Positions 1 through 64,000 of a DNA stretch of 64,000 bases are shown piece after piece (positions within the stretch are counted from its first letter, which is position 1; each line of letters starts with the position of its first letter). The notes beneath the pieces are model-generated. The model had not been told where the DNA came from. It searched no databases and was given only the letters and a program-made list of their open reading frames with translations. The translations under genes and the position numbers were made by a program. Source of the stretch: Deltaproteobacteria bacterium (lineage in GTDB: Bacteria; Myxococcota_A; UBA9160; SMWR01); NCBI GenBank assembly GCA_031405455.1, contig JANNIY010000067.1, positions 14,443-78,442 on the forward strand, read 5' to 3'.

Positions 1-2
1 CC

Positions 3-1103
3 GCCGAATTCGACGTGATCCTCGCGATCGACGTCTCGGGTTCGACGAAGGTGGCGAGCGGCGTGGACGTGGACGGCGACGGCGAGGTGGGGTTCAACCC
101 GCAGCTCGAGCTGCTCGAGCCGGGCGCGTTTCCGCCGGGCACGGTATCGACCGATCCCAACGATACGATCCTCGCCGCCGAGCTGGCGGCCGCGGACGCC
201 TTGATCGCAAACCTCGATGCCAGCCGCGTGCGCGTCGGCATCGTGACGTTCTCTGGCGACATGGATCCCGAGACGGGCCTGCGCATGCGCTACGACCAGC
301 AGGACGCCTGGCTCGACATGGCGCTCACGACCGATTTCAAGCGTGCGCGCGCGAGCCTTGGCGCGATCCTGGCGCGCGGTCCCCATGGCGGCACCAACTT
401 CGCCGCGGGGCTGCGCCTCGCGGTGACGGAGCTCGCGGGGCTCACCGGTGCGAAGAGCCCGCCGCGGCCGGGTGCGAAGAAAGTCGTGCTCTTCCTGACG
501 GACGGCATCCCGACCTTTCCGATCGGCCCCGGCGGCGTCGCGGACGACGGCGACGTCGAAGCGGCGCTCAACGCCGCGCGCCTCGCCCACAAGGCCGGCA
601 TCGTCGTGAACAGCTATGCGCTCGGGCCCAACGCGCTCACGAATCCGATCGCCGCGACGGAACTCGCGCGCATCACGCTCGGCACCTTCATGCCCGTGCA
701 GAATCCCGGCGACATCATCTCGTTCCTGCAAGGTGTGACGTTTGCGAACATCGAAGACGTGGTGTTCACGAACCTCACCACGCGCGAGGTCTCGACCGAT
801 GTCCAGCTCGCCCCCGACGGCAGCTTCTTCGGCTTCGTGCCGGTGAAGGAAGGGCACAACAAGGTTCGCATCACGGCGCTCGCGTCGGACGGCTCGAGTG
901 GCAGCGTGGACGTCGATCTCGAGTTTCAGAAGTCGGGGCTGACCGAGCGCGAGCTCGCGCTCGAACTCGATCGGATCCGCGAGCGCAACAAGCAGCTGCT
1001 GCTGCTCGTCGAGCGCGAGCGCATCCAGCGCTTCCGCGAGCAACAGCGCAAGGTCATCGAGATCGAGCCCTCCGTCGAGGAGACGGAGCCGAAGCAACCG
1101 TAG
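3..1103 (+). CDS. von Willebrand factor A (vWA) domain protein, 5'-truncated by window edge
   Basis: Frame is open from base 3. MIDAS motif DVSGS, GGTNF and FLTDG motifs; DVDGDG loop after the MIDAS; C-terminal coiled coil. Confidence 0.85.
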   Translation, partial: AEFDVILAIDVSGSTKVASGVDVDGDGEVGFNPQLELLEPGAFPPGTVSTDPNDTILAAELAAADALIANLDASRVRVGIVTFSGDMDPETGLRMRYDQQDAWLDMALTTDFKRARASLGAILARGPHGGTNFAAGLRLAVTELAGLTGAKSPPRPGAKKVVLFLTDGIPTFPIGPGGVADDGDVEAALNAARLAHKAGIVVNSYALGPNALTNPIAATELARITLGTFMPVQNPGDIISFLQGVTFANIEDVVFTNLTTREVSTDVQLAPDGSFFGFVPVKEGHNKVRITALASDGSSGSVDVDLEFQKSGLTERELALELDRIRERNKQLLLLVERERIQRFREQQRKVIEIEPSVEETEPKQP

Positions 1104-1109
1104 GCTGCT

Positions 1110-2484
1110 TCAGAGCGGCATCAAGGTGGGGTCGGAGATCTCGCGGCGGACGAGCTTGCCGCCTTCGTAGATCGAGGTCACGTCGATCTTTCCGTCGCCG
1201 TTCATGTCCTCTTCGCGCTTCGCCAGCTCGGGCTTGCCCGGTTTGGCGCTGAAGGTCTCGAAGAGATCCGGCTTGCCGCGTCCCTTGGTGTCGCGTTCGA
1301 TGCGCACCACGATCTCCTCGCTGCCGACGGCACGGTAGCTCGTCCAGGTGTCCATGCGGCCGTCGCGATCACGATCTTCTTCGCTGTGGTCGCGCTTGCG
1401 GTTCACGTAGACGACGATCAGATCCGGCTTGCCGTCGTTGTTCGAATCGTGACTCTCCTGCGTCAGGCCATCGCCCACGAACGTGTAGAAGGCGTCCTTC
1501 ACCCCGTCATCGTCGCGGTCGACCGCGCGCGAGGTCATCACGCCCTTCGCGTAGGTCTCCCAGACTTCGACTTTGCGGTTGTTGTTCTGGTCGACCTGGC
1601 GGGCCACGAGAACGCCGTTCTCGTAGCTCGAAAAGCTGTCGAGCACGCCGTCGTAATCCTGGTCCTGTTCCTTGCGGATGATGAGCCCGCTCTTGGCATC
1701 GAAGTAGCGGATCTCCTCCGGCTTGCCGTCGCGGTCCGCGTCGAGCTCGCGCTTCACGACGCTGATCTCTCGCGCGTTGTCCCAACGGCCCTTGGCGATC
1801 GTCACGCGCGTTTCGTCGAAGATCGCAGCCGGCAGCTCACGATCCTTGGGCGCCTTCGGGGCGATGCGCGGGTCGGCGCGCTCGGCGAGCTTCTCGTCGC
1901 TGACGGAAGCGGGCACCGCGGCCGCCGCGGATTCACGGGTCTTTTCCTGCGATTCGATCTGCTCGAGCAGTTCTTCCTGGCGCTTGAGTTCCGCGTCGAT
2001 TTCGGATTCGAGCGCGTCGCCGCGCGCGACCTCGCGTTCGAGCTCATCCTCCATCTCGGCCTCGCGCTCCATCTCACCGTTGCTCGGACCGCCGTAGCCG
2101 CCACCGCCCCCCCCCGCCACCGCCACCGCCGGACGTGTGGAACGGAACCTGTCCGGTGATGGCGCTGTACACGAGCATCGCGCCCGCCATACCCGCCGAG
2201 CCGATGGGACCAAACGGTGCGCCAATCACGGCGCCGACCAGCATGCCCTCGACGGCGGTTTGCGCGCGTTGGGCTGCCGTGGGTCCGTTGCCCGCCGTTG
2301 CCGCCGGGTCGGGATCCGGATCGATATTGGGGGGAAGCGTTGCGGTGGCCGGAGGCGCAGACACCGGATCGAGGGGGTCGGCCGGCGGGTTCGGGGTCGA
2401 TGCGCAGCCGCCGAGAACCAGAAGCGTGGCCAGTCCCAGGGCACAAACGATCGAGCAGACGCGGGAGGCAGGGCGGGCGGTCAT
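1110..2484 (-). pseudogene. Lipoprotein with Gly linker, coiled coil and ~8 DxDxDG Ca-binding-like repeats, frameshifted at a G9 tract (2107-2115)
   Basis: ORF 2074-2484 has a lipobox (LGGC) and runs into poly-Gly; ORF 1110-2225 continues GGGYGGPSNGEME in another frame. Removing one G from the run joins them. Confidence 0.75.
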
Positions 2485-2649
2485 CGACCAACCTTTCGGG
2501 ACTGTGTAGCTCTAACTATCACATCCGCCCAAGTGCGTTCAAATCCACCCGCTGTCCGACGCATCGCAGCATCGTCGATCCCACTGCAAGAAGCTGCGGA
2601 TCCGGGCCGAACTGCGGCTCGCGATGATCCCTTGAACTTCCGTTGTGGC

Positions 2650-2678
2650 TTGACTTTTTCTCTCTATTTTCGTATCCG
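2650..2678 (+). promoter_or_regulatory. Possible sigma70 promoter for the patatin gene
   Basis: TTGACT, 17-nt AT-rich spacer, weak -10 TATCCG. Confidence 0.35.
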
Positions 2679-2850
2679 AACCGAGTGGCAAAAGCGATCA
2701 TCGGAGCGCTGCCCAGGCAACCGAACGGTAACGCGCTGCAGCGAGCGCAGGTGATCCTTCTACCCTGGCGCCACCTCGCGAGTTTCCAGCTTTTCCTCCC
2801 GCTTCGCCGATGCGCTTTCTCGAGTTCCGGAGTCCAGGAGGGCTGACGGC

Positions 2851-4212
2851 GTGGGACTGACGTTGATCCGCAAGAGCGACCCGGCGCGCCCCAAGCGCGA
2901 TCCCAAGGTCGCGGTGGTGCTGGCGGGCGGAGCCGTTTCCGGCGGCGCCTTCAAGGTGGGCGGGCTCAAGGCGCTGAACGACTTCCTGGTCGGCCGGAAG
3001 ATCACGGATCTCGACACCTACGTCGGCCTGTCGGCCGGCTCGATTCTCGCGGCGTCGCTGGCAGCCGGCATCACACCGGACGAGATGATCAAGGTCCTGC
3101 ACGGCACCAGCAGCCGCCTCGATCAGCTGCGGCCGATCGACTTCTACCGTCCCAACGTCGCGGAGTTCATCTCGCGACCGGCGAAACTGTTCTACGACCT
3201 GTGCAGCTATCTCCCCAGCGTCGGCCGCGATTTCGCCGTCGGTCTACCGGGTTTGCCCACTGCGGTCGGTCCTGCCGCGCGCGAGTTTGCGCGCGAGCCG
3301 TCCTACACGCATCTCGAAGCCCTGGCGATGCGCCTCTTCGAGCACGTATCACCCAAGCGTGAGGTTCCTGCGCTAGCGAACCACATGCCGAGCGGTTTCT
3401 TCGACAATGCCAGCATCGAGCGCTGGTTGCGGCGCAGCCTGGAGCGCATCCGGCTGCCGAACGATTTCCGCGGCTTCGAGCGCAAGCGTCCGTGCAAGCT
3501 CTATATCAGCGCCTGCGACCTCGACACCGCGGAGCGCGTCATCTTCGGGGCCGACGAGAACTGCGAGGTCACGATTTCGCAGGCGGTGCAGGCGTCGAGC
3601 GCGCTGCCGGTCTTTTATAAGCCGGCGCGCATCAATGGCATCGACTACGTCGACGGCGGCGTCCGCCACACCGCGAACATCGACATCGCGATCGAAAAGG
3701 GCGCGGATCTGATCATCTGTTACAACCCGTTCCGTCCCTTCCTCAACCGCATCGACGCGGACGACGGCGCCGGCGCCTACTTTTCCGACGGCCGCTATCT
3801 CTCGGATCGCGGGATGTTCGTCGTCCTCAACCAGGTCTTTCGCACGCTGCTGCACTCGCGGCTCAAGCTCGGGATCCAACGCTACCTCTCGGACGACCGT
3901 TTCCAGGGAGACATCGTGCTGATCGAGCCCCGCGAACGCGAGGCGGAGTTTTTCGCGATGAACCCGCTCGCATTCTGGAAGCGCGCGGAGGCGGTGCAGC
4001 ACGGCTTCGAATCCGTGCGCATGACGATCGAGCAGAACTTCGACCAGCTCGAGTCCGTCTTCCAGCACCATGGCCTGCAGCTCGACCGGGACGCTGCGCG
4101 CCGCCGCGCCGATCGCGCCCGGGCGGCCCAGGGCTGGGACGGGAGCGAATTCCCGGAAGCTCCGCCCGTGAGCGAACCGCCGTTGCGGCTGGTGGGAAGC
4201 GATCGAGCGTAG
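2851..4212 (+). CDS. Patatin-like phospholipase/esterase
   Basis: GGAVSGG oxyanion loop, GLSAG nucleophile elbow, DGG motif; SD AGGAGG upstream of GTG. Confidence 0.9.
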   Translation: MGLTLIRKSDPARPKRDPKVAVVLAGGAVSGGAFKVGGLKALNDFLVGRKITDLDTYVGLSAGSILAASLAAGITPDEMIKVLHGTSSRLDQLRPIDFYRPNVAEFISRPAKLFYDLCSYLPSVGRDFAVGLPGLPTAVGPAAREFAREPSYTHLEALAMRLFEHVSPKREVPALANHMPSGFFDNASIERWLRRSLERIRLPNDFRGFERKRPCKLYISACDLDTAERVIFGADENCEVTISQAVQASSALPVFYKPARINGIDYVDGGVRHTANIDIAIEKGADLIICYNPFRPFLNRIDADDGAGAYFSDGRYLSDRGMFVVLNQVFRTLLHSRLKLGIQRYLSDDRFQGDIVLIEPREREAEFFAMNPLAFWKRAEAVQHGFESVRMTIEQNFDQLESVFQHHGLQLDRDAARRRADRARAAQGWDGSEFPEAPPVSEPPLRLVGSDRA

Positions 4213-4346
4213 GGCGTAGCCCCCAAATCAAGCCCTCTGCTACCCCCCCGGGTGGAAATTTTCCCGTTCTTCGGTATATTGCCGGGCCTGCCAACGGCGG
4301 CTCCGGACGCGCAGCCGCAGCTCGAGGCGAATCGCGAAGCCGTGGG

Positions 4347-5132
4347 ATGTGCACCCTGATCGCCCTCCACCGCTGCATCCAGGGAGCGCCGCTCGTCGTA
4401 GCGGCGAACCGGGACGAATTCGCTGACCGACCGTCGCGCGGACCGGAGCTGCGCGAATTCGATCAGGGTTTCGTCGTCGCGCCGCTCGATGCGCAGGCTG
4501 GCGGAACCTGGCTCGGCGTGAACGCGTCCGGCGTGTTCGCGGCCCTCACGAATCGCCGTGCCGAGAGCCCCGACCCGACGCGGCGCTCGCGCGGTCTGCT
4601 CGTTCTCGACGCGCTCGGCGCCGCGAGTGCAGCGGAAGCCGCCGCGTTGGCGCTCGACATGCCGCCGGGCGCCTACAACCCGTTCAACCTCTTCGTCGCC
4701 GATGGCCAGCGCGCGTACGCCATCAGCTATGGCGTGGCCGCGAAGTGCATCGAGCTGGCGCCGGGCCCGCACGTGATCGGGAACGCCGATCTCGCCGGCC
4801 CGCCGCCCGCCAAACTGGCGCGCCTCACCGGCGAGGTGACGCGGCTCGCAGACTCGCCGGATGGCGAGCTGCTCGATCGGCTCGCGGAACTCTGCCGCAG
4901 TCACGCGAGCGGCGGCGCTGCGACCGACGACGTCTGCGTTCATGCGGGTGCGTATGGAACCCGCAGTTCCACGCTCCTGCGGCTCGCCGAGACGGCGAGC
5001 GAGAATGTGTTGCGCTACGCCGACGGTGAACCGTGCCGGGCGGCGTATCGCGATTACACCCCCCTCCTCCACCAGCTCGAGCGCGCAGCGAGTTCGGGTG
5101 GGGGTATGCCCTCTGTGAGGAGATCGAATTGA
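4347..5132 (+). CDS. NRDE/TANGO2 family protein
   Basis: N-terminal MCT, AANRDEF, GGTWLGVN and YGTRSST motifs. Confidence 0.9.
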   Translation: MCTLIALHRCIQGAPLVVAANRDEFADRPSRGPELREFDQGFVVAPLDAQAGGTWLGVNASGVFAALTNRRAESPDPTRRSRGLLVLDALGAASAAEAAALALDMPPGAYNPFNLFVADGQRAYAISYGVAAKCIELAPGPHVIGNADLAGPPPAKLARLTGEVTRLADSPDGELLDRLAELCRSHASGGAATDDVCVHAGAYGTRSSTLLRLAETASENVLRYADGEPCRAAYRDYTPLLHQLERAASSGGGMPSVRRSN

Positions 5133-5455
5133 GACGCATCGGCAGCAACATCCGCAAGCAGAACACAGATGCCAAGGCCAAGCGCATCATTCGCAACATC
5201 ATCCGCTACAGCACGGAGGAGGCGCCGCGCAACGAGTATCCGAAGCGCATCGTCTCGCCGCCCAAACCTTCGCGCTGTTGTAGCGACGAGAACCGCTCGA
5301 TGGTCGGCTCGATGCGCGAGGTCGAGGGCTTCAAGTTCTGTTACAAGATCTGCAAGGTCTGTGGCCACGCGGTGAAGTTCTACTTCCCCGCCGTCGACTC
5401 GACGAGCGACGCGGTGAAGGAATACCGGCAGTGGAAGCGCTACATGGTTCAGTGA
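5129..5455 (+). CDS. Small basic hypothetical protein with CC...CxxC putative zinc ribbon
   Basis: TTG start overlaps the NRDE stop (TTGA), SD GAGGAG, coding-like codon usage, RCCS...CKVCGH. Confidence 0.7.
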   Translation: MRRIGSNIRKQNTDAKAKRIIRNIIRYSTEEAPRNEYPKRIVSPPKPSRCCSDENRSMVGSMREVEGFKFCYKICKVCGHAVKFYFPAVDSTSDAVKEYRQWKRYMVQ

Positions 5456-5459
5456 CGCG

Positions 5460-6797
5460 TTGAGCGTCGGCGCGATCGACGACGCCGCGGCTGCGGCCGC
5501 CTGGCTCGAAGGTCTGATCGACGTCGAGAAAAATCCGGATCTGCCGTACGCCCGGCTCGGCCTCGAGCCGATCCGCCGGCTGCTCGCACGCCTCGGCGAT
5601 CCGCAGCGCGGATTGCGCGTGATCCACATCGCCGGCTCGAAGGGCAAGGGCTCGACGGCGCTGTTCTGCGAAGCCCTGCTGCGTGCGGCAGGCGAACGCG
5701 TCGGAACCTTCACCTCCCCCCATCTGGAGCGCTGGAGCGAGCGCTTCCGCATCGACGGCGCGGAGGTCGCAGGCCCGGATCTCGCTGCGGCCGTGCGGCG
5801 GCTGCGCCCCGAAGTCGAAGCGCTGCGCGCGCAGGATCCCGCCGGCGCGCCGACCTTTTTCGACGCCACGACGGCGGCCGCGCTGTGTCTGTTCCGGGAG
5901 GCGCAGGTGGATTGCGCCGTGATCGAGGTCGGCCTCGGCGGGCGCCTCGATTCGACCAACGTGGTCGAGCCCGTCGTCACCTGCATCACGACGATCGAGC
6001 TCGAGCACACGGATCGGCTCGGGAACACGCTCGCGCTGATCGCGGGTGAGAAGGCGGGCATCCTCAAGCGGGGCGTGCCCGCTGTCGGCGGCGCACTGCC
6101 CGAGCCTGCGCGGCGCGTCGTCGTCGAACGCGCGCGGGAGCTCGCAGTACCGCTCGCCTGGTTGGCTGAGGATTTCGATTACGAGATCCTCGCGACCGAC
6201 GCGAGCGGGCTCGCGCTCTCGCTGCGCGACGGGCCGTTCGCCATCGGGGCGCGGATTCCCGTGCTCGGGGCGCATCAGGCGGCGAATGCGGCGCTCGCGC
6301 TCGCCTGTGTCCGGCGCGCGGGAGTCTCCGACGCCGTGCTCGCGGAGGCGGCGCCGCGCGGGTTCGCGGCCGTTCAGTTGCCGGGGCGCGCGGAAGTGCT
6401 CTCGCGTGATCCCTGGATTCTCGTCGATGGTGCACACACGCCCGCCTCGGCCCGCGCGCTCGCGCGCGTGATCGAGAGCCTGCCGCGCCGGCGCACGCAC
6501 CTCGTGCTTTCGATCTCGGCGGATAAAGACCTGCGCGCGATCCTCGTTGCGTTGCTCCCGCTCGCGAACGAAGTGACGGTGACGCGCGCGGAGGCGACGC
6601 GCTCGCTGGATCCAGCGCGGATTGCCACGGCCATCGGGCAGGCGGCGCCGAATCTTGCGATGCGCGTGGTTCCGAATCCGCATCTCGCGCTGCGCGCGGC
6701 GGCCGAGAATCTGGCGCCGGAAGATCTGCTGTGCGCGACGGGCTCGATCTACCTCGCCGGCATCGCGCGCGGCATGTTCGCGGCCAGATCGACCTGA
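5460..6797 (+). CDS. folC: Folylpolyglutamate synthase/dihydrofolate synthase
   Basis: HIAGSKGKGST, FTSPHL, EVGLGGRLDSTN, DGAHT, TGSIY motifs. Confidence 0.95.
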   Translation: MSVGAIDDAAAAAAWLEGLIDVEKNPDLPYARLGLEPIRRLLARLGDPQRGLRVIHIAGSKGKGSTALFCEALLRAAGERVGTFTSPHLERWSERFRIDGAEVAGPDLAAAVRRLRPEVEALRAQDPAGAPTFFDATTAAALCLFREAQVDCAVIEVGLGGRLDSTNVVEPVVTCITTIELEHTDRLGNTLALIAGEKAGILKRGVPAVGGALPEPARRVVVERARELAVPLAWLAEDFDYEILATDASGLALSLRDGPFAIGARIPVLGAHQAANAALALACVRRAGVSDAVLAEAAPRGFAAVQLPGRAEVLSRDPWILVDGAHTPASARALARVIESLPRRRTHLVLSISADKDLRAILVALLPLANEVTVTRAEATRSLDPARIATAIGQAAPNLAMRVVPNPHLALRAAAENLAPEDLLCATGSIYLAGIARGMFAARST

Positions 6798-6804
6798 CGT
6801 TCGG

Positions 6805-8769
6805 CTAGTGAGCGCTGGCGTCGGCCAACGCCCGGAAGATCGTTGCGACGCTGAAGCCGGGATGCGGCGGCGGCGGCGCGGGCGGGCGGTTCGCCACGAG
6901 CGCCCGCGCGGCGCGCCGCAGGCTCGCGATCGAACGCGCGAGGCGGCGTTGCGTGATCTCGAAGCCGTCCGGCTCGCTGCGCAGCAGCCACAGGCGTCGG
7001 AGTTCGCGCCCGAGCGCCGTCTGCTCGCCGGCGAGCGCCCGCAGCTCGCTCGCCAGTTTTCGGCGGGCGGCGGCGGCGAGCCGCGCCGGCCGGCGCCGCC
7101 AGGCGAGATAGCGCTGCCCGGCGAGCGCCTTGCGCACGGCGTGGTGCGAGGCGTCGAGGGCGTAGCGCATCTCCTCCCAGCTCAGCGTTTCGCGCCGGAA
7201 GCGCGGGCCGGCCTGGCGCAGCCGCGTGCGTTCGCGATCCAGGCGTCGCAGCGTGCGCCGCAGATTCGCGGTCTTCGCGCCGTCGATGAAGAAGGCGCTG
7301 TCGAGCGCATCGAAAAAGACGAACTGGAGCGGGGAACCGTTGAACGACGCGAAACCCGCGTCGTGGATGCCGCCGAGCGCCCGTACGCGTCGCGTCGTCT
7401 CGCCGCTCGCGTCGTCGAAGAGTTGCCGCGCGAAGGCGCGGTCGAACACCTTCAGGGAGACGTCCCCCGACCAGGCCTGCTGGGCGGCCCAGGCGTAGGC
7501 GAAGAACGAATTGCCGAGCAGGTTGTAGTGCCCGAAATCGCCCCAATCGGTGACGAGCAGGCCCTCGGCGCCGTGCCGGCGACCCGCGCGTGCGTAACGT
7601 GCGATGTTCGTCGCGCTGTTGTCGAGGCGCGGATAGAGGCTGTTCCACGTCGAGGTTCCCGGGCAGACCCAGAAGCGGATGCCGTGGTCGGCAAAGCGCT
7701 CCACGCGATCGTAATCGTGGTCTGCCTCGTACCACCAATCGAGCAGCACGAGATCGCGCGGAATCTCGGCGATGCGCTCCGGGTGCGCGTGGACGACGTC
7801 GCCCCAGATCATCGCCTGCTTGCCGTGCTGCTGGGCGAGGCGTTGCACGCGCGCGACGTGCTCGAGATAGACGCCGCCCGGCCCGAGCGTTTGCGCGCGC
7901 TCGCGCGATTTTCCGTGCTCGAGATCGAAGGGCTCGTCGCAGTTCGCGTTGAACCAACGCGAACGAAAGTTCGGGAGGAACTCGTCATAGAGATCGGCGA
8001 GCAGCGCGTAGCTGCCAGGCTCGGCCGGCGAGAGCGTCCAGCGCCGCGCGGTTTCGGCGAGCGGCGCATGCCGCGGGAGCGAGAGGATGCGCTCCATGTG
8101 GCCGAGCGATTGCAGCGACGGGATCAGATCGACGAAGCAGGCGGCGGCGTGGACGTCGAGCTCGCGCAGCGCGGCGGCGGTGAGTGGAGAGGCGCCCGCG
8201 CCGATTTCGGGATGGCGGCGAAACGCGAAGGTGTGCTCGACGTAGAGCATCAAGACGTTGAGCTTGAGGCGCGCGCAGAGATCGACGAGCGCGTGCAGCG
8301 TCGCGAGGCTCGGCACCTTGCCGCGAGAAACGTCGAGCATGATTCCGCGCCGTGCGAAATCCGGGGCGTCCTCGATGGAGCAGGCCGGAATCCGGCCGCG
8401 CCGATCGACGAGCTGCGCGAGCGTCTCCACCGCATAGCGCAGCCCCGCAGGGCCTGAAGCCGTGAGCCGCACCCGCTGCGGGCTCACGTCGATGCGGTGG
8501 GCCTCGCCCGCATCGGCCTCGCGATGAAACTCGATGCGGGGGCCGAGGTCCGCGCTCCGCGCGTGCGTTTCGATCGCGAGCCGCACACCCGCGCGATTCT
8601 CGATCGTGCTGCGCAGCACGATCGCCGCGGCGAAATCCGAATCGCGAGCGTCGGCTGAGAGCACGATCGGCGATCGCTCGTGCAAGCGCAGCGATCCGGC
8701 GCGGCGCAGCGCGCTGCGCGGCGCGGGTAGAAGCGGGGGAAGCTCGGCCTTGCGGTCGTCACGCGGCAT
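6805..8769 (-). CDS. Glycoside hydrolase family 20 (beta-N-acetylhexosaminidase-like)
   Basis: IEDAPDFARRGIMLDVSRG, SLGH, catalytic CDE pair, TDWGD; start taken at MPRDD. Confidence 0.85.
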   Translation of the reverse strand: MPRDDRKAELPPLLPAPRSALRRAGSLRLHERSPIVLSADARDSDFAAAIVLRSTIENRAGVRLAIETHARSADLGPRIEFHREADAGEAHRIDVSPQRVRLTASGPAGLRYAVETLAQLVDRRGRIPACSIEDAPDFARRGIMLDVSRGKVPSLATLHALVDLCARLKLNVLMLYVEHTFAFRRHPEIGAGASPLTAAALRELDVHAAACFVDLIPSLQSLGHMERILSLPRHAPLAETARRWTLSPAEPGSYALLADLYDEFLPNFRSRWFNANCDEPFDLEHGKSRERAQTLGPGGVYLEHVARVQRLAQQHGKQAMIWGDVVHAHPERIAEIPRDLVLLDWWYEADHDYDRVERFADHGIRFWVCPGTSTWNSLYPRLDNSATNIARYARAGRRHGAEGLLVTDWGDFGHYNLLGNSFFAYAWAAQQAWSGDVSLKVFDRAFARQLFDDASGETTRRVRALGGIHDAGFASFNGSPLQFVFFDALDSAFFIDGAKTANLRRTLRRLDRERTRLRQAGPRFRRETLSWEEMRYALDASHHAVRKALAGQRYLAWRRRPARLAAAARRKLASELRALAGEQTALGRELRRLWLLRSEPDGFEITQRRLARSIASLRRAARALVANRPPAPPPPHPGFSVATIFRALADASAH

Positions 8770-8806
8770 GTTGCGGCAGGCTAGCGAGAACGCGCGGGGC
8801 TCGCGC

Positions 8807-8898
8807 AAAAAGAGACGCCCGGGCCGGCTACATCGCACAGGGTGCGATGGGAGGGGGTGCCGGCCCGGGCGTTGCGGATGTCCTGTTTTCAGTTGCAC
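8807..8898 (-). ncRNA. Candidate sigma54-dependent small RNA (~90 nt)
   Basis: Downstream of a consensus sigma54 site. 14-bp outer stem (8815-8828/8859-8872), 8-bp inner stem, unpaired ACCCCCUCC bulge, then CUCUUUUU; no credible ORF. Confidence 0.65.
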
Positions 8899-8908
8899 CC
8901 GGTATAAG

Positions 8909-8924
8909 AGCAAGCGGTGTGCCA
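8909..8924 (-). promoter_or_regulatory. sigma54 (-24/-12) promoter
   Basis: TGGCACACCGCTTGCT on the minus strand matches TGGCAC-N5-TTGCW; intergenic. Confidence 0.85.
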
Positions 8925-9052
8925 TCCCCGCGGCGTTCGCCGTCCGCCGCCCAATCCAGCCAGCGTGCGGCGAACGGGATCACACTCCTTCTCGATGCGG
9001 CAACCAGCCGGCAGGCAAGCGGAGACGAGTGACGCAAAATGTGTCGCGTGGA

Positions 9053-9955
9053 TCAATCGTTTCCCTCGCCGCGTACGCGCCGTGCAATTTCGCGGATGTG
9101 ATCGGGTGTGGTGCCGCAGCAGCCGCCGACGAGGCGCGCGCCCGCGGCGACCCACAGCTCGGCGCAGGCAGCGAAGGCCTGCGGCGACAGCTCTTCACTG
9201 TGCTGGAAGCCCGTCACCGCGTCGGGGGCGCCCAGGTTCGCGTAGGCGCCGAAGGGCAGCCCCGCGCGAGCGAGATCGCCGAGACAGACAGCGACGTTCG
9301 CGGGCGGCAGGCAGTTGACCAGCAGCGCGGCCGGCCGCAGTGCGCTCACGGCAGCCACTGCTTCTGCGAGCGATTCGCCCGAGAGCAGCGTGGCGCCGCG
9401 CCAGCACACGAAGCTCACGAGCACGGGCAGCCCCGTCGCGCTCGCGGCGCGTACGGCCGCGCGCGCCTCGCGCAGGCTGTTCAGCGTCTCGCACAGAATC
9501 GCATCGACCCCCGCCGCAGCGAGATTCTCGCAATGTTCTGCGTGCTCGCGCGCGAGATCGGCGTCGTCCGGAACGAGATCGGGGCGGTAGCAATCTTCGA
9601 GCGGAGGATCCGAACCGAGAACCCAGGGGCGGCTTCGCGCGCCCCGTGCGGCCTCGCGCGCCAGCTCGACGGCAAGGGCCGTGAGCGACGCCGCCCGCTC
9701 GCCGAGCCCGTGGCGGGCGAGCGTGCGGCGCTGCGTGCGGAAGCTGTTCGCGGTGAGCGCCTCCGCGCCCGCCTCGACGTAATCCCGATGGATGTCGCGG
9801 ATCAGCTCCGGGGAGCGCAGGAGCGCGCCCGCTGACCAGAGAGGCAGCGTCGTGGGAGCGCCACGCCGCTCGAGCTCCGTGCCCGTGGCCCCATCGAGCA
9901 CCAGGGGCGCAGCGCGCTTCAGCCGTTCGCCGAGATTTGCGAGGACCGGCGGCAT
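9053..9955 (-). CDS. Homocysteine S-methyltransferase family protein
   Basis: LDGATGTEL, VNC and GGCCGTTP zinc ligands. Confidence 0.9.
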   Translation of the reverse strand: MPPVLANLGERLKRAAPLVLDGATGTELERRGAPTTLPLWSAGALLRSPELIRDIHRDYVEAGAEALTANSFRTQRRTLARHGLGERAASLTALAVELAREAARGARSRPWVLGSDPPLEDCYRPDLVPDDADLAREHAEHCENLAAAGVDAILCETLNSLREARAAVRAASATGLPVLVSFVCWRGATLLSGESLAEAVAAVSALRPAALLVNCLPPANVAVCLGDLARAGLPFGAYANLGAPDAVTGFQHSEELSPQAFAACAELWVAAGARLVGGCCGTTPDHIREIARRVRGEGND

Positions 9956-9978
9956 GTCCTGGTTATACTCCTGCGCTC

Positions 9979-12597
9979 ATGCCGCCCACCCGATCCGTTG
10001 CGAGCCACACCATTGCGGGTCGCGTGGAGCTGACGCGCCTCGCCGTGCGGGCGGGCGCGGACACGGTAGCCCCGCTGCGCGAGGAGAGCGCGCCGCTGCG
10101 CGCAGGTGCCCAACGGCTGGCGGGCGTCGAGCTGCGAGTCGAGATCGAGACCGGCACGGACGGCGCGTCGTTCGACCTGGTGGTGTGCAATCCCGGCCCG
10201 CGCCCCGTGTTCCTGGGCACGGTCGTGCTGGGTTTTCGTTGGAAGCGGGCGAGCAGCGGTTCGCTGCGTTTCCTGCGGCATGGCTGGCAGTCGTGGTCCG
10301 CGACCGGCGCGCGCGCTTTCGACGACGCCGGCGAGCCCGCGTTTCCCTCCGGGCCGTGGTTGCGCGGCATGCACCATGCGCTGGGCGCGCCGGCGTCCGA
10401 TCGCGCGGGCTGGCACGAGTCGCACCTCGCGCTGGTCGTCGGCGCGTCACCGGTTGGACCCGCGTGTCTGGTCGGCGTGCTCGAGCGCGGCCGCGCCTTC
10501 GGTGTGTTGTATGCGCGTCGTGACGGGGAGGACGTGTTGATCGAGGCCGAGCTCGCCGTCGACGCGAAGCTCGAGCCGGGCGAGGCGCGTCCGCTCGAGC
10601 GCGTTCAGGTTGCGCTCGGTCTCGACGCGAGCGCGCTGCTCGAAGCCTTCGGCGATGCGCACGGGCGGCTCGCGGAAGCGCGCACCGCGCGACCCTTCCT
10701 GGCGGGTTGGTGCAGCTGGTACCACTTCTTCCATGACGTGAGTGAGGCCGATGTGCTGCGCAATCTCGCAGCGCTCGCCGCGGCCCGCGACGAGCTGCGC
10801 ATCGACGTCGTCCAGATCGACGACGGCTACCAACGCGCCATTGGGGACTGGCTCGAGACGAACGCGAAGTTCCCGCGCGGGCTCGCCCCCCTCGCCGCGG
10901 AGATCCGTGCGGCGGGCTTTACGGCAGGTCTCTGGACGGCGCCCTTCTGCGTCGTTTCGGAGAGTCGCTTGTTCGCCGAACACGGCGATTGGCTCCTGCG
11001 CAGCGGCGACGGCCTGCTGCGCGGCCTGTTGCACCCGGCCTGGAGCCGCGACGCGTCCGTGTACGTGCTCGATCCGAGCCGTGTGCAGGTGCGCGAGCAT
11101 CTCGTGTCCGTCTTTCGTTCGCTGCGGGCGCTGGGCTTCGATTACCTGAAACTCGATTTCCTCTACACCGCCGCGATGCAGGCCGACGCCTTCGATGCGG
11201 GTCTCGGGCGCGCGCAGCGCTTGCGCGCCGGGCTCGAGGCCGTGCGCGAGGGCGCGGGCGAGGGGGCCTTCCTGCTCGGTTGCGGCTGTCCGCTCGGTGC
11301 GGCGGTGGGCGTCGTCGACGGCATGCGCATAGGGCCCGACGTCGCTCCGAACTGGCACGCAGAGCCGGGTGTGCGCATTCCCGGGATCGAAGAGACGCTG
11401 CCGTCGACACGCTCGGCCGTGCGCAGCGTGCTCGCGCGCGCCTGGATGCACCGACGCCTCTGGCTGAACGATCCGGATTGTCTGATGGCGCGTCAGCGAG
11501 ATACGAAGCTCTCGCGCGAGGAGGCGCGCAGCCTCGCCATCGCGATCGCGGCGACGGGAGGCATGCTGTTGTTCTCGGACGATTGGGAGTCGCTCGATGC
11601 CGCGGGGCGCGCGCTCGTCCGCGACACGCTCGCCGCGGCCCGCGCCGTCGACGGCATGGGGCTTCCGAGCCTCGTGCGCGCGCCGTCGCTGCTCGCGGGC
11701 GAGTTCGCGAGCACGCTCGTGGCCGTGGATGCCGGGGGAGGAACGCTCGCATTCTTCAATCCCACGGATGCGGCGGCGGAGGCGGTGATCGATCTGCGCG
11801 CATTCGGGCTCGAGCCCGCCACGGCGGCGCCCGAACCGCTGCTTGGTTCAGGCGCGGCGTGGCGGGTTGGCGCGGCGAATCTGTGCGTGTCGCTCGCGCC
11901 GCACGAGAGCGCGCTGTTTCGCGTCCGGCGCAATTTCCCGCTCGCCGTGTTCTGCGATTTCGACGGCACGTTCTCGGTACAGGACGTCGGAGCCACGCTC
12001 GCAAAGATCCACGCAGGCGATCGCCGTCCGGCGGTGTGGGCCCGCTACGAGCGCGGCGAGATCACGGCCTGGGAGTACAATCTCGAAATTCTCGACGGTT
12101 TGCCGCTGTCCGAGGTCGCGCTCGAGGCCTTCCTGCGGACGATCGAACTCGATCCGGGGGCGACTTCGCTGGTCGCCTGGTGCCGCGAGCGAACGGTGCC
12201 ATTCCGCGTGCTCTCGGATGGCTTCGATTACAATCTCAATCGGCTCCAGGCGCTGCACGGAGTCCGCTTCGCCTTCGAAGCGAATCGTCTGCGCTACGAA
12301 GACGGCTGCTGGCGCATCGCGGGCGCCTTTCCAAATCCGCTCTGCGGCTGTGGAACGGGGACTTGCAAGCGTGGACGCATCGAAGCCTTCCGCAGCGATC
12401 ACCCGGGAACCACCACCGTGCACATCGGCAATGGCCGCGTCTCGGATCTGTGTGGCGCGCTCGCCGCGGATCACGCGTTCGCGAAGGATTCGCTCGCGAA
12501 GGAACTCGGCGAACGGGGCGTTCCGTTTCAGCGTTTCGATACGCTCCTCGACGTGATCCCCCGGCTCGAGAGTCTGCTCGCCGAGGTCGGCGGCTGA
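9979..12597 (+). CDS. Alpha-galactosidase (GH36-like) fused to a C-terminal MtnX-like HAD phosphatase
   Basis: GWCSWY, QIDDGYQ, YLKLDF, MRIGPD, NDPDC motifs followed in frame by CDFDGT, LSDG, CKRG, IGNGRVSD. Confidence 0.85.
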   Translation: MPPTRSVASHTIAGRVELTRLAVRAGADTVAPLREESAPLRAGAQRLAGVELRVEIETGTDGASFDLVVCNPGPRPVFLGTVVLGFRWKRASSGSLRFLRHGWQSWSATGARAFDDAGEPAFPSGPWLRGMHHALGAPASDRAGWHESHLALVVGASPVGPACLVGVLERGRAFGVLYARRDGEDVLIEAELAVDAKLEPGEARPLERVQVALGLDASALLEAFGDAHGRLAEARTARPFLAGWCSWYHFFHDVSEADVLRNLAALAAARDELRIDVVQIDDGYQRAIGDWLETNAKFPRGLAPLAAEIRAAGFTAGLWTAPFCVVSESRLFAEHGDWLLRSGDGLLRGLLHPAWSRDASVYVLDPSRVQVREHLVSVFRSLRALGFDYLKLDFLYTAAMQADAFDAGLGRAQRLRAGLEAVREGAGEGAFLLGCGCPLGAAVGVVDGMRIGPDVAPNWHAEPGVRIPGIEETLPSTRSAVRSVLARAWMHRRLWLNDPDCLMARQRDTKLSREEARSLAIAIAATGGMLLFSDDWESLDAAGRALVRDTLAAARAVDGMGLPSLVRAPSLLAGEFASTLVAVDAGGGTLAFFNPTDAAAEAVIDLRAFGLEPATAAPEPLLGSGAAWRVGAANLCVSLAPHESALFRVRRNFPLAVFCDFDGTFSVQDVGATLAKIHAGDRRPAVWARYERGEITAWEYNLEILDGLPLSEVALEAFLRTIELDPGATSLVAWCRERTVPFRVLSDGFDYNLNRLQALHGVRFAFEANRLRYEDGCWRIAGAFPNPLCGCGTGTCKRGRIEAFRSDHPGTTTVHIGNGRVSDLCGALAADHAFAKDSLAKELGERGVPFQRFDTLLDVIPRLESLLAEVGG

Positions 12598-12599
12598 GC

Positions 12600-13970
12600 A
12601 TGGAGAGGCGGCACGGCAGGATCGTGGTGATCGGCGCTGGCATCGCGGGACTCGGCGCGGCCTGGCGTCTATCGCGTCTGGGCTTCGACGTGCGCGTGCT
12701 CGAACGCGCGGCCCATCCCGGCGGCCGAGCGGCGAGCGAAACGATCGAGGGCTTCCGCTTCGAGCCCGCGGGCGCGCTGCTTTCGGGGGCCGATCGCGAG
12801 CTGCTCGCGTGGGTGGACGAGCTCGGCTTGCGCGACGAGCTGCTGCCGCTGCGGCCCGTCGTCCCCGCGCAGGTCGATCGAGGTCGGGTGGGCGCCATCG
12901 ACCCGCGTGGGCTTTTCGGTGTCGCGGCGATCCCCGGGGTCCGACGGCTGCATGCGGCGAGGCTCGTGCGGCTGCCGCGGCTGCTCGCGCGTTACGCCCC
13001 ACTGCTCGCATCGGATGCGCCGGAGCTCGCGGCGCCGCTCGACGACCGCAGCCTGGCGGACTTCGGCACGCTCTATTTCGGTGCCAGCGTCGTCGAGCGT
13101 TGGATGGAGACCTTCATCGGACCGCTGGCGGCTGCTTCGGAAACCAGCCGCGCGCTGTTCTTGCGCCGCTACCAGACCCAGATGAATGTGCTCCAGGGAC
13201 TTCCGCGCGGGACGCTCACCGAGCTCGCCGGGGCGGTGGCGTCGCGTTTGGTGATCCAAACCAGTGTGGATGCGATTTCGGTCGAGCGATCTGCCGCGGG
13301 CGGGCTGCGGGTGCGCGTGCGCGAGCGAGGCAACGAACGGGTGCTCGAGGCCGACGCCGTGGTGGTGGCGACCGGGGCGCCGGAGGCTGCGCTGGTTGCG
13401 GATGCCCTGCTCGCAAGCGGCGAGCGCGAAGCCTTCGCGCGTGTCCGCCATGCGCCTGCGCTGGCGTTCGTGCTCGGGCTGCGCCGGGCGCTGCATCCCC
13501 ATCCACAGTGCATCACGATTCCGAGTTCCGAGGGCGGTCCCCTGCGCCGGGTGGTGCTCGAACCCGGCGTGTCGGGCGGGCGCGTGCCGAGCGGCCGGGG
13601 ACTCGCGCACCTCGACGCGTCCCCCGAGTTCGCCGCTGCCGCCGAGGGTGTTTCCGACGACGTGCTCGCGAAGGAGCTCCAGGAAGGCTTCGAGCAGCTC
13701 TTCGCCGGGGCGCGCGGCGCCACCGAGTGGAGCCGTCTCTATCGCCTGCCGCGCGCGGCGCCGCGCTTCGACGTCGGGCGTTACCGCGAGATCGCGCGCT
13801 TCGAGGGCATTCAGCAGGATCAGCGGCAGCTCGGCCGCAGGCTCTACTTCGCGGGCGATTATCTGATGGATCCATCCTGGAACGGAGCGCTGCTCTCCGG
13901 TCAGCGAGCTGCACGCGCTGCGCACGCGGATCTCAGCGGGCGGGCACCGGCTCGAGACACGCGATCGTGA
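12600..13970 (+). CDS. FAD-dependent oxidoreductase (protoporphyrinogen oxidase/amine oxidase-like)
   Basis: VVIGAGIAGL, GGRA, FAGDY...GALLSG; ATG two bases after the upstream stop. Confidence 0.85.
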   Translation: MERRHGRIVVIGAGIAGLGAAWRLSRLGFDVRVLERAAHPGGRAASETIEGFRFEPAGALLSGADRELLAWVDELGLRDELLPLRPVVPAQVDRGRVGAIDPRGLFGVAAIPGVRRLHAARLVRLPRLLARYAPLLASDAPELAAPLDDRSLADFGTLYFGASVVERWMETFIGPLAAASETSRALFLRRYQTQMNVLQGLPRGTLTELAGAVASRLVIQTSVDAISVERSAAGGLRVRVRERGNERVLEADAVVVATGAPEAALVADALLASGEREAFARVRHAPALAFVLGLRRALHPHPQCITIPSSEGGPLRRVVLEPGVSGGRVPSGRGLAHLDASPEFAAAAEGVSDDVLAKELQEGFEQLFAGARGATEWSRLYRLPRAAPRFDVGRYREIARFEGIQQDQRQLGRRLYFAGDYLMDPSWNGALLSGQRAARAAHADLSGRAPARDTRS

Positions 13971-16356
13971 CGCCCTCGCCTCCCTCGCCGGGGCCACCGG
14001 GCTCGAAGCGATCGACGTAGGGAGATTCTCGCAGGTGCCGCCGCACGGCATCGCGCAAGGCGCCGGTCCCGATGCCGTGGATGATGGCGAGGCGCGCGCG
14101 GCCCTGCGCGGCGGCGCGGTCGAGCGCTTCGGCGAGGCGCGCCAGCGCTTCGTCCACGCGCTGGCCGCGCAGATCGCAGCGCTGGGAGGCATCGTCGCGC
14201 TCATCGGCCAGGCGCGTGAGAGTGTCTTTGTGGAGGGTGGCGGGCTTCGCGGCCACGGACGCTGCAGCGGGCGTGGCGCCGACGAGCTCCATGGCGACGA
14301 CCACGCGGGCGCTTCCGAGCCCGATGCGGACACGGCCGCGCGGATCGGGTAGCGAGAGCAGGCGTCCCTTGCCGCCGCCGCGAACCGCGACGGTGTCTCC
14401 GATACGCGCATGCCGCCAGTCGAGTTGCATCAGCGCGGGGCCCGCTTCCGCCGGGATGCCGATTTCGCGATCGGCCTCGCGCCGCTCGGCCGCCCATTCG
14501 GAGAGACGCTGCTGCGCACGCGTGGCGTCCTGCGCAGACCCCCCGCTCTGGAGCTCGCGCACGATCGCGGCGACCTGCGCCCGCGCCTCGCGAAAGCCGC
14601 GCTCGAGATCCTCGCGCATGGAGTGGTAGAGCGTCTCGCGGCGTTCCTGGAGCGCGGCGAGCTTGGCCTCGTAGTCGGCGCGCACCCCCTCGCTCGCGGC
14701 TCGCGAACGCACGGCCTCCTGCTGTTCGTGATCGAGCGCCGCCCGGCTCGCCGTCAGCTCCGAGAGCATGCGGTCGAGCCGGCGGTCGTCGCGGTCGAGC
14801 AGCTGGTTCGCGCGCGCGAGGACGTGCGGGTGCAACCCCATGCGGGCGGCCACCGCCAGCGCCGAGGACGCACCGGGGTGTCCGACGTGCAGTCGGTAGG
14901 TGGGTACGAGGGTTTCGGGGTCGAACTCGAAGCTCGCATTGGCGAAGCGGTCGTCGACCTCGGCCATCTCCTTCAACAGGTTGTAGTGCGTGGTCGCGAT
15001 CACGCGCGCGCCGCGATCGGCGAGTGCTTCGAGGCAGGCCTGTGCGACCGCGGCGCCCTCGCCGGGGTCGGTGCCGGTGCCGAGCTCGTCGAGCACCACG
15101 AGCGAGCGCGGGCTGGCGGCGTCGACGATGCGCGCGAGATTCGCCATGTGCGCAGAGAAGGTCGAAAGGCTTTCGCGGATGTCCTGCTCGTCGCCAATGT
15201 CGGCGAGCACGGCGTCGAACCAATCGACCCGCGAGCCGGATTCCGCGGGCACGAACAAGCCCGCCCGCACGCAGAGCGCTGCCAGCGCGACGGACTTGAG
15301 GGCGACCGTCTTGCCCCCGGCGTTGGGTCCGGAGAGCACGAGCACGTGGTAACCCTCGCCGAGACTCACGTCGTTCGCGACGGCCTCGTCGGCGGGGAGC
15401 AGCGGGTGGCGCAGCGCATGCGCGCGGACGACGCCTTCGTTCCCGACCTCGGGGCGTGTCGCGCGCATCGTCTGGGCGAGCGCAGCGCGCGCAAACGCGA
15501 GATCGACGCCGACGAGCGCCGTGATTCCGGTCTCGATCGCGTCGGCCGCGTCCCCGACCGCGCGCGAGAGCTGCGCGAGCACCCGCAAAGTCTCGCGCTG
15601 GGCGCTGAGCCCCGCCTGCTTCAGGCGGTTGTTGAGCTCGACGATCGCCTCGGGCTCGATGTACACGGTCGTCCCGGAGCGCGAGGCGTCGTGCAGGATG
15701 CCGCGCACGGCGCCCTTCGCCTCGACGCGCACGGGAAGTACGTAGCGATCGTTGCGCAGCGTGAAGTACGCATCCGAGAGACGCGCGAGCATGTCGGGAT
15801 CCTGAAGCGTTCGCGCCAGCTGCTGCTGGATTTCGGCCGCGAGATTCCGGCTCGCCTGGCGCGCGTGCGCGAGTTCCGGCGAAGCCGCGTCGCGCACCTC
15901 GCCGGAAGGCTCGAGCGCGGCGTCGATCCCGCGCTCGAGCGCCGACTGCTCCTGCACCGCGGCTGCGAACGCTGCGAGGCAGGGCGCCTGTTCACCGCGC
16001 GCGCTGCAAAAGGCGGCCGTCTCGCGCAGCGCGCCGAGCGTGCCGAGCAATTCGCGCAGCGCCTCGCCCGCCAGCGTTCCGCCCTTGCGGGCGCGGGCGA
16101 GCAGCCCCGAAACCTCACGGATGCCCGCCAGCGGCGGCACGTCGCCCGCGGAGAGGATCGCGAGGGCCTCTGCCGTCTCCGCGTGGCGCACGCGAACTGC
16201 TTCGAGGCTCGCCTGAAAGCCGGCGGCGACGTCGGTTGGGGCCGACGGCGCGAGCGCCGCGCGCCCCCGTGGCGTGCGGGCGGCGTCCGCGAGGCGCTCT
16301 GCAATGCGAGGCCATTCGAGCCTTTCCAGCGTCTTTTGCGTGATACTGGTGTCCAA
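13933..16356 (-). CDS. mutS2: Endonuclease/ATPase MutS2
   Basis: LERLEW, SGPNAGGKT, SLSTFSAHM, DELGTGTDP, TTHY, Smr domain (DLRG, IIHGIGTG); start uncertain (TTG 16356 or ATG further upstream). Confidence 0.95.
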   Translation of the reverse strand: MDTSITQKTLERLEWPRIAERLADAARTPRGRAALAPSAPTDVAAGFQASLEAVRVRHAETAEALAILSAGDVPPLAGIREVSGLLARARKGGTLAGEALRELLGTLGALRETAAFCSARGEQAPCLAAFAAAVQEQSALERGIDAALEPSGEVRDAASPELAHARQASRNLAAEIQQQLARTLQDPDMLARLSDAYFTLRNDRYVLPVRVEAKGAVRGILHDASRSGTTVYIEPEAIVELNNRLKQAGLSAQRETLRVLAQLSRAVGDAADAIETGITALVGVDLAFARAALAQTMRATRPEVGNEGVVRAHALRHPLLPADEAVANDVSLGEGYHVLVLSGPNAGGKTVALKSVALAALCVRAGLFVPAESGSRVDWFDAVLADIGDEQDIRESLSTFSAHMANLARIVDAASPRSLVVLDELGTGTDPGEGAAVAQACLEALADRGARVIATTHYNLLKEMAEVDDRFANASFEFDPETLVPTYRLHVGHPGASSALAVAARMGLHPHVLARANQLLDRDDRRLDRMLSELTASRAALDHEQQEAVRSRAASEGVRADYEAKLAALQERRETLYHSMREDLERGFREARAQVAAIVRELQSGGSAQDATRAQQRLSEWAAERREADREIGIPAEAGPALMQLDWRHARIGDTVAVRGGGKGRLLSLPDPRGRVRIGLGSARVVVAMELVGATPAAASVAAKPATLHKDTLTRLADERDDASQRCDLRGQRVDEALARLAEALDRAAAQGRARLAIIHGIGTGALRDAVRRHLRESPYVDRFEPGGPGEGGEGVTIACLEPVPAR

Positions 16357-16423
16357 GCTTCCGCCGCGCGCGCCGGCCGGTCGGGGGTTCATTCCCGCTT
16401 GCCGGTGGCCGAAATGGGATGTC

Positions 16424-17242
16424 ATGCCGGATCAGGGCTCTACCGAGGCCGTCCTCGAATCGACGCGTTCGCTCGACCGCTGGAGCGTGGAGGAGATCCT
16501 CGCCGCAATCCACCGCGAGGACCAACATGCCTGGGAGGCCGTGGGTCGTGTGCTGCCCGCGATCGAACGGGCGGTCGACGTATTGGTGTGCGTGCTCGGC
16601 GGGGGTGGCCGTTGGTTCAACGTCGGCGCCGGCACCAGCGGTCGCATGGGCGCACTCGATGCCGCCGAGATTCCCCCGACCTTCGGGCTGCCTCCGGACC
16701 GCGTGCAGATGATCATCGCCGGCGGGGAGCGGGCGTTGCAGCGCGCGATCGAGGGCGCCGAGGACAACCCGGAGGCCGCCGCCTGGGAACTGCGCGAACG
16801 CGGGCTCGGGCCCGGCGACGCCGTGGTCGCCATCTCGGCCAGCGGCTACACGCCGTTCACGCTCGGGAGCCTGATCGAGGCGCACGCGATGGGTGCGCGC
16901 ACGATCGCCATCACCTGCGATCCCGGATCGCCTCTCGCCGAAGCCGCCGAGATTGCCATCGTGCCGCAGGTGGGCGCCGAAGTGATCGCGGGCTCGACTC
17001 GCATGAAGGGCGGCCTCGCGCAGAAGATGGTGCTGCATTCGCTCTCCACCGCCGTGATGGTGCGCCTCGGCCTGGTCGACGGGAACCTGATGACGAACCT
17101 CGCGACCAACTCCGACAAGCTGCGCCAGCGCGCGCTGCGGATCGTGATGGCGCTCTCGCACTGCGACGAGCAACGCGCCGCGGAATTGCTCGCGGCCAGC
17201 GACGGCAACGTCAGCGATGCCGTTGCGCGCGCCAAGCCCTAG
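16424..17242 (+). CDS. murQ: N-acetylmuramic acid 6-phosphate etherase
   Basis: GAGTSGR, EIPPTFG, EGAED, GSTRMKGG, KLRQRA motifs. Confidence 0.92.
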   Translation: MPDQGSTEAVLESTRSLDRWSVEEILAAIHREDQHAWEAVGRVLPAIERAVDVLVCVLGGGGRWFNVGAGTSGRMGALDAAEIPPTFGLPPDRVQMIIAGGERALQRAIEGAEDNPEAAAWELRERGLGPGDAVVAISASGYTPFTLGSLIEAHAMGARTIAITCDPGSPLAEAAEIAIVPQVGAEVIAGSTRMKGGLAQKMVLHSLSTAVMVRLGLVDGNLMTNLATNSDKLRQRALRIVMALSHCDEQRAAELLAASDGNVSDAVARAKP

Positions 17243-17298
17243 CGGTCGATCTCAAGAGCGGCCCCGTCTCGCAGCGGGAACGGCAGCCGATGTGGCCG

Positions 17299-18039
17299 TT
17301 ACCGCAAGAGACCCGCCGCGGCTTTCCGGGTGTCGCCGCTCAGCCAGGAGTGCAGCAGCGGATCCGTGCCGGCGGCGACGGCTGGCTCGATGGCGGCGAG
17401 GGTCTCCGCGCGCAGTTGTCGTTTGATCTGTCCGTACGCGGTTGCGGGCAGGCTGGCGAGATCGCGCGCGACTTCCAGGGCGCGGGAAAGCACGCGATCG
17501 CGTGGCTGAAGCTCGTCGAGAATGCCGTCGGCGAGCGCTTCCTGACTCGAGCTGTTGCGGGCGATCAAGCTGCGTCGCCGCGCCACGGCCGGGCTCAGTT
17601 CGGCCTTGACCAGCGCCATCGCCGCTTGTGGAAACGGAATGCCCGCGCGTGCTTCGGTCAACCCGATCTGACACGGATCGGTGGAGCCAATGCGATAGTC
17701 GCATGCGAGCACGACGACCAGACCACCGGCGATGGCGTGCCCGTTGACCGCGGCGACGGTGGGAAGCGGCAGCGCGTAGAGCGTCGCCAGCAAGCGGCTG
17801 ACGCCGAGCACCATTTCCTGCTGATCCGCCGACGAGTACGCGGGCACGGCCTTCAGATCGAGACCGGCACAGAAGGCCCTCCCCGCGCCCGTCACGATCA
17901 GCGCTTGCATGTCCCGCCGCCTGGCGATGTCGCGCAACGCCGAATCCACGGCGCGTAACAGCTCGAGGTTGATGGCATTCACCGGCGGGCGGTTGAGACG
18001 CAACGTCGCGATGCGATCCTGGATTTCGATGTCGAGCAT
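17299..18039 (-). CDS. Enoyl-CoA hydratase/isomerase family protein
   Basis: LNRPPVNA, FCAGLDL, VNGHAIAGG, IGLTE. Confidence 0.9.
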   Translation of the reverse strand: MLDIEIQDRIATLRLNRPPVNAINLELLRAVDSALRDIARRRDMQALIVTGAGRAFCAGLDLKAVPAYSSADQQEMVLGVSRLLATLYALPLPTVAAVNGHAIAGGLVVVLACDYRIGSTDPCQIGLTEARAGIPFPQAAMALVKAELSPAVARRRSLIARNSSSQEALADGILDELQPRDRVLSRALEVARDLASLPATAYGQIKRQLRAETLAAIEPAVAAGTDPLLHSWLSGDTRKAAAGLLR

Positions 18040-18095
18040 GGCAGACGCTTCCTCGCTCGCCCGCGGGCGGGTTTCATGAGTGGAGTGCTGTCGGG

Positions 18096-19742
18096 CTACA
18101 GCACGCAGCGATTCCCGATGGCCTGTCTGGCGCGGATCACGTCGATCCAGCTGACGATGTCGTTGCCGTCGAAATCAGCCAGCATGCACGCGCCTTCCGC
18201 GGGCAGGCCGAAGCAGTTCCGCACGGCGAACACGTCCGTCAGCCCGATCACCCCGTCGCCGTCGATGTCCCCCGGGCAGGCGTTGATGACGGGACTGATT
18301 CCGAGGGCGCTGGCCACACTCAGCAGTTCCGCCTTGAGCTGCGGGACGACGGCGGCGTACGGCGCGGCGTCGTAGACGTTCGTCAGCTCGTCGGGGTCGG
18401 CCTCCAGGTCGATCAGCTCCCAGGCCGCGCGGCCGCCCCACTCCTGTCCGAAATGGTTGATGAGCTTGTAGCGCGAGGTGCGGATGCCGTAGTAGGGAAC
18501 CAGGTCCTTTGCGTCCCACTGGTAGTGGTTGAAATAGAAACTCGTTCGCCAATCCGCCGGAGGGGAGCTGCCGAGCAGCTCGAGCACGCTGCGGCCCTGC
18601 ATGTCTCCAGGAATCGCCACGCCCGCAAGCTCCAGCAGCGTCGGAGCCGTATCGGTGTTGATGACGGTTTGGCTCACCACGCGGCCGGGCGCGACGCCCG
18701 GAATTCGCATGAGAAGCGGCAGCCGCAAGATCTCCTCGTAGGGCCTGCGTTTGCCGAACGAGAAATGCTCGCCCACGAACATTCCGTTGTCGGCGGTGAA
18801 AATCACCGCGGTGTCAGCGGCGAGCGGGCCACGCTCGTCCTGGTTCGCGTCGAGGTGATCGAGAATCGATCCGACCGACTCGTCGAGAGCCGCCACGGTG
18901 CGGAGGTAGTACTTCGCGTACTGTTGAAAGATCCAGTCTTCCTGCTGCACGACGGAGAGTCCGCCCGGAAGGTAGGTCTTCCCGAGGGCCTGGAATGGCG
19001 CACTGAGCCAGGACGCCAGCAGATGCGGCCGCAGCAGGAAGCGCGGAAACTGCGCCGGCGGTGCTCTACCGGACCAGCGATCGCCGAACGTCGCCGGCTG
19101 CGCCAGGTCTGCCGAATAGAGCAGCTGGTGCCGTTCGGCCGGGACATAGGGACCGTGCGGCGCCTTGTGCATGATGAACAAGGCGAACGGGCCGGCGGCT
19201 GCCTGGTTCGCGCCGAGCCATGCGATGGCGTCCGTCGTGATCAGATCGGTCGCGTACCCGACGGAGGGCGTCACGACACCATTGCGATTGAAGGTGGGGT
19301 TTGCGTACGGCGGATTCGAGTCGACGAAGACATTCCAATCGTCGAAGCCTGCGTCCCCCGGGCTGCTGATCAGATGCCACTTTCCGATGATCGCGGTGCG
19401 GTACCCGGCCGCCTTCAGCAGGTCCACCACCGTCGTTTGCGATGCGTCGAAGGTGTCCTCGTTTCGCAGAACGCCGTGTCGGTGGCTGTACTTGCCCGTC
19501 ATCAGCGTTGCGCGATTCGGCGCACAGATCTGGTCCACGCCGAAGGCGTTGGTGAACTTCACCCCTTCGTTTGCGATCCGGTCGATGTGCGGCGTGGCGA
19601 CGACGCCGCCGATCCCCGGCCCGTAGGCGGACACCGCGTTCGTGCCCTGGTCGTCGCTCATGATCACGATCAGGTTCGGTTGCTGAGCCCGAGCGACGCT
19701 CGCGAAGATCAGCAAGCCGAGTGAAGCGAGCACGACTTTCAC
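18096..19742 (-). CDS. Secreted Cys-type sulfatase with C-terminal dockerin-like domain
   Basis: Signal peptide, PNLIVIMSDD, CAPNRA, GKWH; C-terminal GDIDGDG...ADFDGND duplicated Ca loops; start approximate. Confidence 0.88.
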   Translation of the reverse strand: MKVVLASLGLLIFASVARAQQPNLIVIMSDDQGTNAVSAYGPGIGGVVATPHIDRIANEGVKFTNAFGVDQICAPNRATLMTGKYSHRHGVLRNEDTFDASQTTVVDLLKAAGYRTAIIGKWHLISSPGDAGFDDWNVFVDSNPPYANPTFNRNGVVTPSVGYATDLITTDAIAWLGANQAAAGPFALFIMHKAPHGPYVPAERHQLLYSADLAQPATFGDRWSGRAPPAQFPRFLLRPHLLASWLSAPFQALGKTYLPGGLSVVQQEDWIFQQYAKYYLRTVAALDESVGSILDHLDANQDERGPLAADTAVIFTADNGMFVGEHFSFGKRRPYEEILRLPLLMRIPGVAPGRVVSQTVINTDTAPTLLELAGVAIPGDMQGRSVLELLGSSPPADWRTSFYFNHYQWDAKDLVPYYGIRTSRYKLINHFGQEWGGRAAWELIDLEADPDELTNVYDAAPYAAVVPQLKAELLSVASALGISPVINACPGDIDGDGVIGLTDVFAVRNCFGLPAEGACMLADFDGNDIVSWIDVIRARQAIGNRCVL

Positions 19743-19892
19743 AGCAGTATCCCGTACCGCGCCGCCAGCGTGTTCCTCAGATCGATGCGACCATCCTACC
19801 CCTGGGGACATGACGAAGTCCAGATTTGGATCCCGGTGTGCGCCAGGTCGTCGTGGGGGCCTTCGCAGCCGCGCTTGGAAATCGACGCCGCT

Positions 19893-20498
19893 CTACCCGG
19901 GCCGTTGCGCGTTGCGGGCGAGTCGCAGCGCGAGGTGCCGCTTCACGTCGGGCCACTCGGCGGCGAGAATGCTGAACATCACCGAATCGCGGACGCTTCC
20001 GTCGCGGCGCGCCGCATGCTGCCGGATCACGCCATCCTTGTGTGCACCGAGCGCCTCGATGGCGCGCTGGGAGCGGAAGTTGAAGTTGTCCGTGCGCAGG
20101 CCGACGACCCTGCATCCCAGCGTCTCGAACGCGTGGGTCAGCAGCAACGTCTTGCAGACGCTGTTCACATGGCTGCGCTGCGAACTCGCTGCATACCACG
20201 TGTAACCAATCTCGACGCGGTCGATGGGCTTGATGATGTCGTGGTAGCGCGTGCTGCCGACGACGTTGCCGCTCGTGAGGTCCCGCACCGCCCACGGCAA
20301 CATGTGGCCGTCGCGCTGGCCCGCGAGCGCGGTATCGATGTATCCGCGCGTCTCCCCCGGCGCCGGAACCCCGGTGAACCAGAGCTCCCACAGCGCGCCA
20401 TCGGCGGCTGCCGCAGTGAGATCCCGCTCGTGATCGAACGCGAGCGGCTCGAGTCGGATGCCGCGGCCCTCGAGCACGATCGGTTGGGGCTCGATCAC
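19893..20498 (-). CDS. GNAT family N-acetyltransferase (RimJ/RimL-like)
   Basis: VEIGYTW, NFRSQRAIEALGA, RDSVMFSIL. Confidence 0.9.
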   Translation of the reverse strand: MIEPQPIVLEGRGIRLEPLAFDHERDLTAAAADGALWELWFTGVPAPGETRGYIDTALAGQRDGHMLPWAVRDLTSGNVVGSTRYHDIIKPIDRVEIGYTWYAASSQRSHVNSVCKTLLLTHAFETLGCRVVGLRTDNFNFRSQRAIEALGAHKDGVIRQHAARRDGSVRDSVMFSILAAEWPDVKRHLALRLARNAQRPG

Positions 20499-20712
20499 GA
20501 GACGCCTCCGGCTCGGTCGCCGCGGCGGGCCGAGAAACTTTCACGGAGGGCTGAGCCTAGCCAGCCGCCGAGTCGCCGTGCAACCGCCCCGCGAGCGCCT
20601 CGGATTGCATGCAGATCCATCGCTTCTGCGTGGGCGCGGACCTCTCCGGGGCGTCGTAGGGGTGCCATTGCGCAAGCTCAACACGCCGAGGCGTAGCGAA
20701 GCGTCGACCTGT

Positions 20713-21342
20713 TCAGGTCTTGCGATCGGGCTGCGGTTGCCTCGTCGCAATGATGGCATGTCCCGCGTCGTCGCTGGGAATGCAGGCGATCGCCTTGGAA
20801 TGAGTGGCATCGATGAGCGGCTCGGCCGCCAGCTCAGCGACGGGGGGCCAGAAATAGACGTTTTCCCACAGCCATTCGATGAGTTCGATGGCACCCAGGC
20901 CGGCCTGGCGGGCTCGCTGGTCGAGCGAGTCCCGGAGGGCTTCGAGTCGGGCCTTCTCATCCGGCTTGGCGCGCGGGCGCGCATCCAGGATCTCCCGGAT
21001 CGCCGTGTGCGCGGCTTCGCGGACGGCCCGATCTTCGTCGCGCAGCGCGAGGCTGATCGCCCAGACGGACTCGCGATCGTCTGTCCGATGCGCGCCGAGC
21101 TGCCCGGCGGCTTCGACTCGAAGAGCGGAGACGCGGCTCTTCAGCAGTACGTGCCGGTAGACGGCCAGGCGTCCGGCGGGGAGGGGTTCGGCGGATTCGG
21201 GTGTCATCGCGGCAAGCGTGCCGCGAGACCCGACTGGCTCGAGGTTCGTCGGCGAAGTCTGGCAACCGACGGCGAAGCCGAAAGCGCCGGCGATCACGGC
21301 GGACCGGAGAATGCCTGCTGTACGTGACGCTTTCGCTTCCAC
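20713..21342 (-). CDS. Hypothetical lipoprotein with HEAT-like repeat
   Basis: Lipobox AVGC; LRDEDRAVREAA HEAT-like motif. Confidence 0.5.
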   Translation of the reverse strand: MEAKASRTAGILRSAVIAGAFGFAVGCQTSPTNLEPVGSRGTLAAMTPESAEPLPAGRLAVYRHVLLKSRVSALRVEAAGQLGAHRTDDRESVWAISLALRDEDRAVREAAHTAIREILDARPRAKPDEKARLEALRDSLDQRARQAGLGAIELIEWLWENVYFWPPVAELAAEPLIDATHSKAIACIPSDDAGHAIIATRQPQPDRKT

Positions 21343-21527
21343 GCCAACGCCTCTGCGCGTATGCTGACGCCGATTCCGACGTGCCGCCAGTGGCGCCCTT
21401 TCGCAGCAGCCTCGCGGAATCGCCCACGGCGACGCGACCTGGTGTGACGACAGTGCGTGATGCCGTCACGCCAGCGGGTCTCGAAGTGAACGTGCGTCCG
21501 CGGTCCGGTCGCCCGTCGAGGTCGGCC

Positions 21528-22691
21528 TCAGAGCGCGCGCAACCCCGTGATGTGCTCGCCGAGGATCAGCGTGTGCACGTCGTGGGTGCCTTCGTAGGTG
21601 CGCACCGTCTCCAGGTTCACCATGTGGCGCATGGCCTGGTAGTCGTCGACGATGCCGTTGGCGCCGAGCAGGTCGCGGGCGAGGCGCGCGATCTGGAGCG
21701 CGGCGTCGACGTTGTTGCGCTTGGCCATCGATACCATCGTGTGATCGAGCTTGCCTTCGTCCTTCAAGCGCCCGAGGCGCAGGGCGAGGAGCTGGGCCTT
21801 GGTGATCTCCGTCAGCATGAATACGAGTTTTTCCTGCGTGAGCTGCTTGCCGGCGAGCGGACCGCCCTGCACCAGACGCTCCTGCGTGTAGCGCAGCGCC
21901 TCGTCGTAGCACGCCATCGCGGCGCCGAGGGCACCCCAGGCGATGCCGTATCGCGCTTGCGTGAGGCACGACAACGGCCCCTTGAGTCCCTCGACATCCA
22001 GCCGGTTCGCGTCGTCGACCTCGACGTCCTGGAGGAAGAGCTCCGACGTGACCGAGGCGCGCAGCGAGAACTTGCCCTTCATGTCGGCGCTCGTGAAGCC
22101 GCGCGTGCCCTTCTCGATGAGGAAGCCGCGCACGCCCTCCTCGCTGCGCGCCCAGACCACGGCGACGTCGGCGAGCGAGCCGTTCGTGATCCAGCGCTTC
22201 GTGCCGTTCAGGATCCAGCGCGAGCCGCGCTTTTCCGCCTTGGTTCGCATGCCGCCGACGTGGCTGCCGAAATCGGGCTCGGTGAGGCCGAAGCAGCCGA
22301 TCGCGCGCCCCGACGACAGCTCCGGTAGCCAGCGCTGCTTCTGTTCGGGGGAGCCGTAGGCATGGATCGGATACATCACGAGGCCGCCCTGCACCGAAGC
22401 AAACGAGCGCAGGCCGGAATCGCCGCGCTCGAGTTCTTGCATGACGAGCCCGTAGGCGACGTTGTTCATGCCGGCGCAGCCGTAGCCGTGGAGGTTCGCG
22501 CCGAACAAGCCGAGGTCGGCCATTTTGGGGACGAGGGCCATCGGAAACGAGCCGTCCTGGCGGACGTGCTCCTGGATGAGCGGCAGGAACTCCTTCGAGA
22601 CGAACTCGCGCACGCTCTGGCGCGCGAGCTTCTCCTCGTCGGAGAGCAGGTCGTCGAGACGCAGAAAATCGACGCTGGAATAATCGGCCAT
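21528..22691 (-). CDS. Acyl-CoA dehydrogenase (glutaryl-CoA dehydrogenase-like)
   Basis: ELERGDSGLRS, GCFGLTEPDFGS, KRWITNG, TYEGT. Confidence 0.92.
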   Translation of the reverse strand: MADYSSVDFLRLDDLLSDEEKLARQSVREFVSKEFLPLIQEHVRQDGSFPMALVPKMADLGLFGANLHGYGCAGMNNVAYGLVMQELERGDSGLRSFASVQGGLVMYPIHAYGSPEQKQRWLPELSSGRAIGCFGLTEPDFGSHVGGMRTKAEKRGSRWILNGTKRWITNGSLADVAVVWARSEEGVRGFLIEKGTRGFTSADMKGKFSLRASVTSELFLQDVEVDDANRLDVEGLKGPLSCLTQARYGIAWGALGAAMACYDEALRYTQERLVQGGPLAGKQLTQEKLVFMLTEITKAQLLALRLGRLKDEGKLDHTMVSMAKRNNVDAALQIARLARDLLGANGIVDDYQAMRHMVNLETVRTYEGTHDVHTLILGEHITGLRAL

Positions 22692-22798
22692 GCTGGCCTC
22701 CGCAACCCGGAGTTTGGGCGCGGCAAGCCTAGCGAAACGCAACGGCCCGCTGGCGGGCGCCAGCGGGCCGTTGCGGACGTCTCAGCGAGCCTGAAGGC

Positions 22799-23215
22799 TC
22801 AGAGCGAAGCGGCTTCGCCGTTGCCGCTGCTGCGCTTGCCGCCGCGATCGAGCTCCTTGAGCTTGCGCGTCAGCACGGTCAGCTTGCGGTCGATGCGATC
22901 GAGATCGTTCTTGGTCGCGATCTGGAGCGCTCCGAGCACGCGGTCGACCGCGCCGTCGATCTGCTCGGTCGCCTCGCCGCGCAGATTCTGGGCGCGCTTG
23001 ATCAGCGGGTTCTTGCGCAGCTCGGTCTGCAGGCGCTTGACCTGCTTGCGTGTCTGCTTCTCGATGTCCTTGCGCCCGCTCGCGAGCTGCTTCTCGAAGC
23101 TCTTGCGGCGGCTCTGGATCTGCTTCTGCACGCGGCGAAGCTCTCCATCGATGCTGCGGAAAACGGACGTCACGCGTTCCATACCCTCGTTCACGAGGCT
23201 CGTCTGTTCGGTCAT
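22799..23215 (-). CDS. Phasin-like (PHA granule-associated, PhaI/PhaF-like) coiled-coil protein
   Basis: SD AAGGAG; amphipathic coiled coil ending LQIATKNDLDRIDRKL. Confidence 0.6.
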   Translation of the reverse strand: MTEQTSLVNEGMERVTSVFRSIDGELRRVQKQIQSRRKSFEKQLASGRKDIEKQTRKQVKRLQTELRKNPLIKRAQNLRGEATEQIDGAVDRVLGALQIATKNDLDRIDRKLTVLTRKLKELDRGGKRSSGNGEAASL

Positions 23216-23279
23216 GGGGTGTCTCCTTGGCTGGCTGTGCGGGTGCTGGCTGGGGCCGGCCCCGCCTTCGATGGAGATC

Positions 23280-23307
23280 AATATAACACGCCGCGTTATA
23301 GCGTCAA
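23280..23307 (-). promoter_or_regulatory. sigma70 promoter with overlapping palindromic operator
   Basis: TTGACG-N16-TATATT with extended TGn; palindrome TATAAC-N7-GTTATA at 23282-23300. Confidence 0.7.
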
Positions 23308-23405
23308 GCGACCGGCGAAAGTCTGTGTAATAGGCCGGTTTTTATTGGAATAACAGGGTTTTTATGGGCCGAGTTGCGAGTCGATCTAGACGCAGCGCGG
23401 CATGG

Positions 23406-24419
23406 TTACCAGCGCACCACCGCGCTCGACCACGAGAAGCCCGAGCCGAAGGTCGTGAACGAGACGACCTGCCCGCGCGCGAGCCGTCCGCCGCGCACCG
23501 CCTCGTCGAGCAGAATCGGGAGCGAGGCGGCCGAGCAGTTGCCGTAGCGCTCGATGTTGTTGAGGCACTTCTCGGCGGGGATCTCGAGCGCCTGCGCGAC
23601 GTATTCGTTGATGCGCAGGTTTGCCTGGTGGAACAGGAACAGGTCGACATCCTCGAGCTTCAAGCTCGCGGCGTGCAGCGTCTCGAGCAGCACCTCGGGC
23701 ATGCGCGTCACGGCGTGCTTGAACACGAAGCGGCCTTCCATGTGGGGGAAGTGGCGCTTCTGATCGATGTATTCGTGCGTCAGGCGTGAGGGGTAGTTGC
23801 CCGAGCCCGGCGCTTCGACCCAAAGCTTCTCGGCGTGCTTGCCCTCCGCGTGCAGCCGCACCTCGAGCAGGCCCGAGGTGTCCGTGTCGTCGTCGTTTGC
23901 TTCGAGCACCACCGCGCCGGCGCCATCGCCGAAGAGCACCGTGACATCGCGGCCTTCGCTCGAGAAATCGAGGCCCGTCGAGTGCACCTCGCAGCCGACG
24001 ACGAGCACGCGGCGGAACTGGCGCGCGCGAATGAAGCTGTTCGCGACGGCGAGCGAATAGATGAAGCCGCTGCACTGCGCGCGCAGGTCGAAGCACGGGA
24101 TCTCGGGCGTCCCGAGCCGGTCCTGAAGGAAGAACGAAGTCCCGGGAAATTCAGCCTGCGCCGAGAGCGTGGCGAGGATGATGCAGTCGATCTCGCTCGG
24201 TTCGAGATTCGCGGCGGCGAGCGCGCGCAGCGACGCCTGATGCGCGAGATCGGCGGGCGTCTCGCCCGGACTGATGTGGTGGCGCTCGACGATGCCCGAT
24301 CGCTGTCGGATCCACTCGTCGCTCGTGTCCATCAGCTTCGCGAGGTCGTGGTTCGTCACCACGCGCTCCGGGACGAACATCCCGGTGCCGGTGAGCTTTG
24401 CGCGCGGACCCATCGTCAT
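23406..24419 (-). CDS. fabH: 3-oxoacyl-ACP synthase III
   Basis: DTSDEWI, AQCSGF, LFGDGAGA, HQAN, YGN catalytic triad motifs. Confidence 0.92.
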   Translation of the reverse strand: MTMGPRAKLTGTGMFVPERVVTNHDLAKLMDTSDEWIRQRSGIVERHHISPGETPADLAHQASLRALAAANLEPSEIDCIILATLSAQAEFPGTSFFLQDRLGTPEIPCFDLRAQCSGFIYSLAVANSFIRARQFRRVLVVGCEVHSTGLDFSSEGRDVTVLFGDGAGAVVLEANDDDTDTSGLLEVRLHAEGKHAEKLWVEAPGSGNYPSRLTHEYIDQKRHFPHMEGRFVFKHAVTRMPEVLLETLHAASLKLEDVDLFLFHQANLRINEYVAQALEIPAEKCLNNIERYGNCSAASLPILLDEAVRGGRLARGQVVSFTTFGSGFSWSSAVVRW

Positions 24420-26095
24420 CCCCCTTGCGCCATGAGCCGAGGCGGCTCGTGGCCCGCGCCCTCGCGCCGGTCGATTTCGTAGAGCATTCGATCGGCGCGC
24501 GCGAGCAGCTCGCGCAGGCCCGTGCCGTGCAGCGCCGAAACCGCGACGCCTTCGTGTCGCTCCGCGAGCGATTCTCCCACGCCCGGTGGCAACATGTCGA
24601 TGCGATTGAAGACCAGCAACTCTGGGGTCTCCCCGAGGTGGATCGACGCGAGCACCTCGCGCACCGCCGCGATGCGGCGCTCGATGTCGGGCGCCGCCGC
24701 GTCGACGACGTGCAGCAGCAGCGAGGCGTCTGCGATTTCTTCGAGCGTCGCGCGGAAGGCGTTCACGAGATCCTGCGGCAGATCGCGGATGAAGCCAACG
24801 GTATCGGTGACGATCACTTCTCGCTCGCGGGGAAAGCGCAGCCGGCGCGAGGTGGTATCGAGCGTGGCGAACATGCGATTGGCGACGAGGACTTCGCTGC
24901 AGGTGAGCGCGCGCAGCAGCGTGCTCTTGCCAGCGTTCGTGTAGCCGACGATCGAGAGGATCGGCAGCTCGCGCCGCGTGCGGCGCCGTCGGCGCGCTTC
25001 ACGCTGACGGCGCAGCGTGGTGAGTTCGCGCTCGAGGCGGGAGATGCGATCACGAACCCGCCGCCGGTCCACCTCGAGCTTCTGCTCGCCGGGCCCGCGC
25101 CCGCCGATGCCGCCCGCCAACCGCGAGAGCGAGCGGTCCTCGGCCTGCGCGAGGCGCGGCAGCCGATAGCGCAGTTGCGCGAGCTCGACCTGGAGCTTGC
25201 CGTCCCGGGTGGTGGCGTGTTGCGCGAAAATATCGAGGATCAGCTGCGTGCGGTCGATCACGCGCAGGTCGAGGCGCTGCGCGAGGTTGCGCGCCTGCGT
25301 CGGTGTCAGGTTCTGATCGAAGATGACCAGGTCGACGTCGCTCTGGAAGGCGCGGATCACGAGCTCGTCGAGACGGCCGGAGCCGATCAGCAATTTCGGA
25401 TCGACGCGCGGCCGATGCTGCGTGAGAATCGAGACGACTTCGACCCCCGCCGAGCGCGCCAGCTCCTTGAGTTCTTCGAGCTGCATCTCGATGTCGAAGG
25501 GCCGACGCCCTGCGGTGACGGACACCAGGATCGCGCGCTCGGAGGTGCCGACCTCGCGGGTCTGCGACTGCCGCGCGAGCGCTTCCTCGCGCTCCCGGAT
25601 GAAGACCCGGAAATCGAGGTCGAGCTGGGCCGGCGGCGTGGGTTCGAGGTGCTCGACCGCCGCATCGTCGGCATTGGCGGGCCGCAGCGCCGCGGCGTAG
25701 ACCAGACCGGGAAGCCCATCGGGCAGCGTTCCGATCGCGACCATCGCATCGAGCCGCAGCAGGGCGAGGTCGGTGAGGTCGTCGCGCGTGAGCGGCTCGG
25801 CGCCCAGATGGGTATGGATGCAGCGCAGTCCGCGGAGCCGCCCGCGACCTGCACGCACGCGCCCCCAATCCGGCAGTTCGATCGAGCGCGCGTCCCCCAC
25901 CATGACGTGGGTCACGGCGCCTCCGCGATCGACCAGCACACCCACCTGACGTCGGATCTCGGCCGTCAGCTCGGTCAGAGCCCTGGCGAACTCCTGGGTC
26001 AGCAGGCGATCGGGAGGGATATGGCGTCGGAAGAGGCGTTCAAGCTGGCGGACCTGGCTCGCCTTCAGCCCGTGGGTATTGCCGAAGATTCGGAT
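24416..26095 (-). CDS. hflX: GTPase HflX (long N-terminal form), probable ATC start
   Basis: [18 protein letters not shown]; conserved [10 protein letters not shown]-terminus lies upstream of the first canonical start (25945); in-frame stop at 26135-26137. Confidence 0.93.
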
Positions 26096-26276
26096 GGCCT
26101 CGCCCTGCCGTCTGCCGTGGATCTGTAGGGGAATCTACGGAACGCGGCCGCTGCGGTGCAAGCGACCATGAACTCCGCCCCCAGGGGGAGCCAACTACCT
26201 CTTCCTGCTGGTGAGGAGTACCTTCGCCCACCTGCCCGTCAGTTCCCGCGACCGGCGCGCCGAAGAGGAGGGTCGC

Positions 26277-27734
26277 ATGGGCGCAACCCCGCGTCAGATC
26301 GCCGCGATCGTCCTCGCTGCCGGCCAGGGCACGCGGATGAAGTCCGCGCTCGCGAAGGTGCTGCACCCGCTCGCGGGCCGCCCGATGCTCGCCTATCCGT
26401 TGGCGGCCGCCGAGTCACTGAACCCCAGGCGATTGATCGTCGTGGTTGGGCGCGACGCCGAACAGGTCACGCAGGCCGTCGCGGGTCGCGCCGAAAGCGT
26501 GCTCCAGGCGCAGCAGCGCGGCACCGGTCACGCCGTGCTCCAGGCCGCCCCGGCGCTCGCCGGCTTTCGCGGCGACGTGTTGATCCTGTATGGAGACACG
26601 CCGCTGCTGCGGGCCGAGACGCTCGCACGCATGGTGCGCTTCAAGGCCGAGACCGGCGCCGATCTGGTGATGCTCTCGGCGCGGGTGAACGTGCCCGGAA
26701 TCGTCGTGCGCGACGCCGCGGGCCGGCTCGCACGTATCGTCGAGGCCACGGATGCGACCCCCGCCGAGCTCGCCATCGAGGAGCGCAACACGGGGGTGTA
26801 CCTGGTCGACGCGGAGCTGCTCTGGAAGACGCTCGCGCAAGTCGGTGATCAGAACCGCCAGGGCGAGATCTACCTCACCAGCATCGTCGAGATCGCGGTG
26901 CGCGAAGGCCTCGTCGTCGAGGCGCTGATGATCCCGGACGCCGACGAGGCGATCGGGGTCAACCAGCGCGCCGAGCTCGCCCAGGCGGCCGCGGTGCTGC
27001 GCCGCCGCAAGCTGAACCAGCTCATGCTGGACGGTGTCTCCATCGTCGATCCAGCGGCGACCTGGATCGACATGGACGCGGAAGTTGGCCGCGACTGCGT
27101 GATCGAACCGGGGTGCGTGATCCAGGGCCGGACGCGCCTCGGCGAGCGGGTGCATCTGAAGCCGGGCTGCATGCTCGAAGCGAGCGAAGTGGGTGACGAC
27201 AGCGTGATCGGACCGAACGCCCATCTGCGACCCGGCACGCGCCTGGGCCGCAACGTCCGCATCGGGAACTTCGTCGAGGTGAAGAACAGCGTGCTCGCCG
27301 ACGGCGTGAAGGCGGACCACCTCTCCTACATCGGGGATGCCGACGTCGGCGCCGGGGCGAGCTTCGGTTGCGGCTCGGTCGTCGTGAACTACGACGGCCT
27401 CGCGAAACACCGCACGCTCGTCGGCCCGCGCGCATTCATCGGCTGCAACGCGAATCTGGTCGCGCCGCTGCAAATCTCCGAAGACGCGTTCGTCGCGGCC
27501 GGCTCGACGATCACCAGGGACGTCCCCGCGCTCGCGCTCGCCGTCGCGCGCGCAAAGCAGCAGCACATCGATGGCTGGGTGGCGCGACGCCGCGCGCGGG
27601 GTGCGGATGCGCACGCGGCGAAGGCGCCCGCGGCTGCGCCGGCGAGCGCGGAGCGTCCCTCGCGCGGCCGGGCCAAGACCAAGCCTCGGGCGACCCGGTC
27701 GCAAAAGTCGAAGCAGCGAAAGCGCGGCCGCTAG
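26277..27734 (+). CDS. glmU: Bifunctional UDP-GlcNAc pyrophosphorylase/GlcN-1-P acetyltransferase
   Basis: LAAGQGTRMKS, GTGHA, YGDTP, hexapeptide repeats, GNFVEVK, HLSYIGDA, NYDG. Confidence 0.95.
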   Translation: MGATPRQIAAIVLAAGQGTRMKSALAKVLHPLAGRPMLAYPLAAAESLNPRRLIVVVGRDAEQVTQAVAGRAESVLQAQQRGTGHAVLQAAPALAGFRGDVLILYGDTPLLRAETLARMVRFKAETGADLVMLSARVNVPGIVVRDAAGRLARIVEATDATPAELAIEERNTGVYLVDAELLWKTLAQVGDQNRQGEIYLTSIVEIAVREGLVVEALMIPDADEAIGVNQRAELAQAAAVLRRRKLNQLMLDGVSIVDPAATWIDMDAEVGRDCVIEPGCVIQGRTRLGERVHLKPGCMLEASEVGDDSVIGPNAHLRPGTRLGRNVRIGNFVEVKNSVLADGVKADHLSYIGDADVGAGASFGCGSVVVNYDGLAKHRTLVGPRAFIGCNANLVAPLQISEDAFVAAGSTITRDVPALALAVARAKQQHIDGWVARRRARGADAHAAKAPAAAPASAERPSRGRAKTKPRATRSQKSKQRKRGR

Positions 27735-27752
27735 CCGCGACAGGAGCCGAAC

Positions 27753-29588
27753 ATGTGTGGAATCGTTGCGTTCGTGGGACGCGGACACCGTGCGATGGAC
27801 GTCTTGATCGACGGACTCCGGCGCCTCGAGTATCGGGGCTACGACTCGGCCGGCGTCGCGATCCTCGACGGCGGCGAGATCCATGTCTGCCGCGCGCTCG
27901 GCAAGCTCGCGAACCTCGAGAGCGTGCTGCGCGACAAGCCGATCGCCGGGCAGATCGGGATCGGCCACACGCGTTGGGCCACGCACGGGAAGCCCTCGGA
28001 GCGCAACGCCCACCCGCATCGCGCCGGCGGCGTCGTCGTCGTCCACAACGGCATCATCGAGAACTACCGCAAGCTGCGTCAGGAGTTCGAGGCGATCGGC
28101 CGCACGATGTCTTCCGATACCGACACCGAGCTGATCGCGCACCTGATCGACGTCGAGGTGGCGACGGGCAAGGATCTGCTCTCGGCCTCGCGCGCGGCGT
28201 GCGGCCGTCTCGAGGGCTCCTATGCGTTCGCCGTGCTCGCGACGAATGCTCCCGACTACATCGTCGCCGCCAAGAGCGGCGGCAGCCCGATCATTCTCGG
28301 GCTCGGCGAGAAGCAGACGTTCCTCGCGAGCGACATTCCGGCAATTCTTCCCTATACGCGCCAGATGGTGTTCCTCGAGGACGGCGATTTCGCCGTGCTC
28401 TCGGAGGATGGCGTCCAGATCGTCGACGGCGCCGGGCGGCCGATCGAACGCGAGCCCAAGGCGATCCAGTGGGATCCGATCTCCGCGGAAAAGGGCGGCT
28501 ACGACCGCTTCATGCAGAAGGAGATCTTCGAACAGCCGCGGGCGATCATGGACACGATCGGCACACGCGTCGTCGAATCCGAGGCCGATATCGATCTCAA
28601 TGGCATCGATTTTTCGCGTCAGCGCGTCGATCGCATCCGCCGCATCAGCCTCGTGGCCTGCGGGACGGCCTACTACTCCTGCATGGTCGGGAAATACCTC
28701 TACGAGCAGCTCGCGCGGATTCCCGTCGACGTCGATCTCGCGAGCGAGTTCCGCTATCGGGATCCGATTCTCGACGAAAGCTGCCTCGTGGTGCCCGTCT
28801 CGCAGTCCGGTGAGACGGCCGACACGCTCGCCGCGCTGCGCCAGGGCAAGGCCGGCGGCGCACGCGTCGTCTCGATCTGCAACGTGCGCGAGGCGACGAT
28901 CGCGCGCGAGAGCGACGACGTCCTCTACACCCACGCCGGTCCGGAGATCGGCGTGGCGTCGACGAAGGCGTTCACGACCCAGATCGTCGCCCACTATCTG
29001 CTCGCGTTGAAGCTGGGGATCGCGCGCGGTGTGGTCACGAAGGAGGCCGCTCGGAATCACACCCAGCAGCTCTTGCGGCTGCCCCGCATGGTGGAGCGGA
29101 CACTTCAGCTCGACGCCGTCGTGCGAGGCATCGCGCAGCGTTATTACACGGCCAAGAACTTTCTCTTCCTGGGCCGCGGCGTCATGTATCCGATTGCGCT
29201 CGAGGGCGCGCTCAAGTTGAAGGAAATCTCCTACATCCACGCCGAGGGCTATGCCGCGGGAGAGATGAAGCACGGCCCGATCGCGCTGATCGACGCGAAC
29301 ATGCCGGTCGTCGTGATCGCGAACCGCAGCGCCGTCTACGACAAGGTGATCTCGAACCTCGAGCAGGTGCGTTCACGCGAGGGCTCCGTGATCGCCATCG
29401 CGAGCGAGGGCGACCAGGAGATTGCCGAAAAGGCGAACGAGGTGATCTACATCCCGGATCTGGGCGAGCACCTGACGAGCATCCTCGTCACCGTGCCGCT
29501 GCAATTGCTCGCCTACCACGTGGCCGTGCTGAAGGGCACCGACGTGGATCAGCCGCGCAATCTCGCGAAGAGCGTCACCGTCGAGTAG
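27753..29588 (+). CDS. glmS: Glutamine-fructose-6-phosphate aminotransferase
   Basis: MCGI, LEYRGYDSAG, HTRWATHG, SQSGET, PRNLAKSVTVE. Confidence 0.98.
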   Translation: MCGIVAFVGRGHRAMDVLIDGLRRLEYRGYDSAGVAILDGGEIHVCRALGKLANLESVLRDKPIAGQIGIGHTRWATHGKPSERNAHPHRAGGVVVVHNGIIENYRKLRQEFEAIGRTMSSDTDTELIAHLIDVEVATGKDLLSASRAACGRLEGSYAFAVLATNAPDYIVAAKSGGSPIILGLGEKQTFLASDIPAILPYTRQMVFLEDGDFAVLSEDGVQIVDGAGRPIEREPKAIQWDPISAEKGGYDRFMQKEIFEQPRAIMDTIGTRVVESEADIDLNGIDFSRQRVDRIRRISLVACGTAYYSCMVGKYLYEQLARIPVDVDLASEFRYRDPILDESCLVVPVSQSGETADTLAALRQGKAGGARVVSICNVREATIARESDDVLYTHAGPEIGVASTKAFTTQIVAHYLLALKLGIARGVVTKEAARNHTQQLLRLPRMVERTLQLDAVVRGIAQRYYTAKNFLFLGRGVMYPIALEGALKLKEISYIHAEGYAAGEMKHGPIALIDANMPVVVIANRSAVYDKVISNLEQVRSREGSVIAIASEGDQEIAEKANEVIYIPDLGEHLTSILVTVPLQLLAYHVAVLKGTDVDQPRNLAKSVTVE

Positions 29589-29643
29589 CTGCGCGCGGCG
29601 TGTTCGTTACCTTGCTCCCTCCCGGGGTGGGAGTGAGCCAGCC

Positions 29644-31836
29644 GTGACGAGCGTTTCCGAGATGGCCGAGTCGTTTCTTGCCGGGCTCGATCCCGAACAG
29701 CGCCGCGCGGTCGAGACGACCGAGGGGCCGTTGCTCGTGCTCGCGGGAGCGGGCAGCGGCAAGACGCGCGTGCTCACGCACCGCATCGGCTGGCTGATCG
29801 CCGCCTGCGGCATTCCGCCCGAGGCGATCCTGGCGGTCACCTTCACGAACAAGGCCGCGGCCGAGATGCGCGATCGCGTCGAGAAGCTCGTCGGCGGCGG
29901 CGCGGCGGGGATCTGGCTCTCGACCTTCCACTCCGTGTGTGTCCGCATCCTGCGCCGCGAAGCCTCCCATCTCGGTCTCTCGCGCGGGTTTGCGATCTAC
30001 GACGACGTGGACGCGCTCGGCCTCGTGAAGGATGCGCAGAAGCGACACGGGCTCGATCCCAAGGTCTCCGAGCCGCGCCGCATGCTCTGGCGCATCGACC
30101 AATGGAAGAACCAGGGCGTTCGGCCCGCTGCCGCTTCCGAGGCCGCGTTCGATTTCGAGGAACGCCGCGCCGCCGACGTCTACGCGACCTATCAGCGCCT
30201 GCTGAGCGACGCGAACGCACTCGACTTCGGCGATCTGCTGCTGCGCACCTGCGATCTGTTCAACGGCTTTCCGGAGGTGCTGCGGTACTACCGGCAGCGC
30301 TTCCAGTATGTGCTCGTCGACGAGTATCAGGACACGAACCGCGTGCAATACGAGCTGGTGAGCCAGCTCGCCGGGGAGCACGGCAACCTGTGCGTCGTCG
30401 GCGACCCCGATCAATCGATCTATGCCTGGCGCGGCGCGAACTTGCGCAACATCCTCGATTTCGAAAACGATCACCCGGGCGCCCAGGTCGTGACCCTCGA
30501 GCGCAACTATCGCTCGACGCAGCCGATTCTCACCGGCGCGACCGGGGTGGTCGCGCACAATCTCGCGCGCCGCGACAAGGCGATGTTCACGGATCGCAGC
30601 GAAGGCGAGCCGATCACGTTGATCGAGGCGCGCAACGATCGCGAGGAAGCCCAGATCGTCGTGCGCCAGATGCTCGTGGGCGCGCGTGAGGAAGGCCGCC
30701 CGTACGGGCACTTTGCGGTGTTCTATCGTACGAATGCGCAATCGCGCCTGTTCGAAGAGGCGCTGCTCGAATACGACATCCCGTACGCCGTGGTCGGGGG
30801 CGTGCGCTTCTACGATCGGGCCGAAGTGAAGGACGCGCTCGCCTACGTGCGGGTGGCGCTGAATCCCGCGGATCCGGTGGCGCTGCGCCGCATCGTGAAC
30901 AAGCCGGCGCGCGGCATCGGCGGTCGTGCCATCGAGCGCGCGGAGATGCTGTCCCGCGAACGCGGCTTCTCGCTGCTCGACGCGATGCGGGAGCTGGCTG
31001 CCGCGGCCGGCCCCGACAGCGACCGCGCCGCTCCGAAATTGCGCCGCTTCCTCGAGCTGCATGCGGAACTCGCGCGCGAGCTGCCCGGCCGCGCTCCCGG
31101 CGACGCGATTGCCCTGGTGCTCGAGCGCAGCGGCTATCTGCGCAAGCTCGAGCAGGAGGGCGGCTCGGAAGCGGAGGCGCGCACCGAGAACCTGCGCGAG
31201 CTCGTCGCGGCGGCCGAGGATTTCGGCCGCGCGAATCCGGGCGACGACGGTCGTTCCGCACTCGAGCTCTTCCTCGACCAGGTGTCGCTGGTTTCCGATC
31301 TCGACGCCTACGATCGCCGCGAAGACCGCGTTTCGTTGATGACGGTGCACACGGCGAAGGGTCTCGAGTTTCCGGTGGTCTTCGTGGTCGGGATGGAAGA
31401 GGGCATCTTTCCGCACTCGGCGTCGCTGCGGGATGCAGACGGTCTCGAGGAGGAGCGGCGGCTTTGCTACGTGGCGATGACGCGCGCGATGGAGCGGCTG
31501 GTGTTGACGAGCGCCGCCGAGCGCCTGCGCTACGGCTCGCGCAGCTGGGGCGTGCCGTCGCGTTTTTTGAGCGAGATTCCGTCCGAAGTGCTCGCCAGCG
31601 CCACGCCGGCGCGCAGCGAGCGCGCGGCCGCGGCCCCGACTCTCGATTATTCGTACGCGCAGGAGGAGGGCGCTGGCGTCGTGGCCGCGGGCCTGCGCGT
31701 GCGCCACCCGATCTTCGGGCCGGGCACGATCCTCGAAGTGGTGGGGGCGGGCGCCAACCAGAAACTGCGCATCCGCTTCGAGCGCGCCGGCGTCAAGACC
31801 GTCGTCACCCGCTACGCGAACCTCGAACTGGGTTGA
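29644..31836 (+). CDS. pcrA: UvrD/PcrA family DNA helicase
   Basis: AGAGSGKT, TFTNKAA, DEYQD, NYRS, KGLEF, EERRLCYVAMTRA, C-terminal Tudor-like domain. Confidence 0.95.
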   Translation: MTSVSEMAESFLAGLDPEQRRAVETTEGPLLVLAGAGSGKTRVLTHRIGWLIAACGIPPEAILAVTFTNKAAAEMRDRVEKLVGGGAAGIWLSTFHSVCVRILRREASHLGLSRGFAIYDDVDALGLVKDAQKRHGLDPKVSEPRRMLWRIDQWKNQGVRPAAASEAAFDFEERRAADVYATYQRLLSDANALDFGDLLLRTCDLFNGFPEVLRYYRQRFQYVLVDEYQDTNRVQYELVSQLAGEHGNLCVVGDPDQSIYAWRGANLRNILDFENDHPGAQVVTLERNYRSTQPILTGATGVVAHNLARRDKAMFTDRSEGEPITLIEARNDREEAQIVVRQMLVGAREEGRPYGHFAVFYRTNAQSRLFEEALLEYDIPYAVVGGVRFYDRAEVKDALAYVRVALNPADPVALRRIVNKPARGIGGRAIERAEMLSRERGFSLLDAMRELAAAAGPDSDRAAPKLRRFLELHAELARELPGRAPGDAIALVLERSGYLRKLEQEGGSEAEARTENLRELVAAAEDFGRANPGDDGRSALELFLDQVSLVSDLDAYDRREDRVSLMTVHTAKGLEFPVVFVVGMEEGIFPHSASLRDADGLEEERRLCYVAMTRAMERLVLTSAAERLRYGSRSWGVPSRFLSEIPSEVLASATPARSERAAAAPTLDYSYAQEEGAGVVAAGLRVRHPIFGPGTILEVVGAGANQKLRIRFERAGVKTVVTRYANLELG

Positions 31837-31837
31837 C

Positions 31838-32248
31838 TCAGTCCGGTGGCCCCTTGAGTTCGACGACGTTGCCGTCGGGATCGCGCACGTACATCGACGG
31901 GCCCATTCCGAGTGCGCCGTAGCGCGTCGCGACGTCGCCTGGCTCGACGGCAAACGCGCTGAGCTGCGCCGCAATGCGCGCCGCGTCGAAGTGCGCGAGC
32001 TGCAGGGCGATGTGGTCGACGTTGCGCGCCTGCGGGCCGGCCGCCGGCCCGCCGAGTTTTCCGAGCGGCGAATCGACGACCACGAGATCGATCAGGTTCG
32101 CCCCCGCGCGCAGCTGCACGAGACCGAGCGCGTCGCTGCGGCGCTCTTCGGAGCAGCCGAGCATCTCGACGTAGAAGCGCAGCGAGCGCGCCAGATCCGC
32201 GACGCGCAGCACGACATGATCGAGGCCGCGAATTTCGATCGCCTTCAA
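31838..32248 (-). CDS. VOC/glyoxalase family protein
   Basis: LDHVVLRV, DHIAL, YVRDPDGNVVEL. Confidence 0.9.
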   Translation of the reverse strand: MKAIEIRGLDHVVLRVADLARSLRFYVEMLGCSEERRSDALGLVQLRAGANLIDLVVVDSPLGKLGGPAAGPQARNVDHIALQLAHFDAARIAAQLSAFAVEPGDVATRYGALGMGPSMYVRDPDGNVVELKGPPD

Positions 32249-33945
32249 CGCAGGATCACCTCGAAGGGGCGGGCGGCGTCGCTGCCACGGTAGACGATCT
32301 CGTGAGGCCCAGCGATCCGAACCGAAACGAATGCGGCGTCGCCCTCATGATCGACGTAGCGCTGGATCGCGACCCGTTCCGGATCGATCGCGCGCACGCT
32401 GTCGAGGAACGCCGGTCCGACCGCGAACACCGCGAAATCCCGATCCCAGAGCAGGTATCGCACGTGCTCGTCCCCGGCGAAGCGGAGCGGAGCCTCTCCC
32501 TGGCTCATGCGCGCCAGCCTCCAGATCGGCTCTCGCAGCTCGAGCCGGCGGTCGAGAAAGCGCAGACGCGCAGCGAAGCCCCAGTCGAGGCTCACCGCCA
32601 CCACGCCGGGCTCCGCGGCGAGTTCGCGCGCCAGCTCCGAGATGGCATCCGACCAGCGCCCCTTTCCGTGTGTACGCTCGATCGTGTCGAAGGTGCGCAG
32701 GCTCGTCAGCAGGCTTCCGCCGATTGCGAGCACCGCTGCGCAAACCGCCACGGCGCGGCGCGCGCCCGAGCGCGGGGCGGCGGCGAGCTTCACGATCGCG
32801 GCGGCGACCAGCATTTGCGGAAATGGATACGCGCCGAGCACGTGGTGGATGCGGACGGCGCGGGGTGTCGCCAGGATGGCGAGTGAAGAAAGCACCGCGG
32901 CCGCGAGCACGAAGGCGACGGCAGGGTCGAATTCCGGCCTGCGCACGCGGGGCGCGAGCCAGCAGAGCAGCCAGACGATCGCGAGAGCGTAGAGGACGAG
33001 AAACGGGCCCGACGCCGCGCTGGAGACGTCGAACATGCGCTCGAAGCTGCCCCCGGCGAGCATCAGGCGGTCGAAGTACGAGCCGTCGAGCATGCTGCGA
33101 AGCGCGCCGAGCTTCTCGCGCCAGACTTCGCCCCCCGAAGCGGTGGCGAACAGGCCCTGCGTCACACGCAGCGCGGAGCCGATCTCGATCAGCATCGGCG
33201 CTGCGCCGAGCAGGAAGCCGGCCGCGGGCGGCAGCAGCCTGGGGAACTGCGAGCGCAGGGCCTGCGCGACGCTGCGCGGCGCGACCCCGACGAGCGCGAG
33301 CGCGGTCGCGGCGAGCGGCACCGCGAAATCGAGCTTGTTGTAGAGGCCGAGTCCGAGACAGAGTCCGGCGGCAAACGTGCGCGTGTGCGACTTCTGGCTC
33401 CATCCCGTTGCGAACAGGTAGAGCCCGGCGCAACGGCACAGGTGGGCGAGCGCGAAGGAGCCCCAATCGTGGCGGCCCACGCAGAGCAGGCTCGGATCGA
33501 CAGCCAACAGCGCGCCGGTGAGGAGCGCGGCAGCGCGCCCGAGCAGCTGATGCGCGAGCAGCATGGCAAACCCGATCGAAAGCAGGCTCCACGCCAGTGT
33601 CGTGAGCCGCAGGCTCACGTCCGAGGCGCCGAAGACCGCGAAAACGGGGATCAGGAGCTGGCTCTTGAGCGCGCCCATGTAGGGTTGCGTGAACACCGGT
33701 AGCCAGCGTCCGAAGAGCCGCGTGCTATCCGCGCCTGGGATCTCGAGAGGCCGGCCGTCCGCCGCCAGGAACTCGCTCGCGGGCACGGCCTGGATCACTT
33801 CGTCGTAATAGAGCCCGGGAGCCGAGAGATCGCGCGCCGCGAGCGCGAGGGAGAGCACGCACAGCGCCAGCCATGCTCCGACGAGGATTCGCACGTCGGA
33901 ACGCTGCGCGGCGCGCGCGTCGACGCGCAGAGGCTCAGGCGTCAC
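32245..33945 (-). CDS. GT-C membrane glycosyltransferase (GT39/ArnT/PMT-like)
   Basis: GLYYDE after first TM helix, PYMGALK, multiple TM segments, LYNK; start approximate. Confidence 0.75.
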   Translation of the reverse strand: MTPEPLRVDARAAQRSDVRILVGAWLALCVLSLALAARDLSAPGLYYDEVIQAVPASEFLAADGRPLEIPGADSTRLFGRWLPVFTQPYMGALKSQLLIPVFAVFGASDVSLRLTTLAWSLLSIGFAMLLAHQLLGRAAALLTGALLAVDPSLLCVGRHDWGSFALAHLCRCAGLYLFATGWSQKSHTRTFAAGLCLGLGLYNKLDFAVPLAATALALVGVAPRSVAQALRSQFPRLLPPAAGFLLGAAPMLIEIGSALRVTQGLFATASGGEVWREKLGALRSMLDGSYFDRLMLAGGSFERMFDVSSAASGPFLVLYALAIVWLLCWLAPRVRRPEFDPAVAFVLAAAVLSSLAILATPRAVRIHHVLGAYPFPQMLVAAAIVKLAAAPRSGARRAVAVCAAVLAIGGSLLTSLRTFDTIERTHGKGRWSDAISELARELAAEPGVVAVSLDWGFAARLRFLDRRLELREPIWRLARMSQGEAPLRFAGDEHVRYLLWDRDFAVFAVGPAFLDSVRAIDPERVAIQRYVDHEGDAAFVSVRIAGPHEIVYRGSDAARPFEVILR

Positions 33946-33973
33946 GCGGCCCGCCTGCTGCTTCCCTTGACCT

Positions 33974-35035
33974 TTGCGCACCCGCCGCGCACGTTCCCGC
34001 GCAACCCGGAGAGGTCCGCGCCTGAGCGACATCGCCTTGTATCAGCGTCACATCCATGCCCTCGGCGCGGCGTCGCAGGCGACGCAGCACGTGACGCCGT
34101 GTCTCGTCTGCGGCTCGCCGCAGGCCCGCGCCGCCTTCGCGATCGAGGGCTTCGAGCCGCGGCTGTTCGTTTGCGCCGACTGCGGGCTCGGGCGTCTGCA
34201 TCCGATGCCCGATCCCGACCAGATCGGATCCTTCTACCCGAGCGAATACTACGGCGAGCCTGGTCACAAGTTCCAGAGCGTCGTCGAACGTCTGGTGCGT
34301 TGGGTCGGTGAGCGCCACATCCGCTTCCTTTCGCGGGAGCTGCGTGCGGGGGCGCGCGTGCTCGACGTGGGCTGCGGAAGAGGCGTGATCCTCGGCGCGC
34401 TGGCGGATCACGGCTTCGAGGTGCACGGAGTCGAAATTTCGCTCGCAGCCGCGCAGGGCGCCGATCCGCGCGCCGAGATCCGGATCGCGGCGAGCCTCGG
34501 CGCTGCGGGGTATCCGACGGCGCATTTCGACGAGATCGTGATCTGGCACGTGCTCGAGCACCTGCACGATCCCAAGGCGACTCTGCTCGAAGCGCGTCGG
34601 ATCCTCAAGCCCGGCGGTCGCCTGGTGGTGGCGGTGCCGAATTTCTCGAGTCTTCAGGCGCGTGCGACCGGCGCCGCGTGGTTTCACCTCGATCTGCCCC
34701 GCCATCTGTGGCACTTCCCGCTCGCAGCGCTGCGCAAACTGATGTCCGATTGCGGTTTCGAAGTGCGCTCGGAGCACCACTTCTCCCTGCGCCAGAACCC
34801 GTTCGGCTGGGTTCAGAGCGTGCTCAATTGCGTGCCCGGTCTGCCGCGCAACGCTCTCTACAGCCTGCTGCAACGCCGCGCACCCGCCGAAGCCCCGCCC
34901 TTCGGCCGCGCGACCCGGGCCGGGTTGTGGCTCGCGTTTCTCGTCGGAACGCCACTCGGCCTGCTCGCGACACTGGCTGAAACCGTCCTGCGCAGCGGGG
35001 CGACGGTTCATCTCGTCGGCGTTCGTCATTCCTGA
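33974..35035 (+). CDS. Class I SAM-dependent methyltransferase with N-terminal zinc ribbon
   Basis: CLVC...CADC, VLDVGCGRG, WHVLEHL, LKPGG, DLPRHL. Confidence 0.9.
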   Translation: MRTRRARSRATRRGPRLSDIALYQRHIHALGAASQATQHVTPCLVCGSPQARAAFAIEGFEPRLFVCADCGLGRLHPMPDPDQIGSFYPSEYYGEPGHKFQSVVERLVRWVGERHIRFLSRELRAGARVLDVGCGRGVILGALADHGFEVHGVEISLAAAQGADPRAEIRIAASLGAAGYPTAHFDEIVIWHVLEHLHDPKATLLEARRILKPGGRLVVAVPNFSSLQARATGAAWFHLDLPRHLWHFPLAALRKLMSDCGFEVRSEHHFSLRQNPFGWVQSVLNCVPGLPRNALYSLLQRRAPAEAPPFGRATRAGLWLAFLVGTPLGLLATLAETVLRSGATVHLVGVRHS

Positions 35036-36681
35036 AAGCTGCGCCGCTCGCGGTAGAGCGCGAGCCGCTCGCGCAACGGCTGCGTGAGCGCCGGCGCTTC
35101 GCTCGCCTCCGATTCCCGCACCGCGCGCTGCGCCGTCTCGACGGCCGCGTCGAAGCGACCCGCTGCGGCGTAGGCCGCGGCGAGCGTATCGAGCACGGAC
35201 GGGTTCGGCGCTCTCGAAAGCGCCAACGCCCGCTCGGCCAGGCTCACCGCCGTCGCGGGGTCGCGCAGTGCGGGATCGCGGGCCGTCGCGAGCAGCCAGG
35301 CGAGATTGTTCGCCGCCTTCATGAAATCCGGTCGGATCCGCACCGCCTCGCGGTAGTGTCGGATGGTCTCGTCGAGACGGCCTCGCTCCGCGTAGGCCGC
35401 GCCCAGCTGCGTGTGGGCAATGGCGTTCTCCCCGGTCACCGCGAGCGTGTGCTCGAACAGGCTGACGCTGTCGTGCCAATGACGGAGCTGCAGGCGCGTC
35501 GTGATCGCCAGGGATGCGACGACGAACACGGCGAGCAGCGCGAACGCCGCGCGCCGGCGGGCGCCGAGCAGTTCTGCCGCGCCCCAGGCGAGCGCGATCG
35601 CGAGGCCAGCGAGGGGCAGGTACATGTAGCGATCCGCATGCGCCTGCGAGCCCACCTGGATGATTCCGATCGTCGGCACGAGCATGCCGAGGAACCACAG
35701 CCAACCCACGGCGAGATAGCCGCGCCGCGGCCAGTTGCGCAGCGCGAGCAGCGTGAGGCCGAGCAGCAGCGCCGCGGCGAGGCACGCCTTCCAGAGCGCC
35801 AGCCCCGCGCCGGGGTGCGGATAGAGCACGCCGAGCCCGCTCGGCCAACCGAATTGCCGCAGGTAGATGGCGTAGGCGACGAGCGCGTTCGCCATGCGGT
35901 CGCCGAGCGAGACCCGTTCGAACGACGCCACCGCGCCCGACGCCGACTGCGAATGCCAGGTCACGAACGAAATCGCCGCGACGAGAAGGAACAGGGGGAG
36001 CTTCTCGCTCAGCGCGCGGGCGAGGCGCTGCGCATCCGGGTTCCTGGAGCCACGGGCGAGTCTGCCGAGCGGCCACGCGTCGAGCAGGAGCAATACGCAC
36101 GGAAGCGTCACAAGCGTGGATTTGGCGAGCAGTCCGAGTGCGAGACTCGTGAACAACGCGAGCTTCGCCGCAAAGGGTTTGCGCGCGCGCGCAACCGCCG
36201 CGAAGGCGATCAGCGCCAGCATGCAGAAGACGCCGGAGAGCACGTCCTTGCGCGCCGAGATCCAGGCGACCGACTCGACGTGAAGCGGGTGGACGGCGAA
36301 GACGGCGGCGGCAAACAGGCTGCGCGACCGCTCGCCCGTGAGATCCGAAAGGGCCCAGAAAAACAGCGCGCTCGCGAGGGCGTGGAGCAGCAGGTTCGTG
36401 AGCAGGAAGCCGCCGGCGTCGAGCCCGTAGAGCTCGAGGTCGAGCAGCCACGAGAGGCGTGTCAATGGGAACCAGTTCGCCTGATGCTGTGTCGTGAGCG
36501 CCCAGCCGACGCCTTCCCAGCTGATCCCGCGCTGGAGCTCGGCGTTGTGGGTGATGCCGAGGTCGTCGTCGTAGTTCAGCCACTCGTGCCCGCGAATCGG
36601 GAGGTAGACGACGCTCGCGAGGACGAATACGAGCGCAGCCAGGGCGCCGCGCGAGCGTGCGGCGGCTAGTGCGCGCGCCAC
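35026..36681 (-). CDS. TMTC-like GT-C glycosyltransferase with C-terminal TPRs
   Basis: NYDD, NWFPLT, HPLHVESVAW...RKDVL, ADRYMYLP, TPR NNLAWLLA; start approximate. Confidence 0.82.
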   Translation of the reverse strand: MARALAAARSRGALAALVFVLASVVYLPIRGHEWLNYDDDLGITHNAELQRGISWEGVGWALTTQHQANWFPLTRLSWLLDLELYGLDAGGFLLTNLLLHALASALFFWALSDLTGERSRSLFAAAVFAVHPLHVESVAWISARKDVLSGVFCMLALIAFAAVARARKPFAAKLALFTSLALGLLAKSTLVTLPCVLLLLDAWPLGRLARGSRNPDAQRLARALSEKLPLFLLVAAISFVTWHSQSASGAVASFERVSLGDRMANALVAYAIYLRQFGWPSGLGVLYPHPGAGLALWKACLAAALLLGLTLLALRNWPRRGYLAVGWLWFLGMLVPTIGIIQVGSQAHADRYMYLPLAGLAIALAWGAAELLGARRRAAFALLAVFVVASLAITTRLQLRHWHDSVSLFEHTLAVTGENAIAHTQLGAAYAERGRLDETIRHYREAVRIRPDFMKAANNLAWLLATARDPALRDPATAVSLAERALALSRAPNPSVLDTLAAAYAAAGRFDAAVETAQRAVRESEASEAPALTQPLRERLALYRERRSFQE

Positions 36682-37886
36682 GGCGGCATCCAGTCGGGCA
36701 TGAAGCCCGGGGCGTCGAAGAGCGTGCGGCCCTCGCGATCGAAGACGACCACATGCGTCGCGGCCAGTGCGTCGCGTTCGGCGAGCTTGGGCTGTCCGAC
36801 GTGATCGGGAACCGCGATCGCAGCCACTCGCTCGCCGTCCGGCGACCAATGGGGGGCATAGTAATTGCGGGCGGGGTCCGAGCCGAGCGGACGCAGCGCG
36901 TCACCGGAGAGCGTCGCGAGGTACAGGGCGGAGCCGCCGTCGCGATCCGAGACGAAGACGATCTCGTCGCGCCGCGGAGACGGGCGCGCGGAATGGTCGT
37001 CGCTCTCCGCGCCGCCCACGAGCGTGCGGGGGGCGCCGCCACGCGCGGAAATCGCGAGGATGTCGGAGCGTCCGCCAGCGGCCGGGCGCCGCGAGAAGAA
37101 GATCTCGCTGCCATCGCGCGAATAGCTGGGCTTCATGTCGAACCAGGCCGGATCCCGGGTGAGCGGTTTCGCCGCGCCGTTCAGGTCGATCGTCCACAGA
37201 CCCGAGCCCCGCCCCTGCGAGCTGCGGCGCTGCGCTACGAGCGCGGCGCCATCGGGTGCAAAGCTGGGCCGCAGGAAGAAATCCCGTGGCCCCGTCGCGA
37301 CGAGCAGCTGGGGAGTCCGGCTCGCAACGTCGGCGAGCCCCAGGCCGGCGGGGGGATCGCCTCCCCGGAACGCGAAGGCGAGCTGCGGCCGCAGCGGTGA
37401 CCAGACCGGCCACTGCTCATCGCGCTGCGGCGAACGTGCGATCGCCGTCGTGGCTCCCTGCTCCGGATCCCAGAGCCAGAGATCGTGCGACACGCCATCG
37501 CTCGAGGCCTGGTACGCGAGGCGCTGCGCCGGTTCGGACCAGTAGGGCCACGTCTCTTCGATGTCCGGCGTCGCAGTCAGCGGCTGCGCCAGCGAATCGG
37601 AGAGGCGCACGCGCACGAGCTCGCTCGATGCGCCCACGATCCGCACCAGCACGAGCCCATCGGACGTCGTCTGGCCGAAGCGCGGAGACGGATCGCCACA
37701 GGCGGCGAGAGCGATCGCTACGAGGATTCCCGCGGCGCCTTGGTAGACTCGCCAGCGATGTCGCAGCGGGACGCCGGGCAGGCAGCGCAGGTGCGGCGAC
37801 GCGCGGTCGGCCCCGGCGCCGGCTCGCTGCTGATTTTCGCCGGGTTCGCCGGGATCGCGCTCTTCGTCTATCGGGCGGCGCTTCAC
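36666..37886 (-). CDS. TolB-like PD40 beta-propeller lipoprotein
   Basis: Lipobox LAAC; repeated PxWSP/PSFAP/PHWSPDG; true start likely nearer 37766. Confidence 0.8.
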   Translation of the reverse strand: MKRRPIDEERDPGEPGENQQRAGAGADRASPHLRCLPGVPLRHRWRVYQGAAGILVAIALAACGDPSPRFGQTTSDGLVLVRIVGASSELVRVRLSDSLAQPLTATPDIEETWPYWSEPAQRLAYQASSDGVSHDLWLWDPEQGATTAIARSPQRDEQWPVWSPLRPQLAFAFRGGDPPAGLGLADVASRTPQLLVATGPRDFFLRPSFAPDGAALVAQRRSSQGRGSGLWTIDLNGAAKPLTRDPAWFDMKPSYSRDGSEIFFSRRPAAGGRSDILAISARGGAPRTLVGGAESDDHSARPSPRRDEIVFVSDRDGGSALYLATLSGDALRPLGSDPARNYYAPHWSPDGERVAAIAVPDHVGQPKLAERDALAATHVVVFDREGRTLFDAPGFMPDWMPPWRAH

Positions 37887-39443
37887 GGGCCGTTCCTCTC
37901 GGACGATTTCGGGTACATCGTCAGCAACCCCTACACGAGTTCACTCGCGTGGGAGAATTGGCTCGCGATCCTGGATCCGTTGGGACCTGCGCGCCTGTAT
38001 ACGGCGAATTACGCCCCCGTCCACCTGCTGCTCACGGCGCTCGAACGCCAGATCTTCGCCGACGATCCCTTCGGCTACCACATCATCAACGTGCTGCTGC
38101 TGGCGGCCGACTCGACCCTGCTCGTGGCGCTGTTGCGGGCGTCGGGGTTGCCGGCGCTCGCGGCGCTCGTGGCGGGAGCCGTGTTCCTGCTGCATCCCGC
38201 GAACGTCGAGGCCGTCGCCTGGGTCTCCCAGCTCAAGAGCGTAGCGGCGTTGGCTTTGGCGCTCGGCGCGCTGCGGCTGCATCCGCGCCGGCCGGCGCTC
38301 GCGGCGCTGGCGTTCGCCCTGGCCTTGCTCACGAAGGCCTCGGCGGCCTTTGCCTGGCCCATGTTGTGCGCGCTCGCCTGGGCGCGGCGCCCGGCGCCCG
38401 ACGCCGCGCGGCGCGAGCTGGGCTGGCTCGCGCTCTGGGGAGTGCTGCTGTTGTTGTTTGCGTTGCCGGAATTCGCATCCTTCGCTGGCGCGGGCGCCGC
38501 CGAAACCACCGCGTTCGCGAGCGCGGCGGATCAGATCCGGACGATCGCCGCGATTGCTGCGCGCTATCTCGTGATGGCGGCAACAACCTTCGGCGTCGCC
38601 GCCTACCAGGAACCGGCGCCGGTGGGATCGTGGCTCGATCCCTGGTGGCTGGCCGCGCTTCCCGCCGCGGGCGTGCTTGCGTGGCGCGTGACGAAGACAT
38701 TGCGTGCGCGCGAGCCCGAGGCGGCGTGGTGGCTCGGCGCGATCGCCGGATGGGCGCCGGTGTCCCAGCTGTTTCCGTTCCTGAATCCGATCGCCGATCG
38801 CTATCTCTACTTCATGCTGCCGGGGTTGATCGGCGGCGCGTCGTTCTGGCTCGCCTCGGCCCTCCGCGGGGTTGCGCTGCGACGGGCGGCGGTGGCGCTC
38901 GCGGCGGTCGTGGCGACCGTCTTCGCGTTCGCTGCGAGCGAGCGGGCGCGTCTTTGGCGCGACGAGACGTTGCTGCTGGTCGATGCGGCCCGTCACTATC
39001 CCGACGGGGGGACGGCGTACTACCTGAGCGCGCGGCGCGCGGCGCAGCAGGGAGACGCGACGGCTGCAGTGGCCGCGCTGCGCGAAGCGTCGCTGCGCGG
39101 GATCGACCGTTTCACGGCTCTCGAAGGCGATCCATCGCTCGCGCCCGTCCGGGACACGCCGGAATTCCGTGCGTTGATCCGAGACATGGCAGGAGCGTGG
39201 CTCGAGCGCGGCTACCGCCGCGGACACGACACGCCGGCGGACCTGCGCATGCTGGCGCATGCCCACAGCGTACGCGGCGAGTACGCTCGAGCCGCGGAGC
39301 TGCTCGAACGGGCGCTCGCCACGGACAGCCCGTTCGCTGCAGCCCTGCGCGAGGAGCTCGCAGCCGTTCGGCTTCAGGAGCAGAGCGAGGCCGCGCCGGC
39401 CCCGGCTCTGGAGGAGACTCGCGATCGCCCGCCGAGCCCGTAA
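37758..39443 (+). CDS. TMTC-like GT-C glycosyltransferase, paralog A
   Basis: FLSDD, NYAPVH, HPANVEAVAWVSQLKS, ADRYLYF, helical/TPR C-terminus. Confidence 0.8.
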   Translation: MSQRDAGQAAQVRRRAVGPGAGSLLIFAGFAGIALFVYRAALHGPFLSDDFGYIVSNPYTSSLAWENWLAILDPLGPARLYTANYAPVHLLLTALERQIFADDPFGYHIINVLLLAADSTLLVALLRASGLPALAALVAGAVFLLHPANVEAVAWVSQLKSVAALALALGALRLHPRRPALAALAFALALLTKASAAFAWPMLCALAWARRPAPDAARRELGWLALWGVLLLLFALPEFASFAGAGAAETTAFASAADQIRTIAAIAARYLVMAATTFGVAAYQEPAPVGSWLDPWWLAALPAAGVLAWRVTKTLRAREPEAAWWLGAIAGWAPVSQLFPFLNPIADRYLYFMLPGLIGGASFWLASALRGVALRRAAVALAAVVATVFAFAASERARLWRDETLLLVDAARHYPDGGTAYYLSARRAAQQGDATAAVAALREASLRGIDRFTALEGDPSLAPVRDTPEFRALIRDMAGAWLERGYRRGHDTPADLRMLAHAHSVRGEYARAAELLERALATDSPFAAALREELAAVRLQEQSEAAPAPALEETRDRPPSP

Positions 39444-41097
39444 GCGAGCGACCGGCGCCGCGGGTGCGTCCGGGAAGCGCGCGTCCGCGCCGCCCGACGC
39501 CGCGCCCGACCGCCTGGGGTTCGGCGCCGGGATCTGGGCGCTGCTGCTGTGCGCGAGCATCGGCGCGGCGTTGCTGCTCTACCGCCCGGCGCTTTCGGGC
39601 CCGTTCGTGTCGGACGACACGCTCTACATCGACAACCCGTTGGTGCGCGAGATCTCGCTCGCCAACAGCCTGCGCATCCTCGATCCGACCGGCGACGTGT
39701 CGCACTCGGTGTCGAACTACGCGCCGGTGCATCTGCTGCTGCACGCCGCGGCGCTGAAAGCCTTCGGTGACGAACCGACGGGTCATCACGTCGTGAACGT
39801 CGTGCTGCACGCGCTCGCGAGCGTCTTGCTCGTCGCGTTGTTTCTCGCGAATGGGCTCCCGCGAGCGGCGGCAGTCTGCGGGGGCGCACTCTTCCTCGTG
39901 CATCCCGCGAACGTCGAGGCCGTTGCCTGGGTCTCGCAGCTCAAATCGAACGCGGCGCTGGTGCTGGCGCTCGCCGCACTGCTCGCCCATCCGCGGCGGC
40001 CGGCGCTCGCAAGCGTCTGCTTCGCGCTCGCACTGCTCGCCAAGGCCCACGCGGTCTTCGCCCTGCCCGTCGTGGCGCTCTTCGAGTGGCTGCGCACGGG
40101 CCGAGTTCGCTGGCGCTGGATCGCGTTATGGGCGTCGCTGTTCGCCGCGTTCGCGATCGCGGAAATCACGAGCCACGAGCGCAACCAGATCGACGGCCCT
40201 GGCTTGCGCGATGACACGTCCGTGTGGCTGCGCACGATCGTCGCGATCGCGATGCGATACCTCGTGATGGCGGCCACCTCGCTGGGACTTTCGACCTTTC
40301 ACGAGACCGAGCCGGCGCGCAGCCCGTTCGATGCGTGGTTCCTGGCCGGACTCGCAACGCTCGCCGGGATCGGCTGGCGCCTCGTCGTGGTGCTGCGACG
40401 GCGCAGCCTGGAAGCCGTCTTCTGGCTCTGGGCGCTGCTCGCCTTCGCGCCGGTGTCGCAGGTCTTTCCCTTCCTCTATCCGATGGGGGATCGCTACCTC
40501 TATTTCATCCTCCCCGGCTTGATCGGCGCCGGACTTTGCGCCGCGCGCGACGCGGCCGAAAAGCTACCCGCGCGGCAGCGGTCGACCGCGGGCGTCGCCG
40601 CGCTCGCGGTCGTGGTCGCGGCGTGCGGATTCCTGGCCTGGCAAAGCGTCGGGCGCGCGGCGGTGTGGCGCTCGCCCGCGAGTCTGACCGCCGACGCTGC
40701 GGCGCATTATCCGCAGGGGGTTTCGGCAAACATCCTGCGCGCGAAACGCGCAGCGCAGGCGGGCGACGTCGATGGTGTCGTTGCGGCGCTGCGGGCGGCC
40801 GCGCAGCGCGGCTACAACCGCTTCGAGCAGATCGACGCCGACCCCGCCTTCGATGCCATGCGCTCGCATCCCCGATTCCGCGCCGTGGTGTCCGAGATCG
40901 CGGCGGGTTGGATCGCGCGAGGTCGCGCGCGCGAGCATCCCACCCAACAAGAACTACAGACCATCGCCCACGCACATTTCGTGCGCGGCGAAAGGGACGA
41001 AGCGGTTGCGGTGCTGCGCCGCGCGCTCGCGCTCGGCGGCCCGCGCGATCCCCAGATCCGTGCGGATCTGGAGGTGTTGGGGGTTCAGCCCGACTGA
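39424..41097 (+). CDS. TMTC-like GT-C glycosyltransferase, paralog B (probable ATC start)
   Basis: FVSDD, NYAPVH, HPANVEAVAWVSQLKS, GDRYLYF; SD GAGGAG 7 nt before in-frame ATC. Confidence 0.8.
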   Translation: MARRARKRATGAAGASGKRASAPPDAAPDRLGFGAGIWALLLCASIGAALLLYRPALSGPFVSDDTLYIDNPLVREISLANSLRILDPTGDVSHSVSNYAPVHLLLHAAALKAFGDEPTGHHVVNVVLHALASVLLVALFLANGLPRAAAVCGGALFLVHPANVEAVAWVSQLKSNAALVLALAALLAHPRRPALASVCFALALLAKAHAVFALPVVALFEWLRTGRVRWRWIALWASLFAAFAIAEITSHERNQIDGPGLRDDTSVWLRTIVAIAMRYLVMAATSLGLSTFHETEPARSPFDAWFLAGLATLAGIGWRLVVVLRRRSLEAVFWLWALLAFAPVSQVFPFLYPMGDRYLYFILPGLIGAGLCAARDAAEKLPARQRSTAGVAALAVVVAACGFLAWQSVGRAAVWRSPASLTADAAAHYPQGVSANILRAKRAAQAGDVDGVVAALRAAAQRGYNRFEQIDADPAFDAMRSHPRFRAVVSEIAAGWIARGRAREHPTQQELQTIAHAHFVRGERDEAVAVLRRALALGGPRDPQIRADLEVLGVQPD

Positions 41098-41157
41098 TTC
41101 CGCCCGGCCTGCGCGGCCTGCGCGAAACGGCGGATCTGACGCTGCGTCGCTGGCAGG

Positions 41158-44100
41158 TCACTGCAGCAGCTGCCGGAGATTGGCCCTCACCTGGGCGGCG
41201 CGATCCGCCGCTTCGACCTGCGTGAGGCCGTCGAGGATTCCGAGCGCTTCGCGAGCCGACCCATGCGAGCTGGGATGCCGAGGCAGCACCCCGATGAAGT
41301 CTTCGAGTGTCGCGAGAGCGACGTCCTGCTGGCCTGCGCCGGCTGCGGCGCGCGCCCGTAGCAGCAGGTCGGCGGGCTCCGCCGCGACGGCGATGATGCC
41401 ATCGACGAGCGTGAGCCCCTCCGCCGCGAGCGCGGCGTCACCACTGCGGATCCGCCACTCGGCCCGCAGCAGCGTGGCCGGCACGAACGCCGCCTCGCGC
41501 GGCCTGGCCTGCGCGAGGTTTGCTTCGAGCCGGCGAATCGCGTCGAAATCGTCGCGCGCCTCGGCGCGCCAGCCCGCCACGACGGCCGCAGCGGCAGGCG
41601 GAAGCGGCTTTGCGAGCTCGAGCAGCGCAGGTTCGCCCTGCTCGACGGCAACGCGCCGCGCTTCGAGCAGCCCGAAACGGGCTTCGACGGCGTTCGCGTC
41701 GAGCGCGAGCGCACGCCCGAAGCTGCGGGCCGCGCTCAGTCTTTCGCCGCGCGCGCGCTGCACGAACCCCAGCGCCGTTTCGCGATCGACCGGATCGGGC
41801 AGCGATCGTGCAAGTGCTGCCGCGCGGTCGATCGCCGAGGTCGCCGCCAGCCGTCGTACGAGGTAGAGGTGATCGAGCGAGGTGTCCGATTCGACGAGCG
41901 GTGGGTAGGCCGCGAGCAGGCGGCGCAGGCCGTTCGCGCGCAGGGCGCGCGGTCCGAGACCCGCGGAGCGCGCGGCGAGCAGATTGTGATCGTCGGTGTT
42001 GATGGGAGCGCCGGCTGCGAACGCGCGGGCGCCATCCGGACCGAGCACGCAGGCGGCCGCCACGTCCTCGGGCACCCGCAAGCCGTAGCGAATGAAATCC
42101 GCCGGAGCCGCCGCCAGCGCCTGTGCGACGAGCGCGTCCATCGGCAAGTCGCCGTCGCTGGCGAGGAACAACACCGCACCGGGGGTCGGCTGGTAGAGAC
42201 GAACCGACGGAAAGACGTCGAGCAGGGTCGCCACCAGGGTCTGCAGCAGGGGGCCGTCGACGAAGCCCAGGCCGATCCACTGCACGAACACACCGCCCGG
42301 CGCGAGGTGGTCGCGCACGAGGGAGAAGAACTCCCGCGTGTACAGGTGGGAGGCGCCAGCGGTCCACGGATGCGACGGTTGCGACGTGATGGTGTCGAAG
42401 CGGGCGCTCGTGAGCGCGAGCGCGCCGCGCGCATCGTTCACGTAGATCTGAACCCGCGGGTCCGCCAGCGGATCCAGACCGCGCAGCGAGCCGACGGACT
42501 GGTTTGCCTGCACGACCTCTTCTTCGAGTTCGATCACGCCGACGGAAGCGACCGTCGACGGCACCGCCTCGAGCGCCTTCGCGCCGCCGAGGCCGATCAT
42601 CAGCAGCGAACTCGCGTCGGGATTGGCGAGGATCGGAAGCAGGCCGAGCCAGCGTGTTTCGAGGTAGCGGCCCGGACTTTCGAGATCGCCCCTGGAGATG
42701 GAGGCCTCGGGCAGGCCGTTGGTCGTGAGCCAGAAGTTGCGCCCGTCGTCCACCAGCAACACGCTCGCCGAGCGCCCGACACGTGAATAGGCGACTTCGC
42801 CCACGGCGGATCGGGGGCTGATCGGGGAAGTGCGCAACAGGACCCAGGGCGTGCTCGGGAGGAACACGGCGAGCGCGACCAGCCCGGCGACCGCGACAGC
42901 GAGCAGTCGGCGATCGATGGGACGCGAAAAGCAGGCGCAGGCGATCGCGATCGCGAGATTCAGCGCGGCGGCGCCGGCGACGGTGCCCTCGAAGCCGAGG
43001 TTGGGAAGCAGCCAGAAGCCGGCCGCGATCGCGCCGACGATCGCTCCGACGGTGTTCCAGGCGTAGACGTGCGCGCTGGCTGCCGAAGCGGCGGCCGAGT
43101 CGCGAGCCAGCCGACGCACCGCGAACGGGAAGGTGGCGCCGATGCACACGGCTCCGGGGAGCAGCACCAGAACCGAAATGGCGGCATTCGCAGCGAGCGA
43201 GCCGGTTCCTCCGGCGCCGATCGAGCGGGCCAGGGCCGGAATCTCCTCGATCGCCGAAAAGGCGGCGAGGGAGAGGGCGGCGACACCGAGTTGCGCCAAC
43301 GCGAAACCGCGTCCCGCCCGCTCGCCGGTCGAAGCCAGACGCGACGCGACGGCGCTGCCCAACGCGATTCCGGTCAGGAAGCTCGCGAGCATCGTTGCGA
43401 AGGCGTAGACGCTGCCGCCGAGCACATGGCCGAGCAATCGCGTCCAGAGCACCTCGTAGCTGAACGAGGCGACTCCCGAGAGCATCACCAGCGGCAGGAT
43501 CCAGCTGGCGCCAGCGGCTCTCGCGCCGCCCGCCGCCGCGGCCGGTGCTTCGCTGGCCGGCGCGACCTCTCCGGCGCCACGCGCGAGCAGCGCCGCCAGC
43601 GCGAACACGAGCGCGTTGACGGCGGCGCCGACGTACACGGTAGAGCGCAATCCGATCGCGGGCAGCAAGACGAATGCCGCGCAGGACGTGCCGAGCACTG
43701 CGCCGGCCGTGTTGACCGCGTAGAGCAGGCCGACGCGACGACCGATTTCCTCGTCGCGACGCACGGCTTGCCGGGCCAACAACGGCAGGGTTGCGCCCAT
43801 CAACCCGGTCGGGACGAGCAGGATGACGAAGGAGCACAGCAGATAGAAGAGCGCGCTCGTGAGCTGGCCGGCTGCGGGCGGTGCGGGCAGACCTCCGAAA
43901 AACAGCGCGTGCAGCGCGGTGGCGGCGCGGATCGCGGAGGGGACGGCGAGCGCGCTCACAGCGATCGCGAGCTCGAGCAACCCGTACACGAGCACCGGAC
44001 GGCGCACGCGCGGCGCGAGGCGGGCGGCAACGCCGGCGCCCGCGGCGAGCCCGCCCATATAGGCGGCGAGCACGCTCACCACCGCGAGCTCCGAAGTTCC

Positions 44101-44208
44101 GAACACGAAAGCGAACTCCCGCGTCCACGCGGTCTCGTAGAGCAGGGCCGCGAAGCCGGAAAACAGGAAACACAGCAACACCAGCGGAAAGCGGAGCGCT
44201 GCCGTCAT
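41158..44208 (-). CDS. Fused membrane (MFS-like)/spermidine synthase-like SAM-binding protein
   Basis: SGFAALLYETAW, LMGATLP, LYAVNTAGA repeats; IGLGGA, NDAR, SQPSHPW, LYTREFF. Confidence 0.88.
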   Translation of the reverse strand: MTAALRFPLVLLCFLFSGFAALLYETAWTREFAFVFGTSELAVVSVLAAYMGGLAAGAGVAARLAPRVRRPVLVYGLLELAIAVSALAVPSAIRAATALHALFFGGLPAPPAAGQLTSALFYLLCSFVILLVPTGLMGATLPLLARQAVRRDEEIGRRVGLLYAVNTAGAVLGTSCAAFVLLPAIGLRSTVYVGAAVNALVFALAALLARGAGEVAPASEAPAAAAGGARAAGASWILPLVMLSGVASFSYEVLWTRLLGHVLGGSVYAFATMLASFLTGIALGSAVASRLASTGERAGRGFALAQLGVAALSLAAFSAIEEIPALARSIGAGGTGSLAANAAISVLVLLPGAVCIGATFPFAVRRLARDSAAASAASAHVYAWNTVGAIVGAIAAGFWLLPNLGFEGTVAGAAALNLAIAIACACFSRPIDRRLLAVAVAGLVALAVFLPSTPWVLLRTSPISPRSAVGEVAYSRVGRSASVLLVDDGRNFWLTTNGLPEASISRGDLESPGRYLETRWLGLLPILANPDASSLLMIGLGGAKALEAVPSTVASVGVIELEEEVVQANQSVGSLRGLDPLADPRVQIYVNDARGALALTSARFDTITSQPSHPWTAGASHLYTREFFSLVRDHLAPGGVFVQWIGLGFVDGPLLQTLVATLLDVFPSVRLYQPTPGAVLFLASDGDLPMDALVAQALAAAPADFIRYGLRVPEDVAAACVLGPDGARAFAAGAPINTDDHNLLAARSAGLGPRALRANGLRRLLAAYPPLVESDTSLDHLYLVRRLAATSAIDRAAALARSLPDPVDRETALGFVQRARGERLSAARSFGRALALDANAVEARFGLLEARRVAVEQGEPALLELAKPLPPAAAAVVAGWRAEARDDFDAIRRLEANLAQARPREAAFVPATLLRAEWRIRSGDAALAAEGLTLVDGIIAVAAEPADLLLRARAAAGAGQQDVALATLEDFIGVLPRHPSSHGSAREALGILDGLTQVEAADRAAQVRANLRQLLQ

Positions 44209-44252
44209 GCGTGCCTTTCTAAACACAATATCATGTATGTTTGGGCGCCGTG

Positions 44253-46730
44253 CTACGACGCGTCGGCGTCGGGAGCGGGGTTCGGGCGCACCGTTTCGAG
44301 GCGCCGACGCGCATCCTCGGCCTCCGGGAACGCAGCGCTGCTGCCTAGCGCGCGCTCGAAGGCGCTGGCGGCTTCGTGCTTGCGGCCCAATGCCTCCAGC
44401 ACCAGGCCGAGATGGTAGCCATAGGTGGGCGCCACGCCTTCGGGCCGCGCCTCGGCGAGCGCAATCGCGTGCTGGAACTCCGCGAGGGCTGCATCCAGGC
44501 GGCCGGCCCGGAAGTAGACGTAACCGACGGTGTCGATCGCCTCCGGGTTTTCTCCCAGCGCCTGGCGGGCGCCTTGCGCGAGCTCGAGCGCGCGCTCGAG
44601 CTGCTCGCCGCGCGACGCGAGCACGAAGGCGAGATCGTTGCGCGCGCTCGCGAGCCCGGGTTGTTCGACGATGACCGTCTCGAGCACCGGCTGCGCCTTC
44701 GCGAGCTCTCCCTGGCTGAGGTGGAGGCGCGCGAGCAGCAGCCGGGTGCCGGGATGCAGCAGACCCGCGGCCTCGGCCTGCTCGAAGGAGCGCTGCGCCT
44801 CCGGGAGCCGCCCCTGGCGTCGGTAGATGTCGAATAGCAGCTCGGCGGCACCGGGCAGCGTCGGCACCGCCGCGAACAGCCGCAACATCTCGGCCTCGGC
44901 GCGTGCGAGATCGCCCTGCGATACGAAGATCTGCGCGCGCCACAGCAGCAGGCGCGGGCGGGCGCGCCCGGCTTCGACCTCGGCGTCGATCAGCGCGAGC
45001 GCGAGGTCGGCGTGGCCCGCTGCGAGATCGAGCTGGATGAGCGCCTCGAGCAAGCGCGGATCGCTCGGCAGCCGCGTCAATGCGGCGAGCAGCGTTTGCC
45101 GCGCCACTGCGTAGTTTGCACCGCCCTCGCGCCGCGCAAACTCGACCGCGGCGCCCGCGGGAGGGTTTGGCTCGGCGAGGATCTGCTCGAGAGCGGCGCG
45201 GCCGACAGCGACGTTGCCGTTTTCGTAGAAAGCGGTCGCGCGGCGCAGCTCTTCGCTCGCTGTGAGCTTCCGGCCGACGGCCGTGAGCACGCGGTAGGCG
45301 TAGATCACCTCGCCCCATTGCTTCGCGTCGAAATGGATTCTCGCCTTCAGGCGGTAATGCTCGGGAGATTCGGGTTCCAGCGCGATGGTTCGATCGATGG
45401 CCGCGATGGCCGCCGGCAGGTCGACGCCGAGTCGCTGCTCGCTGATGGCGAGCAGACGCTGGCTTTCGGCAGTTTCGTGGGTCTTCACCAATTCGCGCAG
45501 GATCTTCGCGGCGTCGGCGAAACGGCCGGCGGCGAGCGCGAGACGGGCCTCGGTGCCGCGTGTGACGGGATCGTCGGGAAAGGTCTCCGCCAGCTCGGCG
45601 AACGTGGCGCGGGCGTCGGGCAGCCGGTCGCTGCGGATCTGGAGGGTGACCAGCTGCTCCCAGAGCTGCGGCGCCTGGCCGCCCCCGTCGATGGCTCCGC
45701 GCAGATGGGCGATGGCGTCGGCGGGTCCGCGCTTGCGCAACAGATAACTCGCATACACACGATGACTGCGCGGGTCGTCGGGTCGCTTCGCGAGCAGCTC
45801 CTGGCACACCGTCTCGCCGGCCGGAACGCGCTGGCCGTCCGCGAGGCGCACGAGGCGGTCCCAGGCTTCGTAATCGGTTTCGTCCGCTTCGACGATTTCG
45901 CGCAGCGCTTCGCGCCGCAGCGCGTTGTCGCTCTGCCGCTGCGCGAAATCATCGATGGCCTTGGCGGCGAACACGCGGGCTTCGGTGTCGCCCCGCTGTT
46001 TCGCGAGTTCGAGCGCCGCGCGGTAGGACGCGAGTACCTCTACCTGGTGTCCCCCCCAGGATGCGAGGATACGGCCGCGCTCGACCCGAGCTCGCGCATC
46101 GCCGCCCTCGATCTGGTCGACGCGCGCGAAAGCGTCGAGCGCCGACTGGAAGATTTCCGGCGGGGCGAGCTTGCCGTCGACCTGGTACTTGCGAATTCGT
46201 GCCTGATGAACCTTCCCGAGCTGCGCCCAGGCGTCACGCGAGGCAGGCTCGAGTTCGACAGCCCGTGCGGCAGCCAGCTGCGCTTCCCCGAGGTCTCCGC
46301 TCGCCAGCGCGACGTGCGCGCGGGTGATCTGCACGTCGCTGCGGTCCGCCCCGCGCTCGAGTCCGTGCTGCACGAGTTCGCGGGCGCGCTTCGGATCGCC
46401 GAAGGCGAGCAAGCGCGCTTCGCTCATCGCCGCAGCGATGCGCTCCGGATCGAGTTCGTAGGCCTGGCGGTAGTAGGAGATCGCGTCCTTGTATTCGCGA
46501 CGGCGCGCGAGCAGGTCGCCCACCCGCTGATACAGCTCGGCGTCGCGGGGATCGATCTCGAGCGCGCTCTGGTACTCGAGCAACGCTTCCGGGATTCGTC
46601 CCTCGGCCGTGTGGCGTTCAGCGCGCTCGACGTGCTGCGCGAAGCGCTGTTCGCGGGAGCCGCAGGCCGGGAGCCCCAGCGCCGTCGCGACGAGAATGCA
46701 GCCGCACAGCCGTCGGACGCTGCGGAGCAC
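44253..46730 (-). CDS. Large TPR-repeat lipoprotein (PrsT-like)
   Basis: Lipobox LPAC; many TPRs; C-terminal NDLAF...DTVGYVY...FPEAEDARR. Confidence 0.8.
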   Translation of the reverse strand: MLRSVRRLCGCILVATALGLPACGSREQRFAQHVERAERHTAEGRIPEALLEYQSALEIDPRDAELYQRVGDLLARRREYKDAISYYRQAYELDPERIAAAMSEARLLAFGDPKRARELVQHGLERGADRSDVQITRAHVALASGDLGEAQLAAARAVELEPASRDAWAQLGKVHQARIRKYQVDGKLAPPEIFQSALDAFARVDQIEGGDARARVERGRILASWGGHQVEVLASYRAALELAKQRGDTEARVFAAKAIDDFAQRQSDNALRREALREIVEADETDYEAWDRLVRLADGQRVPAGETVCQELLAKRPDDPRSHRVYASYLLRKRGPADAIAHLRGAIDGGGQAPQLWEQLVTLQIRSDRLPDARATFAELAETFPDDPVTRGTEARLALAAGRFADAAKILRELVKTHETAESQRLLAISEQRLGVDLPAAIAAIDRTIALEPESPEHYRLKARIHFDAKQWGEVIYAYRVLTAVGRKLTASEELRRATAFYENGNVAVGRAALEQILAEPNPPAGAAVEFARREGGANYAVARQTLLAALTRLPSDPRLLEALIQLDLAAGHADLALALIDAEVEAGRARPRLLLWRAQIFVSQGDLARAEAEMLRLFAAVPTLPGAAELLFDIYRRQGRLPEAQRSFEQAEAAGLLHPGTRLLLARLHLSQGELAKAQPVLETVIVEQPGLASARNDLAFVLASRGEQLERALELAQGARQALGENPEAIDTVGYVYFRAGRLDAALAEFQHAIALAEARPEGVAPTYGYHLGLVLEALGRKHEAASAFERALGSSAAFPEAEDARRRLETVRPNPAPDADAS

Positions 46731-46741
46731 CGCGCGACGGC

Positions 46742-49204
46742 CTACTGGCCCTGGAGCTGCGCGAGCTCGCGGCGGGCGTCCTCCGCCTCCGGGAACGTGC
46801 CCGTCGCGAGCGCCGTCTGGAACATCTCGCGGGCCCGTTGCTTGTCGCCCGACTTCTGGAGCGCGATGCCGAGCCGGTAGCGCATCGAGGGCGAATCGGA
46901 GCGCTTTTCGACTGCCAGCTCGAAGGTATTCACGGCGTCCTTGTAGTCGCCGCGCTTCAGATAGACCCAACCGAGTGTATCGAGCACGTCGGGAGTCGGA
47001 TCGAGGCGTTCCGCCGCGAGAGCGAGTGCGAGAGCAGCATCGAGGTCGTCTCCCTGCTCGGCGAGCAGCCAGGCGAGATCGTTGCGAGCGCCCACGTGTC
47101 CGGGATCCGAATTCACGACCTGGCGCAGCCGGGTTTCGGCGCCCGCCGCGTCGCCGGTGGCGAGCGCGAGCTGGGCGGCGCGGTAGCGGTAGGGAGCCGG
47201 ATTCTCGGCGAGCTTCGCCGCGGCATCGTAGAGCGCGATCGCGCCCGCGCGATCGCCTTCCTCTGCGCGCAGCGTTGCGAGCGCGCCGTTGGTCCCCGCA
47301 TCCGTCGGATCGAGTTCGAGCGCCTTTGCGTATTCCGCCTTCGCTTCGGGCTTGCGATCGAGGCGTCCGAGCGCGTAGCCCCGCAACTCGTGCAGGCTCC
47401 CGACGTCGGGATTGTTCGCGATCGCCGCGTCGACCGCCGCCAGCGCTTCGGGCCCCTTGCCATCGGCGAACGAATTCTCGACGAACACACGCAACACGAT
47501 CTCGTTGTCACGATCGCTGAGGTCGAGCCCGCTCTTGCGGATCACCAGCAGCGCAGCCGCCGGTCCCGACGCGGCGCGTTCGACCGCGGCCAGCTCGGCG
47601 GTGCCGGCGGCGATCTGGCCGGGCAGCTTCGCAAGGGTCATCGCGGACTTCCTGGCTTCGTCCCACTGCTTGAGCGCGCTGAGCGAGCGCACGCCCACGA
47701 CGTAGAGGTCGGCGGGCTTGGGCCCGGATCGCTTCATCGCCACGTGCGTGAACTTGATGGCCTCGCCCCACTCGCCACGTTGGAAGTGCAGACGTGCGAG
47801 CACGCGCGCGGCATCGGTGGCGGAGTTGTCGACGCGCACGGCCTCGCGCAGCTCCGAGATCGCGCGATCGAAGTCGCCGAGCTGGCGTGCGGCGAGCCCC
47901 GTCAGGTAGCGGGCGCCGGCGTTGTTCGGCCAGTTGCGGATGCCCTGCTCGAACGATGCCAGCGCCGCCTTGGCGTCGCCGCGTTCGAGTTCGATGCGGC
48001 CGCGAATCAGTCGGGCGTAGGTCGGCTCCTGGAGATCCTTGGCCACCGTCTCGGCGCGGTCGAGCTGGTGCAGGTCGATGAGCAGGTCGGCGTGGGCGAA
48101 ACGCAGCTGGTCTCCAGGCTCGCCCGAGAGCTCGATCACCTTCTCGATCGCGGCGAGCGCCTTCTCCGACTGCTGCGTCTTGCGGTAATGGGTCGTGAGC
48201 AGGTTCCAGGCGCCGGCCGATTTGAAGCTCTCGACGGCCTCGAGCAGCACCTTCTCGGCGCCCTCCGGGTCGCCCGTCATTTCGAGGCGGTTCGCGAGGC
48301 TCGCACGCAGCGAAAGATTCTCCGGCGCCTGCTCTGCGGTCTTTCGAGCCAGCGCCGTCGCGAGCTCGGGCTTGTCGATCGAGTCGTAGAACTTCATCGT
48401 TTCGCCGGTGAGGAAGGCGTTCGCCGGATACAGCGTGAGGCATTCTTCGAAGAGCTTGCGGGCCTTCGCGGTGTCCTCGCGGACGTCGTTCGCGAACAAC
48501 GCCGCGGCCAGACATGCGCGCGTTGCCGTTGCCGGATCGCCGCTCGCGGCGCCGATCTCCTTGAGGTGATTGGTTGCGGCCTCCGCTTCGTCGAGCTTGC
48601 CGCTGTCGGTCAGGATCGTCGCGTACATCAGATTCACGCTGTAGTCGTCGGGCTCGCTCTCGAGCAGGCGCTCGGTATCGGCCATGGCCGCCTCGAGTTG
48701 GCCCGCGCCGAGATTTCCCTTCGCGCGCATTCGCAGCGCGACGAGGCGATTGGGATCCGCTTCGAGCACGCGATCGGCCGCTTTGACGACGGCCTCGAAG
48801 TTCTGGTTCGCGAAGTGCGTGGAGGCGAGCAGCAAGCTCGCCTGGATGGTGTAATCCGGCGACTCGGCTGCCTTCTCGAGCGGCCACACCGCACGGCTCA
48901 TTTCGCCGGTCTGCACCAGCGCGACGCCGAGTCGATAGCTCGCCTCCGGATCATCGGGCGCAACGGCGAGGATCTCGCGGAGCTCGTCGATCGATGCGGT
49001 AAACTGGCCCACGTCCTGTAGCGCACGTACCTCGGCCATGCGTGCCTCGGTATCCCCGCCGCAACCGAGGCTCGACAAGCCCCAGGCGAACAACGCGCCG
49101 CCGACCGCGACGGTCCTGCCGATTCGTCGCGGCGCGCCGAGCAGGGAAGAGCGGGACCCGGGGCACCCGGGACGGATGGACAGCGAAGCCGTGGATCGGG
49201 ACAT
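46742..49204 (-). CDS. Large TPR-repeat lipoprotein (PrsT-like)
   Basis: Lipobox SLGC; many TPRs; C-terminal NDLAW...DTLGWVY...FPEAEDARR. Confidence 0.82.
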   Translation of the reverse strand: MSRSTASLSIRPGCPGSRSSLLGAPRRIGRTVAVGGALFAWGLSSLGCGGDTEARMAEVRALQDVGQFTASIDELREILAVAPDDPEASYRLGVALVQTGEMSRAVWPLEKAAESPDYTIQASLLLASTHFANQNFEAVVKAADRVLEADPNRLVALRMRAKGNLGAGQLEAAMADTERLLESEPDDYSVNLMYATILTDSGKLDEAEAATNHLKEIGAASGDPATATRACLAAALFANDVREDTAKARKLFEECLTLYPANAFLTGETMKFYDSIDKPELATALARKTAEQAPENLSLRASLANRLEMTGDPEGAEKVLLEAVESFKSAGAWNLLTTHYRKTQQSEKALAAIEKVIELSGEPGDQLRFAHADLLIDLHQLDRAETVAKDLQEPTYARLIRGRIELERGDAKAALASFEQGIRNWPNNAGARYLTGLAARQLGDFDRAISELREAVRVDNSATDAARVLARLHFQRGEWGEAIKFTHVAMKRSGPKPADLYVVGVRSLSALKQWDEARKSAMTLAKLPGQIAAGTAELAAVERAASGPAAALLVIRKSGLDLSDRDNEIVLRVFVENSFADGKGPEALAAVDAAIANNPDVGSLHELRGYALGRLDRKPEAKAEYAKALELDPTDAGTNGALATLRAEEGDRAGAIALYDAAAKLAENPAPYRYRAAQLALATGDAAGAETRLRQVVNSDPGHVGARNDLAWLLAEQGDDLDAALALALAAERLDPTPDVLDTLGWVYLKRGDYKDAVNTFELAVEKRSDSPSMRYRLGIALQKSGDKQRAREMFQTALATGTFPEAEDARRELAQLQGQ

Positions 49205-49280
49205 CGCGAGCGAGGACCTCCGGACAACGAGAGAAGCGCTGAGTATACGCGGCACTTCGGGCACGTCGACGCGGCAAACG

Positions 49281-51563
49281 ATGTTTGTGGCGGGCGCGCT
49301 GCTGCGCGCGCAGGGTTCGTTCCGATGCAGTTCCCGGGGCCATCTGCTCGCGCTCTCGGCGATTGCCCTGCTCGCCGCACAAGCCTGCGAAAAACCGCCG
49401 GCCGCGGCGCCGGCTCCCGAACGCATCCTGCTCGTCAGCATCGACACACTCCGCGCGGACCACGTCGGTAGCTACGGAGCCGAGCGCGCCTCCACACGGA
49501 ATCTAGACGCGCTGGCCGCCAGTGGAGTTCGCTTCGACGCCGCGGTTTCCCCGGCGCCGCTGACCTTGCCATCGCACACCTCGCTGATGACCGCGCTCGA
49601 TCCCCCTGGCCACGGGGTGCGGCACAACGAGGTCTTCCGGCTTCCGGACGCGGTTCCCACGCTGGCCGAGCACTTGAAGCAGGCGGGCTACGCGACCGCG
49701 GCCGTCGTGGGCTCGTTGGTGCTCGATCGCCGCTATGGGCTCGCGCGCGGCTTCGATTTCTACGACGACCGGATGGGTGAGCGCGTGGCGGGGGGCGCGG
49801 GTTGGCCCGAACGCCGGGCAGATCAGGTCGTCGACGCCGCGATCGCGCGGCTCGCTTCGCTCGGCCCACGCTTTTTTCTCTGGGTGCACTTCTACGACCC
49901 GCACCTGGCGTATGACCCGCCGCCCGGCTTTGCGAGCGCGTTTCCGACCCGGCCCTACGCCGGCGAGGTGGCCTTTGTGGATGCGCAGCTCGGAAGACTC
50001 CTGCAGGCGCTGCGCGAGCGCTACGGAGACAGCGGGTTGTTGGTGGTTGCGACGAGCGACCATGGCGAGAGCTTCGGAGAACACGGCGAGGAGACGCACT
50101 CGTATTTCCTCTACGAAACGACACAGCGGATTCCCCTGGTGTTCGCCGGCCCGGGCATTCCCGCCGGCCGCAGCGTCGCGGCGCCGGTGGGGCTGGTGGA
50201 CGTCGCGCCGACCGTGCTCGCGCTCGCGCACGCGGAGCCGATCCCCGGCGCCGCCGGCCGCGATCTGCAGCCGCTGTTTGCGGGCGAGAGCGCTGCGCCC
50301 GCGAATGCCTACTTCGAAACGCTGGCGACGCAGCTCGATTTCGGTTGGAGTCCGTTGCTCGGTTTGCGCCAGGGAAACTTCAAGTACATCCGCGCCCCGC
50401 GGCCGGAGCTGTATGACCTGGTGGCGGATCCGGCGGAGCTGCATAGCCTCGCGCTCGAGCGCCCCGACCTCGCCGCCTCGCTCGACGCGGCGCTTACGAA
50501 GCGATTGCAAGCCTCACCGCAAGGCACCGCGACACCGCTGGCGGTGACGCCCGCCGAACGCGAGCAGCTGGCGAGCCTCGGCTATCTCGCGCCCGACGGT
50601 TCCGCCTCGTTGCTGCCGCTCGGCCAGGTCGGGGGACACGACCCCAAGGATCAGGTCGCCGTGCTCGCCGAGATCCGGGGCGCGCAAGCCCTGATGGCAC
50701 AGGGCAAGGCCGGCGAGGCGCTCGCGCGTTTGCGCGCGATCGGAGAGGCCGGGCCCGGCGTCGCCGCGCTGCGCGCAGCCGCGGCGGTCAACGCCGGCGA
50801 GCCCGAGGCTGCCGAACGCGATGCGAGGCGGGTTCTGGCGGCGTCGCCGGATCGCAGTGATGTGCGCATCGTGCTCGCGCTCGCGCTCGATGCGCAGGGC
50901 CGCAGCCCCGAGGCGCTCGCGGTGCTGCGCGAGCTTCCGGGCGATGTGCCCCTGGACGCAGGCCTCGCGCTGAGGCTCGCTGCGGCGGAGGCGGAGGCGG
51001 GCGAGCTCGACACGGCGTTGCGTCGTCTTGCGCTCGCCGTCGAGCATCATCCACGGGATCCGGACCTCGCGCGCAGCCATGGCCAGCGACTCGCCGGGGC
51101 GGGACGACCCGAGGCGGCGCTCGCGGCCTTCGAAGCGGCGCTGGCGCTCGAGTCCGATTCCAGCGTGCTTCAGAACGACGTCGCACGGGCGCTCGCGCTT
51201 CAGCGTGGCGATCTCGACCGCGCCCTTGCGCTCGCCGTGCGCGCCGCCGCCGCGAGCGAGAACGCCCCGAGCGTGCTCGACACTTTGGCGATCGTGCGGC
51301 TCGCGCGCGGAGAGGCCGGCGAGGCGCTCGCGGTGGCCGAGCGCGCGTTGCGAACCGCTCCACCGGGCCTGCGACCCCACCTGGAGTACCTGCGCGCGGA
51401 GGCATTCTTCGCGCTCGCTCGGCCGCTGGAAGCGCGCCAGGCGCTCGCCCTGGCGCGGGCCTCGGCGGCTGCCGACGAGGCCGAATGGCGCGCGGGGGCG
51501 GAAGCCCTCGACGCCCGGTTGGCCCGGCCGTCGACGAAACCAGCTTCCCCGCCCGTGGAATAG
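49281..51563 (+). CDS. Sulfatase-like (alkaline phosphatase superfamily) lipoprotein with C-terminal TPRs
   Basis: Lipobox AQAC, IDTLRADH, TLPSH, HFYDPH, SDHGE, LASLGY, then TPRs. Confidence 0.85.
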   Translation: MFVAGALLRAQGSFRCSSRGHLLALSAIALLAAQACEKPPAAAPAPERILLVSIDTLRADHVGSYGAERASTRNLDALAASGVRFDAAVSPAPLTLPSHTSLMTALDPPGHGVRHNEVFRLPDAVPTLAEHLKQAGYATAAVVGSLVLDRRYGLARGFDFYDDRMGERVAGGAGWPERRADQVVDAAIARLASLGPRFFLWVHFYDPHLAYDPPPGFASAFPTRPYAGEVAFVDAQLGRLLQALRERYGDSGLLVVATSDHGESFGEHGEETHSYFLYETTQRIPLVFAGPGIPAGRSVAAPVGLVDVAPTVLALAHAEPIPGAAGRDLQPLFAGESAAPANAYFETLATQLDFGWSPLLGLRQGNFKYIRAPRPELYDLVADPAELHSLALERPDLAASLDAALTKRLQASPQGTATPLAVTPAEREQLASLGYLAPDGSASLLPLGQVGGHDPKDQVAVLAEIRGAQALMAQGKAGEALARLRAIGEAGPGVAALRAAAAVNAGEPEAAERDARRVLAASPDRSDVRIVLALALDAQGRSPEALAVLRELPGDVPLDAGLALRLAAAEAEAGELDTALRRLALAVEHHPRDPDLARSHGQRLAGAGRPEAALAAFEAALALESDSSVLQNDVARALALQRGDLDRALALAVRAAAASENAPSVLDTLAIVRLARGEAGEALAVAERALRTAPPGLRPHLEYLRAEAFFALARPLEARQALALARASAAADEAEWRAGAEALDARLARPSTKPASPPVE

Positions 51564-51572
51564 TTTTTCCAC
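51555..51572. promoter_or_regulatory. Putative enhancer (bEBP) site GTGGAA-N6-TTCCAC
   Basis: Perfect palindrome ending 93 nt before the sigma54 site; counterpart upstream of the paralog. Confidence 0.65.
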
Positions 51573-51664
51573 ACCCGCGTCCGACACGCGAATATGTTTC
51601 CGGCGGGGAATGGAAATCTCTTCGATTCCAGTCCTTTGGAAACCAGTGTCTGGCCGCGAAGAGT

Positions 51665-51680
51665 TGGCACTTTCGTTGCA
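51665..51680 (+). promoter_or_regulatory. sigma54 promoter of PEP-CTERM gene 1
   Basis: TGGCACTTTCGTTGCA. Confidence 0.9.
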
Positions 51681-51768
51681 CGCGAATCATGAACCCCTAA
51701 ACGAGGATGTGTCTGTCTCGGCTTTGGGTGCCGTGCCGGCTGCGTCCAGGGGGTAGAGGAACACGACC

Positions 51769-52644
51769 ATGCGGAGACTATGGGTCCTGCTTGCGGCCGC
51801 GATGTTGGCCCTTGGGGTCGGCGTCTCGGCCAGCGCGAGGCCGCTCAATTTCGAGGGCACGTTCTCAACGGCCATCGGAACCGAGCTCCCCGTGCTCGAC
51901 AACACGCTCGGCGGTGTTGCGACCGTCAACAACTCGGCTGGGGCGATTCCGTCCCACTTGAACACGCTGCGGATTGCAGGTAGCCGGGGCGGCGGCGCCA
52001 CTTCGGCGATGATCGCCATCACGGATCCGGCGGTGGCGGCGAATGGGATCGCGTCGATCCGCATCAACTCGGAACTCGGCACGGGCACGTTCGCGCCGAT
52101 CTCCGGTGGTGCGGCCTCGACGACCGTGCTGACGAAGCGGCAGCTTCCGGTCCGCGGCCTGTCGAAGGTCTGCCTGCTGTCGACACAGTGCACGAACTTT
52201 CTGCCGCTCCAGCTGACGCAGCACATCGCGACGAGCGCGGTGAAGGGTGTTGGCATCGGCGGTCTGATCACGATCGGCGGCGGCACCAACCCGATCCGGA
52301 TTTCGATCGAAGCGGCGCCGTGGACGATCAAGGTGGGGACGAAGATCGACCAGATCACGACCCCGATGACGATCGGTGGCGTCAAGAAGTTCGTCAACAT
52401 CACGGGGATGGGCTTCGCTCACGACCCCAGCTCGGCCACGACCAACACGGCGCAGCCGTCGGGCGTGGTGCAGCTGATCTCGCCCATGCAGATCGTCACG
52501 AACCTGACCTCCGGCAGCAACGCGAAGCTGTCGCTGTTCAGCACGCTCCGGGTTCACTTCATCCCGGAGCCCGGTTTGCTGGTCCTGCTCGGCTCGGGTG
52601 TTGCCGGCCTCGTCCTGCTGGGCCGCCACCGCATGCGCAAGTAG
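51769..52644 (+). CDS. PEP-CTERM sorting-domain surface protein 1
   Basis: Sec signal peptide (ASA), Ser/Thr/Gly-rich body, IPEP + TM helix + RHRMRK. Confidence 0.93.
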   Translation: MRRLWVLLAAAMLALGVGVSASARPLNFEGTFSTAIGTELPVLDNTLGGVATVNNSAGAIPSHLNTLRIAGSRGGGATSAMIAITDPAVAANGIASIRINSELGTGTFAPISGGAASTTVLTKRQLPVRGLSKVCLLSTQCTNFLPLQLTQHIATSAVKGVGIGGLITIGGGTNPIRISIEAAPWTIKVGTKIDQITTPMTIGGVKKFVNITGMGFAHDPSSATTNTAQPSGVVQLISPMQIVTNLTSGSNAKLSLFSTLRVHFIPEPGLLVLLGSGVAGLVLLGRHRMRK

Positions 52645-52645
52645 T

Positions 52646-52701
52646 TCGGGTCCGGTTCCACCGGTCCCGACCGGGCGGCCACCTCGAAAAGGGGTGGCCG
52701 C
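52646..52701 (+). terminator. Tandem 3' hairpins after PEP-CTERM gene 1
   Basis: TCGGGTCCGG...CCGGTCCCGA then GCGGCCACC...GGTGGCCGC; no immediate U-tract. Confidence 0.6.
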
Positions 52702-52767
52702 CCCCTGCGCCTCCCTCCTTGCTTCTTTGCCCCGCGGGGCTTCCGGGAAGATGCTTTTCCCACTTTA

Positions 52768-52784
52768 CGGAAAAGTCTTTCCAC
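52768..52784. promoter_or_regulatory. Putative enhancer site CGGAA-N6-TTCCAC (second copy GGGAA-N7-TTCCC at 52745-52761)
   Basis: Ends 94 nt before the sigma54 site, matching the spacing at gene 1. Confidence 0.6.
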
Positions 52785-52838
52785 AGAGTCTTTCAAGAGC
52801 TTCCTTTCGCATTGCCAGCTCCATGGAAACGCCTTATT

Positions 52839-52851
52839 AATCAAGGCGTTG
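52839..52851 (+). promoter_or_regulatory. IHF binding site
   Basis: AATCAAGGCGTTG matches WATCAANNNNTTR, between enhancer and sigma54 promoter. Confidence 0.65.
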
Positions 52852-52877
52852 CGTAGTGGCACCCAGGGCTCCGTGCT

Positions 52878-52893
52878 TGGCACCAGAGTTGCA
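52878..52893 (+). promoter_or_regulatory. sigma54 promoter of PEP-CTERM gene 2
   Basis: TGGCACCAGAGTTGCA. Confidence 0.9.
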
Positions 52894-52988
52894 CCTGAAC
52901 TCGCCAGACGGGATCGGAGCGCGTGGGCTACCGTCGCGAGTCGAATCCGTCGCTAGGTTTGAAACGAATCGAAACAGGAGTCCAGCAA

Positions 52989-53861
52989 ATGCGAAAATTA
53001 TTCATGTTAGGCGCCGCGGCGCTGCTCGCGTTCGGCGTTGTGAATACGGCGAGCGCCAACCCGCTCAACTGGGAAGGCTCGATGCTTCTCGAGCTCGGCG
53101 ACCTGCCGGCGCTCGGTAACACCGGTGGCGGCGTGGCGACGGTCAACAACTCGGCCGGCTCGATTCCCGCCCATCTCCAGACGCTTCAGCTGAAGGCCAG
53201 CCGCGGCGCGATCGCCGGAACCGCGATGGTTCCGATCACCGACCCGACCGTGTCGGCCAACGGCATCTCGTCGATTCGCGTACAGGCGACGATGCAGACG
53301 GGCACGTTCGCGCCGATCTCCGGCGGTGCGGCCTCGACGACCGTGCTGACGAAGCGGTTCCTGCCGGTCAACGGCCTCGCGAAGGTCTGCCTGCTCTCGA
53401 CGCAGTGCACGAACTTCCTGCCCCTCCAGCTGACGCAGCACATCGCGACGAGCGGCGCGAAGGGCCTCGGCCTCGGTGGCCTGCTCACGATCGGCGGCGG
53501 CACCAACCCGATCCGGATTTCGATCGAAGCGGCGCCGTGGACGATCAAGAACGGCGTTGTGATCGACCAGATCACGACCCCGATGACGATCGGTGGCGTC
53601 AAGAAGTTCATCAACCGCACGGCCATGGGCTTCGCTCATGACCCCAGCTCGGCCACGACCAACACGGCGCAGCCGTCCGGTGTGGTGCAGCTGATCTCGC
53701 CCATGCAGGTGGTGACGAACCTCACCTCCGGCAGCAACGCGAAGCTCGCGCTGTTCGGTTACCTCACGGTTCACTTCATTCCGGAACCGGGCATGCTGTT
53801 GCTGCTCGGCTCGGGTGTTGCCGGCCTGATCCTGCTCGGCCGACACCGCATGAAGAAGTAG
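52989..53861 (+). CDS. PEP-CTERM sorting-domain surface protein 2 (paralog of gene 1)
   Basis: SD AGGAG, signal peptide, IPEP + TM helix + RHRMKK; long blocks identical to gene 1. Confidence 0.93.
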   Translation: MRKLFMLGAAALLAFGVVNTASANPLNWEGSMLLELGDLPALGNTGGGVATVNNSAGSIPAHLQTLQLKASRGAIAGTAMVPITDPTVSANGISSIRVQATMQTGTFAPISGGAASTTVLTKRFLPVNGLAKVCLLSTQCTNFLPLQLTQHIATSGAKGLGLGGLLTIGGGTNPIRISIEAAPWTIKNGVVIDQITTPMTIGGVKKFINRTAMGFAHDPSSATTNTAQPSGVVQLISPMQVVTNLTSGSNAKLALFGYLTVHFIPEPGMLLLLGSGVAGLILLGRHRMKK

Positions 53862-53862
53862 T

Positions 53863-53926
53863 TCAGATCCGGACACACCGGGTTTGATGCGGCGGCCACC
53901 CCGAAAGGGGTGGCCGCTTTGCTTTT
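53863..53926 (+). terminator. Tandem 3' hairpins ending in a Rho-independent terminator
   Basis: TCAGATCCGG...CCGGGTTTGA; GCGGCCACCCC-GAAA-GGGGTGGCCGC followed by TTTGCTTTT. Confidence 0.85.
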
Positions 53927-54006
53927 GGACGCCTCACTTCGGGAATCATGGCCACCCGCTCCCGCGCTTGTTAGATTCGGCCACCCTTCGACGGGAGACG
54001 CTGCGG

Positions 54007-55419
54007 ATGCTGCGCAAGTTGTTCGACTCGCCCTGGCCCTACTTCGTCGCAGCGACGCTGCTCGTCGGGCTTGCGGTGGCAACCCAGTTCGAAATTGCGG
54101 AGCCCGCCCGCCCCGAGGGCGGCGCTTCCGACATCGGCAAGCTGAGCGAACGCAAGGATCTGAACGTCGTCTTTCTGCTCGTCGACACGCTGCGGGCCGA
54201 TCGTCTCGGCGCTTATGGCTACGGGCGTCCCACGAGCCCGGAGATCGACGAACTCGCCCGCACCGGGATCGTCTTCCGGAACGTCTACTCGCAATCGAGC
54301 TGGACGAAGACCTCGATGGCTTCGCTCTGGACGGGGACCTTCCCCGCGAAGAACGGCATGTTGCGCTTCGACCAGGTGTTGCCCGAGGAGGCGACGCTTC
54401 CGGCGGAGATCCTCAAGAACGCTGGCTTTCGAACCGCGGGGATCTGGCGCAATGGCTGGGTCGCGCCGAATTTCGGGTTCCAGCAGGGCTTCGACTTCTA
54501 TGTGAATCCGAAGCCCGGTCGCGAACGTGAACAGCTGCAGCGCAATCACCCCTCTCCGGAATCGCTCTCCGGGACTGACGAGGACATCGCCGAATCGGCG
54601 AGCGCGTTCCTCGAGAGCTATGGCCGCGAGCGCTTCTTCATCTATCTGCACTTCATGGATCTGCACCAGTACGTTTTCGACGAGGCGGCACCCGATCTCG
54701 GCAATGCCTACTCCGATGCCTACGACAAGTCGGTCTCGTGGATCGATCGCCTGATTGGATCGCTCGTCAAGCGGCTCGATGAGCAGGGCGTCCTCGATCG
54801 GACCGTGATCGTGCTCGCATCGGATCACGGAGAAGCGTTCCGCGAGCACGGCCATGAGGGCCACGCGCGGAACCTCTACCGCGAAGTCGCTGAGGTCCCC
54901 TTCGTGATCGTGCTTCCCTTCCGGCTCGAGCCCGGAATCGTCGTCGAGCAACGGGTTGCGAACGCCGACATCTGGCCGACGCTCCTCGCTCTGCTGGGTC
55001 TGCCGGCCCTGCCGGGCGCGGACGGCAAGTCGCTGCTGCCGCTCGTCGAGCACGCCGCCGGCCTCACGCCCGAAGTGCCTGCGGATCTCGCATCGCGCAC
55101 GATCTTTTCACAGCTCGACCGGAACTGGGGCGCTCCCGACCAGAAGTCCGACCCGCTCGTCGCCGTAACCGACGGAAACTTTCGTTTCTTCATGCAGATC
55201 GCCCGGCCAGAGCGAGCCGAGCTCTACGATCACACCGCCGACCCGGGCGAAAAACAGAACCTCTCGGCGGAGCGCGCCGAAGACGTCGCGCGGCTGCGCC
55301 AGATCACGGACGGCTATCTCGAGAAGTCGCAGAGCCCCTGGGGCAAGGCGCCCGAATCGGTCGAGATCGACGAGCTGCGCCTGAACCAGCTGCGCGCGCT
55401 CGGCTACGTCATCAAGTAG
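54007..55419 (+). CDS. Membrane-anchored sulfatase-like (alkaline phosphatase superfamily) enzyme
   Basis: N-terminal TM, VDTLRADR, WTKTSM, HFMDLH, SDHGE, LRALGY. Confidence 0.87.
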   Translation: MLRKLFDSPWPYFVAATLLVGLAVATQFEIAEPARPEGGASDIGKLSERKDLNVVFLLVDTLRADRLGAYGYGRPTSPEIDELARTGIVFRNVYSQSSWTKTSMASLWTGTFPAKNGMLRFDQVLPEEATLPAEILKNAGFRTAGIWRNGWVAPNFGFQQGFDFYVNPKPGREREQLQRNHPSPESLSGTDEDIAESASAFLESYGRERFFIYLHFMDLHQYVFDEAAPDLGNAYSDAYDKSVSWIDRLIGSLVKRLDEQGVLDRTVIVLASDHGEAFREHGHEGHARNLYREVAEVPFVIVLPFRLEPGIVVEQRVANADIWPTLLALLGLPALPGADGKSLLPLVEHAAGLTPEVPADLASRTIFSQLDRNWGAPDQKSDPLVAVTDGNFRFFMQIARPERAELYDHTADPGEKQNLSAERAEDVARLRQITDGYLEKSQSPWGKAPESVEIDELRLNQLRALGYVIK

Positions 55420-55420
55420 A

Positions 55421-56521
55421 TCAAGTCCGACGGTACAGGGTTTCGAGTTCGCTCTTTTCACGGTGGCGCGCCAGCGCGAGTTCGATCAAGCGATCGAGCA
55501 GCGCCGCGTAGGGCAGGCCCGACGCTTCCCACAGCCGCGGGTACATCGATCCCTCCGTGAAACCCGGCAGGCTGTTCACCTCGTTCACGAACAGCTCCCC
55601 CGTGTGGCGATCCAGCAAGAAATCGACACGCGCCATTCCGGCGCCCTCGAGGATGCGGACAGCCTCGATCGCGATCGCCCGCGCGGACTGGCTTTGCGCT
55701 TCGTCGATCGGCGCGGGAATCAACAGCTCCGTGTCCTCGTCGACGTACTTCGCTTCGTAGTCGTACCACTCGCGCCGCGTGCGGATCTCGCCGACGACGG
55801 AGGCCTCGATGGGATCGTTGCCGAGCAGCGCCACTTCGATCTCCCGGGCATCGACGGCTCGCTCGACGAGTAGTTTGCGGTCGTAGCGCGCGGCTTCGAA
55901 CAGCGCCGGGACGAGTTCGCTGCGCTGTTTCACCTTGCTGATGCCCACCGACGAGCCGAGATTCGCCGGTTTCACGAAGACGGGCAGGCCGAGCGCAGCG
56001 AGCGCGCGGGTGGCAGCCGCCTCGGCGTCCGCGCGCAGCTCCTCACGCCGGATCAACAGCCACGGTACGACGGGCACTCCCGCCGCCGCGAGCAGCCGCT
56101 TCGAAGTTTCCTTGTCCATCTGCAGCGCGGAACCGAGCACGCCCGAGCCGACGTAGGGCACGCCCGCGAGTTCGAGCAGGCCTTGCAGCGTGCCGTCCTC
56201 CCCGCCCTGGCCATGCACGATCGGAAAGATCACGTCGACGGGTCGGAGCGCGTGCGAGAGATCCCGGGGGTCGCGCGAATTCGACACGAGAGAGTGTTCT
56301 CCCGGGATGGCGGAGAGGGTCACCTCCTCGCCGCTCGTGGCCGCCTCGGGCGGCAGCGCGGGAGAGCCCAGGTGCCAACGCCCCGCGTGGTCGATCGCAA
56401 CGAGCGAGACGTCGTAGCGGGTCGGATCGAGCGCTTTCAGGATGCAGGTCGCCGAGGTGACCGAGACCTCGTGCTCGACGGAGCGTCCCCCGAACAACAA
56501 AGCGACGCGAAGCTTGGCCAT
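55421..56521 (-). CDS. ddl: D-alanine-D-alanine ligase
   Basis: GGRSVEHEVS, HGQGGEDG, KPANLGSSVG, YDYEAKY, NEVNSLPG. Confidence 0.96.
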   Translation of the reverse strand: MAKLRVALLFGGRSVEHEVSVTSATCILKALDPTRYDVSLVAIDHAGRWHLGSPALPPEAATSGEEVTLSAIPGEHSLVSNSRDPRDLSHALRPVDVIFPIVHGQGGEDGTLQGLLELAGVPYVGSGVLGSALQMDKETSKRLLAAAGVPVVPWLLIRREELRADAEAAATRALAALGLPVFVKPANLGSSVGISKVKQRSELVPALFEAARYDRKLLVERAVDAREIEVALLGNDPIEASVVGEIRTRREWYDYEAKYVDEDTELLIPAPIDEAQSQSARAIAIEAVRILEGAGMARVDFLLDRHTGELFVNEVNSLPGFTEGSMYPRLWEASGLPYAALLDRLIELALARHREKSELETLYRRT

Positions 56522-56631
56522 CCCCCCTCCCCAATCGCCTGCCAGCATAGACTGCGGCGCGGCGTCGTCCCAAGTTCGGCGCGCGGACGCGTCGGCTTGA
56601 CCGCTTCCGGGGCGCCTCGTAAGCTCGGATC

Positions 56632-57480
56632 GTGGCTCCCATCCCCCCGGAACTCCAGCGAAAAGAGGCTGCTCTCGGAGAGACGCTGCGGGCCGCAGGA
56701 CGCGTCATCGTGGCGTTTTCGGGCGGCGTCGACTCGAGCTATCTCGCCTTCGCGGCGCACCGCGCGCTCGGCGGCGGCTCGCTCGCGGTGACGGCCGAGT
56801 CGCCCTCCTATCCCGCGAGTCACCGTGCGATGGCCGAGCGGGTGGTGGCGGATTTCGACATCCCCCACCGCTTCGTTCGCACCCATGAGATGGAGAGCGA
56901 AGCCTACCGCGTCAATCAACCGGATCGTTGCTTCCACTGCAAGACGGAGCTGTTCGATGTGCTCGGAACGCTGCGCGAGGAGCTCGGCTTCGACGCGGTG
57001 GCCTACGGCGTGAACACGGACGACACCAGTGATTTCCGTCCGGGCCACCGGGCCGCGCAAGAGCACGCCGTTCTCTCGCCGTTCCTCGCGGTGTCGCTGT
57101 CGAAGACCGAGATCCGAGCGCTCTCGCACGCGGCGGGGCTGCCGACCGCGGATCTCCCGTCCTCGGCCTGTCTCTCGTCCCGGTTGCCCTACGGCACGCG
57201 CGTCACTCCCGAGCGTCTGCGGCAGGTCGACGAAGGCGAAGAGCGCCTGCGTGCGCTCGGATTCAGGCAGGTGCGGCTCCGACATCACGGGCCGCTCGCG
57301 CGCATCGAGGTCGAGCCGTCCGAGCTGCCGCGTGCGCTGGAACCGGCGATGGCGCGGCGCATCGCCGACGTCGTCAAGGCGCTCGGCTTCCGCTGGGTCT
57401 CACTCGACCTCGACGGCTATCGCACGGGGTCTCTGAATGAGGGGCTCGCGCTCTCCGATCCGGCCCCGATCGAATCGTGA
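56632..57480 (+). CDS. larE: ATP-dependent sacrificial sulfur transferase LarE family
   Basis: PP-loop AFSGGVDS, RCFHCK, DFRPG, ACLSSR, QVRLRHH, GYRTGSLN. Confidence 0.9.
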   Translation: MAPIPPELQRKEAALGETLRAAGRVIVAFSGGVDSSYLAFAAHRALGGGSLAVTAESPSYPASHRAMAERVVADFDIPHRFVRTHEMESEAYRVNQPDRCFHCKTELFDVLGTLREELGFDAVAYGVNTDDTSDFRPGHRAAQEHAVLSPFLAVSLSKTEIRALSHAAGLPTADLPSSACLSSRLPYGTRVTPERLRQVDEGEERLRALGFRQVRLRHHGPLARIEVEPSELPRALEPAMARRIADVVKALGFRWVSLDLDGYRTGSLNEGLALSDPAPIES

Positions 57481-58358
57481 TCGACGCAATCGAGTGTGAG
57501 GGGGCCCCGCGCGACCTCGGGCTCGACCAGGGGCGAGCCTGCCGCGCAGCGTTGCGCGAGGCGTTCGCACGTTCGGTTCCGAGAGAGCGCTGGCCGCTCC
57601 CGCTCGGCGTCCACTACGCGCGCCTCGAACGCGATCTGAAGCGCCACTTTCCGCACCTGGCCGAGGCGCACGCCGGCCTCGCGGCCGGAGCCGGCGTGCC
57701 GTCGCGCTGGCTCGTGCGGCGATTGGCGGATGAGTTGGTCAGTGGTGCGGGTGGAACCCAGGCGGTGGCGAGCGGGCTCGGACCGGCGACGCTGCTCGCC
57801 GTCGAGTGCGCGGGGACGTGGATCGCGCGGCGCAGCCGTCCGGAAGGAGGCTTCGCTTGCGCGGCGTTCGTGCGCCCGTGGCTGGTAGCGGGCTTTGCCG
57901 GCGTGAACGAAGCCGGCCTCGGCGTCGTCGCGGTGCCCGGGAGCGGCGCCGCCGGAGCGTGCAGCGCGCCGGCCGCGCTGCTGGCTCAGGATTGCCTCGA
58001 ACGTTTTGGGAAAGTCGAGAGCGCGCTCGATTGGTGCAGCGGCCGGCCCGCCGGTCACGCTGCGGCGCTGCTGTTCGGCGATGCGCGCGGCGAACTCGCG
58101 GGTGTCGAGATCCGAGCCGGCGTGCGCCGCGTGCTGCGCCCGGATGCGTCGCTGCTCGCCTGGGCGGACGACGGGTCGCGCGCCGTCGCGCTCGCCAAGT
58201 TCTTGCGTCAGAGCGCGCCGGAGACCCCCGACGCGCTGGCTAGAGGCCTGGCGTCGGCGCGCGTGCCGGCCGGTGCGATTGCGATCATCGATCCCGCGGC
58301 GCGGCGTCTGGGTGTGCTCCGCTCACCGGAAGCCGAGCTCGATTGGCTCGTGCTCTAG
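57477..58358 (+). CDS. Divergent peptidase C45 (Ntn-hydrolase)-like protein
   Basis: GAPRDLGLDQG and AGVNEAGL motifs; GTGA coupling to larE; catalytic Cys not evident. Confidence 0.6.
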   Translation: MIDAIECEGAPRDLGLDQGRACRAALREAFARSVPRERWPLPLGVHYARLERDLKRHFPHLAEAHAGLAAGAGVPSRWLVRRLADELVSGAGGTQAVASGLGPATLLAVECAGTWIARRSRPEGGFACAAFVRPWLVAGFAGVNEAGLGVVAVPGSGAAGACSAPAALLAQDCLERFGKVESALDWCSGRPAGHAAALLFGDARGELAGVEIRAGVRRVLRPDASLLAWADDGSRAVALAKFLRQSAPETPDALARGLASARVPAGAIAIIDPAARRLGVLRSPEAELDWLVL

Positions 58359-58364
58359 CCGGAG

Positions 58365-58901
58365 CTAGACGCCTTCGCACAGTGAAACCACTGCCTGCGC
58401 GTCGAGCGTCACGCGCAGGAAGTCGCGGATCGCGGGCCGCTCGAAGCCTTCGGAGATCGAGCGTTCGAAGTGGGCGACGAGCGAATCGAAGAAGTGCTCC
58501 GTCGAGAGTAACACCATCATGCGTCGATGGTGGCCGAGCTTGCGAAACGACAGGATTTCTGCGAGCTCCTCGAGCGTTCCGAGGCCGCCCGGCAGCGCCA
58601 CGAAGGCATCGGCGCGCTGGTCGAGCCCGGCCTTGCGTGAGCGCATGTCGTCGACCTCGTGCAGCTCGGCGATTCCCGTGTGGTGGGCGTCCTGCGCGAT
58701 GAACTCGCGCAGGATCACGCCGTGGACGATACCGCCTGCCGCGAGCGCGGCGTCGGCGACGGTGCCCATCAGGCCGGTGCGCCCACCGCCGTAGACGAGA
58801 ACGTGGCCTCGTCGTGCGATCGAGTCGCCGATGATGCGGGCGTCTGCGTGGTAGGCCTCCGGAACCCGCGAGCTCGAGCCGCAGAAGACCGCGATGCGCA
58901 C
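58365..58901 (-). CDS. LOG family nucleotide phosphoribohydrolase (TIGR00730-like)
   Basis: VFCGSS, VYGGG, MRSRK, PGGLGTLEE. Confidence 0.92.
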   Translation of the reverse strand: MRIAVFCGSSSRVPEAYHADARIIGDSIARRGHVLVYGGGRTGLMGTVADAALAAGGIVHGVILREFIAQDAHHTGIAELHEVDDMRSRKAGLDQRADAFVALPGGLGTLEELAEILSFRKLGHHRRMMVLLSTEHFFDSLVAHFERSISEGFERPAIRDFLRVTLDAQAVVSLCEGV

Positions 58902-58911
58902 GCGGCGGGAG

Positions 58912-60345
58912 CTAGCGCCGGCGCCGCCGCCGCGCCCGCGGCGGGCGCTGGTCGGCCTCGGCATCCCCGTCGCGCGCGCCTTGCACCATCTCGCGCGCGG
59001 TGGGCGCCTCGGCCGGCGCCACCACGGTCGTCTCCGGTCGGTGCTCCTGCAGATAGGCGGCGCAAACTGCGGCGATGTCGCGTCGGCCCTCGGCGGTTGC
59101 GGCCAGGGCGTCGACGACGGGCAGGAAGCGATCCAGGTTCCACTTGCGCTCGCGCTCGGGCAGCGCGCGCAGCTCCTGTTCGATCTTCACCGAGAGTCGA
59201 TCGCGAAGTCGCTCCACGATTTCCGCTTCCGTCGGCAGCTTGCGCTCGGCGATCCGGATCTGGTTCACCTGTTGCAGGTAGCGAAAGTTCCCGATGTCGA
59301 GTCCGGAGACCAGGGAGATCGCAATTCCGGCCTTCCCGGCGCGTCCCGTGCGTCCGGTGCGGTGGATGTAGACCTCGGGCGAATCGGGCGAGGAGTAGCC
59401 GATCACGTGCGAGAGGTCGCTGATGTCGATGCCGCGCGCGGCCACGTCCGTCGCCACCAGGAAACGCAACTTGCCCGCCTTGATGCGGCCCATCGCGAGC
59501 TCGCGGGCAGCTTGCGTGAGATCGCCGGAGATCTGGTCGGCGTCGTAGCCGCGGCGCTGGAGAAATGCGGTCACGTAGCGAACGTCGCTCTTCGTGTTGC
59601 AGAAGATGATGGCGCTGTCGGGATCCTCGTACTCGAGGAGCTTGACCAGGTTCGAATCCTTCTCCTGGGCCGTCGTCAGCATGAAGAAGTGCTCGATCTC
59701 CTGCGGCGCGACCTGCCCTTCGGAAAGCGACACGAACATCGGATCGTGAAGGAAGACGCGCGAGAGGGAACGCACGCGCTCGGGAATCGTCGCCGAAAAC
59801 AAGCACGACTGGCGCTTGCGCGGCAGGTGCTTGTGGATCTCGCGCATGTCGGGCCAGAACCCGAGAGAAAGCATTTCGTCGGCCTCGTCGAAGACGAGGA
59901 TGCGGACGTTTGCAAAGCTCAAGCGTCCGGAGCCGAGGTGGTCGAGGATGCGACCGGGCGTGCCGACGACCACGTGCGCGCCGGCCTCGATGCGCTCGAT
60001 CTGTTGCTGGTAGCCGACGCCGCCGTAGATCGGCACGGTCCGCACGCCGCGATGCCGGCCGAGCGCAGCGACTTCGTCGGCAACCTGATTGGCGAGCTCC
60101 CGCGTCGGTGCGAGAACGAGGGCCTGGCAGACGCTCTGCTCGGTGTCGATCGCTTCAGCGATGGGAATGCCGAAGGCTCCGGTCTTTCCGCTACCGGTGT
60201 GCGCCTGAACGATCAGATCGAGACCCGCACGCATGTGCGGAATCACCTTGGCCTGCACGGCGGTAGCCTGCAGCCAGCCGAGGTCGCGGGTGCTCCGCTG
60301 AATCGGTTCGGACAGGGAGCTGAACAAGTCGGAGGGGTCGTCCAT
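58912..60345 (-). CDS. DEAD-box RNA helicase
   Basis: TGSGKT, PTRELA, TPGR, DEAD, SAT, ARGID, HRTGRTGR. Confidence 0.95.
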   Translation of the reverse strand: MDDPSDLFSSLSEPIQRSTRDLGWLQATAVQAKVIPHMRAGLDLIVQAHTGSGKTGAFGIPIAEAIDTEQSVCQALVLAPTRELANQVADEVAALGRHRGVRTVPIYGGVGYQQQIERIEAGAHVVVGTPGRILDHLGSGRLSFANVRILVFDEADEMLSLGFWPDMREIHKHLPRKRQSCLFSATIPERVRSLSRVFLHDPMFVSLSEGQVAPQEIEHFFMLTTAQEKDSNLVKLLEYEDPDSAIIFCNTKSDVRYVTAFLQRRGYDADQISGDLTQAARELAMGRIKAGKLRFLVATDVAARGIDISDLSHVIGYSSPDSPEVYIHRTGRTGRAGKAGIAISLVSGLDIGNFRYLQQVNQIRIAERKLPTEAEIVERLRDRLSVKIEQELRALPERERKWNLDRFLPVVDALAATAEGRRDIAAVCAAYLQEHRPETTVVAPAEAPTAREMVQGARDGDAEADQRPPRARRRRRR

Positions 60346-60414
60346 GCGGTGCGCCGAGGCTATCCCTCCGCCCCGCGCCCCGCAACGGCGAAGCGAATCG
60401 GCTAGTCTCCGCGC

Positions 60415-60720
60415 GTGGCGCGCATCACCCGAGACGAGGTCGAAAAGGTCGCCGCGCTCGCCCGGCTTTCACTCGCGGAGGGTGTGGCCGACCGCATGAC
60501 GGCCGAGATCGGCCAGATCCTCGAGTATGCCGAGACGCTTTCTGCGGTCGATACGACGGATGTCGAGCCCACCGCTCACGCGATTCCCCTGCCGACACCG
60601 CTGCGCGAGGATCGAGCGCTTCCGCCGCTCGATCCCGAGCTCGCCCTCGCGAACGCACCGGAACGCGAGGGTTTCGCGTTCGCCGTTCCGAGGGTGATCG
60701 AGGGAAACGAAGAGGGGTAG
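60415..60720 (+). CDS. gatC: Asp/Glu-tRNA amidotransferase subunit C
   Basis: VAALARL, LRED, LANAP, FAVPRV. Confidence 0.93.
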
Positions 60721-60721
60721 G

Positions 60722-62188
60722 GTGAGCGGCGCCTTCGAATCGCTTGCGGAGCTGGCGGGGAAGCTCGCGTCGCGCGAGGTCTCCGCCGTCGACCTGGTCG
60801 GTTCCGCCCTGGCGCGCGCGGAGGCGACGCAGCGCACGCTCCATGCCTTCGTCGGGTTGCGTCCCGAGCGAGCACTCGCGGAGGCCGCGCAGGCGGACGC
60901 TCGTCGGAGCCGCGGCGAGCCGCGATCCCCTCTCGACGGCATCCCCGTCGCGATCAAGGACAACATGGTGCAGACCGGGGAGCCGACGACCTGTGCGTCG
61001 CGCATTCTCGAAGGCTTCGTGTCGCCCTACACCGCAACGGCGGTGACGCGACTCGAGCAGGCGGGCGCCGTGGTGATCGGCCGCACGAACATGGACGAGT
61101 TTGCGATGGGTTCGTCGACTGAACACTCGAGCACGGGGCCCACCCGCAATCCGTGGCGACTCGCGTGCACGCCCGGCGGCTCCTCGGGCGGCTCCGCCGC
61201 GGCGGTGGCCGCGGGCATCGTGCCGGCAGCACTCGGTAGCGACACGGGCGGTTCGATCCGTCAGCCGGCGTCGTTCTGCGGTGTCGTAGGCGTCAAGCCC
61301 ACCTACGGACGCGTGTCGCGCTGGGGACTGGTCGCCTTTGCGTCGTCACTCGATCAAATCGGCGTCTTCGCGCGCAACGCGCGCGACGCCGCGGCCCTGC
61401 TCGAAGTGATCTCCGGCCACGATCCCAGTGATTCCACCTCGATCCCGGAGCCCGCGCCCGCACTGCGCGGCGCGCTCGACGGCGACGTCTCGGGCCTCGT
61501 CATCGGCCTGCCCAGGGAATGCTTCGTTGCGGAAGGCGTGGATCCGGAGGTGCTCGCGGCGGTGCGCGAGGGCGTATCCGAACTCGAGAGGGCCGGTGCA
61601 AAGCTGAGGGAGATCTCGCTGCCGCACACGCGCTTCGCGATCGCGACCTACTATCTGATAGCCACCGCGGAGGCGTCGAGCAATCTCGCCCGCTTCGACG
61701 GTGTTCGCTACGGGCGCCGCGCGCGTGGCGTTCACGACCTCACCGAGATGTACGAGCGCACGCGATCCGAGGGCTTCGGCGCCGAAGTGCAGCGGCGGAT
61801 CCTGCTCGGCACCTACGTCCTGTCGGCGGGCTACTACGATGCGTATTACCGCAAGGCGCAACAGGTGCGCACGCTGCTGCGCCGCGACTTCGAGCGCGCC
61901 TTCGAAGTCTGCGACGTGATCGCGACTCCGACAAGCCCCGAGGTCGCCTTCGAGCTCGGGGCGAAGACCGCGGACCCGCTTTCGATGTATCTGTCGGACA
62001 TCTACACGGTCTCCGCGAACCTCGCCGGGGTTCCCGGGGTGTCGATTCCCTGTGGCGCTGCGAAAGGCCTGCCGGTAGGGCTTCAGTTGCTGGGGCCTGC
62101 GCTCGGGGAGGCGACTCTATTTCGTGTCGCAGACGCGTTCGAGCGCCGCACACCCTGGCATGCGCGACGGCCGGAGGCGGCAGCATGA
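60722..62188 (+). CDS. gatA: Asp/Glu-tRNA amidotransferase subunit A
   Basis: [39 protein letters not shown]. Confidence 0.97.
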
Positions 62189-63657
62189 GCGCGCCCGCGC
62201 ATCCGCGTTTCGAAGTGGTGATCGGGCTCGAAGTCCACGCGCAACTACGCACCGAATCGAAGCTCTTCAGTCCGGCGCCGGTCAGCTACGGCGAGCTTCC
62301 GAACCACAGCGTCCATCCGATCTGCCTCGCGCTTCCCGGCGTGCTGCCGGTGCTGAACGGGCGCGCGGTGGAGCTGGCGATCCGCATGGCGCTGGCTACG
62401 CATTGCACGGTCAATCGCCACTCGGTCTTCGCGCGCAAGAATTATTTCTATCCGGACCTTCCGAAGGGCTACCAGATCTCTCAGTACGAAGACCCGATTG
62501 CGACCGGTGGTTGGATCGAGATCGTCCACGCGGACGGCGAGGCGACGCGCACCCAGCGGGTTGGCCTCACCCGCATCCACATGGAAGAGGACGCCGGGAA
62601 GTCGATCCACGATACGGTGTTCGCCGGAAGCGATTCGACGCACATCGATCTCAACCGCGCTGGCGTGCCGCTGCTGGAAATCGTCTCCGAACCCGACATG
62701 CGTTCTCCGGCGGAGGCGGCGGCCTATCTGCGCACGCTGCGCCAGATCCTGCGCGACGTCGAAGTGTCGGATGCCGACCTGGAGAAGGGACACTTCCGCT
62801 GCGATGCCAACCTGTCGCTGCGCCGGCCTGGAGAAACCGCGTTCGGGACGCGCACCGAGCTGAAGAACCTGAACTCCTTCCGATTCGTCGAACTGGCGCT
62901 CGAAGCGGAGATCGAGCGGCAGGCGGCGATTCTCGAGAGCGGCGGCCGAGTGCAGCAGGCCACGATGGCTTTCGATCCGACGACGCGTCGCACCCGCGTG
63001 CTGCGCCTCAAGGAGAATGCCGACGACTATCGCTACTTCCCGGATCCCGATCTGATCCCGTTGCGGCTCTCCGAGGAGCAGATCGAGCGGGTGCGCGCCG
63101 CATTGCCGGAGTTTTCCGAGCAGAAGTGTGCGCGCTTCCAGAGCGAGCACGGGCTTTCTGCGTACGACGCCCGACAGCTCACGTCGAGTCGTGCGCTCGC
63201 GGACTTCTTTGAACAGGCGGCGGCGGCGCACGGAACGCCCAAGGCCGTTGCGAACTGGATGCTGCGCGATCTGCTCGAGGCGCTTTCGGAGATGGAGATC
63301 GACGCCGCCCGCATCACGCCGCAAAGCCTCGCCGCCCTGATGCGTCTGGTCGACACGGGCGCAATCACGGCCAAGAGCGCGCGCGAGATCCTGCCAGTGC
63401 TCGTGCGCGAGGGGGGCGAGCCCGCCGAGTGGGTCCGCGCGCGCGGACTCGAGGCGGTGTCGGATGCGGGCGTGCTCGAGGCTGCCGTCGCGGCGGCGAT
63501 CGCGGAGAACGCGGAGAACGTCGCACGTTATCGCAATGGCGAGGAGAAGGTCCTCAACTTCCTGATGGGGCAGGTGATGCGTCGAACCGGCGGCAAGGCC
63601 AGCCCCGCGGTCGTGCGCGAGTTGCTCGCCCGCAAGCTCGCGCAAGAGCCTTCGTGA
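62185..63657 (+). CDS. gatB: Asp/Glu-tRNA amidotransferase subunit B
   Basis: [33 protein letters not shown]; ATGA overlap with gatA. Confidence 0.97.
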
Positions 63658-64000
63658 GGCGGCTCGTCCACGCCGCCCTGGGCGTGGCGATGCTCGCGAT
63701 TCTCGCCCTCGTCGCGCTGGCTGTGCTCTTGCCAAAGTGGCTCGCGAGCGATCCTGTGCGCGCGCGCATCGCGGAGGCGAGCCAGGTTGCTCTCGGGCGT
63801 GAGCTCCGGTACGGCTGGCTCGAACTCGGGTGGTCGCCGCCGGCGGTCGTGATGGCCGCGCCGGTGATCGCTGGCGCCACGTCCGACGCGCTCCCCTTCG
63901 CGCAAGCGCCGCGCGCCGTCTGGCGCGTTTCGTCGGCGTCGTTGCTGACGCTCGAGCCGTGGATCGACCAGGTCGTCATCACCGACGCGACGTTGCGATT
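63654..64000 (+). CDS. AsmA-like membrane-anchored protein, 3'-truncated by window edge
   Basis: GTGA overlap with gatB; N-terminal TM helix then VRARIAEASQVALGREL; frame open to the end. Confidence 0.55.
   Translation, partial: MRRLVHAALGVAMLAILALVALAVLLPKWLASDPVRARIAEASQVALGRELRYGWLELGWSPPAVVMAAPVIAGATSDALPFAQAPRAVWRVSSASLLTLEPWIDQVVITDATLR

Follow-up and report, generated by a model that had tools for sequence, protein, structure and literature searches.

The region between a homocysteine S-methyltransferase gene and a GH20 glycoside hydrolase gene, on the minus strand of the 64,000-nucleotide stretch of DNA analysed here (the window), very probably holds an independent gene for a small RNA (sRNA) of about 90 nt. 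It would be transcribed by sigma54 RNA polymerase with the help of an enhancer-binding protein (bEBP) seated at an upstream palindrome, would end at a terminator of its own, and would act by pairing an unpaired, C-rich bulge with G-rich ribosome-binding sites. The promoter and the hairpin that follows it are conserved together; the hairpin covaries, on one strand, and occurs nearly always once per genome in most of the sampled genomes of one class of Myxococcota, whether or not a GH20 gene lies downstream.

Promoter, predicted RNA and conservation of the hairpin

The promoter is an exact-consensus sigma54 -24/-12 element, TGGCACaccgcTTGCT, at 8909-8924 on the minus strand; read from 8924 to 8909 it has no mismatch to TGGCAC-N5-TTGCW. 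Taking the GC at 8911/8910 as positions -13/-12 places the predicted +1 near 8898, as a preliminary description of this DNA, made from the sequence alone, had proposed. With up to one mismatch allowed, the window holds three sigma54 sites, all three of them perfect, compared with a mean of 1.0 in shuffled sequence, and at least three were found in 8 of 100 shuffles; the pattern TGGCA[CT]-N5-TTGC[AT] has 24 sites across the whole 4.71-Mb, 68% G+C genome, that at 8924-8909 among them. It is mainly conservation and covariation in relatives that set the locus apart from chance. Of 101 loci, 100 have a match to NGGCA[CT]-N5-TTGCN in the 330 nt that precede the hairpin; the strict form TGGCA[CT]-N5-TTGC[ATC] is present in 91 of 98, 18-87 nt ahead of the hairpin.

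The predicted sRNA runs from this +1 to the end of a U-tract (8807-8898, minus strand; about 92 nt). The preliminary description had given it a 14-bp stem, an unpaired bulge, an 8-bp apical stem and a tail, and RNAfold applied to 8898-8807 returns the same structure: the outer stem is a perfect 14 bp, 8872-8859 with 8828-8815; the apical stem is 8 bp, 8849-8842 with 8838-8831, closed by the loop CCU and accompanied on its 3' side by a 2-nt UA bulge; the 9-nt C-rich bulge ACCCCCUCC (8850-8858, minus strand) is unpaired in both the MFE and the centroid structures; and the tail CUCUUUUU ends the RNA. The RNA folds at -46.4 kcal/mol, whereas 200 shuffled sequences average -27.9 +/- 3.0 and none of them equals it (z = -6.2). 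Besides this compound hairpin (8815-8872, minus strand), the MFE structure has only a weak 3-bp hairpin in the 5' part of the RNA. Across the class, conservation is poor in the first 26 nt, a 5' leader with almost no information; the compound hairpin is the only part of the RNA that is conserved class-wide. Predicted sRNA lengths in relatives have a median of 89 nt and a range of 69-148. The public sequencing runs listed as carrying this DNA are six of DNA, four of them possibly from the source sample, and none of RNA.

The U-rich tail CUCUUUUU (8807-8814, minus strand) and the hairpin together form a candidate intrinsic terminator, with the GC-rich hairpin and UCUCUUUUU tail characteristic of Rho-independent termination. 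Among 93 loci the 14 nt past the stem contain on average 5.8 T, compared with 2.0 expected from composition; a substantial minority of U-tracts are weak, just 59 of the 93 tails having at least three T in a row. A simple terminator scan does not report the hairpin, but its loop rule disallows compound hairpins and the result is uninformative.

BLAST of the region 9060-8750 against 40 relatives gave matches in 25 of 41 genomes, the source genome counted. Beyond the genus only the hairpin (8871-8811) is matched, at 75-88% identity and mostly once per genome; in the source genome it is single-copy. An exact-pattern scan of one genome per species (185,579 species) yielded 84 loci, and among the 80 matches listed all but two belong to MAGs labelled Myxococcota/Deltaproteobacteria or bearing other automatic labels. 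The two exceptions, in Arthrobacter and a 'Planctomycetota' MAG, have neither the structure nor the promoter and were discarded as chance matches.

The 82 distinct hairpins from the pattern search, aligned as A1, served to build a covariance model, R1; both were seeded by a fixed-pattern search, so that positions fixed by the pattern appear more conserved than they are. R1 was run on genomes drawn evenly across the phylum: of 27 from the window's class, the source genome not counted, 26 had a match, and of 123 from other classes none did. When the class itself was sampled, 135 of 151 genomes matched, as did 98 of the 104 that are at least 90% complete. Matches are nearly always one per genome, with a tandem pair in one genome (G267) and an inverted pair in another (G287); in one apparent absence (G239) the contig stops within the hairpin. 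Judged by these matches, nearly every genome of one uncultured class of Myxococcota has the predicted sRNA, in a single copy, which bears out the structural conservation that the preliminary description had made a test of its proposal.

Covariation could be assessed on two alignments. In A1 (82 sequences) 96% of cells are paired and 11 of the 23 pairs show compensatory change, with a covariation score of 0.301 against 0.151 when shuffled; none of 500 shuffles scored as high, and slid partners reached at most 0.081. Alignment A3, of 27 sequences taken from the genomes drawn evenly across the phylum, was made with MAFFT alone and with no pattern selection, although the sequences were still collected through R1: again 96% of cells are paired, 18 of the 23 pairs are compensatory, and on each of five measures all 500 shuffles fall short. 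In the outer stem, for example, CCCGGG/CCCGGG is replaced by CCCGAG/CTCGGG or CCGGAC/GTCCGG; at the top of the stem C-G gives way to A-U and to G-C; and the apical stem varies from CAUCGCAC to CCUCGCAC to GCCGCAC. G.U cells outnumber A.C cells by 132 to 12, so selection falls on the strand to which the sigma54 promoter belongs.

The upstream palindrome and the C-rich bulge

Upstream of the promoter lies a candidate enhancer (UAS), the palindrome GACACATTTTGCGTC (9031-9045, minus strand), centred about 115 bp before the -24 element; the consensus for the class is GTGAC(A/G)CAAATTG(T/C)GTCAC. Of 100 promoter-bearing loci, 65 have the strict palindrome, its centre 75-141 nt (mostly 104-127) ahead of -24, and most of the loci without it have degenerate copies of the CGCAAATTG type. 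The strict pattern occurs once in the source genome, at the sRNA locus. Four other matches there, one of them non-palindromic and three looser (C113, C122 and C192), have no sigma54-like site near them; the same holds for a perfect palindrome in genome G016, on another contig. In the class sample there are 47 distinct exact palindrome sites, in 43 genomes, of which 37 adjoin an R1 match; one additional exact site belongs to the truncated sRNA locus of G239, and the backwards control of the pattern gave no site at all.

The source genome has an rpoN gene and about 21 bEBP genes, sited on other contigs or far from the sRNA; at none of 100 loci does a bEBP AAA+ domain lie within 1.5 kb of it. The layout of the region is that of a textbook sigma54 promoter with a dedicated activator, which we infer would bind the palindrome and activate from there. 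Two further elements may contribute. Between palindrome and promoter, with a phasing of about 11 bp, are TGCC(G) direct repeats, TTGCCTGCCGG-N6-TTGCCG (8998-9017, minus strand), possibly a second regulator site: by a strict regex, 22 of the 65 loci have a pair of TGC[CG] words spaced 9-17 nt on the promoter side of the palindrome, and by eye the phasing is visible in more loci than these. An IHF-like site, WATCAA-N4-TTR or CAR-N4-TTAS, is present by a strict rule in 16 of 92 loci.

The C-rich bulge is the proposed seed. Its CCCUCC is invariant in all 27 sequences chosen without a pattern, the bulge is unchanged over two orders, and R-CCCCUCCC is the sole single-stranded element conserved class-wide. 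The 16S rRNA of the source genome ends in ...GGAUCACCUCCUUUCU and the bulge holds its anti-Shine-Dalgarno core, CCUCC. Neither hfq nor csrA was found in this genome, which is 98.6% complete. This anti-Shine-Dalgarno core, the failure to find either gene and the precedent of NfeR1/alpha-r14, as set out in the available text of PMC10746234, are the grounds on which we propose that pairing is independent of Hfq.

The course of events would then be as follows. A bEBP bound to the palindrome, about 115 bp upstream, would have sigma54 RNA polymerase transcribe the sRNA, DNA bending at the IHF-like site probably assisting in some lineages; transcription would stop at the sRNA's own hairpin and U-tract; and the bulge R-CCCCUCCC would base-pair, without Hfq, with G-rich, Shine-Dalgarno-like GGGAGGGG in target mRNAs and block ribosome binding.

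A search of the source genome with the seed alone found 150 GGGAGGGG sites, 28 of them 3-14 nt before the start of an ORF. Fifteen of the 28 have plausible true starts, among them those of dnaK, rpoC, fumC (fumarase), a Kdo transferase and methyltransferases, and further genes with such sites encode a PEP mutase-like protein, a CHRD/PEP-CTERM protein and others. The 15 credible starts are functionally mixed and show no theme, and the naming of targets from this single-genome search was given up; the sites before starts may simply be strong ribosome-binding sites. The start regions of the methyltransferase gene, the GH20 gene and folC contain no G-rich match.

Such a search, yielding no coherent target set, is also what might be expected if the bulge were not an mRNA seed, the RNA serving instead to bind a protein through the bulge and its closing stems or to titrate G-rich RNA as a sponge. 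The invariance of the bulge over two orders is compatible with this, and so is a property of the outer stem, GCCCGGG...CCCGGGC, whose sequence is conserved beyond the need for pairing and varies in a minority of covariance-model matches; a protein partner could account for it, and it is through this stem that the main rival explanation stays alive. We nonetheless consider it unlikely: no gene for a CsrA-like or Hfq-like partner was found, each RNA has a single module where known sponges usually have many repeated sites, and an unpaired 8-nt motif resembling the anti-Shine-Dalgarno sequence is, by the available text of PMC10746234, well precedented as a seed for mRNA.

An extension of the mRNA-pairing mechanism goes much further, and we give it little credence. 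The palindrome being nearly unique in each genome, the sRNA would be essentially the sole target of one bEBP; once induced, it would mimic the 16S anti-Shine-Dalgarno sequence, mask the strongest G-rich ribosome-binding sites genome-wide and favour mRNAs that are leaderless or have weak Shine-Dalgarno sequences, as a master switch of translation common to the class. The leaderless-looking GH20 mRNA next door would then be among those favoured, and a tie to one-carbon or methionine status would be possible, given the position of the site between a homocysteine methyltransferase gene and folC.

Neighbouring genes

The neighbours of the sRNA were counted by tblastn at 100 distinct related loci; a crude GC3-based gene caller (downstream: 38 same-strand, 40 convergent, 22 not called) was too noisy and was set aside. 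The homocysteine S-methyltransferase gene upstream (9053-9955, minus strand; 300 aa; Pfam PF02574, 9.1e-69; NCBIfam, 1.2e-52) has its stop codon 8 nt ahead of the palindrome, and 62 of the 100 loci have a same-strand homologue upstream. Downstream come the GH20-family glycoside hydrolase gene (6805-8769, minus strand), recognized by its Pfam GH20b and GH20 domains, and convergent with it folC, for folylpolyglutamate/dihydrofolate synthase (5460-6797, plus strand; NCBIfam TIGR01499, 1.5e-104). The true start of GH20 is most likely the ATG at 8769: the GH20b domain begins about 10 codons past it, and the N-terminal LPPLLP motif of relatives aligns. The longest GH20 ORF, from an ATG at 8925, runs in frame through the promoter and the sRNA and was rejected as an artefact of stop-poor, GC-rich DNA.

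GH20 follows on the same strand in 35 of the 100 loci; the other 65 have no GH20 within 1.5 kb. In 21 loci the end of a convergent folC homologue comes to about 250 nt or less from the start of the hairpin, and one more locus has a short fragment; in lineages without GH20, folC adjoins the sRNA terminator. The ancestral order is likely to have been methyltransferase, sRNA, (GH20), opposed folC, as in the window. Promoter and terminator are kept as a unit while the gene downstream changes, which argues that they are not part of a neighbouring mRNA; the preliminary description's proposal of a standalone unit is strengthened by these counts, and taken with the near-invariable pairing of promoter and hairpin they mark the locus as a standalone sRNA gene rather than a GH20 leader.

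The leader alternative would have the sigma54 promoter serve GH20, with the hairpin and U-tract acting as a conditional terminator in cis. In the window the arrangement invites it, the GH20 ATG lying on the same strand 38 nt past the sRNA tail, and a simple scan of 8000-10000 finds no sigma70-type promoter from which GH20 might otherwise be transcribed; a third or so of the related loci, as counted above, also have GH20 downstream. Against this, 65 loci have no GH20 within 1.5 kb, the 21 where a convergent folC comes next leave nothing to regulate in cis, and GH20 appears to have a promoter of its own. Eight nt before its ATG stands TAGCCT, a -10-like hexamer (8778-8783, minus strand), and in 31 of 36 GH20-linked loci the start codon is preceded, at 6-10 nt, by TAnnnT (as TAGACT, TAAGAT, TACACT, TATAGT and others), an arrangement that by our own estimate chance in 68% G+C DNA would produce in a few per cent of loci. 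These positions suggest a leaderless or near-leaderless mRNA, which would explain why GH20 has no Shine-Dalgarno sequence. Moreover, the GH20 ATG lies anywhere from 78 to 260 nt from where the hairpin core starts, with no conserved sequence in between, and the almost information-free 5' leader offers no conserved antiterminator fold. We conclude that a cis-acting leader or attenuator, which the preliminary description had named among the outcomes that would overturn its proposal, is very unlikely, some read-through into GH20 being possible.

It is scarcely credible that the hairpin is simply a (bidirectional) terminator for the methyltransferase gene, or elsewhere for folC, with an unrelated sigma54-like site beside it: it is indeed the first strong hairpin past the methyltransferase stop codon, is nearly palindromic (R1 scores it at 73.6 bits and its opposite strand at 33 bits) and adjoins a convergent gene in the 21 loci with folC, but an invariant 8-nt bulge preserved throughout a class is not a trait of terminators, the promoter and the palindrome co-occur with the hairpin at a fixed spacing, and the excess of G.U over A.C cells shows selection on one strand.

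Significance and relation to known sRNAs

The sRNA gene proposed here would found a new RNA family, in which palindrome, phased repeats, IHF-like site and -24/-12 element make up an unusually clean sigma54 architecture, and would be the first candidate riboregulator for a class of Myxococcota known only from metagenomes. R1 is a covariance model ready for use in annotation, and the likely mis-annotation by which the longest GH20 ORF covers both sRNA and promoter can be corrected. With a single palindrome in each genome, a single sRNA and some 21 candidate activators, the system is a tractable one in which to seek the activator's signal, and the invariant 8-nt bulge provides a handle for target searches. 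The two themes that it joins, sigma54-controlled sRNAs and C-rich anti-Shine-Dalgarno seeds that act without Hfq, are already known, and no new principle is involved.

The preliminary description could assign the RNA to no known family, and neither can we. Rfam 15 at gathering thresholds has no match anywhere in the window; at E<=10 there are five weak matches (9-15 bits) within 8650-9100, none of them over the hairpin at 8815-8872, and the RF01811 (PtaRNA1) model gave sub-threshold noise only. A word search of the literature found no description of this sRNA, words being unable to reveal sequences.

Qrr, controlled by LuxO, and GlmY/GlmZ, controlled by GlrR, are sigma54-dependent sRNAs, each with a dedicated enhancer-binding response regulator that has few other targets. 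The near-uniqueness of the palindrome to the sRNA locus suggests the same dedicated-activator logic here. These RNAs differ in being gammaproteobacterial, with other structures and seeds and with Hfq or RapZ as partners, and their Rfam models have no match here. One sRNA of the Campylobacter jejuni flagellar hierarchy is reportedly RpoN-dependent itself. C. jejuni sRNAs are tied to the RpoN-dependent flagellar hierarchy in the available text of PMC11187230, where the terms 'sigma54-dependent' and 'anti-Shine-Dalgarno' both occur; that organism belongs to another phylum.

Pxr, of Myxococcus xanthus and relatives, occurs in the same phylum. The accessible portions of PMC5568312 and PMC5684412 describe an RNA of 108 nt with three stem-loops (SL1-SL3), the terminal one needed for accumulation, which has an apparent sigma54 promoter and an enhancer-binding site in hosts without hfq, is encoded directly behind the NtrC-like regulator gene pxrR/nla19 and before a NADH dehydrogenase gene, and is reported there from fruiting myxobacteria only. 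The likeness, so far as those portions go, extends to the phylum, the sigma54 promoter with its enhancer, the lack of hfq, the length of about 100 nt and the stem-loop end. The comparison with Pxr drawn in the preliminary description holds as an analogy and no further: set beside that published account, the RNA here is a single compound hairpin after a variable 5' tail rather than three stem-loops, no bEBP gene adjoins it at any of the 100 loci, and it is flanked by a methyltransferase gene and by GH20 or folC in place of pxrR/nla19 and the NADH dehydrogenase gene. Pxr differs in these respects by its published description, as far as available. On homology between the two the indications are indirect: R1 matches none of the 123 genomes from the phylum's other classes, no Rfam family matches the hairpin, and CCCUCC, CCCTCC and GGAGGG have no occurrence in eight supplementary files of PMC11928866, which may not list the Pxr sequence.

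For the proposed mechanism the closest match lies in another phylum. NfeR1/alpha-r14 and AbcR1/2 of alpha-rhizobia are described in the available text of PMC10746234 as Hfq-independent, trans-acting sRNAs whose stems vary; in NfeR1/alpha-r14 the unpaired, ultraconserved, C-rich CCUCCUCCC, an anti-Shine-Dalgarno motif, base-pairs over some 8 nt with the translation-initiation regions of targets, and NfeR1 itself, activated by LsrB and repressed by NtrC, has three hairpins, each with the motif. By that account the sRNA proposed here differs in having no sequence relation to NfeR1, one motif, carried in a bulge, where NfeR1 has three in loops, and a sigma54 promoter; what the two would share is a conserved, unpaired, C-rich anti-Shine-Dalgarno sequence acting without Hfq.

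Start of the GH20 gene

The genes of the class encoding glycoside hydrolase GH20 downstream of the predicted sRNA lack a Shine-Dalgarno sequence and have a conserved TAnnnT hexamer 6-10 nt ahead of the ATG (31 of the 36 GH20-linked loci). In the window the hexamer is at 8778-8783 and the start codon at 8767-8769, both on the minus strand. These features suggest that the lineage makes use of leaderless mRNAs. The longest GH20 reading frame, of 706 aa, opens at an ATG at 8925 (6805-8925, minus strand) and reads without a frame break across the whole sRNA gene, promoter and terminator included. Gene callers that favour long ORFs would conceal the sRNA gene within it.

Gene neighbourhood and upstream repeats

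Two genes of one-carbon metabolism flank the sRNA (5460-9955), that for homocysteine S-methyltransferase upstream and a convergent folC downstream. Much of the class shares this arrangement, which may be a clue to function or may simply reflect inherited gene order. Divergent from the methyltransferase gene is an 886-aa ORF (9937-12597, plus strand) with a melibiase (alpha-galactosidase-like) domain and, at its C-terminus, a HAD hydrolase domain.

Between the enhancer palindrome, a candidate activator site, and the sigma54 promoter of the sRNA are TGCC(G) direct repeats with a phasing of ~11 bp (8998-9017, minus strand), seen also in related loci, with four in a row at locus L100. They could be the site for a second regulator, e.g. 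a winged-helix response regulator. The genome of locus L146 (G016) carries a perfect copy of the palindrome at C6:1040-1054, away from the sRNA's contig; this copy sits at a gene end, with no sigma54 site nearby.

Duplications and variants of the sRNA

Duplications are rare: one genome (G267) has a head-to-tail pair (C4:2638267-2638408) and another (G287) an inverted pair (C406:1259-1614) with one palindrome per copy. At L115:1421-1571 the 5' part of the RNA holds a second, partial ACCCCUCC hairpin. The 5' region is longer in one sub-lineage (loci L032, L045, L051, L085, L112 and L116), where it includes a conserved G-rich hairpin (…GGGGCG…GAGGAGCGGGCCCCC…). This hairpin could pair with the C-rich bulge of the same molecule, making a self-masking variant of the sRNA possible.

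Other sigma54 sites of the window

Besides the sRNA promoter, the window sequence contains two perfect sigma54 sites (51665-51680 and 52878-52893, plus strand), each with TTTCCAC-type repeats ~100 nt upstream and each followed by a gene (51769-52644 and about 52990-53861, plus strand) whose product, as read from the DNA, looks secreted. The C-terminus of the first protein, ...IPEPGLLVLLGSGVAGLVLLGRHRMRK, resembles a PEP-CTERM sorting signal, and the two genes look like a pair of PEP-CTERM paralogues under sigma54 control.

Follow-up and report, generated by a model that had tools for sequence, protein, structure and literature searches.

PEP-CTERM genes stand beside GT-C/TPR proteins and Thr-type alkaline-phosphatase-fold enzymes in a probable lineage-specific envelope locus from an uncultured order of Myxococcota

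The 13 genes described here lie in a window of 64,000 nucleotides (the whole stretch of DNA that was analyzed) and are best explained as an envelope locus that is specific to one lineage, an uncultured order of Myxococcota, where it is fixed between uvrD and ddl and built in two layers. The first would be a small persistent unit of g9, the PEP-CTERM genes (g11 and g12), and g13, often with g10 as well; each such unit holds one to five PEP-CTERM genes, which are sigma-54 driven and monocistronic. The second would be a larger, periplasm-facing enzyme set of g3, g5, g6, g1, g2, g4, and g8, joined by g7 in some genomes. The cluster is a real version of the PEP-CTERM theme and is unpublished. Genes for secreted, exosortase-sorted surface proteins stand here beside GT-C and phosphatase-like enzymes, which makes the enzymes candidate decorators or anchor builders. 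We tentatively propose, at somewhat less than even confidence, that the PEP-CTERM proteins are decorated by the GT-C/TPR and Thr-type enzymes of the cluster before exosortase sorting.

Table 1. Genes and regulatory features of the locus (positions in the window)
Feature	Position	Strand	Description
g1	32245..34032	-	PMT_2/ArnT-like GT-C membrane glycosyltransferase with soluble C-terminal domain
g2	33974..35035	+	Class I SAM methyltransferase; N-terminal Cys-pair motif, C-terminal hydrophobic helix; start uncertain
g3	35026..36681	-	TMTC-like GT-C membrane domain and C-terminal TPR; ORF open to 36849
g4	36666..37772	-	PD40 beta-propeller lipoprotein, TolB-like repeats only; lipobox L-A-A-C
g5	37758..39443	+	TMTC-like GT-C membrane domain and C-terminal TPR-like helices
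g6	39259..41097	+	g5 paralogue; start uncertain, probably near 39440
g7	41158..44208	-	MFS-like membrane domain, spermidine-synthase-like (class I SAM-fold) domain, and C-terminal helical repeats
g8	44253..46745	-	Long TPR lipoprotein; lipobox L-P-A-C; ORF open to 46970
g9	46742..49204	-	Long PrsT-like TPR lipoprotein; lipobox L-G-C; ORF open to 49447
g10	49278..51563	+	Lipoprotein with AP-fold (Pfam Sulfatase) domain, Thr nucleophile (T-L-P-S-H), and C-terminal TPR
g11 promoter region	51597..51680	+	Inverted repeat 51597-51616; exact sigma-54 -24/-12 element 51665-51680
g11	51769..52644	+	PEP-CTERM protein, 291 aa
g11 3' hairpins	52645-52705	+	Two stable hairpins, z -5.0
g12 promoter region	52756..52893	+	Inverted repeat TTTCC-N8-GGAAA 52756-52773; exact sigma-54 element 52878-52893
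g12	52989..53861	+	PEP-CTERM paralogue, 77% identical to g11; ORF open from 52923
g12 terminator	53862..53928	+	Tandem hairpins and U-rich tract; z -5.9
g13	54007..55419	+	Membrane-anchored AP-fold enzyme, Thr nucleophile (T-K-T-S-M); ORF open from 53884

The gene cluster of the original prediction, a candidate surface-glycoprotein assembly system, is real: 13 of 13 genes were found where it had placed them. The interval 32245-55419 is tiled by open reading frames with coding-type GC3, has at least six transcription directions or units, and contains several genes with uncertain start codons. It accounts for 2 of the approximately 27 PEP-CTERM-like proteins of the genome.

Both g11 and g12 encode a signal peptide together with a C-terminal sequence of P-E-P motif, hydrophobic helix, and basic tail, and the conserved mature domain of g11 (~240 aa) has two invariant Cys residues. 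Their scores against the PEP-CTERM family PF07589 (17.5 and 20.1 bits) lie just below the cutoff of 20.7, and no NCBIfam PEP-CTERM subfamily was matched over its cutoff. The description of these proteins as Ser/Thr-rich applies to a moderate degree, with Ser plus Thr at 21.7% and 19.7%, in the conserved globular domain rather than in low-complexity sequence. Sigma-54 control, suggested earlier from the known biology of PEP-CTERM genes, was borne out by exact promoter elements before both genes, which are preceded by two of the three exact matches in the window and 2 of the 24 strict sites genome-wide. Of 16 distinct homologues that could be tested, 12 have the element in front of them with no more than one mismatch, as does the gene of G004, and this conservation spans genera. 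The inverted repeat of g12 lies ~122 nt upstream of its sigma-54 element, an architecture found in 8 of 15 homologue upstream regions; neither the site nor the repeat was found at the enzyme genes of the cluster. Each PEP-CTERM gene is monocistronic, with its own sigma-54 promoter and tandem 3' hairpins. The g12 terminator includes a 12-pair stem at 53891-53918 followed by a T-run, and g13 probably starts downstream of it, at 54007. PEP-CTERM genes have been reported to be RpoN dependent, among them pepA of Aquincola (PMC9850573), and glycosylation of their products has been suspected (PMC9850573, PMC12188702).

Co-localization in relatives was one of the points on which the original prediction had staked itself, and the cluster genes do co-localize. 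However, the housekeeping flanks (glmS, uvrD, ddl, h1, and h2) are equally collinear with the locus, which lies between uvrD and ddl across the whole order, and their synteny equals that of the cluster in G001, G002, G004, G009, G015, G020, G028, G030, G033, and G038. Synteny alone is therefore weak evidence of function, and much of the co-location could be inherited gene order. Another reading is that there is no functional unit, only an old collinear stretch of chromosome on which unrelated envelope genes and mobile-like PEP-CTERM copies lie together by chance. The flanks of those ten relatives fit such a view, as do the many transcription units, the promoters and terminators that the PEP genes carry themselves, and the fact that the PEP genes, g10, and g7 are variable inserts that come and go among relatives. 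We nevertheless consider chance distinctly unlikely: the same families cluster at 40 to 55% protein identity and after rearrangement (G038, G028, and G013:C175; the rearranged locus of G033 also still holds them together), minimal loci in G030, G027, G036, and G025 retain the PEP gene and g13 (the first three retain g9 too), and in three Planctomycetota loci a g10-like gene has a PEP-CTERM-type ORF as its immediate neighbor.

When coordinates were compared by hand, 18 of the 34 genomes with a PEP match had the PEP gene no more than 3 kb from a g10/g13-type gene; reading loci by tblastn added G004, G030, and G036, and together these genomes span families f1, f2, f4, f5, and f7. The PEP gene directly adjoins g13 in 11 of 16 loci read, and g9 adjoins the PEP gene and/or g13 in G004, G015, G020, G027, G030, and G036. 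A g5/g6-type pair is found on the contig of the PEP gene, at most 25 kb away, in 13 of the 34 genomes. G015, G020, and G024 have the enzyme cluster without a PEP-CTERM gene in the locus (G024 had no match at all to this PEP family), G030 has only the PEP gene, g13, and g9, without a GT-C, and both G030 and G025 keep the PEP gene and g13 without any g5-type GT-C. From the relatives with enzymes only, and from G030, it follows that the PEP gene is accompanied most persistently by g13, the Thr-type enzyme, together with g9, rather than by the GT-Cs. Outside the lineage, a PEP-CTERM neighbor was found at only 3 of 74 g10-like loci without a window-type neighborhood, which is no enrichment.

The GT-C proteins had been called TMTC-like, a label that holds for the architecture of g3, g5, and g6 (a GT-C fold with several TM segments, DD following TM1, the motif H-P-x-x-V-E-x-V-A-W, and TPR at the C terminus) but not for the DUF1736 signature, which was not found; no Pfam GT-C family matched these three proteins, E values up to 10 included. 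The paralogues g5 and g6 are 46% identical, and g3 aligns with the g5/g6 profile at 99.7% probability (hhalign, E 4.3e-26). The TPR portions match TPR_1 in g3 (39.6 bits) and NF047558 TPR_END_plus in g6 (39.2 bits), and g3 carries a D-D-D motif after TM1 and an F-A-V-H-P-L-H-V motif. Membership of g1 in PMT_2 was confirmed (37.5 bits; cutoff, 26.1). It has a D-E motif after TM1 and ~8 hydrophobic segments, and its orthologues lie within the cluster of G001, G002, G015, G020, G024, G033, and G038. The methyltransferase g2 (Methyltransf_23, 105.8 bits) is syntenic in G001, G002, G015, G020, and G024. The propeller g4 scores 32.5 bits against PD40 (cutoff, 20.9) and 61.5 against TolB TIGR02800, below the cutoff of 343. 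The fusion protein g7 matches NF037959, fused MFS/spermidine synthase (122.8 bits; cutoff, 40), and PF01564 (36.5 bits); it is present in G001, G009, and G033, has weaker matches in G038, and was not matched in the loci of G002, G004, G015, G016, G020, and G024. Both g8 and g9 match many TPR families.

The Thr-type label given to the two AP-fold enzymes is right. Both match PF00884 (g10, 135.3 bits; g13, 169.5 bits), and each has Thr at the formylglycine position. In g13, which retains the D...D-H metal ligands, this Thr aligns with the formylglycine position in sulfatases of known structure; in g10, which also matches TPR_19 (53.8 bits), it is invariant among orthologues and present in 119 of 120 aligned relatives. 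As a variable insert, g10 is absent from the G004, G015, and G020 loci. Because Thr replaces the Cys or Ser of the formylglycine motif, formylglycine presumably cannot form in g10/g13-type enzymes, going by established sulfatase chemistry. The same window also encodes a canonical C-A-P-N-R sulfatase, at 18096-19811.

From the gene content, folds, catalytic-site motifs, promoters, terminators, and co-location observed in the locus, we infer each chemical step and the identity of the substrates as follows. The PEP-CTERM proteins would leave via Sec and stay in the inner membrane, anchored through the C-terminal helix. Decoration would take place on the periplasmic face: the GT-C/TPR enzymes could transfer sugars to them from polyprenyl-phosphate carriers, using the TPR arms to choose the protein substrate, and the Thr-type enzymes could attach a phospho-substituent or take one off. 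Cleavage and sorting would follow, by an exosortase whose gene lies elsewhere (contig C58). No exosortase lies on the contig of the window; a genome-wide search located exosortases, together with an XrtA-type EPS locus, on other contigs. In such a scheme g11/g12-type proteins might, conjecturally, be O-glycosylated; the S-layer-like coat once proposed as the product is unsupported by this analysis. Family matches identified no gene for a lipid-linked sugar donor or polyprenyl-phosphate sugar synthase in the cluster, and it counts against decoration that the known lipid-donor phosphotransferases have a multi-helix membrane domain that is missing from g10 and g13.

Alternatively, the enzymes could decorate a glycolipid or polysaccharide rather than proteins, either lipid A/LPS core (by ArnT/EptA logic) or an exopolysaccharide (through BcsG-type phospho-modification and TPR export scaffolds), with the PEP-CTERM proteins as co-located partners that bind the polymer. 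The PMT_2 family of g1 covers ArnT-like lipid A transferases too, g13 weakly matches EptA, CptA, OpgB, LtaS, and YejM models, the long TPR lipoproteins resemble polysaccharide-export scaffolds (weak PgaA, BcsC, and AlgK matches), and the enzyme cluster persists in three relatives without a PEP gene. PEP-CTERM proteins, moreover, are thought to keep EPS at the cell surface (PMC9850573). We rate this alternative as rather unlikely. The families matched in the cluster include no synthase, flippase, or Wzx/Wzy-type gene, g10 and g13 lack an EptA-/LtaS-type membrane domain, and the alternative does not explain why the PEP gene and g13 recur so tightly side by side in five families. TPR arms fused to enzymes are typical of protein recognizers such as TMTC and OGT, and here such arms are carried by GT-C, AP-fold, and SAM-fold enzymes, with TPR matches to OGT.

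To our knowledge, no attachment has been shown so far for exosortase products. The cluster might build an acceptor: the GT-Cs and Thr-type phosphotransferases would assemble a glycolipid or glycan with a phospho-amine bridge, to which exosortase would ligate cleaved PEP-CTERM proteins, a bacterial counterpart of GPI anchoring or type IX A-LPS anchoring. Precedents come from rhombosortase/GlyGly-CTERM of Vibrio, in which the new C terminus carries a glycerophosphoethanolamine-containing group (PMC6219818), from type IX cargo attached to a glycolipid (PMC7468200), and from lipid-anchored archaeosortase substrates (PMC7157517). A Thr-type phosphodiesterase/transferase could, by analogy, act on glycerophosphoethanolamine-type chemistry, and enzymes kept without an in-locus PEP gene would fit an acceptor shared by many of the PEP-CTERM proteins of the genome. 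We regard this as very unlikely, given that the structural matches are of a kind common to GT-C folds in general, exosortases are encoded on other contigs, and G030 and G025 lack GT-C genes. These sorting systems resemble exosortase in that a membrane enzyme removes a tripartite C-terminal signal; the accounts cited describe no GT-C/TPR or TPR-fused AP-fold partners.

Decoration of the PEP-CTERM proteins, the reading that we prefer, can be compared with several known systems. S1 sulfatases belong to the same Pfam family as g10 and g13 and give their best sequence matches among solved structures, but their C/S-x-P-x-R motif is replaced by T-x-P-S/A-H in g10 and T-K-T-S-M in g13. Phospho-form transferases of the alkaline-phosphatase superfamily, whose targets are proteins or glycans (PptA of Neisseria, EptC of Campylobacter, EptA/MCR, LtaS, OpgB, and BcsG), share the PF00884 fold, the nucleophile Thr, the metal ligands, and a periplasmic location, and two of them, the phosphoethanolamine transferases PptA and EptC, modify proteins (PMC4010543, PMC10525099). 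In place of their five-helix lipid-binding domain, only a lipobox or a single membrane helix is present in g10 and g13; g10 has a TPR arm, and both sequences stand nearer to S1 sulfatases, a choline-sulfatase of known structure being matched at E 1e-25, with weak NCBIfam matches to CptA, EptA, EptB, OpgB, and LtaS that missed every curated cutoff.

Animal TMTC1-4 are protein O-mannosyltransferases of the GT-C/PMT clan (PMC7801869). Like g3, g5, and g6, they combine an N-terminal multi-helix GT-C domain with C-terminal TPR on the noncytoplasmic side, and the DD and H-P-x-x-V-E-x-V-A-W motifs of the cluster resemble the TMTC motifs quoted in that source, a DD in the loop following TM1 and an F-A-V-H-P-x-H-type motif within an early helix. 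The cluster proteins differ in having no DUF1736 (PF08409) match and only two to four short TPR-like repeats, and in being bacterial. The structure matches listed for the cluster GT-Cs include no solved TMTC structure.

The XrtA/PEP-CTERM EPS system was compared through the NCBIfam models TIGR02595, TIGR02917 (PrsT), TIGR02916, and TIGR02915. Unlike that system, the cluster has no exosortase or EPS genes, and its GT-C/TPR, Thr-type AP-fold, and SAM-fold enzymes stand outside the system as described. PrsT, PrsK, and PrsR were not recovered at the model cutoffs: g8 (154 bits) and g9 (234.7 bits) fall below the PrsT cutoff of 312.2, and neither PrsK nor PrsR reaches its cutoff anywhere in the genome. 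The likenesses are the secreted proteins with a P-E-P/helix/basic C terminus, the sigma-54 promoters with an upstream repeat (PMC9850573), the long TPR lipoprotein that adjoins the PEP-CTERM genes, and the presence in the same genome of an exosortase and an EPS locus.

The cluster at the center of this analysis (window 32245 to 55419) comprises 13 genes, g1 to g13, in at least six transcription directions, with reading frames picked by third-position GC (the window is about 70% G+C). Family matches in Pfam and NCBIfam, together with the translations, bear out the gene inventory of the original prediction. Housekeeping genes for GlmU, GlmS, a UvrD-type helicase, and a small glyoxalase-fold protein lie on the left flank; on the right are a D-Ala-D-Ala ligase gene (ddl) and two conserved ORFs of unknown function, h1 and h2. 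These two adjoin ddl in every relative examined, with h1 identity of up to 94%, and seem not to be part of the cluster.

Features of the cluster, its surroundings, and related sites elsewhere in the genome (window coordinates unless a contig, Cnn, is named)
Feature	Coordinates	Strand	Description
sigma-54 match	8909-8924	-	third exact match in window
GH20 ORF	6805-8925		beta-hexosaminidase-like
Cys-type sulfatase	18096-19811	-	Sulfatase + SGSH_C, signal peptide
g1	32245-34032	-	PMT_2 GT-C, 37.5 bits (cut-off 26.1)
g2	33974-35035	+	Methyltransf_23, 105.8 bits
g3	35026-36681	-	multi-helix membrane domain + TPR
g4	36666-37772	-	PD40 lipoprotein
g5	37758-39443	+	g3-type paralogue
g6	39259-41097	+	g3-type paralogue
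g7	41158-44208	-	fused MFS/spermidine synthase NF037959, 122.8 bits (cut-off 40)
g8	44253-46745	-	~800-aa TPR lipoprotein, PrsT-like
g9	46742-49204	-	~800-aa TPR lipoprotein, PrsT-like
g10	49278-51563	+	lipoprotein, Sulfatase-fold domain + TPR; PF00884 135.3 bits
g11	51769-52644	+	PEP-CTERM protein
hairpins after g11	52645-52705		z -5.0
g12	52989-53861	+	PEP-CTERM protein
hairpins after g12	53862-53928		z -5.9
g13	54007-55419	+	membrane-anchored Sulfatase-fold protein; PF00884 169.5 bits
h1, h2	56632-58358	+	adjacent ORFs, 282 and 293 aa, no Pfam match
PEP-CTERM-type ORF(s)	C33:49100-53123		adjoin exosortase-EpsI fusion gene
XrtA-type EPS locus	C58:55000-94000		includes LA_3751/LA_3752-like putative glycosyltransferase (loci L104, L105)
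PEP-CTERM-type ORF	C104:13074-15382		adjoins PrsT-like TPR gene

The proteins encoded by g11 and g12 are 77% identical and had been proposed as a PEP-CTERM pair. Both have a signal peptide and a tripartite tail, consisting of F-I/V-P-E-P-G, a hydrophobic helix, and R-x-R-M-R/K-K at the very end, and all 14 homologues keep P-E-P-G unchanged, but the curated models are not reached: PF07589 scores 17.5 bits for g11 and 20.1 bits for g12 (cut-off, 20.7), TIGR02595 matches 5 of 14 family members at an E value of ≤0.01 (g11 is not included), and the family reaches none of the NCBIfam PEP-CTERM subfamilies. The mature domain of about 240 aa has two invariant Cys residues and several invariant Gly, Pro, and Trp residues. 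It is enriched in Ser and Thr, as proposed (21.7% and 19.7% of the domain in the two proteins), but it is not of low complexity. An AlphaFold2 model built from 14 sequences consisted mostly of beta strands and, with a pLDDT of 49.8, was too poor for a fold search. A profile of the 14 homologues retrieved 1894 cluster representatives among 1.84 billion at an E value of ≤0.001, 764 at ≤1e-10, and 283 at ≤1e-30; the nearest ESM Atlas cluster has 95 members and is annotated as PEP-CTERM, and its commonest phylum label is Myxococcota, the phylum being known for only 3 members. The genome encodes 29 PEP-CTERM-like tails as defined by a regular expression, about 27 of them credible, and four copies of the g11/g12 family, which reaches up to 11 copies in relatives.

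Exact sigma-54 -24/-12 elements (TGGCAC-N5-TTGCA) occur 89 nt upstream of the g11 start codon and 96 nt upstream of that of g12; both distances run from the element's 3' end. These two elements are among only three exact matches in the window and among 24 strict sites in the 4.7-Mb genome. Because the pattern with up to two mismatches is at chance level in the window (17 found, 17.98 expected), the weight lies only on the exact matches, their position, and their conservation: an element with at most one mismatch precedes 12 of the 16 distinct homologues with enough upstream sequence, across several genera and families, and the PEP-CTERM gene of relative G004 is likewise preceded by one. In g12-type promoters, an inverted repeat (TTTCC-N8-9-GGAAA) lies about 121 to 124 nt upstream of the -24 element; it was found in 8 of 15 upstream regions (5 by a strict pattern, 3 by a relaxed one) and at no other gene of the window. 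A strict sigma-54 site together with this repeat is found in the genome only at the g11 and g12 promoters. On the 3' side of each gene are two very stable hairpins, a short one and then a G+C-rich one of 13 to 14 pairs, and the second hairpin of g12 is followed by a T-run. By eye, the second hairpin also seems to be kept at the orthologue in G001, where its loop and stem sequences differ. With promoters and hairpins of their own, g11 and g12 are separate, strongly punctuated units with predicted sigma-54 dependence, in agreement with the sigma-54-dependent pepA of Aquincola (PMC9850573). The enzyme genes show no visible co-regulation with them. The 5' end of the GH20 ORF holds the window's third exact sigma-54 match; this gene may have its true start further downstream and may be sigma-54 dependent.

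The Thr-type sulfatase folds named in the original prediction were confirmed: Thr occupies the formylglycine Cys/Ser position in both g10 (T-L-P-S-H) and g13 (T-K-T-S-M), and the downstream Arg is also replaced. When aligned to a solved sulfatase, the Thr falls on the serine of S-T-P-A-R, and the metal-binding Asp and Asp-His are kept. g10 and g13 do not fit the formylglycine (S1) sulfatases: C/S-x-P-x-R is missing, and sulfatase equivalog scores are far under the cut-offs. The same window encodes a canonical Cys-type sulfatase (C-A-P-N-R-A-T-L-M-T-G), so the organism also has ordinary sulfatases. Within the alkaline phosphatase (AP) superfamily, a Thr nucleophile goes with phosphoryl transfer rather than sulfate ester hydrolysis, and by analogy, the Thr of g10 and g13 would point to the former. 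The Thr nucleophile and the retained metal ligands liken both enzymes to EptA/MCR, CptA, LtaS, and OpgB, but the five-helix membrane domain of EptA/LtaS-type enzymes is missing; g13 has one hydrophobic segment and g10 a lipobox. Their best scores against NCBIfam models of lipid-donor phosphotransferases are no higher than 38.2 bits (cut-offs, ≥404), and both proteins miss every curated cut-off.

The Thr is invariant in g10 orthologues and present in 119 of 120 aligned copies of g10-like genes from 80 loci in many phyla, with T-L-P-S-H occurring 65 times and T-L-P-A-H 20 times. Counted at one genome per species, the g10-like family has at least 586 confirmed stretches, in MAGs labeled Myxococcota/"Deltaproteobacteria," Acidobacteriota, Planctomycetota, Gemmatimonadota, and others. 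In Acidobacteriota, Planctomycetota, Gemmatimonadota, and Myxococcota MAGs, these genes are often fused to TPRs and often form tandem arrays of 2 to 4 copies; examples with T-x-P-S/A-H instead of the formylglycine motif are loci L045, L051, L065, L081, and L089 (within L029 to L103). Judging from this motif, the large family is probably misannotated as sulfatases, which bears on how sulfur and carbon cycling are annotated for soil and sediment.

The link to PrsT that had been drawn for g8 and g9 did not hold at the level of the TIGR02917 equivalog (154 and 234.7 bits; cut-off, 312.2), which no protein in the genome exceeds. What the two share with PrsT are lipoboxes, about 800 aa of TPR, and a place beside PEP-CTERM genes. 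g9 lies next to a PEP-CTERM gene, directly or with only g10 between, in this genome (G000) and in G004, G027, G036, and G038. On contig C104, a PEP-CTERM-type ORF adjoins the genome's best PrsT-like TPR gene (196 bits). For g4, PD40 alone passes (32.5 bits; cut-off, 20.9), and TolB (TIGR02800) gives 61.5 bits against 343. g7 passes the NF037959 subfamily cut-off (40 bits), and its SpeE scores (TIGR00417 plus equivalogs) are 44.9 to 55 bits against cut-offs of 249 to 260.

The original prediction named four GT-C-type membrane proteins and spoke of TMTC-like GT-Cs. Only g1 has a Pfam GT-C match (PMT_2, PF13231, over the gathering cut-off); g3, g5, and g6 have TPR matches alone, with no Pfam GT-C family, PF08409 (DUF1736) included, at E values of ≤10, and a six-frame search of the genome for DUF1736 found nothing on the window's contig, C67. 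A g5/g6 profile from 14 orthologues and paralogues of relatives matched the g3 family in hhalign (99.7% probability, E value of 4.3e-26, 499 columns) and did not match the g1 family (5% probability). Against PDB sequences, the g3 and g5/g6 profiles found TPR proteins only and no solved membrane protein, and g3 found only TPR-named clusters in the ESM Atlas. The GT-C assignment of g5 comes from a structural second look (VIA-align of the g5 model). The AlphaFold2 model of g5 is confident (pLDDT, 84.7; pTM, 0.84), with about 11 to 13 long helices ahead of the TPR part, and in Foldseek it gave no match at an E value of ≤0.001, the top matches being nearly all GT-C enzymes; in the VIA-align comparison, GT-C-fold proteins were numbers 1 to 46 among the 50 matches listed and covered residues ~8 to 410. 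The model thus supports a GT-C fold for the g5-type membrane domain.

S-D-D after the first helix is invariant in 14 of 14 g5/g6 homologues and is D-D-D in g3; a second motif, H-P-A-N-V-E-A-V-A-W in g5/g6, has the counterpart F-A-V-H-P-L-H-V-E-S-V-A-W in g3. TMTC proteins conserve a DD motif in their first luminal loop, and a segment of TMTC3 ends in F-A-V-H-P-I-H-T (PMC7801869). TMTC-type enzymes have eleven transmembrane helices and transfer mannose from polyprenyl-phosphate-mannose to protein Ser/Thr. g3, g5, and g6 share with TMTC proteins the DD motif in the first noncytoplasmic loop, an H-P motif resembling that of TMTC3, and the C-terminal TPR (PMC7801869), but no DUF1736 signature was found in them. 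The structural model and motifs thus support four GT-C proteins, three of them TMTC-like in predicted architecture (fold, DD, and TPR) but not in membership of the DUF1736-defined family.

The PEP-CTERM family occurs in 34 of the 41 genomes of the order, G000 included. The full cluster is found again in G001 and G002, which belong to the same genus, and in G009 and G016, which represent other genera; G038, from another family, has it rearranged. Four further MAG loci also have it (L026 to L028, plus L031, rearranged). In G015, G020, G004, G028, G030, G033, and G038, the locus is in the same chromosomal place, with glmS/uvrD, ddl (accompanied by h1/h2), or both as its borders. Conservation of the neighborhood, as proposed, was therefore seen across genera and families, but the housekeeping flanks are collinear to the same degree as the cluster and gene content varies. 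Since the flanks are equally collinear, inherited gene order can account for much of the co-location, and the counts below overstate the case because kin are not independent. We consider it unlikely that the association is mere collinearity; of the 16 genomes in which the locus was read, 11 have the PEP-CTERM gene directly beside a gene of the g13 type, including loci of differing content, such as G027 and G036 (g9-PEP-g13), G025 (PEP-g13-g10-like), and G030, where only g9, g13, and the PEP-CTERM gene lie between uvrD/glyoxalase and ddl and a g5-type GT-C is found nowhere in the genome at an E value of ≤1e-20. G028 has five tandem PEP-CTERM genes, and G004 has a PEP-CTERM gene and no g10. G013 has three tandem PEP-CTERM genes at its main locus on C102; a second, differently arranged copy in the same genome (L127, C175:1-12000) combines a PEP-CTERM gene and a g6-like GT-C with two Thr-type AP-fold genes and two g3-like fragments.

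Comparing coordinates by hand, we found that 18 of the 34 PEP-bearing genomes have a PEP-CTERM gene within 3 kb of a gene of the g10/g13 type; reading of tblastn results added G004, G030, and G036, for a total of 21, which span families f1, f2, f4, f5, and f7. In 13 of the 34, a g5/g6-type pair shares a contig with a PEP-CTERM gene and lies no more than 25 kb from it. Fragmentation prevents such a judgment for many of the other genomes. The most persistent association is therefore that of a PEP-CTERM gene with g13 and g9, the PrsT-like TPR lipoprotein, and the GT-C/TPR set is a frequent yet separable neighbor whose link is not obligatory.

Loci also exist without a PEP-CTERM gene. Among the 16 loci read, three have g13 and no PEP-CTERM gene, and two are cut by contig ends. 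G015 (g1 to g3, g5, g6, g8, g9, and g13) and G020 (g1 to g6, g8, g9, and g13) lack g10, g7, and the PEP-CTERM gene and have PEP-CTERM paralogues elsewhere; G024 (g1, g2, g4 to g6, g8 to g10, and g13) has no match to the family anywhere in its genome. A general link between g10-like genes and PEP-CTERM proteins was rejected, as the flanks of 72 of 80 anchored loci are free of PEP-CTERM-type ORFs. Among the 74 g10-anchored loci lacking a window-type neighborhood, only three have one, so PEP-CTERM proteins are not general companions of the large Thr-type family. In those three (L038, L048, and L091, all Planctomycetota), the ORF is directly beside a g10-like AP-fold/TPR gene; in L091, a g7-like fused MFS/spermidine-synthase gene is also nearby. 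The alternative that the targets of the enzymes are a glycan or lipid is one that we judge somewhat unlikely.

Exosortases, expected elsewhere in the genome, were found there: three PF09721 matches exceed the cut-off, on contigs C58, C33, and C20, and none is on the window's contig. The C58 protein types as a general exosortase, scoring 202 bits with TIGR02602 (cut-off, 105.55) and 203.5 bits with the XrtA model (208); C33 encodes an exosortase-EpsI fusion, and the C20 protein is XrtH (104.3 bits; cut-off, 86). C58 is an XrtA-type EPS locus with an exosortase, sigma-54 response regulator, WecA-like transferase, and GDP-mannose dehydratase; its export, chain-length, ATPase, and Tyr-kinase genes are each near but under the XrtA-system cut-offs. 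Downstream on C58 is a PrsK/R/T-like trio of histidine kinase, sigma-54 activator, and 891-aa TPR protein, all under cut-offs; the PrsK and PrsR anticipated by the original prediction reach cut-off nowhere in the genome. Roughly 20 sigma-54 activator genes of the genome do give matches of nearly full length. About 10 kb from the exosortase, C58 encodes an ArnC/AglJ-like polyprenyl-phosphate sugar synthase, which could supply a donor for the GT-C enzymes of the window; the LA_3751/LA_3752-like putative glycosyltransferase is at a similar distance (~10 kb).

Few sorted surface proteins of environmental bacteria are as common as PEP-CTERM proteins, and we know of no established account of what is attached to them or by which enzymes. 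The best single explanation, which we favor tentatively, is that periplasmic, TPR-guided enzymes act on exosortase-sorted proteins, with the Thr-type enzymes rather than O-mannosylation now in the foreground. The organism, whose genome occurs in sediment samples, is uncultured; all of the chemistry is what we infer from genes, and collinearity weakens the genomic argument. The locus gives candidates for study: a PEP-CTERM family, an adjoining Thr-type "sulfatase-like" enzyme, and nearby TMTC-like GT-C/TPR enzymes.

The theme of PEP-CTERM proteins with exosortases, sigma-54, and TPR lipoproteins is already known; the PEP-CTERM/EpsH system was reportedly described by Haft in 2006. In the literature searched, we found no coupling of PEP-CTERM proteins with TMTC-like GT-C/TPR enzymes and, in the portions of the articles available, none with Thr-type AP-fold enzymes. 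One paper that combines PEP-CTERM, mannosyltransferase, and tetratricopeptide describes a classical EPS locus (PMC3684757), and publications combining PEP-CTERM, sulfatase, and exosortase are, as far as their available parts go, genome or proteome surveys. Within that literature, we know of no precedent for a coupling to TMTC-like GT-C/TPR proteins or to Thr-type AP-fold enzymes that are fused to TPRs or anchored in the membrane.

The boldest rival to enzymes acting on sorted proteins, and in our estimate an improbable one, is that the cluster constructs the acceptor to which exosortase ligates its substrates. The enzyme classes of the cluster have counterparts in GPI assembly. In a related sorting system, the substrate becomes attached to a group that contains glycerophosphoethanolamine (PMC6219818). 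We speculate, as an improbable extension, that g13/g10 and the GT-C/TPR proteins make or remodel a phospho-amine-bridged glycolipid or glycan to which cleaved PEP-CTERM proteins are ligated, or that the enzymes transfer or release them from a phosphatidylethanolamine-type intermediate, which would be the missing downstream chemistry of exosortases. If this were true, the T-x-P-x-H "sulfatase-like" family of Acidobacteriota, Planctomycetota, and Myxococcota would consist of protein- or glycan-directed phosphotransferases, not sulfatases, and the system would be a bacterial analogue of GPI anchoring.
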